A DNA stretch of 64,000 nt from Psammoneis japonica (Eukaryota), in NCBI GenBank assembly GCA_008632985.1, contig QPGO01000048.1:248001-312000 (forward strand), read 5' to 3'. A program made the position numbers and the translations under genes. Position 1 is the stretch's first letter; the number at the start of each line of letters is the position of its first letter. Under the pieces are notes generated by a model. That model searched no databases, was not told where the DNA came from, and saw nothing but the letters and a program-made list of their open reading frames with translations. Of the stretch, positions 1 through 64,000 are shown in pieces.

Positions 1-2193
1 TGCGATCCAACGGGAGTTGCTCTAACCGATTGAGCATGCCGATAATGTACGACTCGTAAATCTCCATTTCTTCTTCTTCCTGAGCGCCAGCTGAGACTGC
101 TTGCCCCACAGAACCATCTTCCTCATCCATTGCACTGCCCAGTTCGTGCTTAGAATACCAATGATCCCTCGATCCAAGTGCGTAATGAACAGTACCAACC
201 AACGCAGAATCCGTAGCTTTGATCACACGGTTGCTCACCCAGTAGTTCATCCGCCGTTGGATGATGTGCTCGGCAATGCCGGTTTCATTGGAAAGCTCTT
301 GCGAAGTCCATTCATCCTTGTCTTCGAAATGGGAAATAAGAGTCGCCAAGAGCGGTGAGCACGAGAATTCTCGCGTTTCTACCACGGAACGTCCATCGGG
401 TCCTTCCTCGACGACGTCGAGTTCCAATTGGACCGAACCCAACTGATTGAGCCAAACCAGCTTTCTTGGACTCTTAAGTTTCCCATACTCAAGACCAAAC
501 TGATCCAATCCACTTTGAATCCGTGGGTGATGCTTGAGTTGCTCCTTCTGAAGCGCTGGCCAGAAAATATGGGAAATGATGATCGAATCCACCGGGAGCT
601 CCTTGTCTGACTTCTGCTTTGCTTTGAGAGTGGAACGTATGTTGGAAACGATTCGTTTGGAGTCATCCGTATCCTTGATCATGATTTCACATTGGCGCAT
701 ACTCATTTCACCAAATCGTAGCTTCAGCAGTTCCAATGTGTGAACCTCTCTATCCGTGTCGAAATCAAGGTTGGCTATGAGCTTATCGGCCAGCATCAGC
801 CGATACTCATTTACGAACAGCTCCTTGCTTCCGTAAATGCTTACTAACATTGAGAGAATATCACCTCCACCTCCATGAGAACAGCGAGAATCACCCCTAT
901 GTTTTAACAAGGAAGGAGCAGGCTTCCAATCAAAGGGAGGCGGTTCTCCCTCATCATCGGAATCCAACTCTACTTGTTCCAAGGGACGAGCATCCTGCCG
1001 CCGAAGTTCGTCGTAAAGAGTATCCCCAGCCTCTTCGTCCGTCAGGCTTGTGATGATACATCGAACTGTGTCACTGCGACCGCGTAGATATGATCGAACG
1101 GGTTGCGCCACCTTTTCAAGCAAGCGATCGGAGGGATCGATCTCACGCAGAACCTTTATTGTGTTGATATACACATCAATAATCTGTGACGTGTTGGCTC
1201 CGGGATGTAGTAAACGACGCATTAGGCTGTCTCGGAGGGCGTTACCCAATTGCTCATTCATTCTCGTTCTTTCCATCACTCGCCCAAGTTCCGTAATTGC
1301 ATTCACGGAATTGGGATAGTCAACCACGATATTAAAAATTTCTTCAATTCTCACGAGACAGAAGCATTCTGCGACACGATAGTCCAGCTGATCATGCCAA
1401 TTGTCTACTTTGTACGCATCAATTCCAACCAAGTCCTGCACCCATGGATCCTTTGCAACGAACACACACAAATTGAGGTCGAGCGAGTGTGGGTGAGTGT
1501 GTTGAAAAAGCTGCTATTTGGGGCATACTCTTTGGACTTACCACGACTTCATTCTTCCATTCCTCGACTGAAGCATACAACGAATCATCTTCGAATTCAC
1601 CTTGAATCTTTCCCCTCACATGCGATAGAATGGCTTCGTGCAAGGTCTCAAACAGAGGGCGAAGAAGCTTTCCGTCCTGTCCCATCCAGCCCAGAGTACG
1701 TAGACTCTGGTAAACCGAGTCCTCGTCGTCCAGCGGTTCTTCTTCCCTCTCTTCCTCCATTTCTTCATCGCTGTCATCAAACTTTGTCTGACGAGTTCGA
1801 AGCGTTGCACGAAAAAGAGGTCTGAAAGAATTTACAAAGCCTGGTGGAGCTGCTAAGAAAACTGCAGCGCTAATGGCTAAACGACGAGACTCGTCCGTTG
1901 AATATTCCGCAACACCAGTGCCATCCGCATTCTAGAGAAAACAAAACAATGGTTTAGAGCAGCATCAGTCACCCCGCAGCAACGTTGTCTTTAAATTTCA
2001 ATCTCACCCATTGCGACAGCACGGTGCAAAGGCGATTGAGGCGACGGGGGAGGCTCGTCTCGTTTTGTTGTTCAAAGAATTCTTTTGCAGCCAACGTGGG
2101 TGGGCGAGGCTTATCGGTGTGTAGCCTTCGATAAGCAGCAACATAAGCCTCTCGTTGGGCGGGAGGATACGCTGCGAAGGCAGCATCCATCAT
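1..2193 (-). CDS. APC2: Anaphase-promoting complex subunit 2 (cullin-homology), multi-exon, 3' end outside window
   Basis: Manual minus-strand translation around 650-850 gives LVSIYGSKELFVNEYRLMLADKL...LELLKLRFGE...CEIMIKD, and around 1150-1230 RRLLHPGANTSQIIDVYI; both are APC2 motifs. Exon boundaries approximate. Confidence 0.85.
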
Positions 2194-2379
2194 CGTGAAG
2201 CTATCAGCGGAAAGTCGTTAGTACTTACTGTATACGGTAGTACCGATGTTTTGCTGGATCGTATGATATATTTTTATTCAGTGACGAAGACATCGAAATT
2301 AATGCAAAAACACATACCCCTAAACCTGAAAACAGAATGGATTCGCTCGAGCTGCAACTTGCGACCGGCCGTACCGGTA

Positions 2380-2700
2380 GACTACCGGTAGCTCTACCGG
2401 TACTCTCTCTAGAGACTCTACCGGTAGAGTAGAGCTAGCTAGAGTAGAGCTCCACAAGAGAGAATAGCTACTAGCTAGAGGCTACTCTACTACTAGTAGT
2501 AACGCTCTAGTCCTAGTAGCTACTCTAGAGTAGATCTAGCTACTACTGTAGCTAGAGTAGAGGGCCCTCTACTAGCCCTAGAGTCCGTCCTCAACACTCA
2601 ACAGGCTCTGGCCGGCTAGTAGCTACAGTGCCCTCTGCTCTCTTTACTCTACTAGAATAGATAGAGAGCAGCGGTGACAATGCTAAGGTACCGGTACGAT
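2380..2700. repeat. TpA-rich low-complexity intergenic spacer (CTAG/GTAG/TACCGGTA)
   Basis: Dense ctag, tagag, ctac and taccggta words; similar tracts near 6.2-6.5, 9.7, 16.4, 17.0, 59.6 and 60.7 kb. Confidence 0.75.
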
Positions 2701-2903
2701 AGGAGATTGCAGTGCACGTTTGATTTCAAATGAGACTTCAGACAACAGACACTTCCGAGTACATGTAGTTTGAAGTATTTTCACAGGCGAGAGCTCCGCA
2801 CTTCGACAGTTGCAATTGACATTTTAGCTAGCTGTCCTACTATCACAGAGGGTGAACATCCAATTGAGAACGGCAGTACACGCAATCGTCGTTAGCGCCG
2901 TAC

Positions 2904-4460
2904 TTACGTTGCAGCCCCTGCATTGCTATCGTCGAGGAGCCCGACCGCAACATCAACAAATACATCTACTTTCTCTTCAAAAGGATCATGTCCTTGTCCA
3001 TCCAGTTCTACAAATATCACCTGCGAGTATGGTCTCAGGAAGGCGCGAAGCTGTTGCAGGTTGATAACTCTGTCTTTGGCGCCACCAATTACGACTACTC
3101 GCGTCTTTTCACGAGCCATCACCTTTTCGAAAAGTTCAGCGTCAGAAACATCGGATGGCACAGTAATCGCCGCGCTGGTGAAGGACAAGAGCCCTTTCTC
3201 CCATCCTTTCCCGATGGACGGCCACTGGAACCTGAGGACGTCGCTATCAGAAACGGCGTTTGCATCACCCCAACACGACCGCAATCCCCGTCTCCAGAAA
3301 TTTCTTGCCGCAACAATCCTTTTGAGTAAGTAAGCCGCAAGGGGGGTCACAAAAAAGTTTCTGATTCGACGTAATGTCGAAGGAAACCATTGTGGGATGA
3401 TATTTTTGTCCAAAGAGCTTTTAGGTGACTGGCGTACTCCAAGAGCAGGCGATACCAGCATTATGAAGGCCGAAGTATCTTTCGGAAGAGCCAGAGCCAT
3501 TCGTAAAGTGGCTAGTGCTCCCATGCTATGTCCAAAAAGTGCTACCGCACCGGGATCGTTCGAAGGATCCTTCCCTGCTTTCTTTAGCTCTTTCATCAAG
3601 AGCTGAGTGCCAATCTCGGCCGATGATTTGCTTGTATACCCCTTCAATCGCTTTGGCCTTTCGGTGAAGCCAAATCCAGGTGCATCGTGACCTAATCCTA
3701 CCCGAGCTCCGACTCTGTTCACCAGAGACGGTAACGCGGGCAGCCACGACAGAGAAGATGCCCCAAAACCGTGGTTCACGTACAGAGCGTCAAACCGCGG
3801 CTTGGAAGCTTGCTCGGAACCTGCCTCGTACCGCAAGAAATGTGCTCCCAATTCAAGCTGTTCCTCTAGACCCAGAGGGAGGGATACGGATTCGTATCGA
3901 GACAATGAAGAAGGGAGAAAGTAATTTTGCAATAGTTCTGACGTAGATATACGAGAAGGGGGGAGGAACAAGTCTTGAACTGCGGCGCTAAGAGCTAGAC
4001 CGAAACCTAATGCCTGAACAAGGTCAGAGGAGTGAGAAAATAACATCCCTTCTTGGTTGCTACCAACGAAAGTTCATCTTACCTTTACTAAGAAAAGTAA
4101 AAAATTCTTGCAATCCTTTGTGCGGATGCCCGATTGGAGTGCGACGAGTGGAGTCAGCCAGGTAAGGCGACGCCAGGTCGTGATCGCTGATACTATCACA
4201 GATACGGCCGCAATAGCAACTTTCGCTAGAATTGGGAAAGGCCGATAGGTTGGAGACACGTCACTGGGAAACTTGTAGAGATTCGGTTCATCTTTGCATG
4301 GTACAGGAATGCGCCTTTGTTTCTTTGCCGAAGCGGCCTCACGATGCATCTCGCCCTCAGGAACTGCAGAGAAGGGTGTAGGTTCAGCCTGACAGGCAAC
4401 CTTGCCACTGCTAGGTACCATCGGTGTCGTCGCTACAAGATACCTCGTCAGAAACGCCAT
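2904..4460 (-). CDS. Alpha/beta-hydrolase fold protein (at least one intron near 4.0-4.08 kb; start uncertain)
   Basis: HGFG oxyanion motif, DAPGFG, GHSMG nucleophile elbow, G.KDRVI and GHDPFEE catalytic Asp/His. Confidence 0.8.
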
Positions 4461-5146
4461 TGTCGGCGTTCGCTTGCCGCACTGCTGCATCAATGGCCGC
4501 TGCAGAGAAAAAGCCTGCAAAGTCTGAATGAGCCGCGTCCCGATTGGTGCCGCTGCTTGGTCCGAATGAACAATATTCGCACATGAAGGGGAATACAAAC
4601 CACAAGACTCAGGTAGGTAACACGGCCTCTCTCTAGAGTTAGCTGAGAAAGAAGGCAGGATTGTTACGTGGAACAACCCTATCACTGCTGTAACGGTATC
4701 GGTAGGTACTTCGTGGTTTTGTGGTGTAGGGCCTAGCCATTGCATACATCAATCCTTGCATTACCATACTGGTAGCACTGCAAAAATACAGTATGAATAC
4801 AGTAATGCGTCACATGCCATCCGCTTGGACTCGTGACTCATCCACTGGGACTCGTGACCCAAAGCTAGAGATATGTACCGTAGAGCACTGGAATACCGTC
4901 GTTCGAGCACAACTACGATATTTTCGGCAGCTTCGAAAGATGCTACGTTCAAGGCGTTGCATACTATGGTAAAAGCCAGTAAAAAGGAAATAGTAACCCC
5001 ATTGGTAATTCCTCTTAAGATCTTACCAGTTAGCTACATCAGGGAATCAGCGTCTCAACCAGACGAAGACCACACCAAGAGGCTGTTGTCAAAGGTCCAA
5101 GAATTGAAACGTACACCAATGTCCATATGCTACCAGAGATTGCTAT

Positions 5147-6075
<929 letters not shown>

Positions 6076-6555
6076 TGTCCTTGTTTCTCTTTTGACGGTG
6101 TTCGATGCAGAACTAACTCGTCCTTTGTGTGAGAAGAAGTGACAAATAATGAAGTGCTTCGCGATTTCTCACCGCGCGTTTCCAACGCATTCACTGAACT
6201 CGCTCGTGTGTCCGATACCATACCGGTAGGCGTAGGCACGCAGGTACAGTAGGGCCCTACAGGTAGAAGTAGGTAGAGAATGTACTGTACCGTACAGGCG
6301 ATGTTTATATAATGATTTGAAAATATTTCCAGAAATATATATCTGAAAATATGGTTTTCATATTTTACTATTCAAGTTTATCCAGTCCTGAACAGTGGAT
6401 GAAAATTCATCCGTTGAGCACTCACAAAAGATCCAAACTCACAACATTCCAGTGCGTGCAAGCGCAGTGCGTGGCAGCACTACTGTACGGTACTGATGCG
6501 GGCCTCTACTAGAAGTAGAGGGACGACATGAACTAACCAATAATCAACTTGTTCT

Positions 6556-9444
6556 TCACGTCCACGGCAACATGAACGATGCCAACCTTGTCGATGCACT
6601 GAGAACCAGAAAAATAGCAGCAAACACAAAGCGTGGCGCAAAAATGGCCCAAACCATAAGGTGGCGCCTCATCAAAGATACCGAAATGCATGCCGAAAAC
6701 GTCTCCAGTAATTGGAAGAAATAGAACCAATCCCACAGTGCCGGTCTGCTACATGAAGCAGACGTCGCAAGTACCATAACTGAAACCACCACCTCCCATC
6801 CAAACGTGTTCAAGAACAAAGACGCGCCACCAGTTCCAAAATAGAACTCGGATGTCGCAACGAAGGCAGCAGAGTACTGGAGCTTGTTGAACGCACATGC
6901 ATGTCCAGTAGCAAAAAATGTATGACGCATGGTAAGCCTCCACAATGCTGCCGAGACGGGGTCCGACACCCGTAGTTCTTCTACAGTGCTTGCTAGTTGG
7001 TACAAAGCCTGGGTTGCGACGAGGAATACCAAACATGAAGATGCGGTCGAAGGGCCCGTGACTGTCGTGATCAACAGCAACAACTTGAAGCATAGAGAGA
7101 TAACAAGACCCTTCGTTCGTGCTTGTTTGTCGAGTCGACGTCCTTGCTTGTCCTTTGATAACAAGCTTTCTAAAAGCAAAAGGCAAATACCCAACACAAG
7201 CAAAGAGATCGCTGCTCGACAAGATAGGTATCCGTTTCGAGAACGATCCTGAGATCTCTTGTCGCACCAACTTATGGCTAGACAAGCAATAGTCATCACG
7301 TCAAGCAGCGTATGGTTTAAGGAAGCTGTCACATTCTGTTGAAACACCTGTAGTCGAACAAAAGCCAATAATGCCAAGGAGAAGAGAAAAACAGCCGAAT
7401 GGTGGCTCGCATATAACCGGATTGATGGATCCGCTCCATGACCAGCTATCAGTTGTTCGTTGATTTTTAAGCACACTGGTATGATGAGAGGAAACCAGTA
7501 TTTGCTGAAAACAGAAAACATTCCCAGCGGCTTCGACTTTGCATAATTGGTATCTTTCGTAGAACCTTCAGATGCAAGAGCGTATCGACGACACGAGAGC
7601 GAGATGCATATAGTTCCCACACCGAAGTCGATGATGTACTGCTCTGTCTCAATGTAGCTGTTACTGAATGTCAGAATAACACACTGAAACACCATCAAAG
7701 TCAATGTTATTGCCAATTCCAAATATTTCGTCTGTTTCATTCGTGACCAATCAAAATGCGATGAACCCCGATTTACAGATGGGATTGACAGAATGACTGC
7801 TAGGAACAGAATGAACCCACCCGAAATCATGCCCATGGTATCAAAACGAGTCCAAACTCGTTTCCCTACTTCTGTTGCCTCTGCTAAGAAAAGTTTGAAT
7901 TTGCCGGAAGCTTCTCGGTACGCTATCGAATCTTGTCCGTCTTTTCGTGATAGCGCAACTTTGTACACGGACACGGCATCCTGTAGTCGGTCTTGTAGCT
8001 CATCTAATGAAGGCAGTGGATTAGCAGTCTGTGAATACACATTGAAGTATCTCCACACTTGTGCAGCATTCAAGGCCAAAATCGCTGTCACTGACGGTGC
8101 TTGGAACTCGAAACCTTTGCGAGGTGGTATTAAACTCGGAACAAGGCCGCCGAGGTTGGCGTATGGTATTGGAAGTCCAAGGAGAATCGAAATTGTTGGG
8201 ACCAAGTCAATTTGGTGTATTGTCTGGAATGCCTTTTCAGAATGTAGACCAACTTCAAACCCAGTGATATCCTAATAAGGGCAACGAAATATCACTTGCA
8301 TCAGGACAGAAGAGAACGCGATCACAAAGATAACGACTCATAGATAGATCGCACTCACCTGAGCGAATGTCATATCCCCACAATTCGGGGAAAAGTGAGC
8401 AAAGAGGGCGGCATTGATCTCATCCTCTGTCCCACCACCATGGTTTCCATCTTCGGTCATGCCATGATCTCCTAATATCATAGCAACTAGACATTGTGAT
8501 GAACCGTCATCGTCAATTCTATCCAAGACATTGGTGAGAGCCATATCAATCTGTCGCAATTTGAGGTCCATATGCTCATTGTGAGGACCGTAAGTATGGC
8601 CGACGTGATCAACTCCCAGAAAATGTGCTACAACGACTTCAAAACCTTGGAATTCCCTGGGATCTTGATCGTTTCGATGAAGCGAGTTTAAAAGTCGGGG
8701 TAGATGTTGCAGACATCCATTGTCCACCGTGTCCAAGTCACGAGTATTGAAACTTGGGAAAGGGTGACAGTCATCAAATTGGGATGGAAATAGATCATGC
8801 CATGTGTCATCTCCGACAAATGCCAACTTGGTGCTATTCAATCCTCGGCGGGATGCCGGCGTAGTTTTCAGCTGTTGCACCCAGCTGTCCTCGTCAATGT
8901 CAGCGCCTCCAAACGAGCCACTTATATCAGCAAAAGTAGGCAATCCACCGGTTGTCAGTCCCTTGAGACGTTGCATCGTAACTGTGGGAGGATCGGCAAC
9001 AAACTTTAGCAGTTGCGATCTACCGCGGGATGTAGAGTCGCCTAACCTCGCTCCAAGCGATTGTGGAAGGTGGTATTGCGCAAAATCAAAACGAAGTGCA
9101 TCGACAACAATGATCACCAAATTATCGACACGACGATCCGTCCAGCAGCCTTGGCTGCCCTCAGTAACACTTGACAGTATTCCATCCTCTTGCAGGTACC
9201 TTATCTCGCTGTCCGTTAGCTGGAGCCATTCTCGAAATAGATTCGAAGCAGTATCCTTCTCGCACATTGAAATATGCGGCATGCTTCGTTTGGCAAGGAA
9301 AAAAGATGTGGAAAAACGATATAATCCAATGAGCGCTATGACAGGACCCAAGATTGGCGAACGAAACATGAAATCACGACGCGATTGCCTGTTGAACCGC
9401 CGATGGTGTGTTGCGACGCTGTTTCGGTCTTCGGTCGCCATCAT
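6556..9444 (-). CDS. PIGO: GPI ethanolamine phosphate transferase 3 (PIG-O/GPI13), intron at about 8273-8358
   Basis: VDALRFDF, ADPPTVTMQRLKGLTTGGLPTF, HFLGVDHVGH, GDHGMT..GNHGG and C-terminal RRHLMVWAIFAPRF. Confidence 0.9.
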
Positions 9445-9808
9445 GAAATAAGTGCAGTGTGCTCAGGGTCTCAAACTGGCCGTCTCGTTGTTATGACCTA
9501 ATTGATAATGAATCGCCGATGGTTGGAACAACGCTGTGTCGACATGGTGTTCAGTGTGCTTTCAGCTTTATGCGCGCCGCAGTCGAGGCTCGCGGCGCGG
9601 CGCGGGGTGTGGGTCGTGGTTCGTGGTCGCGGCTTTTGAAGTAAGTACTCGTAAACATGGAATAACGAAATGGCAGGGTCTTAAATGCCGCACTCCCTCT
9701 GCTAAGCTATGTAGAATAGGCCTACAGCTACTGCCTATAGAGAGCTAAAGCTACAGTAGAATAGAGAGCGCGAAAGTGCCGGGTAGAATCTTATTGCTTC
9801 AGACAATT

Positions 9809-12800
9809 TCAAACCACTACCTGCGTCCCTAGCAAACTAAGGAGTAGTCCAGGATTGCAATCCAAAAACTGCACCAAGCTTGATCGAGGAAAGACGATCA
9901 CTGCGCACCCGCCATTGCCTGCGACCACGTTTGAGGTATGACAATGGTCTGCCAGCGCTTTCTTCGTTGTCCTTTCATATCTGCCCTCTCGGCGGCTTTG
10001 TTGGTTAATATGCGCCAATGAGCCACTCACCATTCGAGACGTATCGGACAGGAAGTGTCCTCTGCTAAATATGAGCCCCAATGTGAAAGCCCGTCTGGAA
10101 TACAACCGAGAAAGTACGTTGTTCGCGAATCGATCCCGAGCATTTCTCATGTGCTGTTCCTTTGGAAGAAGAGAATGTGTTTGCTCGTAAATGTCCAATT
10201 CCATTTCCTCAACGCGGAGCTGTAGTCCAACTTCTAGTCTGGCATATTCACTACTTGGAGGTACGTTAAATAGAGGCCTGTCCTCCTGTATTCGAGACAC
10301 GGCGCCGCGGTCAACTTTTGCGTCCAACTCAGCCTAGAGTAGAAACGTTAGCACAGCGATGAAAGAGAGGGGAAATGTAAGCGTGATACACAAGATCACA
10401 CGTCAGAACGTGGTCACTCATACCTGGGAGATGAATCCCGTGGTTGCTCGTCGATGTAATACTGGCTCCTTCCTCACAGAAAAGGTTGCGGTACCGGTAA
10501 CAATAAGGAAGGCGAAGCCAACGGGTTCGCCAGCCTGCCAAAGGTGCTGCCCGGCTTCAAAAAATCGCGGTCCTTCAGCAAGCGACTCAAGTAATCGCCT
10601 CTGCGACGCACTTAATTTCCCAAGTACTGAATTACATTTTGCCACTTCCAGTACGCTATCGTAAGCGTTCCAATGGCTAGGTAACTTCTCCTCACTAGAG
10701 TATCCCAGAACATTAGCAGTTTGGTAATCCAAATCTGAATTCGAGGAATCATGGTTTTTCATAAGGTGGTCCTTCATTGCCGCTTCCTCTTCCGCCTGTT
10801 TGTCCTTCAGAGCTAAATACTTCCGAAAAAGCTTAGATCCGTTCTTAAGAATCTTGTGCAGATCGACCATGTTGAGCAAAATCACCTTCGACGAGGACAA
10901 TGCCATCGGATGAAACTTTAGTAACGCAATGCTTATTCAGTACATATTCGTATCGCGTCACGTACCTTGACCCCATTGTCAGACAAAGCTACCACATTTT
11001 GTGTGGGACCGGTACTCGTAACTTCTGATGATCGTTCTTCGTCCGGCTGCAGAGAAACGGGTCCCGTCCAGTCACCAGCATGCCATATTGTCGGATTAAC
11101 GCGACGCATCACCACATCCAAGGCCTCTTCCTTGAGCGTCTCCTCGTTAATACCAATCAGGGCTTCAAAACTACTTTGTGCTCCGTCGAGTCCAGCAGTG
11201 ACTTCTTCGCGGGAACCATCGCGGCTCGTATCTTCAAGTTCGACGCATGTTCCTTCCCAGATAACGCATAGTACATGTGGCCTTCGATCAGCTGGGACGA
11301 CCACCTCACCTCTACAAAACATTTCAATATGAGCTATTTCTAAGACTTCCATCGTACTTGAGAATGAAAGGCTGTACCCAGGGACGAAAGCATAAGAAGA
11401 AATTGCGCCTAACTTTGCGGCTGCTAGCAATGAAAATGAACTCAAATAGACTTACCTGGACAAAAAAGGAACAGCAGAAAGTAGGTTCAGGATGAACCAT
11501 GCGTCCGAGACACAGGCAGGGCGGCTGAAAACGAGCGGAGGTAACTTGGAAACTTGATGCGTGTCATTGTCTTTCCGGTTCGACACATGTGGTAGGATGT
11601 GGCACAAAAAATCGCCATTGACAGTAAGATTTGGGTAACCACCATCGTCCAAACTAGCCTCATCTATCTGACTCCGATCCTGTATTTCTTTCCTAGCTTG
11701 AATCGTGTCCAATATGCCATCTCCTCGGGCTCCGCTAGGTGTGTTCGTAGTGACTTTTGTTGGAAATTCGTCGATTCGTATGGTACCATCTGTTCCAGTC
11801 GGCGCAACTCGTAGTCGGCATTCGTCTGGTAGCGCGGAAGTGTGAACTACATAAAGACGCTTCCTCACAGCATCCGGAAGAGCTTCCAAAACATCGAGAG
11901 GTGTATGAATAGGAGGAGCGCCAGCTTCATGAAGGAGCACATCGCAGTCTTGCATTGGGAACTTTCTGAGGTCGTCTGCACGTTCCTTTGCTAATACGTT
12001 CTTTCATGATATGGAGCAACCGTGTCAGCAAGAACCGCTGAACACATTTCGAGTAAAGATACTGCAGCAAAGACTTACCTTTCTTTCCATGGAGTCAATT
12101 ACAGCAGGATTGTTGAGGTGGTCGCCCGTAAACACCATTGACCTTCCTCTCCATATAACCTTAAATCCAATGCATGGAATAGTGTGGAGCGTGTACGTGA
12201 AGTGAAACACAGCACCCTGAAACCTCAGAGGCTGCCCAACAATCGCTGGACGATGGCGATGACTGCGACACAACAGTTTCGGGTTCAGCCCCGATAGAGC
12301 TGCATACTTGCGGATGAAGCTTTTGTAGATAGTCGGCGTCGTGATTATTGCAACCCTCAAGCCTGTCATTACCTTTTGGAACGTACCTGCATCATGGTCA
12401 GCATGACAATGCGTTATGATTATGGCAACGATCATATTAGGCCTGATTCCGTCTCGCTCAAGAGCTGCCGAAGAATATGGCGGCGGATCTATCATGATTC
12501 CACGCCCGTTTATCCACAAGACGTATCCGGACACCGATCCGTTCTTATCAAATCCGTGAGAGTTTCCAAGCACCGTGACGCCAAAGGAAGGTGGGTAGAA
12601 TGTACTTGGGACGCTCAGTGGCGGAATGTCTATCCCGTTGGGACGAAGAGATTTTTCTTTGTGTTCGTTCTCAATCGAGGCATCGCAGGTGGTATCAACA
12701 TTTTCTGAAGACTGTTCGTATGGATGATGAAAGCCTTCAACAGTGATCTCATCGGGGACACGAACCGTGCCAGAAAATCGAGCCTTGCCGATAATTGTAT

Positions 12801-14405
12801 TGTTTTCGTCTATGTCATGGACGATGTATTCGGTACCACCTGACATTTTGAATATCTCTATTCTCGCTGTTTCGTTTTTCTCCATTTTGTCGGCAGGTGT
12901 GCTTGGAGGGTAAACGGTAGCAACTTCCCCTGAAAAAGAGATAAACGAGCAGTGTGAACAGCATGTTACATCACGTGAAGACACATCGTCAAGAATGGTG
13001 ACAAAGAGTTACTCCGACGTACCCAACCACTTTGCCTGAGAATATAACCACCTGTTGAGGTTGGGATCATCTTCCTCGTCACTTTCAAGCATAAAAGAAG
13101 CACCATCCGCCCATGACATTCCATCACGGCTCCTGATTCCCCGACTGAAGAATGATGACGCTGTTTCCATGCTGCCCTTTCTGGACATTTCCTTCTGATT
13201 GAGAATCAATGATGACTCAGGATCGTAACTATCGGTAGAAAATTGGGCGGTTGAGTCGAGAGAAAGACGTTTAAGGTTTGGGTCCGACCGAACACGTCTA
13301 AGAGACTGCGACGAAGACTCTTCGTCTAAGTCCGAGTCTACGCCATCCTCTTCTTTAACACAGTCCAAGCTTCCGTCGCTTCCACTATCCATGCGTTGAT
13401 GGTCTACTACCGGAGATCCTCGAGTCCGCCTAAACGCGCCGTCTTTGGCGTGAGTCAGAATTGGTCGTCGAGAAGACCCTTCGTCACTGTCATCATGAAG
13501 GAGCGGCGGAACTCCCAGTTTATCGTGCCCAAATCGGTTTCGATTTCGTGACTGCTCAGGCCCTTGAAAATGACAAAAGTTAAGAAGCATGTCCAAAGTT
13601 AGCTCTCGGAAGTCGCTCGCTTCTTCAGCGGTCCGAAAGTGATAGAACTCTTTGTAGAAATTTGGCCGCGAAATCTTTGGAAAAGACGGGTCAAAATCTT
13701 CGTCTTCATTAGGCTTTTGCGTGTGCTTATTCCGAAACTTTGCAGGACCCAGCAAAGTTTCCTCAAAAACCTTTCTTACACTGCTTTCAGCATCGAGTGA
13801 ATCTACCACTAGAGTGCATTGTTTGCGGCGAATAAAGTAATTGAAGTATGAAGGAAACTCGAATTCGGCAAGATTTATGCCAAGTGCCGGCCCCAGTTCT
13901 CTACAAAAGCGTTCCGTTGGCAAAATATATATGGTTGGCACCTCCAGCCCCATCTGCATACTGTCCTTGATCGTCTCTGGTGGCACCCCAAACTATCAGA
14001 ATTGTGTTGTTTCGAATAAGGTGTGAGAAAGAGCATTTGAGATCTCAACACGGAGAAAGGACTACAACGTACCTGTACTCGACCAACGGCCTTTGTGAAA
14101 AAGCTCAAACCTCCCCTAGGTAGCCGATCCATCTCAAGCAACGGAACAGATGCATATCCGGCGACGATGTCAGGATCATCGTAAATCCTCGGTGGTGGCC
14201 GACGCCTCTTGCGAACTTGTGTACGTGTAGTCGGTTGTGTCCTCACAGCTGATGACCGTGGCAAGTTGTCAGAGTCACAGCGGCTACTTTGATCCCCCTC
14301 ATCGGACAAAGGGTGTTGATGAGAAACACTTCCAATTTGACGAGCCTTCCTACTATCTTCCCTCCGCCTCGAAATCGATAGGTCGAACGAAATAGAACGC
14401 CTCAT
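9809..14405 (-). CDS. Metallo-beta-lactamase plus cyclic-nucleotide-binding domain protein (PdeD/PdeE-like cyclic nucleotide phosphodiesterase), multi-exon
   Basis: GMPPETIKD, LGNSHGFD, THCHADHDAG (HxHxDH), HTIPCIGF, HEAG..PIHT, followed by cNMP-like segments (FCRGEVV; FEAGQHLWQAGEP). Confidence 0.75.
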
Positions 14406-15001
14406 CGCCTTCCCACTCTTTACGGGATCACTTGTACCGATGACGAGTACAGTAGAGCACAGCTTTGATGATAATGGAACTGTCTTCAACTATTGCCGTC
14501 GCCCAACGACGATCTCGCATGCTTCTGCTGTGTTGCGTGTTGCTTTGCTCGATCGCTCATGGTCCCTTTCCAGTCATCCTTCCGTCATTTCGGAAAGGTT
14601 GGGGCTAACAGAAAATGTCTGAGAGCTAAATATATAATTCGGGAATTAATATAGTCTATAGATTCGGTCATTATTTGTATATATAAGTGCTCCAGAGATT
14701 TATTGGACATTTCAGTGTCGCTTATTCATTCAGGGTCATCATGAAAGTATCAACATGTAGAACAATATGAGAGTAACAGGTAAGCAGGACAGTGCATCCG
14801 TAGACGTTGGATGCCAGTTGCAATTCGAAGAAAGATCGCCGATCGCCGCCCCGCCGCAAACTTGAAAACCGCAAAGCAACCCGAAAACAAAAAAAGAGAA
14901 GAGCAGCAAGTAACAAGTAACCTTACAGCATTCATACGACGTAGCAAACAGCACGTATCGATAACGCAAAGGCTGAACGTAATTCATCACGGCACACAAC
15001 A

Positions 15002-16288
<1,287 letters not shown>

Positions 16289-16475
16289 TAGAGATTACTG
16301 TACCGTAGAGTTGCCAATCATCGATCTTATTAGAGAAAAGCCCATTCTTGTATTTCGGATCTGATTCCACCTTCAGGTTTGAAGTCCTCTGCTTTTGAAA
16401 TACAGTAAGAAAAGCTAGAGCTACCCTAGCTACTAGTAGTCTAGCTACCTCTACTCCACTACTAGCTAGCTAGAG

Positions 16476-16478
<3 letters not shown>

Positions 16479-16512
<34 letters not shown>
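16479..16512. repeat. (CT)n microsatellite
   Basis: Uninterrupted ct run inside a TpA-rich spacer. Confidence 0.95.
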
Positions 16513-16516
<4 letters not shown>

Positions 16517-17065
16517 TGAGGCTACGACTAGCACAATGTGCAAAATAGACTATTACAAACTGAATACTTTGTATTTAAATATATAGTTAATGTCTGAATG
16601 ATTGGTATGTAAAATGACTGCACATGACTCCTGCTGTAGAATTTGTACCAGTCTACGTATTTATTGCTCTACGAACTGAAGCCCTATAGAAATGTCTGGT
16701 GTTAAGTAAATTCAAATGTCGGAGCCGCCAAAATGGACCGAAACGCCGGCCACGTCTTTTAATAAAACATACGAACTTGTTTATTGATTATGAAGCAGTC
16801 GGAGTTGAAAAAGTAATATCAAAATTTGAGTCTTAATTTGAATAGGAAACATTTAAAAAATCTTCTAATTGTGTTACAAGTATCGATTTTTGACTACAAA
16901 TTGTATGGGTTACATCTGTAAAAATGCCCTAATTATTTGCTAAAAGCCGTTATCGTTAAATATCGATGTACAAAAAATGCGATACGGATGTTCGGGACGT
17001 TTTTTACAGTTCACATTGTGCTAGTCGTAACTCCATAGAGCTAGAGTAGTAGAGAGTAGAAGGGC

Positions 17066-17373
17066 AGATACTACGAATTGCAAGACAATTGCGCGATTCA
17101 CGTGCCCGAAGGGTGATTGTTGAAATTCGAGCTTCGCGCACGTAAAGCCTGTAGAAAATGTACCAGCCAGCCCGAAGCTCCGATTTTCGTAGATCACGTA
17201 GGAGAGTACCACAAGGTCATTTGATGAAATGACTGGGACCAAAATGAAAATTTTGATACCACATCATACGTAGAATTGACATCTGCGCGAAGGGAGAATG
17301 TTGCTTCGGGCAACGATATTCCACCTTCGGGCACGTGAATCGCGCAATTGTCTTGCAATTTGTAGTATTTCTG
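17066..17373. mobile_element. MITE-like element with 37-bp perfect inverted repeat
   Basis: 17076-17112 aattgcaagacaattgcgcgattcacgtgcccgaagg is the exact reverse complement of 17324-17360; imperfect extension outward; no convincing ORF inside. Confidence 0.55.
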
Positions 17374-17941
17374 ACCATCACCGCACCGAGACACATTGTC
17401 CGGACGACACACTGACGGAATTGAATTCTTAAAAATAATATTCGCGAATGAATGAAATTATTCAACTTACGTGATGACATCACCAATTGACGAATGTTAT
17501 AGCGAGAAACATCATATTAAATTACTGTATGTAGAATTATACACAGCCTCATATAGGACAAGCCGGCCAGATGTTTGTCAAGCTTGTTCTTTAGCGAACC
17601 CCTACCTTCTCAATATCGTCCGCTTTTAAGATCGGTATATCAGCGTCATCTTCAATGTCACGTTTCTAACTTCCGGCACTTTTGACTATCCATGTAAAGT
17701 TGTAGTGGCCTGCAGTACTATCCTACGTGTCACGGCAACTTGAAGTTTTCATCCTCTTCTTCCGGTTCGAGCATGGGAGGAAGAAGGAAAAACTGAAAAC
17801 CACGTCGTGATTGCATTCTCGTTGTCATCAGCACTTGTGCGGCAGCAACAACGACAAAAGAACAACAAGAACAAGAACGATATCATTGGCACTGTGGAAG
17901 AGATGATATCGACGATAAACAGTGAACCAAACCAATTTTGA

Positions 17942-19252
17942 ATGCCTGTCATGCCATCGAAAATGCTGACTGCAGAAAAGCGCGGTTGCGTTTGCGCTCC
18001 ACAGGACTGCACGGTAGGAAAGCCCTTTTATGATGACAACATCAGCGAGAGCGATACCCCGTCGACCCACGACGATGATGATAGCGAAATGTCTGATCTT
18101 ACAGAGGAATTTATGGAGGAATTGAAACTCTGGAACAGCCATGTAGTGCGGCCAGAAGCGAGGATGAATCCTCTTCATGAGCAGCACATGTGGGCCTATG
18201 AAACAAGCGCAAGTATTACTCCTTTTCAGCACGCTGAATCTGCTACAAAGGCTCTTGATAGAGCCCGGATCGATACCAACTTTGATCTGACGACGCACGC
18301 TGACAATACAGAAGCCCGTGGGCACGAACTTGAAGCCGGAGAAAATCGGCAACGTGGAGATCAGCATAATAAGCTTGATGAGAACCCCAATCGTGCTATT
18401 CGTGCTTCCACTCCCGTTCGTGACTCGACGACTCGCCGGACAATGACAACGAAGAACGAGCGGCGGGCGGCTTTTGATTCTTTAATGGGTCGCAGGGGAA
18501 CAAAGAGCAGTTCTTCATGGCCGCGTCGGCATTCTTCTGCTCCATCGTCCCCAGTAATGCCACGAGTAGGCGATGATTGTCTCTTGCCTGACTTTCAGTT
18601 GCTTGACGGGGGGCTCCCCGCACGACCATCGTCGGCACCTGTGTCGCCCATGTTTCGTTCCTTGAGATCACCAAATGATGCCCCCCCTCCGCATATGCTT
18701 TTGGATGCGCTGCAAAGTGTTGAAGAACCGTCTCCGCCGGTGAGCACGTTGGTTATGGAAGCAAATCCTCAACCACAAAGGCCTCGAAAGGTCAAAGCGT
18801 CTGTAAGTTTTGGATATGTCCATGTACGCTCATACGAAGTCATCTTGGGAGATAATCCGTCTTGTGTCAGCGGACCAAGCCTTTCCCTTGGATGGAGGTA
18901 CAACATCAGCAACAAGCACGTCTCGGTCGATGACTACGAAGCGGAGCAGACCGCTCTACGATCAAAGCTCGTGCCATTATTGTCCCGCAGATATCGGGAG
19001 GACTTTCTCTTGGGTATTGGTTACAGTCAATCGGAAATTGCGAGCGCCGTACGGGAATCGAACAGGATCAGGAGCCGCCGTCGACAAACAATTACAAACT
19101 TGTACGCTGCCAGAGCCGAAGAGGTGGCGGAAGGGACCAAACGTTGGGTCAAGCGTACTTTAAAATTGGGAGACAAAAAGAAACCCAAGTCCTCCACGGC
19201 GAGAATAACGGGGAAGCAACGACAACAACAGAGTTTTGAGAAGAGCAAATAG
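17942..19252 (+). CDS. Hypothetical protein, low-complexity N-terminus, with VSF..V.VR.YE..LGDNP...GP.LSLGW motif common in diatom proteins
   Basis: 436-aa ORF; the motif resembles an RVxF-containing/CSRNP-like domain. Confidence 0.7.
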   Translation: MPVMPSKMLTAEKRGCVCAPQDCTVGKPFYDDNISESDTPSTHDDDDSEMSDLTEEFMEELKLWNSHVVRPEARMNPLHEQHMWAYETSASITPFQHAESATKALDRARIDTNFDLTTHADNTEARGHELEAGENRQRGDQHNKLDENPNRAIRASTPVRDSTTRRTMTTKNERRAAFDSLMGRRGTKSSSSWPRRHSSAPSSPVMPRVGDDCLLPDFQLLDGGLPARPSSAPVSPMFRSLRSPNDAPPPHMLLDALQSVEEPSPPVSTLVMEANPQPQRPRKVKASVSFGYVHVRSYEVILGDNPSCVSGPSLSLGWRYNISNKHVSVDDYEAEQTALRSKLVPLLSRRYREDFLLGIGYSQSEIASAVRESNRIRSRRRQTITNLYAARAEEVAEGTKRWVKRTLKLGDKKKPKSSTARITGKQRQQQSFEKSK

Positions 19253-19465
19253 CATTCTTTGGGCGAGCGTCTTTCAACAAGGCTACAACGATAGACGACG
19301 CCATTTTCCGTGGGACAGTTTTCAGTTTGGATTCATGCACGGCACGTCTCATCAAGAAAAGAATACTAGCTACTACTCCCCCTCTAGCTAGAGAGAGGGT
19401 AGAGACGTGTGCAACCCACACAATGTACAGCAATTTTTGAGAATACATAAGCCAGTTTTGATATT

Positions 19466-20581
19466 CTAGTTTCTAATCATTGATTGAAATGTTTGTCGTA
19501 CGATTGCTTGCTTGTGCTTCATCAACAAATCATGGTCGAGCAAGGTCCAAGTAAACTGGATAGGCCGCGAACCAGCAACATGAGAATGATACGCCAAACG
19601 ACCCAAGCATACATAAGGACCATGTGTGCGTTTCTCGTCGTCGTATTGACGACACCATAGAACAATACCGTCCGTGGCTGGTAGTTGTCCGTCTTTTGCG
19701 AGCTGTCCAACACGTAGCAAACGAAGAATGACATTTGACTCGTCATGCATGCGACTTCCACCAAACCATGTCATCTGTAACAACGAGCCACAAGAAGAAG
19801 ATAGAGTACAAACTATGAGTACATCAAGGGCAGAGCAGCTTGTGTATGAGCTCGTTCCAAAAACACTTTGCCATACCTGCTGACCATCATTCATAAAGTC
19901 GTTAATTACAGTGCCCTTATCTCCCAGATTGACCCACAAAAAGAGTGCATCGTTGTTCCATTCCTGCACGCCACAATACTTGTTGAAGGACAAGCCATAG
20001 ACTTGAGATACCGCGGCTCGACGAGCACTTTCCTCAATCACATGAGCTTTTCCGGTTTGCTCCATATGTATACCCAAAAGACCCGCACATAATTCACCCA
20101 CGTCCAACTTGATGTTGCGCACAGATTTCGTAGGCACCACGATCTGACTGGTGTCGAGAGTTTTCTTATTGGATGCATGTTGTGGTTTTACTCTCTTTCG
20201 TTTTGGCTCTGGTGGATCGGGGACGACATATGTGTCGGGACGCTTCGTATGACGAGGCGATCGTCTCGTTCGAGACGGATCGATTGGTTCTGCAGGTTGT
20301 GTCAGTTTTTGCTGTACCCGCTTTGGTGGAATCGACTTTGTTTCGTGGCATCGAGGTCGAGTCAGTCCGAGCTCCCGTAACCGAGCCTCGTTTCTCGCAA
20401 TTTTAGCGGCACGAAGCGCCAAGTACGGATTCGGTTCGACTATTTCCTGACTTGACGATTCCGAACCAACCGTTTTATTACTTTTGTTGGGAATTACAAC
20501 CTCTACGTCATGCCCGGAGCTGCATGGCTGTGTGGAAAGATCTTTGGTATCTTTCTCTTCTACCACGGTTTTGAGGTTCAT
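19466..20581 (-). CDS. Hypothetical protein with DUF3427-like C-terminus; probable intron at about 19776-19876
   Basis: KIARNEARLRELGL, FNKYCGVQEW.N.ALFLWVN, TWFGGSRM, GPYVCLGRLAY...GSRPIQFTWTL. Confidence 0.7.
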   Translation of the reverse strand: MNLKTVVEEKDTKDLSTQPCSSGHDVEVVIPNKSNKTVGSESSSQEIVEPNPYLALRAAKIARNEARLRELGLTRPRCHETKSIPPKRVQQKLTQPAEPIDPSRTRRSPRHTKRPDTYVVPDPPEPKRKRVKPQHASNKKTLDTSQIVVPTKSVRNIKLDVGELCAGLLGIHMEQTGKAHVIEESARRAAVSQVYGLSFNKYCGVQEWNNDALFLWVNLGDKGTVINDFMNDGQQVWQSVFGTSSYTSCSALDVLIVCTLSSSCGSLLQMTWFGGSRMHDESNVILRLLRVGQLAKDGQLPATDGIVLWCRQYDDEKRTHGPYVCLGRLAYHSHVAGSRPIQFTWTLLDHDLLMKHKQAIVRQTFQSMIRN

Positions 20582-21012
20582 CCTGGAAAGAGATTGTTCA
20601 TAAATCCGTTGCTTGGGTCAGGAATGATTGAGACTAAGATACGAGTAGACTGCATGCAAACTCAAGATTCAACCCCCAGTTTTACCTACTTTCTTTGATT
20701 TGTCACACAGTAGTCACACAGTTAGTTTGGAGTTGTTGCGTTGAGCTGAGTGTTGTTGTGCGTGTGGATTTTACGTACGTAGGGCCCTACGCCGCCAGAC
20801 CTCAAGAATGCCAATGCTTTTTGTTGTAGAAATGTACAGGAAATATGTACCAAGAGGTGTTCGTTGGCACATGCCGTTTGTCCGTTGTTGGCCTTTGTTG
20901 GCATTCTCAACAACACTCAACACAGTCATCAACGCGAAAAGCCTCGCAACAGTAGTTCCTAGCAAAAACATATCAATACAACATCTATCTCACTTACGGT
21001 AGTGCTACAACA

Positions 21013-21603
21013 ATGACTCTCTATGATTCAATAAAATCCTGGTGGCGATCACTATGGCTAGCTCTTGGTTTGAAGGGCAAGGAAGGAACACTGCTGTTGT
21101 TAGGACTCGACAATGCCGGTAAAACAACACTCTTGTATAAACTGCGAACATACAGCAACAGCGGAAGCGGCGGTTTGGCGCTCTTTCCTCCAACGGATCG
21201 TCCCGATTTGAGTCAATCCTTTGTCGTCGAGGGAATTACATTTCGAGCATGGGACTTGGGTGGACACGAGGCGGTACGACACTTGTGGGAAGATTACGTC
21301 TGTCAGGCTAAGGCGGTCTTGTTTGTGATTGATGCGGCTGATACGGAGCGAATGGATGAAGTGGGATACGAACTGGATGGATTGATTCAACAACAAGATG
21401 TTCTAGATGATTTACCAGTTGCGCTACTGCTCAACAAGTGTGATTTAGAACAAGCCGAATCTTCAGAAAAAATTATGGAAACGATTCAATATCAAGAGCT
21501 GGCTCAACACCACGGCGAGGACAAAATGGCTCTCTTTCGAATTTCAGTATTGAAAGGACAGGGATATCAAGAAGCGTTTCGATGGGTTTCGTCGTTTTTG
21601 TAA
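21013..21603 (+). CDS. Divergent Sar1-family small GTPase
   Basis: GLDNAGKTT, DLGGH (Sar1-type His), NKCD, C-terminal GY.EAFRW. Confidence 0.85.
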   Translation: MTLYDSIKSWWRSLWLALGLKGKEGTLLLLGLDNAGKTTLLYKLRTYSNSGSGGLALFPPTDRPDLSQSFVVEGITFRAWDLGGHEAVRHLWEDYVCQAKAVLFVIDAADTERMDEVGYELDGLIQQQDVLDDLPVALLLNKCDLEQAESSEKIMETIQYQELAQHHGEDKMALFRISVLKGQGYQEAFRWVSSFL

Positions 21604-24600
21604 GCAAAGGAAATGATTATTGATGTTCTTTATGCTTTTGCTGCAGACGAGAGACATCGACTAAGAACAGTGGCTTTAGAAGATGCTCTAGCTTACCCTC
21701 AATCGCACACCAACGCAGCATGCTACGGCGAACGACGCAGTTTCATTTTTGGTACTTGTTGTGCAGTCGCTGAGTGCTTTGGCCTTTGGAGCAACTTCGA
21801 GATTTCTGGGGCGAAGCGGAAATATGTTTGCGCGCTGCCCATTTGTATATTGAACGAAGCGTACACTACGTAACCCGTACACTTTCGTCTCATTTTTGGA
21901 AATGATTGAGTGTACTATAGATGTAGGCAAGCAATCTTAGATCAACGCTTCCTTAAAGTTTGATTTTTAGTCGAAGTAGCACTTCAATGACGTGCGAGTT
22001 CTGACGGTTTCGCCGTAAGAGCACCTTGTCCTTTGAACTAGGTTCTAATCGTAAAAGGCATGGGGATGTGGATACTTATAGATTGTGAGAGTGCGTCTCA
22101 CACGCTTCGAAACAGACCTAATGAGCATCGTAGCACATTAGATTTGGATGACGGTACTCTTCCGTACCATGCAGCCACTCTCTAGAGGTTGAAAAATCCA
22201 GGTTCTTCAGCAGCTAGAGAGCAGTTGGTAGTGAAAACTGGGACACGGCTTGTAAATCTGTGTGAAGATTCACATTCCTTCTGGGAGAGGTAGAGCAGAC
22301 AAGTGCCAGCTAGAGAGTTGGTGATCAAGGTGTTTCCTTGCCTAAGAAGCAGAGCAGCGGGGCGTGAGCTGGGTGCATGAATGGAGTCTGTTCTTCGTTT
22401 CTGTGCTCTTCCCGCCACAATTTCATGCACTGGCACAAAAAGATTGTCACTCCACATGCTTCTTAATGATGCAGTGTGATGAGTTTCCAATGCATGACTC
22501 CCACATGGGACATGCCTGACAGGCTCACAATTTCCTGAACAAAGTGGTCACATGGGAACAGAATGATGGACCAAAAGTGGGCCAGTGCCAGAGTCACACC
22601 CACAGCGTGCCTGCCCACAGAGGCAAATCTCAAAAATGTGTGGGTGGTTGTCCCTCATGTTCAATGCAGTCTTCTTGTGAAGGAAAATGCAGCCAACTCA
22701 AGTGCAACTCACTTTTCCTGTCTTGATGCTCCCACAATCTGAAATGCTTGCAAACGCTTGCTCAAACTTCCTCTCAAGCCTGTGCCACATGAAGCTCTTT
22801 GCCATCTTCTCCATTGCCACCCTTGCTTTGCTTCAGCAGCTCACAATGTCTTCTTGGCAAACTTTGCTGCATGTGAGGGAAGCATCTTCATGGTGAGCAA
22901 GACCAGCACTGAGCTCAAACCACCTCTGACACCCTCCAGCACCTTGACATGACCATCAAGGATGATGCCTGCAACAAGGCTTGCACACTCCCAGCATGAC
23001 TTTGCTGCAGAGGCTGGCTGTGTCATGGGCAACCTTGGTGGTCTCCTCAGTTGCCATGCTCTCTCAATGAGAGTGGAGAGTGCAAAAAGCTTTCTGACCA
23101 AGGAGGCACAGGACAGTGTCACTCAGGTCAGCAAACAGTGCAAAACAGCACAAGCTTTGCAGCATGCCCTTTTGCCAAGCACTGCCACTCCTCAGGACCT
23201 CTCTGTGGACTTGTTGATGCAAGCACAGTCAATCCTCAAGCTCTTGTCTGGAGATTGTGTCAATGTCCTTTTAGAGACACATGGGCATCTTTTTCTCCTT
23301 TCAATGGAATTGGCAAAGCCACTTGCAAGTTGGTTGTCTTTTTTTACCACCTGCTTCCACCTCTTTTGTTTCTTGCCTCACCTTGCTGAGATTGCCCTGC
23401 TGCTCTCCATCCATTTGTTTCACAAGACTGCTGTGCACTGACATCTCTGCCCCTGTTGCAGCACTGTCACACTGATTGTGAGCATGTGATTCTTCAAATG
23501 TCAACTCATTTTGCCTGCCAGCCCTTTGTTGCATGTTGCATCTCTCACTGTCTGCATCTTGCAAAAGAAAAAGTTTTCACCTTCTTTGCTGACATGTTTT
23601 TGTCAATCTTGGGATTGTTGTAAATTGCACCCCCTTTTGTCAAGCAACAAAGAATTTTTGTGAAGCAACAGTCACTTGCTGTCACAGTTCTTTCAAAACA
23701 TTTCATGTTTCAAGGTGTCTCCATTTGACTTCAATGTTGCTTGGCATTTTCTCTGTTCTTGTGTGGAAGTTCTGTGTTGTTTTGCACTGCAAAACAGCCT
23801 GGGAGAAGAGATGCCAAGGGACAACATGCCAAAAGCATTGTTGCAGTTGTGTCATGTTTCAAGCCATTTTGTGAATGAACCACCCACAAGGCAGCCAACT
23901 TGATGATTCAACATGCTCTGGCTTGGAGGCCACAAAGTCCAACATTGTTGCTCTGCAGTGATGAGTCCACAAAAAGTGCAAGAAGATCCAATGCTCTCCT
24001 TTTGTCCTGCACATCTGGGGAGACAGAGGGAAAGAAACTGGGGTTGTTTCCCAGCCAGTCAGGAATGATCACAACAGAAAAAGCTGCCAGCAGCGGCACA
24101 CCTGGTTTTGTTTGTTGACATGTCAACAGACACCCCTGCCGATGGCTGTTTCTGGCCAGTTTGACACACTGGAAAATGCACACTGTGCAGCAAATTGTGC
24201 AGCCCTCTCAGCAGTGTGAACCTGGCATTCACCCAAGCAAAGCCATTCCTTTCATGATGGGTGCTGTGATGGGAACAGCTCAGTTCATGAGTGGCCAGCA
24301 GCAAAAGCCAAAGCATTCTTGCACAACAGCTGAAGTGCATCTGGCTGAGCTTTTTGTTGACTTGCACCCCTTTCCTTGCAACTTCCACCCATTTCCTCTC
24401 CAATTTTTGTTACAAAGAGTGCTCAAAAACCCCTGCTGAGACACTGTTGAGGCAGTTGTCCCAAACAGAGGACAGACTGCAAGCTCTCCTGGGAACATGC
24501 TGTGGTCTCTGCAGAAAGCAAAAGGTCTGCTGCTGCAACTCCCCAGAGCTTGCAATTCTCAGCAACATGCCAGGGGCACAGGTGGGAATGGCTCATCTTG

Positions 24601-25295
24601 ATGCTGCCAGAGAGTGGGCCCATTTGACTTTCATTGCAGTGGTGGGATCCCCCATGAAATGAAAAGCCACAGAGCCATCTGGGTTGCCACTTTCCCTTGC
24701 TGACACTCTTTTGCAACAAGGCAGCACATGCACTGGATCAAATGCTGCTGGGAAACAGATGTTGGTCCAAAACTTGCAATGTCCTTGCGAAGATGCTGTC
24801 TGTCAAATTCATTGAAACACTGGCCAGAGCAACATGACAGAAGACAATCAGATTCAAACAAAGGGGAGAGACACAGCATCAGAGCTGTTGCACAATTGTG
24901 AATTGCCACTTCCATTGGAGCCCCCAGACAGTGTGTTTGGATCCAATGGACAACAGGAAAAAGCTCACAGCAGCTGGTGCCCTGTGTGCTCAGATGTGGT
25001 TAGAATGTGTGTGTTTTGATGCACAAGATGTCATGTTCATGTCAAGCTCTGCTTGGACATGGGCTCTTTCAATGTGGTGCCCTTCTGTCAACTCAAAACC
25101 CATCTCCAGCCACTTGGCATTGAGGGCAACAACCAAACAACATGTGGCTTCCTCTTCATTGTCAGGGAAAGAGTCTGTCAGTTTTTCAATGGGCAGTCCA
25201 CTGGCGCACACACACACAACAGACCAAGCAACCAAGCCATGACAGCTGGCATGACATGGACAGCTTTGTCTGTGGCATCCCAAACAAAAAATGGA

Positions 25296-26540
25296 AAAAG
25301 AGAGTCTGGCTTGGTTTAATCTGCACTCTCCAGCAACTGAGCGGTGCCGGCAAGAAAATGCCAGAGTCAGTGCTGCAGCCAGCTCTTGTTGTTGCCAAGA
25401 GCAGCACTCTGACAGCATGATCACATGCTTGTCAACCAGCAGATCAGTGTGTTGCTGCCCAGTCATGCAACCACAGGTTGGAAGTGGAGGCTGGGATGGC
25501 ATCAAGAAAAGATGTCATGGGCTGCAGATGCTGAATGAGTCCACAACTTTGCCATCAGATGCCTCACCCACAGCGTGTCCAGCTGCAGCTGCCTTGGTGG
25601 GAATGTTGCATCCAAAATGGAAGTGTGAACAATGACTCTGTCAGGTTGGCAAGGCAACCGTTCTTGTGCCCACTCCAAAATCTTGCAAACTTGCTGGTTG
25701 TCAAAACTTGATCAACAAAGGGGTGTGTTGGCCCGCTCAATTGTTTGCCTTTGTGCCAACTTTTCCACTCCTGCTGGACCCCTGCCACTCCATCAGCAAT
25801 GATGGCATGTGGACATGCTGTCTGGTCTCACAGTGCATGAAAGAACTGCGTGGGTGACACCCGCTTTCCACATCTGTTTTCTCATGCCTGGTGGCTCCTT
25901 CACTGGGGAAGAAGGAACAGACATTGAAGGCTTTGGTTCACTTGCAAAATGCCACTCTTGTCCAGACAAATGAGTTTGATTGCTCCACTCTTGAAGGGTG
26001 AGCTCTTTCAAATGGAAGGAGAGAGTCTGGTTTGGGATGTCTGCACTCAGCAGTGACTGAGTGGTGCCAACAAGAAAATGTGAGAGTCAGTGTTGCTGCA
26101 GCCAGCTGTTTGTTGTTGCCAAGCAGAAAAGCACTCTGGCAGCATGATTGCATGCTTGTTCACCCCAGCAGACCACTGTGTTGCTGCCCCCAGTCATGTG
26201 ACTGATGTCTCTCCAACACAGGGATGTGAGTGGAGGCTGGGATGGCATCAAAGGATGTTGTGAGTTGCAGATGAGTCCACAGCTTGGCTGTCAGATGGCT
26301 CACCCCCAGCATGTCCAGCTGCCATGTCAACTCTGTCAGGTTGGAAAGGCACGTGTGTTCTGATGCTGCCCGCTCCAAAATCTTACAAACTTGCTGGTTG
26401 TCAAAACAACCAATCAACAGAGGAGTGTGTTGGCCAATTCAACTGTTTGCCTTTGTGCCACTTTTGCACTCCTGGACCCCTGCCACTCTGTCAGCAATGA
26501 TGGGTTGCAGACATGTCTGGTCTCACAGTGCATGGGTGAC
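25296..26540. repeat. Diverged direct repeat of about 550 bp (25296-25860 and 26019-26540), possibly LTR remnants
   Basis: Shared blocks gagagtctgg..tctgcactc..caagaaaatg..agagtcagtg, gtggaggctgggatggcatcaa, aacttgctggttgtcaaaac, ctggacccctgccactc, gtctggtctcacagtgcatg. Confidence 0.85.
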
Positions 26541-26589
26541 AAGGCACAGTCCAGGGTGCTCTTGACCAGACAATTGAGTTCAGTCTGTT

Positions 26590-28000
26590 GCTCCATTCTT
26601 GATGGGAGCTCTTGGCATCTCCCTGCCAATTCTTGGAATTTAAAACCTTGGGTGACCACTTGGAGTCTTTTCTTAAACCTGGCTTTGTCAAACAGCTGGG
26701 GCAGGTTCTTGAAATCAACACTGGGTTTGTTGCAAAGAAATTCTTCATCCAAGACTGACACATGCCATCAGAGTCAGGATCATCACCTGAGACTTCCATT
26801 CTGTCAGCCATCAGACAAGGACAGTTGGCGCCATCTTCTGAATTTCTGGCAAAAGAGAAAAACCAACCCCCCACAGAGTTTTGGGCAGGAGATGGCAACC
26901 AAAAAGGATCTCCAGCAAGTGCTTCATGATGCCAAGATGGAACAAACAAGGCATCTCACAGGGCAAAGATCCAAACATGACACACAAACATTGCCCCCAT
27001 GACAGATGTCCAGTGCACAGGCTGGACAAGGTGCCAGGACAGTCCCCTTTTTGATTCTCTGGTGCATGTCTTTTTTCCATGTTTTCTCATTTCCACAATC
27101 TCAACTGCATCTTTAAACACATCAGAAATCTCTGGTTGGCGAACAAACTCACAAGCACATCTTTTGGAAGGGATTGTCCCTCCCAAGCCTTTGGGGGGTG
27201 TCACAGTGGTGATGAACTGCATGAGAGATGTTGGATGAGTGAGACTTGCAATGGCAGTGCATGATGTCATCATGGCCTTTGTGTCACCCATGGTCATGCA
27301 CAAGCAAAAGCACAGATGACAAATGCCTGGCTCTTTGCCAAGGTCCATTGGTGTCCCCTGCTTTGCTGAGGTGGTTGGGGCTCTCTGGCTTCAGCCAAAA
27401 CAAAATGAAGGGGAGCAGCATCTCAGCAAAACTTGAACAGCTCTCTTGCAAGTCCACTGCTTGAAAACACCCAGAATGAACCAGCTCTTGACAAGGCAAT
27501 GGAGACCATCTGGCATGTTTCTAAAAGTGCACAGAACTGGCTGGGCAATTGGCCCACCTCTGTTTGGTGGTTGCAAAGTGTTGAAACATCAAAAGCCAAA
27601 AGCAATGGTGGGAACAATGAAGTGAAGGCCTGGTGAGCAGCTCACACCCAATTCATCCAGGTCACATCACAGCTGTGAACAAGCTTCTTTCCATCAATCA
27701 CTCAAGGGTGCCACCACAAACATGATCATTTGGGCCTTCTGTGCTGTGCTGCTCTTCATGCAGCCACATGGCATCCTTCTGAAACTTTGTTGGATCCTGA
27801 AAAAGATGACAGGAATTGTGAAACAGTGGAAACCAGGCACATGTGTGGGAGGGAACTCAGGGCTCAGCAGCAAGCACAGTTCCTCTTCAACAAGAAGTGA
27901 GCCAGCACAAGGAAGACACTTCTTCTTCACTTGGCTCATGGCAGTTGTGTGTGATGGAATCTTTGCAAAGTCACAATTTCTCTGGGGTGCACAATGACAG
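26590..28000 (-). pseudogene. Possible Ty1/copia pol (RT/RNase H) remnant
   Basis: Weak frame-broken resemblance in the expected order: THVPGFHCFTIPV (cf. QVPG.DF.ETF.PV), LLLVHDH (cf. LLVYVDD), EVSGDDPDS..KNSVGGWFF (cf. Y.D.D...S.SG..F). Confidence 0.35.
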
Positions 28001-30759
28001 CAGAAGGACATGATGTCCTGGCACAGGCGGGTGATTCTTTCTCATCACCTTTGACTTCCACAGGATGAAGCTTTTTGGTCACTCCTGAGTTGATGTTGGG
28101 AGAATGACTGTCTTGAAGAAGAGAAACAATGGAAGCAAGGTTGATGTTGTCAGGCTTTGTGAGCTCGGGTGAACCATCCTGGACATGGCTCAAATCGTGG
28201 GTTTGTCATCAAAAGGAGTGAAGGAGGGTTCAAAGTTTTCTTGAACAAAGAATCACAATTAGATGAAAAATTTTAAGATTCTTTTGGCTGCAACCAATGG
28301 AGGGAACACTTCAAGAAAACTGTTGCCAGGAAGTTCAAGGCCGTTGTTGATTCAAAGAGCAATGCACCCATGCACAGGGCAGTTGCTGGATGAGAAGCTG
28401 CTGTTCCCTGGTTTTTTTGCAGCTGCCAACTGAGGTGGCAAGGCTGCTTGCTCTGCACAACAATGCTCACAGTGAAGCAGAGACAAGGACTTCTCCCAAG
28501 GAAACAAAGGAAAATCAACAAGGCCACTGGCAAGGTGACAAGAGGGGCTCAAGGTCAAATGTCAGTTTGGAGAGTTTTCAGAAGCAAATGTTGCAGACAA
28601 GCCCTTGGGGCTGGGGCACTGGTGCTCCACCATTGTCAACAAAAACAGAAGAAGAGACCACACACCACCAGGACTGTCAATGTCAGAGGGAATGCCAACA
28701 AGACAAAAGAGCAAGAGTCTCAGATTGGGGTTGCCAGCCAATGATGCAAAATTGCACAGAAGCCAAGCAAGCCAATGAAGCTGAGCAAAAAAAGAAGATT
28801 GGACAGAGGATGATGAACACCAAGCAAAGCAAAGCAAAGCCCCATTTTGGTTTGGAGCAATGAGTTGCAACTTGACACCAAATCTGTGGTTGTCATTGCA
28901 ACACAAAAAATGTCAGAATTGTGCCATCTTCAAGTGCAACTTGCTGTGAAAAATCACAAAAACCGATGTGATTGCACCTGCTCAACATTGTTGCAGCATC
29001 ATTTGGTCCTTGCAGCACTGCAGAAAAAGGGCCACACTGAAAATGAAAAATGTTGAACATTTCACAGATGCGCTGCAGCATCCCCTTTCTCAGAAAGGCC
29101 CTGATGTCAATCATCTTGTTGGTGTCAAAGATGTTTGTCATACAAAAACAGACAAACTCTTGTCCTTGTCACTCTGCTCTTGCTTTTGTGAGTTTGACAC
29201 ATTTTGTGATTGTTGCCATGTCATGATGTGATGTCATGCTCTTTGAATCTTTCATCACCCAGCTTTGATTTGGCTGTGCTGCCACATTGTTCTTTGTCCT
29301 GTCCCTTGACATTGTTGCTTTCTTCTTGTGTCTCTGTTTCTGCATTTCTGGGTGGCAATGCACAATCTCCATCACTCACAACTGGCAGCTTGTTTGCATT
29401 TCTTTCATCTGAAGCCATGAGTTCAAAGTTCTGGGGCTGTTTGCACCAGCAGCATGATCTGCCATGATGGTGGCAAGTGAGGGAGTCAAACCTCCAACAG
29501 CTTGTGCCAAGTGATGTCCTGTTGCCACTGGGTCTGACATTGGCCACAGTGTTGCAGGAGGAAAGGCCTCTGTGAGCCATGCACGCATTGAAGCACTCTC
29601 CAGAAACCATGGGCAATGCCAACAAAAATTGAAAAAAGAAGAAAGAACAATGCTGCTGCTTGCCACTCCAATGATGACAACCACAAGAACTGGGCTGAAG
29701 TTTCCCGTGCTCAGCTCTCCAGTGGTTGTTGTGAGCTTGTGACTGCACTTGTCTGACAAGTCCGCCAGTGTGCTCACAAAGATTTTAGCCCACACCAAGC
29801 CCCAAAGCAAGGTGAAGCCCTGCTGACCACAGCATTGGAAGCCAACAAACCTCCTGCCATCAGAGAGTGCAAGTGTTCTTCTGCAGAAGCTTGCAAGATG
29901 GGGTTGATGTGCAATTCCTGCAGTCTCTGTGTGGATTTCATCATCCAAGTCACAATGCTTGAGGCATGTTCCAGAGTCCTGCTTGCCAGAATCCCAAAAA
30001 GAGAAGGAGCTTGCTGACCCTCTGTGCTTCCAACTGCAGCCAACTCAGCAGCAATTCACAGAACAAAGCCAACAATGCCACCACCCAAGGTCACCATGAT
30101 CATGCAAGAAGACCTGTGCAACCCCAATTTAGAAAATGAATGGCTCTCCAAAACAAAAACAAGAGGGGACATGAGACCTGCATGGATGAACCCCACGTGA
30201 GTTGTGCAACAGTCAAGAGAGCTGGCAAAATCCACCCAAGAGCTTGATCACAGCAGGATGGGAGGCATCCTCTGTGCAAAAGGCAGGTGCCACCATGAGA
30301 GACATGGAAAGCTCCAAAACCTGCTTGAGTCCACAAAATGTTGCCAATGCATCCCAAAATCATTTTCCTCCTGCAACAGGGCACCAAGGAGCTGAGTGTG
30401 GGGCTGTTGGGAAGAACAAAACAAGGGCTTCAGCCCACTTTCAGAACAAAAAGGCAACACTCAATCGTTGACTTTGAAGTTTTGCTGCCAAACAGCAGCC
30501 AACAAACAGCGCCAACCTGTGCTGCATTTTGCCTCTCAAGCACTGACTTGTTCTTGGCAGAAAAGAAATGAAGTGGCAAGCTGCAGCACTCTTTCTGGGA
30601 CAGGAGTGAACAGAGCCACACCAATTTTGCTGCGTGACTCTCTGCTGCAGAGTGGAGACCTCATGAGCGCACATGCAAAACCACAAACCACAAAGATCAC
30701 GCCTTCTCTTGCCAAGGTGCCCACAAATCCAAGCTTTCCAATGGCCTTCGTGACACCCT

Positions 30760-31620
30760 TTTCATCCTAGCCCAAACTTTGGGGCCCCTTGCTCAGCTCT
30801 GCCACTCCTCTGCGGATGTTCATCTTGAACCCCTTAATTTGCTCCCCTCCCAGCCCCTCCTTTGCCCTGCCAATGTTGGCATGTCCACATCTCCTCCTGC
30901 CTTGCTTTTGGCCCCTTCCTGCCATTGCCAGGTTGCGATTGACGTCAATGCACCTCAAGCTCCTTCTTGCCCCCCCCCTGGTCTGCCTGCTCCCTCTTCC
31001 CCCAAATTAACTGAGGCACACCACACAAGCACAAGATTGAAGTTTCTTGGCCCTTCCACCTCCACTGCTGATGGTTCCCTTGTTGTTGCTTTGCTTGACA
31101 ATGACGGTGTCTTCCTTCTCCCTTTTTCACCATTGATTGCCTGGTGGTCTTGGTTTCTTTGCTCACTGCCTTCTCTTTGGCTCTATGCTCACATCCATCC
31201 AGTCTCAACCCAAGCCTCCCTGGTCCTCTCCTTCTGACTTTCAACACTCTGATGCCTCTCACTCAGCCTTTCTCTGTGCCTCATCCTCTCCATCTGCTCT
31301 TCTCCCATCGGCTGACTTTGCATGGCGTCACCTGTCCTCCGACCACTTTGGCAACACTTGTCGCACTGCCTCTCCATCACAATGGGCTCTCCAAGCCCTC
31401 AGCCACAATGTGGTCCTCCATCTCTCTGTGCATGCCCTCCAATTTACTTCAACCCTTCCTGCTCCCACATCCCCTGTCCCTTTGACTGAACGCCCTGCGT
31501 CCAGCATTTTTACTCCGTTCCACTCTGCTGGCACTCTGGCTAGAGTGGAGGGCCCTGCAGCCACTGCCGTGCCTCCTTCTGCTGTCCCCTTCCATTCTTT
31601 GTGGGCTCTTCATAACCACA
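30760..31620 (+). mobile_element. Decayed 3' fragment of the RLE-type non-LTR retrotransposon
   Basis: Aligns by eye with the reverse complement of 32750-33585 (ttcatcctagcccaaactttggg...; VHLEP.NLLP, LTEAHH.S.RLKFLGPSTS). Confidence 0.85.
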
Positions 31621-31639
31621 TGCTTTGAAAACCGCACCT

Positions 31640-32490
31640 GCCACAAGATTGCGGAGACCATGCCTTCACCTGCTCCAAAATGTACAAAGGCCCTCTCTCA
31701 AACCACATCCGAGACACTGTCTGCACCATGATTGAAACCTTGGGCCCTCTTTGCGGCCTGTGCTCTTCTCGGCAACAAGTGCACCTCGACCCTGCCAGCC
31801 TCCTGTCCAACCACCCCCTCAAACACCCCGCCGACGTAGGCGTCCAACTCACACCCGGCTCTGCACCACCCAACACCCCATCCACCCACCAATTTTTGGC
31901 CACAGACGTCACTGTGCTGCCCACCACCCCGCTTCCTGCACCTGGTTTGTCTGTCCCTGAAAACCCACTTGAAAAGGCTCACCTCAGCAGCACACGGGAC
32001 AAGCTCCTTGGTTGCTCTACATCATCTGCCAGCGGATCCGACATCATCGACGCCATCAACCAAGCCAGCCTCTTCCTTCTTCCCTTCATCCTCGACCACC
32101 TCGGCGGCATCGGCTGCCATTTCCACACCTTTTTCTTTGGCACCTCCACCACAACTTCGTCCTCCATGCCACCCCTTCCTCCTAAACCACCCTGGACAAA
32201 TCCCACCTCCTTTTCAAACTCCCAACCATCTTTTGCCGCCTGCACCAACTCACTCCTTGCGCACCCGGCGCCAATCTCCTTGCCAACTCCAACGCGGCCT
32301 GGAAACAACTCTCTCAAGAACGCTTCGGCTCTTCCCACCACACCTCAACACCATCACTTTGGGCCTCCCAAATCCTCAGTCTTAACTTCGGTTTCGCTCT
32401 CTCCACCCATCTTTCTGTGCATCAAGCTCTTCCCACTGTTGCCAACTCCTCCTCTCAACCATCTGTCCGCACTCTTGGTCCACACTTTTT
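31640..32490 (+). mobile_element. Second, more distant 3' fragment of a related non-LTR element
   Basis: CGDHAFTC..LSNHIRD..TLGPL.GLC..VHLDP..HPADVG..DVTV..LLPFILDHLGG. Confidence 0.75.
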
Positions 32491-32494
32491 CTCC

Positions 32495-32716
32495 CCATCC
32501 CACACAATGAACAAATTGGCATTTGCTTGGATGCACAAAAATGGCATTGCCACAAAGCATCATGGCGTCGCCTGGAGAAATCGAGCACACTTGCACCCGC
32601 ACAATCATTTCATTTTTCTTGGCCTGGGGTTTCTCGACGCCGTCTTCGAACGTCAAGGCATTTTCGTCAAATTCTTTCAGGTCTGGAACAAATTTGTGAA
32701 CGCAAACGGCCTTCAT
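32495..32716 (-). pseudogene. N-terminal fragment of an MDR/zinc-type (quinone) oxidoreductase
   Basis: MKAVCVHKF...LTFEDGVEKPQAKKNEMIVRVQVCSISPGD resembles the GroES-like ADH_N start; truncated after about 70 codons. Confidence 0.6.
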
Positions 32717-32744
32717 GATTGTGAAGGGGGTGTTGTTTTTTAAA

Positions 32745-35700
32745 TGGAAGATTGAGGGAGCCCATGTAGAGCGGAAGGGAACAGCAGAGGGAGGCACGGA
32801 GGTAGCTGTAGAGATGGCAGAGTAGAAGGGTTGAAGGATGCAAGACAAAGGGCGTTTTGAGGAAGGTGTGGGTGAGGAGGGAGCAGGGAGAGAGGAAGTG
32901 AATCAAAGGATGTGCGTAGAAAGGTGAAGAACGACGTTGCAGCCAAGAGTTTGGGTGGCCCACTGGGGTGGGGTGGCCGCACGGCAGGTGCCCCCAAAGC
33001 GATCGGCGGACAGGCGACGCCATGCGAAGTCAGCGGAGGGAAGGATGGCAGACGGAGACGACAAAGCGTAGAGAAAGGCGGAGTGGGAGGCATCGGAGTG
33101 ACGAAAGTCAGAGGAAGAGGACCAGGGTGGCTTGGGCTGAGAGCAGACGGAGGAGGATGTAGAACCAAAGAGCAAGCGGTGAGCAAAGCAGCCGAGACCA
33201 CCAAGGTGATCTACAGTGAAGGGGAGCAGGAAGATGCCATCGCTGTCAAGCGAAGAAACAACAAGGGATCCATCGGCAGAGGAAGTGGAGGGGCCAAGAA
33301 ACTTCAATCTCGCGCTCGAGTGGTGTGCCTCAGTTAAAATGGGAGAAGAGGGAGCAGGCAGACCTGGAGGAGGGCGAGAGGAAGCGCGAGGGACGGCGAC
33401 GTCCACTGCAATGTGGTGATGGCGGGAGGGAGCGGAAAGGGAGGCGGGAGGGGGAATTGAGATGCCGACATCAGCGGGATGGAGGAGCAGGCGGGTGGGG
33501 AGCAGGTTGGTGGGTTCAAGATGAACGTCATTGGGGGATCGACAGAGCTCTGCAAGAGGACCCAAAGTTTGGGCTAGGATGAAAACAGCATCACGGAGAC
33601 CATTGGAGAGCTTGGACTTGTGAGCACGGCGGCAAGAAAAGGCATGATCACCACAGGCATCCAGGATTGCATGGCCACAGGGACAGGGAGCATTGACAAG
33701 GGACGGAGGAAGGATGGGGAGATGAAGCTTGCGAAGGGCGGCAATGATGCAGGCATCCGAAGAAAGGCGGGAGCTTGGGAAGTGACGGGAGAAGGAATGA
33801 AGAGGGAGGCTTGCAAGCGGAGACAGCAATGAAGGGAGCGAAGATTGCACGTTGAAAGATGAGTTAGCAAGGATGGAGGCAACTGCTTGCTGCTGATGTT
33901 CATGGTGGAGGCAACGAGCCAGGCCAGGAAGAGTGGCCGATTTAACCAGGGCAGCCAAGGAAGAAGAGGAAAGGGCAGAGGCGGAAGCCAGAATGGGAGC
34001 ACAACGGCGGAAGAGCGTGTGGAGTCACAGGGAAGAGCGAGGGTTGGACCAGGAAGACAGGGAGAGCCGAAAGCAGCGTGGAAGGGAAACAGAAGCGCCA
34101 GATGGCAGGCTGACACCGTGCGAAGCAAAGCGGAACGAGTGGAGAAGCGACACCAAGAAGGAAGGAATGGCAGCAGCTGTTGGATCTCGGAGACCAAACC
34201 CACCTGAGGAGGCAGGAAGGAAGGCGATGGCAATGGAGTGGTCAGGAAAAGGAGCGGCGAAAGAAGTGACATGGTGAAGGAAGCGGTGAGCAACGGCGAG
34301 GAGGAAATCTTGAAATGGAGAGGTCCAGAGAAAGGGGTCGGGACGGGTTCCAGTCCTGGGTGGGACTTTTTGTGACATTTGCCCTGTAGAATTCTACGTG
34401 CGAGCTCTGTGGTTCATACTCTGGTCAATGGATGCATTTGTCTTCGACATGAAATGAACGGCCAAGTTTGCAGCACATGTGTCTCTGTTCGTACTCAAAG
34501 TTTTGGACAACACGCCTGCCCTGCGCCATTCTTAAGACACTCGAGAATGGCGTAGAAGAAAAAAATGTTAAAAGTTGCTGAATGGATCGCCTGACATTTG
34601 CACCACAAAATGATGCAAAATTTCGCCAAAATCACGTAGAAATCTACGTGTGCGACATACGACACGATTCAAAAAACTGTCGATGTTGCAGTTCAGCAGT
34701 GCGAGGTCCCACCTAGACCTGGAGCGCGTCTCGGGAGGATTGTCGGGGTTGAAGTTGCAGCAGAAGTCAGCCCCAAGGAGGTGAGCAGAGGATGGAACAA
34801 AACAGTGCTTGAAGAGTTGAGCCTGGGTTTGTTTGTCATGAAGACGGGTGAGAAGCATGTCAACTTTGTCGGAGAGAGCAGAGGAAGCATCGGAGAGGAA
34901 GGAGGTGGCGAAGTCGTGGGAGCCGAGGGGCTGTCCGAGGAAGCGAACACCAGAAGTGAGTTCGGGGTTGCAGGAGGGGTCATTGGTGGGGTTTAAGAAG
35001 GAAAGTGCAGCACAGAGAGGATCGGCACGGGAAGGGGGAAGAGCAGGGATGGGGCCAACACCGGCAATGGAGGTGAAGATCTTGGTTTTACGGAGGTTGA
35101 GGGAGATCCTGTGGGGAGCGCCGAGGGCGGAGAAGCGTTCAAGGAACCATGGGAGTGCGGAGTGGGGAAGGAAAGCGTGAGCATCATCAACGCAGGAGCC
35201 AACTGAGACAGAGGAACGGCCAGGGATTCGTGCTTGAAGTTCTTGGTTGATTGGACGAAGAACCAGAGAGAGGACTGGGCTGGCGAAGACAGGGCTGAGA
35301 GTGCATCCTTGGGCAAATCCCTCTTCTTGAAGAAAGGAGCCCCAGGAAGAATCGGGTCGGCGATGCCAACATGCATTGGAACTTTGACATGGAAGGTCAA
35401 AAAAAGGAAGCAGAGGATGGAAGGCAGGGGTGGAGGTGAGAACGTGTCGACAGGCATCTCGGGATGCTTCGTTGAACACATTGACAAGGTCAAGAAGAAG
35501 AAGAACCTTGGCAGAGTTGGTGGAAGAAAGACATTGCTCAATGTTGGCAAGAGCAGAGTGAATGAGATGATTGAGGCCACCTTTGACACCAATGCCAAAT
35601 TGGCCATCTGGGAGGAGATGTTCGGTGAATGCAGAACCAAAGAGAGTCATGACAACGGAGCCGGCAATGCGACGGAGAGCAGTGCCGACGCCAATGGGGC

Positions 35701-35830
35701 GAAGCTTGTTGAGGTCGCTGGCATCTTCATGCAGAGCGACAAAGCAGTTTGAAGCAAACAAGAAATGGACGGAGGGAGGAATGGAGCCATGGAGAAGGAG
35801 AAGGACAAGCTCAGCAAATTTTTCTGTGCA
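32745..35830 (-). mobile_element. Non-LTR retrotransposon (CRE-like: RT plus CCHC and restriction-like endonuclease), 5'-truncated and mutated
   Basis: LRPIGVG.ALRR, QFGIG..GG, LLDL.N.FN, QGC.LSP, CVDD (cf. YxDD), GGFGL, CPCG..LD.CGDHA..C, PADV...DV; short A-rich 3' end near 32740. Confidence 0.85.
34342..34730. mobile_element. 389-bp MITE inserted in the retrotransposon
   Basis: 25-bp imperfect TIRs (gacgggttccagtcctgggtgggac / gtcccacctagacctggagcgcgtc) flanked by tcgg on both sides; removal restores the reading NPDNPPDPFLW. Confidence 0.8.
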
Positions 35831-36851
35831 ATTTCCACGTGCCATGTTAAATTCTACGCAGCCTTGGCACTTGTGCAAAGCACCTCACGATGTGTCGCTC
35901 CCCGCTGATGCTCACCATGGCACCGATGCATTGTCGTTTGTTGCACAGCACTGAACAGGATTTGGTCAACTTCCGTGCAACGGGGTTCACACAAAAGCGA
36001 CAAATCACAGGAGTGAAGTGCAACTGCCAAGGGAGAGAATCTTTAAGTGTCAAAACTGAGCTGACTTTGCAGAAGCAGCGGCCATCAAATTTGCTGCACG
36101 CGGATCCCCACCTTTCCGTCTTCATTGAGCGCGACAATGGAACAGGCTGCTGGGCACATTTTGCCATTCTTGTTGAAATGACATGATTCCACAATCATGT
36201 GATCGCCCAAGGCCCCCAGACAATTGTTTTCAAAAGGCTGGGAATCCAAAATGAAGCAGACAAGACAAATGGTTGAGTGTTCTTGGAGAGCCAACAAGAG
36301 CGGATTGCCCAAGCACCAATCAGGAATCAGGTGCTTCTTGGAAAAGCTTCCAGAAGGCACTCACCAAAAGCAGACATGAGCACAAATGAAATTTGTCCAA
36401 AAGCATGTTGCACTTCCCTTCCAACAACCAGCTCCACACCGAAAAGAACCTTTCGTGTGCTGCCTTTAAAGAACTCGGTGCAAGAACATCCTGCAGGCAA
36501 TGATCCAGTTGGTCTGGCATCCCTTGGAACGGATGCACATGCTGTTGAAACCCATGGCAGGACGTGGGAAAAGAACACAAAGGAGTGTCTCATCCATCAA
36601 TCCAGAACAAGCCCGAGTCTCAGCGCGCTCGGGTTGGTTGAGCATCGTTTCCAGGCATTCCAAATCCAGATGCAACAAAGAGGAGTGTTGCATCAACTTG
36701 AAAGACTTCAATTTCACTCCTCCATCCAATGTTGTTGACATGTCGAAAGACAAGGCAAAATGAGGGGTGAGAGCTGACACCACAAGAGCGAAAGAAGTCA
36801 AAGGAACAACGAGTCACAAAACAAAGAACGAGCACACCACCGGACAATGTG

Positions 36852-36913
36852 ACGACCACAAACGCACATTGCCAGGGTGACAACGACCACAAACGCACAT
36901 TGCCAGGGTGACA
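36852..36913. repeat. 31-bp tandem duplication
   Basis: acgaccacaaacgcacattgccagggtgaca twice. Confidence 0.9.
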
Positions 36914-37358
36914 ACTCGACTCACACTCTGTCACCCATTGCTCATGCTCATGTTGCAATGACAAAATGCTGCACATTGGAGTGCAAACCAAAAAAGAAGG
37001 TGAAACAAAAGAAACAAAGTCAAAGGATGACAAAAAAAACGAGTCATCACACCACTTCAGTCGACAACACATTTTGCAACACGCACGGCACTTGTCGAGA
37101 CTGGGCCAATGCTTGCACATGACATGGACAAAGAACATGAATCTCGTGCATGACTCACCCCACAAAAAGACGCGACGACGACGGTGCAAACAACGCAACA
37201 GCGCCATGGTGTCTGCGAGAAAAAATGTGCAGAGGCTGGCACAAAAAATTGGTCTGCAAGTTGTTCTCCGCTTCTTGATTTTTGCTGGCTGGCCAATTTC
37301 TGCTGAAAAATGCAACGATCCGTGGGAGGTCTTTCTCTTCCTCTTCTTCCTGCACCAA

Positions 37359-37892
37359 CAAATGATGATTTAATCTTGATTCATTATTTTTAAACCATGA
37401 TAAACTTGGACGGAATTTTGGTTGTAAATGTAACCATCCCGCAAATAATAAAACACATGAAAATAATAATAAACCTACTGCACCTGTATATAACTCTTGA
37501 TTAGTTCTAAATCCGATTGTATACCACCATTGGTATACACCAGAAAATGCAATATTAACTGGATATGAATTACCTTTACTAAATGCTTTTAATGCAGATT
37601 CGCCGAAATGCGGATCCCAAATTGAATGAGCAATTGGTTTAACTTTTAATGGATTAGTTACCCATTTTTCAAAGTTTCCTTGCCAAGCAACATGGAATAA
37701 ATTACCTGCCGTCCATAAGAAAATAATAGCTAAATGACCGAAATGTGAAGCAAAAATTTTTTGATATAAATTTTCTTCAGTCATTCCATCATGTGCTTCT
37801 AAATCGTGAGCCGTTGCAATACCATACCAAATTCTTCGTGTTGCTGGATCTTGAGCAAGGGCTTGGCTAAACTTTGGAAATTTAGTTGCCAT
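37359..37892 (-). pseudogene. psaB: Truncated photosystem I P700 apoprotein A2
   Basis: [30 protein letters not shown]...[11 protein letters not shown], then unrelated sequence. Confidence 0.95.
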
Positions 37893-38044
37893 AATTGTTA
37901 GATGCCTTTTTATATAATTTTTAGTTGTAAATAAAAATATTTAATAAAATTCTTACGACTTGTTTCAAATGCTTGCGTGAGTGTTTTTTTGCACATTTGC
38001 ATGATCTAATTTTGTTGATCATGTCATTAAAAAACATTTTTTTG

Positions 38045-40299
38045 GCTCGTTGAAATAGCACGTGCTAAAAAGAATGACCATGTTGTACCAATACCACCAA
38101 GTAAGTAATGTGCTAAACCAACAGCACGACCTTGTGTAATACTTAATGCTCGTGGTTGAATTGTAGGAGCAAAATTTAATTTATTGTGTGCCCAAACGAT
38201 TGATTCGATTAATTCCTGCCAATAACCTCTTCCACTAAATAAGAACATTAAACTAAATGCCCAAATAAAATGTGCGCCTAAGAAAATTAGGCCATATGCT
38301 GATGAAGCTGATCCGTAAGATTGAATTACTTGAGATGCTTGTGACCATAAGAAATCACGTAACCATCCATTAATTGTAATAGAGCTTTGTGCAAAATTTC
38401 CACCAGTTATATGTGAGATATTACCATCAGGCGTTATCGTTCCCCAAACATCAGATTGCATTTTCCAACTAAAGTGGAATATTACAACTGAAATTGAATT
38501 ATACATCCAGAATAAACCTAAGAATACATGATCCCAACTTGAACTCTGACATGTACCACCACGACCTGGACCATCACATGGGAAACGGAACCCTAAATTT
38601 GCTTTATCAGGTGTTGACCTTGAGCTGTGTGCACATGAAACACCTTTTGGCAAAATTGGAGCTGTTGCGTGAGCTGCAAAAGCATGAATATGATGAACCA
38701 TAAAATCAGCTGTACCTAATTTAATAGGCATCATTGCAATTTTTCCACCAACTTCAACAACTTCACCTCCAAATGCATAACTTGTTGTTGCTAAAGCATT
38801 TGGTGCTGTTGTTCCAGGAGCCAATAAGTGAATATTTTGAATCCACTGAGCAAAAATTGGTTGTAATTGAATTGCTTTATCAGAGAACATATCTTGAGGA
38901 CGTCCTAATGCTCGCATTGTATCATTATGTATATAGAATCCGAAAGCATGTGTCCCTAAAAAGATACAAACCCAATTTAAATGAGAAATAATAGAATCTC
39001 GATGTCGAGTTGCGCGGTCCAACAAATTGTCACAGTTGTCTGCTGGTGTATAATCACGAACCATAAAAATTGCACCATGTGCTGCGCCACCAACAACACA
39101 AAAGCCACCAATCCACATGTGATGTGTAAATAAAGAAAGTTGAGTTGCGTAATCTGTTGCAATAAATGGATACGGAGGCATTGCATACATGTGATGAGCA
39201 ACAATAATGCTTAATGAACCTAGCATTGCTAAATTAATTGCTAATTGAGCATGCCATGAAGTTGTTAGAATCTCATATAAACCTTTATGTCCTTCACCTG
39301 TGAAAGGACCTTTATGCGCTTCTAAAATTTCCTTCATACTATGTCCAATTCCCCAATTTGTTCTATACATGTGTCGGCGATTATAAATAAAACTGATAAT
39401 GCTAAATGATGATGAGCAATATCACTTAACCATAATCCACCCGTAATTGGATTTAAACCGCCTTTAAATGTTAAAAAATCAGAATATTCACCCCATTGAC
39501 CACTGAAGAAAGGAGCTAATCCTTTATTAAAGCTTGGATATAATTGACTTATTAAATCACGATTTATTAAGAACTCATGAGGTAATGGTATTTCTTGCGG
39601 TGCAACTCCTGCGTCTAATAACTTGTCAATTGGTAAAGCAATATGAATTTGATGACCAGACCATGATAGACATCCTAATCCTAATAACCCTGCTAAATGA
39701 TGATTCATCATTGATTCAGCGTTCTGGAACCATTCTAATTTTGGAGCTGCTTTATGATAATGGAACCAACCACCAAATAGCATTATTGCAGACATTGCTA
39801 ATCCACCAATTGCAATCCAATATAGTTCCACTTCACTAGGAATTCCTTCAGCTCTCCACATTTGGAACCAACCAGAAGTTGTTTGAACACCTTGGAAATT
39901 ACCACCAACATCACCATTTAATATTTCTTGACCAACGATAGGCCAAACAACTTGAGAACTTTGTTTAATTCCAATCGGATCCGTTAACCAAGCCGAATAA
40001 TTTGAGAAATAAGCGCCATGAAAATGCATACCACTTATCCATAAAAAGATTATTGCTAATTGTCCAAAATGAGCACTAAAGATTTTACGAGAAACTTCTT
40101 CCAATGAATTAGTTTGACTATCAAAATCATGAACATCTGCATGCAAATTCCAAATCCAAGTTGTTGTTTTTGGACCTTTTGCTAATGTTCGTGAAAAATG
40201 ACCTGGTTGTGCCCATTTTGCAAAGCTAGTTTCGACAGCATCTTTTTCAACAAAAATTTGTACATTTTTTGTGCGACGATCAGTTGAGCTTATTGCCAT
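38045..40299 (-). pseudogene. psaA: Photosystem I P700 apoprotein A1 with a frameshift near 39375 and mutation clusters
   Basis: Two overlapping ORFs cover full PsaA; IAGHMYRTN reads GCC GA CAC ATG (1-nt loss); [12 protein letters not shown] intact; stop apparently read through. Confidence 0.95.
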
Positions 40300-40572
40300 T
40301 ATTTTTCTCCTTGATGGGAGACGAAAATTTATGAAACTCTCATATAAGAATAAAAAAGGAATAAAATGTAATATTGCCTAACTTATGAGTTTTCAATGTT
40401 TTATTATACGTATTTTTCTGATAAATTTTCAATTTTATGAAAAAAAGAAATCATTTAATTGTGCTAAAAAGAAATTTATTGAAGAAGATTGGAAGATTTT
40501 CTTTTAGGCGACAAGCAAAGGGCTAAAATCAAAAGGTTCCAGCGGTGTGAAGAGGACACAAAGACACAAGAG

Positions 40573-41185
40573 AATGGGCAATCGACCACGGGCACAACGA
40601 AAGAATCGCAGAAACAGAAGAAAAAAGAACTCGATGAGAAGCTGGTGCTTGCCACACCCTCTCAAGAAACTCTGGAGGAGCTGGCGGTTGCATGCACAAC
40701 AAATCCAAGCCCGGGTGACACACTCCAATGCGCCTTTTGCCTGAGCAAGTCGGGTGAAAAATCGGAGCTTCGACATGCTGTCACAATCCTGGATGGCTTG
40801 GTCAAGGATGGACGCGAACATCAGTGTGGCTGCATGCGCTCCAGTGCTGTGGCATTGTGTCTTTTGAAAGAATGCGATGATGCATGAGTGAGTTTGCAAT
40901 GTGCAAGTTTGACTCGCGGGGAAGTGTTGGCGCACTTTCGTTTCTCACATCATGTTGTCGCCTCTGTTCATCTGTCTGGTCACGGTGCAAAGCAATCCCA
41001 AGAACAAGGCCTGAGAGTTGACTGGCAGCTGAGCTGCATTTGGCGTGCACAGCCGGAGCAGAACAACAGGAGGCAGAACAAGTCAAGAAAATGGCCGTTG
41101 GAGGGACAGCTGCAATTGCTGCGGTTGGAGCAGTTGCTGGTGTTGCTTCCATGATGATGTCCAAAAAGCAGCCAACATGGCTGAG
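40573..41185 (+). pseudogene. FIS1: Fis1-like (mitochondrial fission TPR, tail-anchored) mutated copy, with intron remnant at about 40888-40975
   Basis: T.QCAFCLSKS...AVTILDGL...CMR.SAVALCLLKECDDA / SRCKAI...P.S..A.ELH / C-terminal MAVGGTAAIAAVGAVAGVASMMMSKK. Confidence 0.7.
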
Positions 41186-42775
41186 AAGCCTGTTTGTGCT
41201 GGAGAGGAACGCACACTGCAGCCTGAGAAAAGCCAGTTTCTTTGGATGTGATCCAGCTCTTTGCTGGAACCGGTTTCTGTTTTTCTAGTCGGAAGCAAAG
41301 ACGAAACGACAATGGGCACAAGAGAGGGATTGCGAAATCTTTCGCATTGGTCGATCAACCTCAGAATGAATTCACAGGCAGCAGAAACAATCTGACCACC
41401 CCAGCTTTCCCAAAGAGAAAAGGGATCCATTGGCCTGACGGCAACAACAGCTCCGGCGGAGATCTCGTTTGAATTGTCCAATGACTGCAAAACCCCCAGT
41501 TGTAAAGGATGCTTGCGCGTTGCTGTGGAGCTGTCGTTTGGAGTGGAAGGAACAAGATTCAATGTTTTGCCATCCTGTTGCAATGACACGTCGATCTTGA
41601 ACAGCAAGAAACACAAAATGATCGTTGCTTGTAAATCCAGTCTCTCTAAAGAGACCTTGCCACTGTCACAGCTTGAATGGTTTCGTCCGTGCTCCGCCGC
41701 AGCAGCGCAACTCGCGTTTCCTGGCTGCTGATGAAGCTGCTCTAGACAGTGTCACTGGTTTGAATGGACTGGCTTCGCAAGTGCTCCACTCGATGGCGCA
41801 TCTCGCGTTTCAAGCATGACTTTCCATGCGTGTCACTCTTGGATTGTCACGAAGAATTGTGGTGCTGACATGTTGCTTGAGATCTTTCTGCTTCATTTTC
41901 CTTGCGACGCTTTGCCTGCATTCGTTGGCTGTTGTTTGAGCTTTGGTTGTCGACAAAGCCAGTTCAGTTGTTGGTTCTTTCGTCATGGTTGGCAATTGAT
42001 GATGGAGCCAGCGTTGATCGCCCTTGAGCCCTTGAGCGACAACCGAAACAGCTTCGAATTTTGTGCCCGGCCCGACAACCTCACTGGATTGGCCCGCTGC
42101 TAGACTGCCTGCATTGTGCACAAGCGAGAGGGCTGCCACTTTAATGTTGCATTTCAACACCCCAATCAGCGGCCATTCGTTCTGTTTGCTGATTTGTGAA
42201 ATGAAAAATGGCACGCTGCAACCCAAACCAGCGCACGCAACACAGAACTCTTTGCTCTTGTGTGCTGTGTGCGTGCTGTTTTGTTGAAAATGTGAGTCGC
42301 CATGACTTGACTTTTTATGGTCCTTACAAATGTGAATGTTTGAAATTGCAATTCAGGGGCATCTTTCCTCGCTCAGGGTTGACTGCCTGCAGGTCCTGCA
42401 GTTTGATCTTCGTACACAAAAATTCAATTTTTCGTCGTTGAAATCAACAATTTGATTTCGGTGCAAAACACTCATGCTGTGTGCACACACGTGATAATTT
42501 TTCTTGCAGAAAGCTGCAATTTGATCTCGCAGAATGAGCATTGGTGGCGGATGCAGCATTCAAAAGTGCTTGCATGGCGGCAAAACAGAGGAATGATGGC
42601 AACGATTTGTGGGTGCGATCGCAGATTCAAATCCATTGTTCACATTTAGGGATTGAACATCAATGAATCAAAACCCCCGCTTTGTCCCCTCCTGCCATCT
42701 ACAATTCCCCATGGCGCACTCCTCGCCGCCCGCCACCTTTCTTTGTTTCTTGCCTTCAACTCATGCCACCCAACG

Positions 42776-44337
42776 ATGTTCTCTAGTCCTGCTCCTGCTC
42801 GACGTTACTCCAACGTCCCAACCGCTCAATTTCCCACTCCCGGCGGATTCACCTCGGCAGGCACTGCGTCGACGTCTGCTCACCGCAGTGTTGGATCAGC
42901 TCCGCAGATGGAAACCAATCCGTTGCCAGGGAATGAGCAAGTGCTTCTAGTGATCACGTCGAAGGAATGCATCATGAATGCAGCTCCGAATGGGCTCGGC
43001 GACGATGATGCGCAGCATGTGCTCCAAGTCGGGAACGACAGGCACGAGACCCGCATGTTTCTGGAAGATGTGACACTCGGCAACCCTCTAAGAACCGGCT
43101 CCACGCTCGCCCGCCTGAAGAATGGGCTGAACAAGTCCAAGACACTCATCCCTTTTGTGAGGGAAAACATCAAGAAACAGATCCTTGAAACCGAGAAGCA
43201 CCTCAACGACCTCAAACAATCAGAGATGGTCGTTGCGGAGCTGGAAGCCGTCACCGTCCCAGAGGCTAGCACCGCATTCAAAACAGCCATGGCCCTTCAC
43301 GGCGGAGAGAAATGTCCAAAGATCACCTGTGATTTCTTGGACAGGCATTTCATCATTCATGATGAGGTCAAAGTTGAATCAATCTCATCTGGCACGCACT
43401 TGAAGGAACCATGTCACTGTGTTCCCACGTCATTTGCAAGTGCCGAGCATCTTTGCATCCGTTCTCTCTTGACATTGCAGAGAAGTTTGCTGAGACATCT
43501 GATGTTACTACGTGGGATGACATTGATTGCAAAGACGGTGAAGAAGGTCTTTCAATCTTGAGCTTCATGGGCTCCAAGGCAAGTAAAAACGCAGACTTCT
43601 CCAGGAACGTGGATCATTGCCGTGGCCTTGGAATCATCGGACCCGACTTTCCTCGTGACTGCATTGTCGGGTCTAGAATGCACACCGAAGACACGATTCG
43701 TGGCCTTCTTGGTGTCTACCTTCGTAAGCTCCCTGAAGACAAGCTCCACTGCACCTTCACTCCCCGCAAGCAGGGTGAACTTCCTGGGAATTGCTGGATG
43801 CCCAGGAATGCCAACGCTCCTCCTTCCGCTGTCATTCAACCGACCAACCAAGCTGTTTCGACACCTGACATTACCACTGGCTCCCCGAGTGAGTTTCTCT
43901 GTTGAGTGTCATTATCGTGTGCTACAAACATTTGCTAACATTCTGACCTTGCTTTCTTCTTAAAAGGTGAAATCGCTGCTCAAATCCCCCTCACGTCGTG
44001 GAACGACATTGAGCAACTTGAAGCGCAAGACAAAGGCCGCACCGTGCTAACCACTCTAGCAACCGGTCACTACGAGCAAAATCCTCGTTTCACGGTGATC
44101 CTACAAGGCCTCATTAGTCGTGGGGTCCTTCTCAGTGCTTTTCCTACCGATGCGGTTATTCACCACGAAAACCTCCCGACTGCAGTTCGCGTGGGTCTCA
44201 TCGGAGTATACCTTGATCTCCTTCCGAAAGAAGCTAGTGATCACCAGTTTGATCACAGGATCACGGACAACACGAATCCGTGGAGCAAGGTGGCCCGTGG
44301 CCGCGGAATGGATGCGGAAGCTGAAGATCATCTCTGA
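42776..44337 (+). pseudogene. Three-exon orphan gene with internal repeat; 5' part TpA-depleted
   Basis: Open exons with intron-like gaps (about 43366-43480 and 43888-43966); repeated unit TWDDI...FP.D......T.R.L.GVYL..LP. Confidence 0.5.
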
Positions 44338-45219
44338 GCAAGTGAGCGAGCGCCCATCACTAGCTTGTCTTGCACGTTCATACATTTATACATAGACTCA
44401 TGAAACCTGGGTTATCTACCCAAGGAACAGAGAAAGGCATGCACAACACTACAGCGAAAGAACGTATGATTTAGAATAAATCTATAGAAACTCACGAAGC
44501 TGACGAAACCCATGTCGTCGAATTCCCTATAGTTGCATCCTATATCTTATGCATGTTCACAAATCATAGCAATTTCTGTCGATCTGACAGCAGCACACAT
44601 TGTTCGATGATGAGCCTACAACAGTGTAGCAGCGCGTGACGCAGCATGATGTACTGAATTCATCTAGCCATCATCTTCTAGGTCTACTCTTTCATTTTGG
44701 CGGCCTCGAGCTCGCGCCTGTGCACATGTGATGTACTGTATGTTGAATGAAGCGCCGTGTGTCCAGAGTACCATAATAGCCGCGACAGGTGACAGAGACT
44801 TATTGCGCCCTCTACAATCTCTACAATGTCAGCACCCCCCGCTACAACCTCCATCTCTCAACTTTCACGCCCTACTACTGTCTATGGGCTCCTGCTGTCT
44901 ACTGCATCCATCAGCGTAGCAGTCAGTCTAAAATGTAGTTCTTAAAGTGGAAAAATGAGTTTGACAAATATTTGGTGTTGCTGTGTATGTATTGATTTTG
45001 ATTTGAGCTATACTAGTGTCATCCGGTTGTTGGCTCTCCGATTCGCCGAGTGGCACTGTGTTGCTTGTTGACATGAATATATGTATTGATTCTTTTTCTT
45101 GATTTCTTCTTCGGTAATAAGAGCACTACAAGAGCGCGTTCTTCGGGTGCATGCAGTGACTAGGAATAAGTTGACGGGAGAACGTCATCTCCAAAAGAAT
45201 GAATTAGCCGAGATAGCCT

Positions 45220-48200
45220 TCAAGCTGCGTCCGGAAGTGCTTCGTTGTCGTCCGCAGTTCCGGTACGTACAAGTTTATGAGGGTACTTGTTGCGCAGATG
45301 ACCGCCACCAAAGTCGACCTTCACCATCACATCATGCAGTTTCACCACCTTTCCTTCCGTCGTTGCCACCAGGGTTCCATCGTCGTATTGGACAAACTCT
45401 GCAACAATGGCCCCCACTTCGCGAATGTCGTCACCAGGCACCAAAGTTGGTCGAGCGTTACCATTGGCGTTGGCCTCGTCTTGGGCTCCAGCAACGGTGA
45501 CTTCGAGTACGGCAGGATCGGGTTCTCCTTCTCCAGTGGCCTCCTCCGCTTCGGCTTGTGGTTCATCGCCCTGTGCTTCTCCGTTGGGTTCCTCCGCTTG
45601 GACTCGGCCTTCGGTTTCATCGCCCTGTGCAGGAATGGTCGGCTCGCCCTGGGGGGCGCTCTCTTCGTCTTCCGTTTCTGCTTCTGCAAGTTCATCACGA
45701 GCCTGGGGCGGTCGGAGTTCCGCGTGCGGGCTGTCACCATCAATCTATTAGAACAAGAAGAAGATAGAAAAACGGGTGAGAGGAACAATCAAGGTCCCAG
45801 CAACGTCGACAGTACAACAGCACGACACGAGCACTTACAACAGCGAGTACATTTCGAAATTCCTCGCGACGAGCCGTAGCTTCCTCCCGGGTCTGCTTGA
45901 GCTCTTTCATGAAGGTCGCCATCTTCTTGACTACTTTTTCGCCGTCCATCACCACGAACTGCCCATTGATCTTGTAGTCAACGTCGCCGTCTTCATCGTC
46001 AAACTTGACAATGCGTCCAATTGCAGCACCCTTGGCGACAAATAGCTGAAGATTCGCCGCTTCCTTGGCGTTGAGCTCCATAATACCGGTCCCGCTGACC
46101 TCGAAAAAGGCTGTCACGAGAGAGGTGAAAGCCAAATTGACGACACCAAGACACTTGCGCAACGGATCGTCCGTAATATGGAGATGAAGGCCATCGTCGA
46201 CGTAGTCAAACAGATCGTACCCGTCTCCATGGAGCTCGCAGGACATCAAATGAACAACGCATTTGAATGGCGCGATGTATTGGCATTGTTCGTCGGTGAG
46301 CTTGAAGTTCTTAATGCAAAATTTCTTTAAATGCGTGACTTCTTGGACAATTTCGAGGGTGCGGTGAGTCAAGAAGAGGTCAATCGAGCCTTCGCCCGTA
46401 TGCTTGGTGAAGGTGATCTCACGCATCTTGTTACAGACAGGAACAATCTTGCCGGCCACAATGTTCGCAACGACGCCAAAGAGGGATGGGTCTTGCGTCG
46501 CGATTGCTAGAACAACGACATCACCGTCTTCGTACTCGGTTTCGATTTGCAACACAAAGTTGTACTGAAGTCCAGACATCCCTTGGCTGATGAACTCCTC
46601 AAAGACCCCCCATTCTCGCCCGTCCAAATCATTCTCGTACATGAAAATTAAATGCGTTTGGTCTGCAAGGCAAAGCAACACACACTTCATTAGAATCTCA
46701 AGTGCATAAAAATGCAGTCACCAGATGGCACAATGACACCAAGAGAAACTTACCATCGTCGTCTTTGTACACCATGCATCTTTTGCCAAGACGGGGAACG
46801 CCGGGATCCGAGTCTCCACCAAATGCCTTGATGAGAACAGGGGCAATCGTTAGCTTGTCCACTTTGTAGGCTTTCGGGACATAGTAGAGGCGGTTTTTGA
46901 TCGCATCTTGGAATTCCTCAAGGTTCCTAAGCTTGTTGATGTTTCTATTGCCACGCAGCTTTCCACTAACACGAAGCTTCTGCGCTTCTATCGAAAAGTA
47001 ATCCTGGATCTCTTCGAACTGGCACTCAATCGCGGGCTGTTGAGGCGGATCCTGAGGAGTTGCAGGCGGATGGGGAGGTTGTGGACTGAGAAGGGCTTGT
47101 ACGTCCTGTCGAAGAAAGCATGGGAAAATATCTTAAGTGTGAGAGGCCGAAGAAAAAGGAATTGTATTGAACAGGGGTACAATAAACACGACGAGCAATG
47201 GCTTACCGGCAGGACGCGGCCTCCACGTGCAGCATTGGCCGGTGGGGATAGTTTGCCGCCGCCAGTACCACTACTTTCAGGCGACGTCACCGTTTCAGGT
47301 CCTCCAATCAAAGATGAGCGGCCACCAGGTCCTCCCATCGTAGATGAGCGGCCTCCGATATCGGCAGGCGACACCAAAGCTTCTTCGTCTCCGCCACCGC
47401 CTCCTGCAGACGACTCCATGGCGTCATGGTACACAGTATCAGTCGAGTTGGCTGGAGACGGGTTAGCAGCGAGATTGTCGTCCGTACCAGCCATACCACC
47501 AGGTGGTGGATCGTGATTGCCACCGGTAGAGGCTGCAGGCGACTGCTCCGTACCACCGGCTGCTGCTGCTGCCACATCACCAAAGAGCTCCGCTTCCAAG
47601 TTGACGGCTTGTACGTCCCCGGGTCGTCTTGGTGAATGCAATGGGTTTTGGGGATCTTGTTCTCCAACACCAGCAGAAAGGGGAGTACCACGCGGACGAC
47701 GATTCGCAACTGCCGACTGAAGGATCTCCGTGGTGGTGCCTTGAAGGGCATTCACATCACTATGGATGGCATCCTGACCTTCCTGCATTGCATCCTGTCC
47801 TTTCTGTATTGCATCCTGACCTTCCTGCATTCCTTGGAGCTGTTGTCGGATGCCAGCAAACTCTTTCATGACACGATCCACAGTTTGTTGAGGGACTTGG
47901 GCTCGCTGTTCTTCTTGGCCGTGCTCCCGAACTGCTTCTGCCACCGCATTCTTGATATCTTCCGTACTCGCTCCATAGTTGTAGTTGTTGATGAGGTTTC
48001 CATGAATGGCGTGTCCACTGACATTATTCGTCACGTGCTGAGGTGGACCAGCAGCAGCACCACCTCCAGAAAGAGCAAGTGCTGATTCGTCCTCTCCAGC
48101 TCTAGCTCGAATTGGAATAATAGCTCCATCTCCGGATCGGCGGCGCTGCGTGTCTTCAATGGAGAGGCGGCGGTTTGCAGTTGCAATATCCTCTTCGACT

Positions 48201-48731
48201 GTGGGTAGATTCTGGTGCAATCGAATTGCATCATCAAAAGCGGCGCGCTTCCTATCAGAGAAACCACCTTCCGGTTCAAAGCAATAAGTGATCGAAACCT
48301 TGCTTGGTAGACTGGAACGAGCTTCCAGTGGCTTTCAGGTCTCGAATCCTCATCGTTCCACCATTGTTGACAATCTCCGTGCGTAGTTCTTCTTAGTAAC
48401 TCTCCGGGAGCAAGACGTGTTGCCGTTGAGTTGTAGCCGTGGCCTTACGAATGATGGTATTGCCGATAACTTCATGAGACGCTACATATCCTTTAAAGGT
48501 TTTGTACGCCCAATGTTGGTTGGATGGAAGGCGCCTTAGCTTCCTGTAGAGCATGTCTTTTTGGTTAAATGACAACTCATCTTTTGAGTTGATAATGACC
48601 ATGGCCTGAAACATCCGTGGGTCGACACCCACCGAACTCAACACCGCTTGAATGGAGGCAGAGCTAAGCAGCTGGTTGACATTGACAACTCGATCATAAT
48701 CACTTCGGTATCCCAAACTTGGATTCACCAT
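45220..48731 (-). CDS. Large multi-exon hypothetical protein (coiled-coil, LRR-like middle, acidic tail); 5' structure uncertain
   Basis: GT-AG introns at about 47205-47107, 46754-46663 and 45838-45746 join long open frames; stop at 45220. Confidence 0.6.
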
Positions 48732-48964
48732 GGCGACGAGAAGTGAATAAGGTCGACGAGAAGTGAATAGAAGTAATAAGGTCGTGATCACAGATGCTGA
48801 TTTCTGATTTTATGGAGAGCGGTGAGATCTTGGTGAGATCGCGACGACTGACCCCCTTTGTTTTTGCCTTTTCTGGATTCTTTTTCAGCATATGATTGCA
48901 AAAAGTGTAAAAATAAAGCATGATTTGATTTCTGTATTTATGCGGCGATTCTGGAAAAATCTTG

Positions 48965-49148
48965 AAACAACACGACAATGGCCGAAATGCCGTTCATTCT
49001 CGAAAATTGAACATCGAGGCTGGCAAATTTCATCATAAGGCCTAAGTTCATTGTTCATATCAAAATCGATAAACTTACGACGAAATTTTCCAGCCCCCAC
49101 GTTCAGTTTTCGAGAATGAACGGCATTTCGGCCATTGTCGGCGTTGTT
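48965..49148. repeat. Long imperfect palindrome
   Basis: 48973-49012 matches the reverse complement of 49101-49140 at 39/40; arms continue inward to a loop of about 35 nt. Confidence 0.9.
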
Positions 49149-49735
49149 TGCACGATGATGCGCAGAACTCGCGGACAAGCCGTTTGTGATCTTTTCAATA
49201 AATCTTGTTAATTTTGCAAAACAAATTCTAAAATACTCAAAAAATGGCGAAAACAAGAGGGATAGTGGGAAAATCAAATTTCGCCTGTCCTACGTGGGGA
49301 GGAGGAATAATGGAATCTGAATATTCTACTCAACCGGTTGAATGGAATATTTGTTGTACCAGACGATTTCGTAGCTTCTACGTGGGTCTTGAGTTAGAGG
49401 ATGAAGCGTTGGAAGGAAGGCTGAAACTAGGTGCCAGGTGCCATCCGATCCTTTTTGTTTGGTTCTCGAGGCGGGAAGAGAATGATATTATCTGCAATGT
49501 TGGGTATGAATTAGAAGTACATTTTATATTATGTTGCTGCAAGCTGTGTGGTAGGTACCGGTATGGATTGAAGCTATGGACGACATCAGCGACAGAAAGT
49601 GCAACAAGAAAATGCATGGTTTTGTACACCACACCAACTCGACAACGACGACTGGACAGCAACTCCTTGTATTATCTAAAAGATGCAATGGAAAGGCCGC
49701 GCCGTGCTATCTATCCTAGCAATAGGTCAATAAAG

Positions 49736-49872
49736 TACGAGCAAAATCCTTGTTTCACGGGTCCTTCTCAGTACTTTTCCTCCCGATGCGGTTATTCGCC
49801 GCGAGAACCTCGCGACCGCAGTTCGCGTGGTGGGTCTCAGTGGAGTATGCCTTGATCTCCTTCCGGAAGAAA
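49736..49872 (+). repeat. Diverged copy of 44070-44233 with internal deletion
   Basis: tacgagcaaaatcct..tttcacgg / gtccttctcagt..cgatgcggttatt..gcagttcgcgtgg..ccttgatctccttccg shared. Confidence 0.85.
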
Positions 49873-49882
49873 CACATTGCAC

Positions 49883-51577
49883 ATGGCCGATTCATCAGCA
49901 ACCATGACACCACCGCCGCTGCTCGACGCACTCATTATTGGCGGTGGTCAGGCCGGTATGGCTGCAGCCCACCGTCTCTTGTCTCTTGGTTACCATACTA
50001 TTCTCGTGATTGAGGCTCATGGTCATGTTGGAGGTCGCACCCGAAACTTTGACGTTGGTTCTGACACCTTTGACACGGCAACGGACAACGCCATTGAACT
50101 CGGAGGCACATGGCTGAGTCCCAATCATACTGCGGTTCTCGATCTATGTCGAGAATTAGATATTGATGTGTTTCGAGCGAGTTTTATTATGGACGACGAC
50201 AAGGAACAGAACAAAAACGACGCCCAACAAGCAGACGCTGAATGGCCTTGGTGGTACTGGGGACCGGATTATACAGAAAAAGAAAAGCAAAGAGAAAAGG
50301 ATAAAATATTTCACAACTCGGCGAATATCAATCAGCAGCAACAAACGTTTCGGTTTCAAAGCCCTCGAGAACTCAAGGCTAAAATGGATCCAAAAACATT
50401 GGAGGATCTCGAGCGTGTTGGTAATACAATCAACGCCGCGACACGGTCGGTAGAGAACTTGCATTGGAAGACATCCGTGCCAGGAAAGGATTGGTCCAAC
50501 ACGGATACTCACACGACGGGTGGAAAACTCTTTGGGTCACTTTCTACAAATGACGGCCGCAACATTTTGAGAAGTGTCATTCACAACAAGAATGCTCAGG
50601 AACCCGAATCTGTAAGCTGGCTTTACAATCTCATTTCCTTTGGGGGTGAAAACAGCTCCGGACCCGACAGTGAGTATCGTGTCCGTGGAGGAACGCAAGC
50701 CATACCATTAGCCATTGCAAAGCAGTTGGGACAGGATCGTTTGACTTTGGGTGATGCTGTCCAGAGTATTCATGCTGATAGTACTTTCATTGCAGAATGC
50801 AAGACGTCGTGTATCAAGGTTGTCACAAGGAGCGGCAAGACCTTGTTCAGCAAAACCGTCATTGTCACGGGATCTCCACCCGCGATACAGGGCATTGATT
50901 TTGATCCTCCTCTACCCGCTCTACATGCCCAACTCTTGGATAGAATGCCCATGGGCACATCACGCAAGGTCGTTGCAGTCTACAAAAACGGCCCGTGGTG
51001 GCGTAAGTATGGCTTGACGGGTGATATTCTAGCAGCAAGTTTACCAAAGGAGTTGTCTATCGAGGTGGAGTGGAAGAAACAAAGTGGCGAGAAGACTGTG
51101 GAACGAATACCGATATTTGGACAGTGTTTTGATACGTCACCCTTTTCACAACAGTTTGGTGTCCTTACGTGTTTTGTCGAAGGCAGAGGCAATCTTTACT
51201 TCTCTGGTTTGAGTCAAGAGAAACAAAATCAGCTCGAAAAGAGGTTCCTAAGGCATACGTTTGAAAACTTGCCGGGGTTAGACGACCCACGTAATAAACC
51301 TCTGTGGGAACCCGACTCGATTGTCACATACAATTGGGCTGATGATCGATACATTCGGGGTGCCTACACGGTATATTTTCCTCCAGGGGTGCTGTCCGTC
51401 CCCGAATGGTGGCGGGCCTACCACGAAATGGAAAAGCTCCCCAATGTGTTTGTTGCAGGTTCGGATTATCATTGTGGGTTCGGAAACGGATATATCGAGG
51501 GAGCTGTTCGGTCGGGACAAGCGGCAGCGGATCTTGTCGATGAGAAGCTGAAGGGAGTAACGACCGATTCTAAGTGA
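49883..51577 (+). CDS. Flavin-containing amine oxidase (MAO family), intronless
   Basis: IIGGGQAGMAAA, EA..HVGGRT, ELGGTW, GGTQAI, W......GAY, GYIEGAVRSGQAAA. Confidence 0.9.
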   Translation: MADSSATMTPPPLLDALIIGGGQAGMAAAHRLLSLGYHTILVIEAHGHVGGRTRNFDVGSDTFDTATDNAIELGGTWLSPNHTAVLDLCRELDIDVFRASFIMDDDKEQNKNDAQQADAEWPWWYWGPDYTEKEKQREKDKIFHNSANINQQQQTFRFQSPRELKAKMDPKTLEDLERVGNTINAATRSVENLHWKTSVPGKDWSNTDTHTTGGKLFGSLSTNDGRNILRSVIHNKNAQEPESVSWLYNLISFGGENSSGPDSEYRVRGGTQAIPLAIAKQLGQDRLTLGDAVQSIHADSTFIAECKTSCIKVVTRSGKTLFSKTVIVTGSPPAIQGIDFDPPLPALHAQLLDRMPMGTSRKVVAVYKNGPWWRKYGLTGDILAASLPKELSIEVEWKKQSGEKTVERIPIFGQCFDTSPFSQQFGVLTCFVEGRGNLYFSGLSQEKQNQLEKRFLRHTFENLPGLDDPRNKPLWEPDSIVTYNWADDRYIRGAYTVYFPPGVLSVPEWWRAYHEMEKLPNVFVAGSDYHCGFGNGYIEGAVRSGQAAADLVDEKLKGVTTDSK

Positions 51578-51600
51578 CTTCTATTCATGGTCTAGACGAT

Positions 51601-51787
51601 CTATTTCATTTCCACGACGATCTTGCCACGAGCGTGACCGCTGCCAAGACTTTCCAAGGCTTATTTCTGAACACCCTCCTGCGTAAATGGCAGTGGCGCC
51701 GAGGGATCCAACGGAACCTTGAGTGTTCCCTCCTCCATGTGCTTAAGAACCTTTGCACGTCGATTGTTTTCATCCATGGGAAACACC
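51601..51787 (-). pseudogene. C-terminal fragment of MDR/quinone oxidoreductase, frameshifted
   Basis: MEEGTLKVPLDPSAPLPFTQEGVQK then 4-nt insertion relative to the 55.3-kb copy, followed by SGHARGKIVVEMK. Confidence 0.65.
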
Positions 51788-52577
51788 AGAATGTATCCGG
51801 GATTCCTTACTCCAAAGAGCCAAGTGTACAATGGTCGCATGGGCAAATGAACAATCGCTAACGGGCTCGAATCCCATTTTCCATTCCTCGTCCTTTTTGT
51901 GTTTCATCGCATGGGAGGTTCTACGACTGCACCTGTGAATGCTTGCCACTCCCATGTTCTCTAGAACTATGATAGAGAATTTTATGGTATGATTCCTCGG
52001 GATAAGTATGCGCGAACTTTTGCGTCTGAGCCACTGGATGCCGCCGCTCGTTGTATCTACTTTTAGCTTCTTCACGGTGTCAGCATCAGGCGCGGTGTCG
52101 AATGAGTTTCTTGATTCACTTGTTACTGTTATAAAGTACGGTATATCTACGCGGTTCGTAGTTGTACGAAACCAATGACCCAAACAGGATACACGCTGAT
52201 CCGATTTTGCTTCCTAAAAATCATCAAAATTGGGAGTCCCACGACCCAATTCACCCCGCCTCTGCTTTTCTAGCGCCTCTCCAATTACCTGTCGTGTGTT
52301 GCCATCCCCTGATTCATACATGTCCTTCATGAGATCCATGATCCCATCTGCGCGGTTCTCCTTGTTGTTTAGTTTGCTTGCAGCTTTTCGCTTGTCTACT
52401 CAAATCTCTCCAGAACTCACAGCTCCAGAAATCCGTTTTGTTCTTGTCCAACTTGACAATCACCTTGTCCGCTTTCACCACGCGTTTCGAAAATTCCGGG
52501 TCAATGTCATGCGACAAGCTGTCCTTGGTGAGGCGATGAGATTTCCCGTTCAACTTCTTGCCGACCAAATCAAATGA

Positions 52578-52669
52578 ACACTTGGTAAAGGCACAAGCCA
52601 CTTGATCTCGAGGAATTGATCTGACACTTGGTAAAGGCACAAGCCACTTGATCTCGAGGAATTGATCTG
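52578..52669. repeat. 46-bp perfect tandem duplication
   Basis: acacttggtaaaggcacaagccacttgatctcgaggaattgatctg twice. Confidence 0.95.
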
Positions 52670-53676
52670 ACGTAAGAAAAGGGAAGAGGCGCGCAAACAG
52701 TTGCAAACGGAGAGTTGAAGTTGCCGGCATCAAAGAGAACCAACCAATGGGTGCAAACTTTTGTCCGGGACTCACTGCAGGTGGATCTGTGGGGATCAAC
52801 ACTGACGGTTCTCTGGCTTGGTTGGCGCCAGTGTTTCTTCTTCGGCAGCCAATTTGCTTTCTGCGTCAGACTCTTTGTTGGCCATGGCGCGACTCTTTTC
52901 CACACTCTTGAGCGCCCACCCAGAGATTGTCGAGGACAGGTCATTCCAAAAGAGAACCAAAAGAGCAGAGAGTGAATGAATGAGGAGCACTGCTTGTCAA
53001 CATGGTGTCATGTGGCCACAAAGCAGTGCAAGGCATGAGACGAATCTCAACTTTCAACGGGCAGTCATTGCAAAGCATGGCATTGGGATGCACAGATCAA
53101 ATGGTGAGGCTCGCGCCACTTTGCCAGGGGAGAATCAGGCAGGACAGTCTGTCAGATGCTGCTCCAGTTGTTGTTCTGTTTTCTGCAATGCAGCTTCCAC
53201 CACCTGTTCTTCCAATCAATCCACTTCATCTGATGCTGCCAAGGGGCCTTGGTGTCGACAGATCCCCCCATCAAGGTTGGATCTTGCTGCTTCATTGGCA
53301 CTCATCAGTTGCTGTGTGCCAATGGGTTGCTCTTGTTTCTTGAATTCCTTGTTGACATCCTTGGCACTGATTGCGGCTGCTTGGGCTGCTTCTTTGACCT
53401 TTTCACTCAGTTCATTGGCAGCTTCGCGAGGGTGGAGTCATTTGCAATTTCAAATTCCAGCCTCCCGTATAATTCTACGGTTTTGAGTATAATACTGTCA
53501 TGAGTACCTCCGACACAGACATCTATGAGTACCGGTATTTGATGCACAAAGCACAAAGATAACAACATCACAACATCATGCATGATGCATGAGCCTTTCA
53601 ACTGTTTCAGTACGGTAAAGGAGCATCGAGAATCTGTATCAAACCATCAGAAGAAGCATAGTATCAGCAAACGACA

Positions 53677-54780
53677 ATGCCGGAGACCAGAAGCGCCGCC
53701 AAGCGTCGGCGTATTGCTCAAGTGCCGATCATTCCTCCCCTCCATTTTTTGCCCTTGAGTGTCGCTGGCGAAATCCTGGGATACTTGGATCTGGCATCGC
53801 TTGTTTGCATCGGTGCCTGCAACGGTCAATTGAAGAAGCAAGTATACGAGTATCATCATTGGCTTTGGAGTACTATTGATTTTGGTCCGGTAGGCAGATC
53901 CGTTGCGTCAAGAATCTCAGACTGTCAACTTGAAGCATTGCTCCGAAAGAGTCACGCTCTTCAACGCTGTCGTACTCTCAAGCTCAACGGCTGTACGCAT
54001 ATAACTGGGAACGGATTGGAACCGTTACGTGGTTCTTGTATGCTACGAGAGATTGATCTGAGACTGGCCTTTGAAGGAGAGTCTGAGTATCCTGACGCGA
54101 AAGAAACCAAGTGGCCATGTGGTCCTGTCGAGCTGAATCTCGACTTTGTTCTGCCGTTGCTCTCGTCCATGCCACCGATTACGCCAACGCCACTGCTGCA
54201 GGACGGCTCACTCGGACTGTCGCTCGTCAAGATTCGGAAGCAACGAGACGATTGTCACGATTTTTATCAGTACTTTGATCATCAACTCTCAATGTGGTAC
54301 ACCACCTTTTTTGGAGCTCTGGAAACCCAGGCCGACGTTCAGCAAACCCGCTGTGGGCATTGCGATTGCGTCATTGCGCATGTGACACCCAAGGACGACC
54401 TGCTGTGGGCGATGAGCTTGTCTTATTGCGAGAAATGCAAGAAATACACATGTTCCGCCTTCAAGGATGGATGCCTTGATAAGGTGGACTGCAATCGTTG
54501 CATGGTTCAATGTTGCCAACCGCATAATGAATCTGAGGACAACAAATGTCCCAACTACATGACGATGCACGTTTGCATTTCCTGTGGCTTTTCAGAATGT
54601 GACAATTGCTACGATGGAATGCTTTGCCATGGTTGCGATCGTTATTATTGTCAAATCAGAGACTGCTGCAATAGTAATTGCAGCGTATGCGAAACTTGTG
54701 AGATCGCCTACTGCAGGGAATGCCTCGAATCAAATCCGTACGTTTGTTCGCATTTGAGTGGGGCGGAGCAAAATGATTGA
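53677..54780 (+). CDS. F-box/LRR-like protein with Cys-rich C-terminus
   Basis: LP......ILGYLD..SL F-box pattern, W.TIDF, LKLNGCTHITG.GL, many CxxC pairs. Confidence 0.75.
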   Translation: MPETRSAAKRRRIAQVPIIPPLHFLPLSVAGEILGYLDLASLVCIGACNGQLKKQVYEYHHWLWSTIDFGPVGRSVASRISDCQLEALLRKSHALQRCRTLKLNGCTHITGNGLEPLRGSCMLREIDLRLAFEGESEYPDAKETKWPCGPVELNLDFVLPLLSSMPPITPTPLLQDGSLGLSLVKIRKQRDDCHDFYQYFDHQLSMWYTTFFGALETQADVQQTRCGHCDCVIAHVTPKDDLLWAMSLSYCEKCKKYTCSAFKDGCLDKVDCNRCMVQCCQPHNESEDNKCPNYMTMHVCISCGFSECDNCYDGMLCHGCDRYYCQIRDCCNSNCSVCETCEIAYCRECLESNPYVCSHLSGAEQND

Positions 54781-54964
54781 GTCTTATGTTCTTTGATGTG
54801 ATAACTCTGAAGTGAATCCATTTCTGAACTGTAATCTACCGGTAGTACCGTAGCAGGATTCTGCACACACTCTCTAGATTGTAGTGGGGCACTCGCTATG
54901 TAGTGGTAGTGTACTTAGCTTTTTCATAGTAGTAGCATCTACTGTGCCACAGCCTTTTGCTGCA

Positions 54965-55450
54965 GAACCCGACTCGATTGTCACATACAATTGTGCCGAT
55001 GATCGATACATTCGGGGTGCCTACACTGCATATTTTCCTCCAGGGGTGCTGTCCGTCCCCGAATGGTGGCAGGCCTACCACGAAATGGAAAGCTCCCCAA
55101 TGTTTTTTTGGCAGGTTCGGATTATCATTGTGGATTCGGAAACGGATATATCGAGGGAGCTGTCCGGTCGGGACAAGCGGCGGCAGCGGATCTTGTGGTT
55201 GAGAAGTTGAAGGTAGTAAAGACCGATTCTAAGTGAATTCTATTATGTACGTATGCTCTAGACGATCTATTTCATTTCCACGACGACCTTGCCATGAGCG
55301 TGACCGCTACCAAGAATTTCAAAGGCTTTCTGAACACCCTTTTGCGTAAATGGCAGTGGCGCCGAGGGATCCAACGGAACCTTGAGTGTTCCCTCCTCCA
55401 TGTGTTTGAGAACCTTTGCACGCCGATTGTTTTCATCCGTGGGAAGCACC
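54965..55450. pseudogene. Duplicate of 51308-51787 (amine-oxidase 3' end plus oxidoreductase 3' end)
   Basis: High identity by eye; EPDSIVTYN..DRYIRGAY with frameshifts; opposite strand GHAHGKVVVEMK. Confidence 0.9.
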
Positions 55451-56524
55451 GATTGAAATACGCACGCTGCTCTTTTTTGTTTTCGATTTCTATTTGGGTC
55501 TCGTAGATTTCTAGAAATGTAGATTCTTGCGAGTCAGGTGCGTCATACAAACCACCAGAGTCGGCATCGGATTCGTTGAAGTCACGCCACGCTCTATCCT
55601 TGGATGCCTTTTTTGATGCCTTTCGAGGCTTCTTGGTATTGCTACCATTGTTGGCACTCAATTAAGGCAATTGGCGAGCAATAGACTCGCTGAATGATCC
55701 CTCCTGCAGTTCACCTTTCAAGAAAATGAACCGAATATACAATTTGAGGACGCATGACGAGTTAGATTTTCATTGAACTAATATGAAAGAGAAATTCAGA
55801 CAGAACAATAATACTCACCGGTTGGTTTCTCAAAGATACCAGGAAACCGAAAAACAAACTCGTGAAAATACAACAAGTAGCTGCTGATGTTAATAAAGTC
55901 CGAGAAAGGCTTCGCCGACTCCCTGCCTGCTTCATCGTCTTGATCTCCAAACTCTCCATGCTTCCCAGATAGTTTCCAGTTCTTGAATGCATACTCATAT
56001 TCCTTCACACACGACTTCAAAATATCCTCTGACTTTTTCCCCGTAATGTCACTTGAAACCTACTAGGGACCGAGCCTCTGAAAGCTCGAATAGGGTGCGA
56101 CGACCTTGGTGACAACAATAGCGCCGTCGACACCACTCGTATCGCTTGTGCCGGCAATAGGCGCTTTTCGAGAAGACGTCAGACCGATGGCACCTTTGTC
56201 TTCATCACTAGCCGAAGGAAGTAACTCTTCCGTACTGAGAGTAGGCGTTGTCTTGCCGCTGGAAGGGGCGGGAGTAGTATTCATAGAGCGCCGCTCATGG
56301 TTGCTTGTGTGTGTTTTTACTGTATGTGAGAAACGGTTGGAGGGAGTCGCTGTCAAAGTGCTACCAGAGCACGTAGGATTGTACGTATTGTGGGCAGAGA
56401 AGTGCCCAGCAGGGCGCGGTTTTCCGGGTGCCTTCCGCCCGGCAGGGCGCTTTTTGCCCGCGGGCGCAAATGCGCGCTTCGTTATCCCGGGCCCTAAGAT
56501 GTGGATGGAACGTGAGATTTGTCA

Positions 56525-57925
56525 ATGGCGTCGACAGCAAGTGAGGAGTTTAAGTGGTATCTCGAAACAGCGCTTGGTTATAATAGTCAGAAACTGGAAG
56601 TAGTTCGGGCAGACGAGGCTAGATCGGCACAACAAAGGGTCGTGATTGTTACATTCACGACGAGTGCTTTTGAGCATTCCGTCCAGACTCAAGCTGTCGA
56701 GGCATCGAGGAGCGATAAAACGAAGGAAAGGATCGTGGTATTAAGGATATGGAAGAACTCTGCGAGGTGGTGGAACCTACATCGGAACCATGTTGAGAGA
56801 GATAATCAAATCGAAAACGTTGGAGCAGTTTTGCAGATTGCACGAGCAGAGGTAGCCGCATACCGAATTGCCAAGCAAGCGCTGGATCCACATCGTTTGA
56901 TTCACATTCCAACTGTTCTATTTTTTTCTCATGATTCGCAAGACGAGCTAATTGGAGTGATTAGTAGCGCAACAAAACAGCAACACCCACAGCCTTGTCC
57001 GAACGCGCAGCCTTGGGCCTTGATGGAGTACGTCGGTCCCAAGAGCACGCTGTTTAGCAACGAACTGAATCCATGCACTGCTTGGATGGATGGAATGGTA
57101 AAAGATCGAAATGAATTTGGGTTTTTAGAGCCACATCCGCGATGGGGGAGAGTTCCTGAAGACCAGTGCCTTGTATATGCCATGCATGTGTTACAAGCCG
57201 TGGTTCTTCCAATGCACATTGACATGATATACTCCAAGGGCAAAACAGTAGACTGGAGCCATTTGGGAATAGCTAGAGGCACAACTTGCAATCTCATGCA
57301 GCCGATACGATTTCTTGATATGTTGAACTTGTACAAAACGGCACAAGAAACGTTGGAGCGGCAACTTCTTCGAGGCAACTCGGACAGAGACGGACTGCAT
57401 GGCACGTGGATCAACCTCTTAAAACAATGCATTGTTACTCTAGATGACGAGACTCAAAAGGATGAAAACCTGACATGTTCCGATCTTCCTGGTGTCCTGG
57501 TACATATAGACTTGCAACCCCAGAACTTGATTTTTGCTCGTAAAGTCGGTGCATCATCAAGTCACGCCGTTTCTGTGCTGGATTGGGAGGAAGCTGCTTA
57601 TGCGGATCCACGATTTGAATTGTTGATGCTGTGTCGCAAGGTTTGCGCTAGCTATGATCAAGCTACACATCTTTGGGAATTTTACTCTACCCAAATTGTC
57701 TCTGCAGGAACATCGGAGAAGGTATTTATGGTTGGTACCCCTGAGCCGTGGCTAAAGCTCGAAACGATTCATAGCTTGTGCACGTTGCTGATGCAGGGCA
57801 TGAATTTATTGGGCGGTGGGAGAAATCCATGGGAAGCCAAGCCAGACTTGCTACTCAAGATTCAACGTGAATGGAAGCGATTGTACAATATGGGCTGGGG
57901 ATTTTGCAAAACTGTTGGAGATTGA
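56525..57925 (+). CDS. Aminoglycoside phosphotransferase/choline kinase-like protein
   Basis: ALMEYV, LVHIDLQPQNL, VLDWEEA.YADPRFEL. Confidence 0.8.
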   Translation: MASTASEEFKWYLETALGYNSQKLEVVRADEARSAQQRVVIVTFTTSAFEHSVQTQAVEASRSDKTKERIVVLRIWKNSARWWNLHRNHVERDNQIENVGAVLQIARAEVAAYRIAKQALDPHRLIHIPTVLFFSHDSQDELIGVISSATKQQHPQPCPNAQPWALMEYVGPKSTLFSNELNPCTAWMDGMVKDRNEFGFLEPHPRWGRVPEDQCLVYAMHVLQAVVLPMHIDMIYSKGKTVDWSHLGIARGTTCNLMQPIRFLDMLNLYKTAQETLERQLLRGNSDRDGLHGTWINLLKQCIVTLDDETQKDENLTCSDLPGVLVHIDLQPQNLIFARKVGASSSHAVSVLDWEEAAYADPRFELLMLCRKVCASYDQATHLWEFYSTQIVSAGTSEKVFMVGTPEPWLKLETIHSLCTLLMQGMNLLGGGRNPWEAKPDLLLKIQREWKRLYNMGWGFCKTVGD

Positions 57926-57959
57926 AGTGTTGCTTCTCATTATGCGATGTTGCTATTTC

Positions 57960-58420
57960 TGGATGTGAGGCAACCTCCTTGGCTGAAGTGCATTTATGTG
58001 GATCAAAGTCAAAACAGACTTTCATTGCTTTCTGAAAATTGCAAGGACGATCGGAGAATCTGAATTCATGTACACATTGTGGAGTGCGGGTGGTTGTCCA
58101 TTCGCCACTTCGAACCGGACCATGTCAATTCGCTCTTTCTTAGTCATTTTTCCACGGGTTGAATGGGATATCAATACATGATAGAGTAACTTTCCCATGC
58201 GGTAGCTGTAGACATCCTCCTTTTCGTTCACGAGGCAAATTTCACCATGTTTCGCTGTTGGGAGTGCGGATTTCGGTGTTAGAACCTCTTCCGGCGCGCG
58301 CCACTTAGGCGCGTGCAACCCTAAGGGAAGCCACAGGTTTCGTTTGTCTTGGGATTGATCCGTTAAAAATCTGCAGAGTTGCAATCATTCAGGTTTACCG
58401 TTCTTCTCAACAGCACCAGC
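57960..58420 (-). pseudogene. Protein kinase C-lobe fragment
   Basis: LND.N, WRAPEE, EK.DVYS.G..LY motifs broken by frameshifts. Confidence 0.55.
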
Positions 58421-59480
58421 GAGGGTTTAACGCAATGCAGCATTTGACGCATTGCGTCAGCACCATTGCTTGATGGACATGCGCTGCGCCCACAGCAACG
58501 TGAAATCCACCACACACACCCATGGGGAGCTTGGCCACTCTTGCTGTTGGAGAGAAAAGACTGAGAGACACTGGCATCTTCAAATGCACTGTTTTGGTCT
58601 CTCTCCAATGAGAGAGGTGGGCTCAGTCACACAATGATTGTCCCTCCATTGCCGCTGGGAGCAGCATCAAAGAGTCAAGAACCCTTGGCACAACATTTTT
58701 GTGAAGTTGGTGCCAATGGTGAACACCAACAACCACACTTTTTTGAGTGTGCTTCTGGAAAGGGTGGTCAGGATGGGCGCAATGGAGAAACCCAAAGTTC
58801 AAATCACCGTCATGTGCACCACCACCCACCACTCAGCATTTTCTTTTTTCTGCTGAAGCCGTTGTCAATCACTCACAACAAAGACACAACCACTCTCATG
58901 GCACACGCTGCACAATCGCCATGGTTTTCTGCAACAAAACAGGCTTCCAACATGCCCTGCCACATCATGGGGATGATCAAGAGACTTGTGGGCATGGTGA
59001 TGCTCAATTAAAAAAATGTGCAGCCGAGCAAATGAAACGACACATGAAAAAATCGCACACACAGCTCGTGCGTGTGTGCACACAAGAATTCTCTCAAAGG
59101 GGTCTCAGGATGCCCAGCCACAAAATGAGATGACCCAGCCCCACATGTGATGCTTGCTGCAGTCTGGAGCAACAGCTTTGGTTTGACCAGACAAAAGCAC
59201 ACAGCTGTTGCACCGATGCAAGTCATTTCTGGCCACGGCGAAGCGCGGGAAATCACTCGCCAGATTGCCGTGCAAATTGCTGGCAATGTGTGGTGACACT
59301 TCGCAGAGCTATGATCAACAAATGACTTCTATTCCAACATCAAAATGGCACAACTTGTTGTCAGACATGCATCAAAACACAACTGTCACTCGGCAGAGTG
59401 TTCTTCCAATTGTCAAATGTGGTCAGAAGCAGTTGTGGCTTTCCTCAGTGCTTTCGTCGTGCTGTCAATTTTATGACACG
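58420..59480. repeat. TpA/CpG-depleted decayed sequence
   Basis: Same composition as the 22-31 kb block. Confidence 0.6.
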
Positions 59481-59912
59481 GTGAAGCACGTACGTAAATT
59501 CATGCCAGTTGCAGTCCCCCCCATTTGATCGACTGAAAGCTGAAAGCGTTTGTTCATTCCATGTGGGAGCAGCAGACGACGCGACGGTCAGCATTACAGT
59601 AGCGCAGTCTGCGCACTAACTGTAAGTAGTAGACTACCGTACGGTAGCGGGTAGATGCTGTAGCTCTAGTTAGTAAGGCTACGGCACTACCGGTACTCTA
59701 TAGTAGGCCCTACTCTACGGTAGAGTAGAGATAGCGGCAAGCTGCATGCGCTGCAAGCGTAATCCGCTGTGCGCTGCATTATTGCTGAATACGACCATAA
59801 AAAGACTTTACTGTGTGCTCTGATTGTATAGTGTATATAGCACTAGAGCTCTGGTTCTACTGGCATTCCTTCTCTGACTTGGTGTTTTGGTTCGTTGAGC
59901 AGAAATTTGCAA

Positions 59913-60676
59913 ATGGCGCTCCTGTGTCTCGCGATAGTTGGAAAAGAAAACGAGCCGCTCTATCTATGTGATGTGTCGGAAAACGACACGTCCCAAGAAT
60001 CAGAAGAAGGCGAGGATATCTTTGGTTTTCTAGATGATTTCAAGTCTCAAAATGATTCCCTCCGACAAGAGGTGTGTTTCATGTTTTGGATCCTTGCTGC
60101 AACAGTGTTTTTGGGCCCATGCCAAATTCAAAACCTCTCGTCTCTTTCCATGTTCTCTTTCACACAGTTTATGTTTCATGCAGCCATTGATAGAATGGAG
60201 GAAATAATGGGTCGTCAACCAGCGCGAAGATGGAGAAGTCCGAAAGCACCAGCTAGTGCTGATTCTAGCTGGGTGGGGTTGCTATGTCAAATGGAGGAAG
60301 CACGGATTTACGGTGAGGAGAATTAGGATTGTCTGCTATCTGAACCCAGCAGTGTCGAAACTATTTCGTCTTTGGATTAACCGTTCTATTTCAATGTTTC
60401 CTTACAGGCTACGTTACTACAACGAACATAAAGTTTCTGGGCATGATCAAAGACTCTCACGATGATCTCGTTCCGACTTCTCGAGAAGCGGATCTTCGAG
60501 CTCTGTTTTCAGACATTCACGACTTGTACGTAAAATACACTCTTAATCCTTTTTCAAAGATAGGTGAAAGGATCGTCTCTAATCAGTTTGACGAAGGAAT
60601 AAAGTCATGCGTTGCGAAATTTGAGTCGAAAGCCGATCCTCCGAAGGTAGAAACTACTAGTAATGCCGATGAATAA
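59913..60676 (+). CDS. TRAPPC2L: Trafficking protein particle complex subunit 2-like (sedlin family), 3 exons
   Basis: LAIVGKENEPLY, FHAAIDRMEE, GLLC.MEE.RIYGYVTTTNIKF, IHDLYVKYTLNPF; introns 60072-60167 and 60313-60407. Confidence 0.85.
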
Positions 60677-61474
60677 GATGTATCAGGTATCAGGAGAGTG
60701 GCCACTCTAGACTTTGACCCTTGTTTTCTTTCTCTCTACAGTACAGTAGAGAGTAGCCCTCTAGAGAGAGCGTAGTCTTTATCGGTGTTCATACCGTAGC
60801 CCTACTGTACCAACTCTCCCTCCGAGTTGCGAGTTGTCCTACTGGTTCCTTCGTACGTGCATTTCTACATGGCCTTCGTATCATTTCCGTTGAACGACTC
60901 TATTAGTTTGACGTATTCACGAATGAATAAATCAATCAGAATAAGTGCAAGACGCAAGACCGAAAACTCAAAAAAATAAAATAGGGGCGACGACAAAAGA
61001 AAGCAACCCACGAGAACGGCACGTTTACATAGGCATTGATACTCAAGCACTGCGTCCCTAACAGTACACCACCGCACCTTTTATAGAGTAAGTAGAGCCG
61101 CGTTGAGTTAATTTTGTTGAGTACTATGCATGGCTTCAGCAGCAAGAAAAAGTGTTTTGCTGCCTGGAATGTTTATGAGTCGCAGGTATTTCATCCGGAT
61201 TCCTTGAATCGTGATTCCTTTCGGTAGCTTTTGTGCCTAGAAACAAACACGAGGCAACACGGGTGGAAGGAATCACGAACTCGTCACAATCTGCCGAGGA
61301 AGTCATTGGAGCAAGTCATTCTCCCTCCGCGTCGAGCATCTCTCACGAAAGCTGTTCTTGTTGTTGCTGATGCTGATGCTTTGAAACAGAGAAAAGTCGC
61401 TCAGATAGGAGAGTTTAAGTCGGGAATCATCCGTCATTATTACTACAGAAGAGTGGAATAGCGAGACCGAATAA

Positions 61475-62221
<747 letters not shown>

Positions 62222-62470
62222 GGTTTAATTTCAGGATAATGTAGACAAAACCATCTTGGAATTCCTGACGCGAGACGCCGTGGATGGAGACACTCTCACG
62301 ATGTAACGAGTAACAAGCACTTATTTGTAAATTTTACATCTAATCACGGACTGCCTATATAAATTACCTAATACATGCAGAGACAAGCCCCCGCCAGCGA
62401 CTAAATCGGTACTAATTCGGGCCACGCGGTTACCACTGCGAGAGTCGTCCCCTCCAGATCTGACGGTTGC

Positions 62471-64000
62471 TCAGTCTTCCTTCTTCTTGCTGGGTGGTGG
62501 TTCGATCATGACCCCAAGTGCGGCTTTCACCCTTGCTGCAGCCTCAGATATCTGCTTAGCCTTTGTAGCGCCGATAATGCACATGAAACAAAGACCAACC
62601 GCATACAGATGGGACAGCACATCCGATCCAGCCTTGCACACTTGCGAGTAAGGGGAGCAAGTCATATCTGCGATCCACCTGAGAATGAAGGAAACAAGCG
62701 CAATGCTCATTGGGATAATGTACCTACTCAAACAAAAAGGCGAGAGAAACACGTAAGTCGTGTGAAACAAGAATTTTCAATAAGAAGACTGCAATAGAGC
62801 CGGACGATCGCGAAAGAGACTTACATTTCCATGCCAGCAAGCGGGTTCCGACCGTCGTTCAGCGAAGAATACATTTCGAAACTTTCTCCAATCTGCTTGA
62901 GCAACTCTGACTTTGCACTATCGATGTTGTTCTGGCTACCAAAATTGGCAATCCCAGAGAACTTCTCCTTGCTTGCAGCCACGGCGTCTTCATGCAGCTC
63001 GAGGAGTTCCTGAGGGCGCACATAGTTCGAGCAATGGGGACCGGCGATACGGTCCATGGTGTCCTTGTAGAGGCTCATGGCATTGTGAATCGCGTTGGTG
63101 TTGTTTGCCGATGCCGTTGCCTCCAAGAGGGTGGCTGCTTCTGGGAAATGAGCGCCGGACGCAAAGAGCGCAGCATACGCCTTGATGTACGAGCCCAGCT
63201 CGACCGAAGTCAGCTCGCGCCCATGGATGATCTTGGGTTGCATATTTTCTACGTCGAAGACGCGGCTACAATACCTGTCCAATAACTCCAAGAATGTTGC
63301 CTCCATGACACTAACGTCACCGGTATACTTTCTCTTTGTTACGGCAAAACCTGGATGCGTCATTGCGAAGCAAGACACCTTCTCAAAGCAGCTCAGGATT
63401 TGTTGCCGAGTATCCTGAAGGTCTTTGGCGTCTCGCTCGGCAATGACGCTTTCAAGGTAGGTGTCCATCTCCTTTGGCGAGTGCATTGAGATTGGGTGAG
63501 AGATGAAGTAAGTGTGACTAACAGCAAGATCATCAACATCAAGAACAACAACAATAACGCACCTTCTCCATCTCATCAAAGTTCTCTTCTTCCTCGAAAT
63601 GTTGCCAATCGCGCACCAGAAACTCAATATGTTGAAAAGGCTTGGTTGATGCGGCATTCTGTGCATCGTCATCTTCATCGTACGTGCTCATGGCCATTCG
63701 TGCGTACTCAGAGAAGAGTGCCAGCTGCTGAAGATTGTCTTCTTGAATACGCTTATCGACATTGTAGATCTGGTAGCTGCTCAAAAGAGTGCTGAGACCG
63801 AAAATAGATGCAGTCAAGGCCATCGTGGTTTCATGGTCGAACATTCCCTGCGTGTCGACCAACAGAATAGCCAGCTGACTTCCATCCTTCTTTTCGACAA
63901 AGTATGGTTCGCTCCACATCCAAATCCCGGTGGTATTCCGTTCTGATCCACCACGCCAATCGAAGCCGTCGTGACCGAGGGATTCAAACCCCTTATGCCA
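62471..64000 (-). CDS. ATL: Atlastin (GBP-family GTPase), multi-exon, 5' end outside window
   Basis: F.WRGG.ERNTTGIWMWSEP, DTQGMFD, LSTLLSSYQIYN, FLVRDW, C-terminal membrane hairpin. Confidence 0.85.

What the first reader, a model, noticed from the sequence alone, without database searches (positions are those of the whole stretch)
22330..43860. Candidate TpA-directed A:T->G:C hypermutation system acting on a repeat island (opposite in direction to RIP)
Seen: apart from the NUPT and MITE, about 18 kb is almost devoid of TpA and rich in TpG/CpA, while flanking genes have normal TpA. Island ORFs have nearly no Tyr, and in recognisable proteins expected Tyr appears as Cys, His or Arg. Known: 5mCpG deamination gives CG->TG/CA and fungal RIP gives CpA->TpA; neither removes TpA. 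Inference: a separate, region-targeted mutator converts TpA to TpG/CpA in silenced DNA, a possible genome-defence process. I know of no description of this in diatoms, but could not search the literature. No responsible enzyme is visible in the window.
Basis: partly seen in the sequence, partly recalled or inferred. Interest (0 to 1): 0.92.

Follow-up and report, generated by a model that had tools for sequence, protein, structure and literature searches.

The report
TpA-erasing hypermutation island in a diatom
A 21-kb stretch of a diatom chromosome has had nearly every TA step rewritten to TG or CA by a local mutation process, first reported in 2026 in an unrelated alga, whose enzyme is still unknown.

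Summary
From 22,465 to 37,359 and from 40,507 to 43,505, TpA is almost absent (O/E 0.02-0.17; flanks about 0.6). TG+CA rises by nearly the missing amount. CpG is also erased in 22.5-30.7 kb.

The cause is mutation, not native composition or artefact.
- The plastid-DNA insert differs from the organism's own plastid contigs mainly by plastid A/T to nuclear G/C. Of 14 listed sites, 13 are TpA to TpG/CpA.
- The retrotransposon copy has 1 Tyr in 905 aligned codons, against 2.4% in homologues. Conserved Tyr is now Cys or His at 7 of 11 sites.
- Duplicates inside the island differ mainly by CA/TG double changes.
- Contigs of a sequencing run of the same organism reproduce the bases at single-copy depth.

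The same signature was shown by mutation accumulation in Bigelowiella natans (bioRxiv 10.64898/2026.01.13.699255). Six library searches found no diatom report.

The island is only partly repetitive. It holds single-copy unknown DNA, three non-LTR retrotransposon copies, a MITE and the plastid insert. The "spared" plastid insert may be an assembly mosaic.

The most likely mechanism is DNA adenine deamination at TpA plus 5mC decay. This is inferred and no enzyme was seen.

Verdict: new member of a very recently described kind.

The parts
22465..30670 (.). Block A: single-copy DNA of unknown origin. Both TpA (O/E 0.03) and CpG (O/E 0.07) are erased.
   Evidence: Searches give the composition. Run contigs at depth 64-105 show 0-2 differences over 24001-30790. 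No Pfam family reached its cut-off in its ORFs.
25289..26534 (+). Diverged tandem duplication of about 700 bp inside block A.
   Evidence: Searches find 73% identity. CA/TG is the top double-difference class, 11 cases against 2 or fewer for any other class.
30674..31517 (+). 5'-truncated copy c1 of the non-LTR retrotransposon (3' domain only).
   Evidence: tblastn with homologues P0001-P0008. It forms an inverted repeat with 32758-33649.
31650..32503 (+). 5'-truncated copy c2 of the same retrotransposon.
   Evidence: tblastn.
32906..35824 (-). Main retrotransposon copy c3, with a reverse transcriptase and a C-terminal Cys/His-rich domain. TpA O/E is 0.13-0.17.
   Evidence: RVT_1 at E 3.6e-9. 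Homologues are 35-45% identical. It has 1 Tyr in 905 codons. The family is highly repeated.
34339..34733 (.). MITE-like insertion of 395 bp with 28-nt terminal inverted repeats. It splits the RT frame and keeps about 11 TA.
   Evidence: Searches show the sequence and repeats. There is a gap between the tblastn pieces. A run contig joins 34337 to 34731 without it. Summed depth reaches about 150,000.
35891..37359 (-). Block C: TA-free (2 TA), repeated in the genome. It is possibly the 5' part of copy c3.
   Evidence: One search gives the counts. Summed depth is about 1,300, with none in the plastid-only runs. No protein match was found, so the assignment is inferred from position.
37360..40506 (-). 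Nuclear plastid-DNA insert: whole psaA plus the first ~200 codons of psaB.
   Evidence: Plastid contigs of X2/X3 lie on 37360-40506 and run on unlike at both ends.
37971..38035 (.). Hypermutated patch in the psaA-psaB spacer of the insert.
   Evidence: All 13 listed differences from plastid contigs in this patch are plastid A/T to window G/C, and 12 of them lie at TpA. A 14th listed site at 39627 is also TpA, which gives 13 of 14 overall.
38612..39040 (-). Hypermutated patches inside psaA of the insert.
   Evidence: 17 of the 18 amino-acid departures from 6 diatom PsaA sequences lie in this range. 11 of 16 inferred A:T>G:C changes are at TpA, and 1 is CpG>CpA. The plastid contig has 27 differences over 38557-39094.
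40507..43505 (.). Block D: single-copy, TpA O/E 0.10, CpG O/E 0.74. TA density returns gradually from about 43.5 to 43.9 kb.
   Evidence: depth 71-153.
42650..43561 (+). 303-codon open frame in block D with no detectable relatives.
   Evidence: No Pfam hit, no Atlas hit, and 0 hits among 1.84 billion representatives.
52674..53467 (.). Separate TA-free patch (0 TA, 35 expected) in the gene-dense flank.
   Evidence: It lies beside a CS-domain frame.
58429..59309 (.). Separate TA-free patch (1 TA, 39 expected).

Best explanation
A DNA-level, locus-limited mutation process has converted TpA to TpG or CpA. These are A:T>G:C transitions at TpA, on either strand. It has run almost to saturation over about 21 kb of a diatom nuclear chromosome. 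The stretch holds single-copy DNA of unknown origin, three copies of a non-LTR retrotransposon, a MITE and a piece of plastid DNA.

CpG>TpG/CpA decay is overlaid on it. That decay is complete in the oldest block and partial elsewhere, and most simply comes from 5-methylcytosine deamination in methylated, silenced DNA.

Shown here: the composition, the direction of change, the TpA context (with ApA as a minor second context), the use of both strands, and the limits of the region.

Inferred: the agent is an enzyme that deaminates adenine in DNA when a T precedes it (ADAT2/TadA-like). It would be recruited to a marked chromatin domain or to newly inserted DNA and would act as a genome defence. 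This is the same proposal made for Bigelowiella natans.

My odds: TpA-directed mutational process 0.85; adenine deaminase as the agent about 0.45; defence role about 0.5.
For: 1. Composition and mass balance. TA O/E is 0.02-0.17. The TG+CA gain is close to the TA+CG loss. GC is unchanged (0.48 against 0.476 in flanks). AA/TT and AT are not depleted.

2. Direction from the plastid insert. In run X2, 55 of 63 differing places are window G/C against read A/T, and only 2 are the reverse. Of those 63, the two long plastid pieces carry 47 and a 79-bp piece on the MITE carries 15. Of the 14 insert sites listed with all plastid contigs agreeing, 13 are plastid TpA to window TpG or CpA and 1 is ApA. 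P(13 or more of 14 at p=0.40) is 5.9e-5.

3. Against 6 diatom PsaA sequences, 18 of 415 invariant columns differ, in two clusters. 11 of 16 inferred A:T>G:C changes are at TpA, the other 5 are at ApA/TpT, and 1 is CpG>CpA. A conservative binomial (11 of 17) gives 2.9e-4.

4. RT relatives. 23 of 27 metagenome loci were measured. Their RT stretch has TA O/E 0.44-0.88, against 0.13 in the window. Homologues have 1.5-3.7% Tyr. The window has 1 Tyr in 905 codons, and C or H at 7 of 11 majority-Tyr positions. Cys (4) and His (3) occur about equally, so both strands were hit.

5. Of 18 listed sites in 32.9-36.3 kb where other genomic copies differ from the window:
- 6 are window TG/CA against TA in the others (4 in the MITE, 2 in the RT).
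- 7 are window TG/CA against CG in the others.
- 1 is the reverse CpG case.
- 4 are other changes.

6. Duplicates within the island. CA/TG double differences number 11 and 19, against at most 5 for any other class and 0 in two flank repeat pairs.

7. Run X1 contigs at depth 64-78 show 0-2 differences over 24001-30790. One of these contigs has a further 2,437 letters lying before the first laid base.

8. Precedent. I read the abstract, Results and Discussion of bioRxiv 10.64898/2026.01.13.699255. In mutation-accumulation lines, 230 of 231 mutations in two integrated viral regions are A>G or T>C. The authors report that all these A>G and T>C changes fall on TpA. TpA-depleted CDS are enriched for RT and DDE domains.
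Against: - No enzyme, methylation, chromatin or small-RNA data exist for this locus.
- The whole genome is not held, so genome-wide extent and candidate deaminases could not be examined.
- Table 3 is cut (1,344 rows not shown). Only 14 of about 47 insert differences and 18 element differences were seen letter by letter.
- X1 may be the data the assembly was built from, so it is not independent support.
- The closest RT relatives are themselves rather TA-poor (0.44-0.6). Part of the element's deficit may therefore be native.
- Blocks A and D have no outgroup. For them, direction rests on mass balance and on the CA/TG signature of one internal duplication.
- Ancestral codons are inferred from amino acids.
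- As assembled, the plastid insert and the MITE keep most of their TA. Either the process is weak or episodic now, or the assembly is a mosaic.
Confidence: 0.8

Rival explanations
1. The process is the same, but the chemistry differs. Thymine at TpA would be modified, for example to 5-hydroxymethyluracil by a TET/JBP-type dioxygenase. Alternatively, repair patches would be refilled by an error-prone Y-family polymerase with a WA preference. Either route would give T>C / A>G at TpA.
For: In dinoflagellates, 5hmU preferentially replaces T in TA and TC, sits on transposons and is made by TET/JBP homologues (PMC11572971; I read passages of the Discussion only). All 6 non-TpA A:T>G:C changes seen in the insert are at ApA. 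TA plus AA is the WA motif of polymerase eta (recalled, not tested).
Against: The changes are almost all transitions: 55 of 63 places in X2 are window G/C against read A/T, and 6 are transversions. As I recall them, polymerase-eta spectra hold many A>T and A>C changes. ApA and TpC are not depleted in the saturated blocks; AA O/E is 1.2-1.3. 5hmU pairs with A and is not known to give clean T>C (recalled).
Confidence: 0.15
2. Native composition. The island is foreign or viral DNA that evolved without TpA and CpG under selection, as some viruses suppress UpA and CpG.
For: Blocks A and D have no recognisable genes or relatives, so their source composition is unknown.
Against: - An O/E of 0.02-0.03 and proteins without Tyr do not fit working genes.
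- The plastid insert and the retrotransposon have known TA-normal sources and are changed in the TA>TG/CA direction.
- CA/TG double differences show that change came after duplication.
- The mass balance starts from flank-like composition.
Confidence: 0.03
3. Sequencing or assembly artefact, for example systematic miscalls at modified bases.
For: The window's plastid insert does look like a mosaic of plastid and nuclear sequence. Assembly artefacts therefore exist at this locus.
Against: Logan contigs of run X1 reproduce 24001-30790 with 0-2 differences at the same depth as the flanks. The suspected artefact works against the signal: it restores TA. The signature also shows as amino-acid replacements coherent with TA>TG/CA.
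Confidence: 0.02
4. GC-biased gene conversion or a general AT>GC bias in a recombination hot spot.
For: The direction of change is AT>GC.
Against: GC is 0.48 in block A against 0.476 in the flanks. AA, TT and AT persist. ATA falls 230-fold while A/T content is unchanged. In the insert, 13 of 14 changes are at TpA.
Confidence: 0.01
5. RNA-level A-to-I hyperediting of double-stranded transcripts, for instance from the inverted element copies, followed by reverse transcription back into the genome.
For: Inverted copies at 30.7-31.6 and 32.8-33.6 kb could form dsRNA. As the preprint's Discussion says, ADARs favour a U before the edited A.
Against: Both strands are changed within single patches and at Tyr codons (C4 against H3). 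Single-copy DNA and a plastid insert are changed in place. ADARs are an animal family (recalled).
Confidence: 0.02

Closest known systems
TpA-directed hypermutation of integrated NCLDV and virophage DNA in Bigelowiella natans (Mettrop et al., bioRxiv 10.64898/2026.01.13.699255, 2026)
   Same: A>G/T>C at TpA giving TpG/CpA. Region-limited. The long-term trace is TpA loss with CpA+TpG gain. Reverse-transcriptase genes are among the TpA-depleted sequences. Single-copy targets are affected. The enzyme is unknown.
   Different: - The host here is a diatom (Stramenopiles), not a chlorarachniophyte (Rhizaria).
- Conversion here is near saturation (O/E 0.02-0.17). Their NCLDV region has Rho 0.45.
- The targets seen here are a retrotransposon nest, plastid-derived DNA and unknown DNA, with no viral genes found.
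- CpG loss accompanies it here, and the preprint has 0 occurrences of "CpG".
- A minor ApA context was seen here.
- There is no rate measurement here.
Repeat-induced point mutation (RIP) of fungi
   Same: Local, near-saturating transition hypermutation that ruins mobile DNA. It leaves a dinucleotide signature.
   Different: RIP is C>T, mainly at CpA, and it creates TpA and lowers GC. Here TpA is destroyed and GC is unchanged. RIP needs duplicated DNA, whereas blocks A and D are single-copy at 80% likeness.
CpG decay by 5-methylcytosine deamination in methylated transposons
   Same: CG>TG/CA. It accounts for the CpG loss in block A and the partial loss elsewhere.
   Different: It cannot remove TpA. 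CpG and TpA loss are uncoupled over 30.7-43.5 kb.
APOBEC3 and ADAR editing of retroelements and viruses in animals
   Same: Deaminase-type transitions used against mobile or foreign nucleic acid. ADARs prefer a 5' U.
   Different: Those act on single-stranded cDNA or on RNA and leave strand-biased G>A or A>G in copies that passed through RNA. Here both strands of resident chromosomal DNA are changed.
5-hydroxymethyluracil on dinoflagellate transposons (PMC11572971)
   Same: A base modification with a TA preference, placed on silenced transposons in another SAR alga.
   Different: It is a thymine modification with no reported mutational outcome. No data on it exist for this diatom.

Membership tests
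TpA-directed AT>GC hypermutation (B. natans type) | Changes are almost only A>G and T>C | tested here: met
   In X2, 55 of 63 differing places are window G/C against read A/T, 2 are the reverse and 6 are transversions. All 14 listed insert sites are of this kind.
TpA-directed AT>GC hypermutation (B. natans type) | The mutated base lies in a TpA dinucleotide | tested here: met
   13 of 14 listed sites. 11 of 16 changes inferred from PsaA. The rest are at ApA, so the preference is strong but not exclusive in this sample.
TpA-directed AT>GC hypermutation (B. natans type) | [quoted passage not shown] | tested here: met
   The trace is contiguous over about 18 kb, plus two patches of about 0.8 kb.
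TpA-directed AT>GC hypermutation (B. natans type) | Targets are of foreign or mobile origin | tested here: inconclusive
   The retrotransposon copies, the MITE and the plastid insert qualify. Blocks A and D (about 11 kb) have no identifiable origin.
TpA-directed AT>GC hypermutation (B. natans type) | Local mutation rate orders of magnitude above the genome's, active in only some lines | not testable with these tools
   This needs mutation-accumulation lines or dated resequencing.
Fungal RIP | C>T at CpA producing TpA and AT enrichment | tested here: not met
   TpA is removed, not made, and GC is unchanged.
Fungal RIP | Acts on duplicated sequence only | tested here: not met
   24.0-30.7 kb and 40.7-44 kb have single-copy depth at 80% likeness.
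5mC-driven CpG decay | CG>TG/CA with CpG O/E well below 1 | tested here: met
   Block A has CpG O/E 0.07. At 7 of 18 listed element sites the window has TG/CA where other copies have CG. Methylation itself was not measured.
GC-biased gene conversion | Context-free AT>GC with a rise in GC content | tested here: not met
   GC is 0.48 against 0.476, and there is strong TpA specificity.
Non-LTR retrotransposon (for the element at 30.7-35.8 kb) | Reverse transcriptase of RVT_1 type, no LTRs, 5'-truncated copies | tested here: met
   RVT_1 at 37.1 bits against a cut-off of 29.6. Two copies hold only the 3' domain. No LTR pair was found. My reading of the C-terminal Cys/His domain as a restriction-like endonuclease is recalled resemblance and was not tested.

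The most novel reading that the evidence does not exclude
Diatoms and chlorarachniophytes share one chromatin-domain-directed DNA editing defence. It is a natural double-strand A-to-G (and perhaps C-to-T) editor with TpA specificity. It rewrites every TpA in whatever DNA lies in, or lands in, a marked domain, including organelle DNA. It runs to saturation and so abolishes Tyr codons and the TAA and TAG stop codons. On this reading the process is targeted by position rather than by sequence, it is ancient within the SAR clade, and its enzyme is a new class of DNA adenine deaminase.
Probability: 0.3. Interest if true: 0.9.

Novelty: new member of a known kind. Interest (0 to 1): 0.72.

Why it matters
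- If confirmed, this is the second lineage with TpA-erasing hypermutation, and the first diatom. Diatoms are only distantly related to the first lineage. The process is then either old and widespread among SAR algae or has evolved repeatedly.
- Several diatoms can be transformed and knocked out. The unknown enzyme, a possible natural DNA adenine editor with a defined two-base context, would therefore become experimentally reachable.
- The plastid insert gives a built-in outgroup. Each such insert in a hypermutated domain records direction, context and timing.
- There are practical consequences. These islands produce long spurious ORFs, because TAA and TAG vanish. They hide the origin of mobile or viral DNA from homology searches. 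Polishing with organelle or high-copy reads can mis-correct them.

Tried and rejected
- The whole genome is not held, so there was no genome-wide scan and no search for deaminase or polymerase genes.
- Pfam on 26 + 86 island ORFs gave only RVT_1. Nine weak hits (E 0.006-0.047) all fall below their curated cut-offs.
- The 303-aa frame in block D had no Atlas hit and 0 hits among 1.84 billion representatives.
- A purine/pyrimidine-coded self-comparison (36-mers) was run to find hypermutated duplicates or island termini. It found nothing beyond the repeats already seen.
- Flank ORFs are ordinary eukaryotic genes, with no deaminase or polymerase.
- Earlier findings of this scan hold nothing on this genome and nothing bearing on this case. 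The TpA notes found there concern phages.
- The RNA run X5 (a marine metatranscriptome) covered only the psaA/psaB stretch, at 80-95% likeness. These are other organisms' plastid transcripts. It says nothing about transcription of the island.
- Local TG-versus-CA skew was examined as a sign of strand-coherent tracts in block A. The variation between 500-bp windows is only slightly above binomial by my hand estimate (no script was run), so I made no claim.
- Paper searches returned nothing relevant; I saw listings only.

Full report
**Observation.** In 2-kb windows, TpA O/E is 0.49-0.97 in the flanks. It falls to 0.02-0.17 from 22 to 36 kb and to 0.19-0.26 from 40 to 44 kb. TG and CA rise to 1.3-1.9.
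- Counts in 500-bp and 250-bp windows and the list of TA-free runs put the limits at 22,465 (sharp) and about 43,505 (gradual, up to 43.9 kb). Individual TA-free runs reach 1,067 bp.
- CpG is also nearly absent, but only from 22,756 to 30,465.
- Against flank rates (TA 44.4, CG 56.4, TG+CA 141.5 per kb), block A (22465-30670) has 16 TA where 364 are expected and 31 CG where 463 are expected. It has gained 701 TG+CA against a deficit of 779. Blocks C and D balance in the same way (90 against 94; 136 against 143).
- GC content is unchanged (0.48 against 0.476). The sequence therefore looks like flank-type DNA in which TA, and in block A also CG, was rewritten to TG or CA.
- Two further TA-free patches lie in the gene-dense flank, at 52674-53467 and 58429-59309.

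**Host.** Flank ORFs are ordinary eukaryotic genes. The named relatives of the flanking thiolase are all diatoms, at 69-75% identity. Its best matches among solved structures were four photosystem I PsaA chains. That these are diatom structures is my recollection; the call gives no organism.

**Anatomy.**
- Block A (22.5-30.7 kb) has no Pfam family above cut-off in its ORFs. It is single-copy at 80% likeness (depth 64-105).
- From 30.7 to 35.8 kb lie three copies of one retrotransposon. Two are 5'-truncated copies on the + strand (30674-31517 and 31650-32503). One long copy on the - strand (35824-32906) carries RVT_1 and a C-terminal Cys/His-rich domain.
- The family is highly repeated in the genome (summed depth 760-34,767).
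- Its strong strand skew is a native trait. All 23 relatives measured have sense-strand G skew of -0.15 to -0.5.
- A 395-bp MITE-like element with 28-nt inverted ends (34339-34733) splits the RT frame. A run contig joins 34337 to 34731 without it.
- Block C (35.9-37.36 kb) is TA-free and repeated. It may be the element's 5' part; this is inferred from position only.
- 37360-40506 is plastid DNA (psaA plus the start of psaB, - strand). Plastid contigs of the low-coverage runs X2 and X3 end there and run on unlike.
- Block D (40.5-43.5 kb) is single-copy. It holds a 303-codon frame without any relative.

**Mutation, not native composition.**
- The RT stretch of 23 metagenome relatives (27 were found; the 4 shortest matches were not measured) has TA O/E 0.44-0.88, against 0.13 here.
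- Homologous proteins have 1.5-3.7% Tyr. The window has 0 Tyr in the 438-aa RT frame and 1 in 905 aligned codons.
- At the 11 positions where most homologues have Tyr, the window has Cys 4, His 3, Phe 2, Leu 1, Ser 1. Cys and His are the products of TAY>TGY and TAY>CAY. Their near-equal numbers show that both strands were hit.
- Two duplicate pairs inside the island differ most often by the double change CA/TG (11 and 19 cases). No other double class exceeds 5, and two flank repeat pairs show none. This is what independent resolution of an ancestral TA or CG into TG or CA predicts.

**Direction and context from the plastid insert.** The organism's own plastid contigs give the ancestral state (X1 at depth about 960; X2 and X3).
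- In X2, 55 of 63 differing places are window G/C against read A/T and 2 are the reverse. Of the 63, 47 lie in the two long plastid pieces and 15 in a short piece on the MITE.
- Fourteen insert sites are listed letter by letter. 13 are plastid TpA that became TpG or CpA, and 1 is at ApA. P = 5.9e-5 at a 0.40 background.
- Against six diatom PsaA sequences, 18 of 415 invariant columns differ, clustered at residues 128-138 and 249-270. From the present codons, 11 of 16 inferred A:T>G:C changes are at TpA, 5 are at ApA/TpT, one is CpG>CpA, and two are unclear.
- In the saturated blocks the order of loss is ATA (230-fold) > GTA (46-fold) > CTA (21-fold) > TTA/TAA (7-fold). 13 of the 17 surviving TAs in block A are preceded by T.

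**Other genomic copies.** Of 18 listed sites in 32.9-36.3 kb where run contigs differ from the window, 6 are window TG/CA against TA elsewhere (4 in the MITE, 2 in the RT). 7 are window TG/CA against CG elsewhere, 1 is the reverse CpG case and 4 are other changes. That table was cut (1,344 rows hidden), so this is a sample.

**Not an artefact, with one caveat.** X1 contigs at depth 64-78 match 24001-30790 with 0-2 differences. One of them has a further 2,437 letters lying before the first laid base. X1 may, however, be the assembly's own data.

The insert as assembled keeps 237 TA. Yet a nuclear-depth contig (78.3) differs from the window at 48 letters over 37863-38468, where the window has 51 TA. 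Another (71.5) has 30 differences over 40231-43478, whose insert part has 22 TA.

At the listed sites about 78 of 1,041 depth keeps the window's mutated letter. I infer that the true nuclear insert is nearly fully converted and that the window there is a plastid-polished mosaic. The positions were not shown, because they fall under the 10% listing threshold. The same caution applies to the MITE.

**Literature.** One search found bioRxiv 10.64898/2026.01.13.699255. I read the abstract, Results and Discussion, plus a term search.
- In Bigelowiella natans mutation-accumulation lines, two integrated viral regions mutate about 1,000 times faster than the rest of the genome.
- 230 of 231 changes there are A>G or T>C, and the authors report that all of these fall on TpA.
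- TpA-depleted CDS are enriched for RT and DDE domains.
- An ADAT2-like protein is proposed as the agent.
- The text has 0 occurrences of "diatom" or "CpG".
- Six library searches, counting, found no description in diatoms. A seventh (without a diatom term) found no other report of TpA-directed hypermutation.

**Mechanism.** The clean A>G/T>C outcome, the 5' T requirement, the use of both strands and the clustering fit enzymatic adenine deamination in DNA. One 65-bp patch holds 13 changes, 12 of them at TpA, and only one TA is left in it. tRNA adenine deaminases act on an A that follows U; this is recalled, and the preprint makes the same argument for ADAR.

CpG loss is uncoupled from TpA loss over 13 kb. 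It is best explained by 5mC deamination in methylated DNA, although a dual A/C deaminase is not excluded.

Thymine modification is a weaker alternative. 5hmU at TA/TC sits on dinoflagellate transposons (PMC11572971, passages only). WA-biased repair synthesis is another. ApA and TpC are not depleted in the saturated blocks, and transversions are rare. What recruits the process (chromatin state, small RNA or novelty of insertion) is unknown.

**Verdict.** It is a new (diatom) member of a kind first reported in 2026. Its extra features are saturation, co-occurring CpG loss, a retrotransposon nest and plastid DNA as targets, and a minor ApA context.

Noticed in passing
window 37360-40506: The assembled plastid insert looks like a mosaic. 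Nuclear-depth run contigs differ from the window at 48 letters where the window has 51 TA (37863-38468). They differ at 30 letters over 40231-43478, whose insert part has 22 TA. This suggests the assembly was pulled towards the plastid sequence.
   Followed up: partly
window 52674-53467 and 58429-59309: Two isolated TA-free patches of 0.8-0.9 kb (0 and 1 TA; CpG O/E about 0.45) lie between ordinary genes. The first abuts a CS-domain frame. Their origin is unknown.
   Followed up: partly
window 34339-34733: A 395-bp MITE-like element with 28-nt terminal inverted repeats and internal GTAGAAWTCTAC palindromes. It has an extremely high copy number in the genome (summed contig depth up to about 150,000 against 64-78 for single-copy DNA).
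   Followed up: partly
window 51308-51787 and 54965-55450: A 490-bp direct repeat pair (91% identical, normal TA content) brackets about 3.2 kb. That stretch contains the first TA-free patch, a CS-domain frame and a 372-codon frame without a Pfam match.
   Followed up: no
window 48965-49149 and 17068-17368: A 185-bp imperfect palindrome (80%) and a 45-bp inverted repeat pair (98%) in the flanks.
   Followed up: no
L005:2401-2893: One metagenome relative of the RT element has a 493-bp TA-free run inside its RT match, with TG O/E 1.62. The closest relatives all have TA O/E 0.44-0.6. Some may be partly hypermutated copies in other organisms.
   Followed up: no
window 44032-44232 and 49692-49871: A diverged direct repeat (73%) links the right edge of the island to the region just upstream of the amine-oxidase frame.
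   Followed up: no
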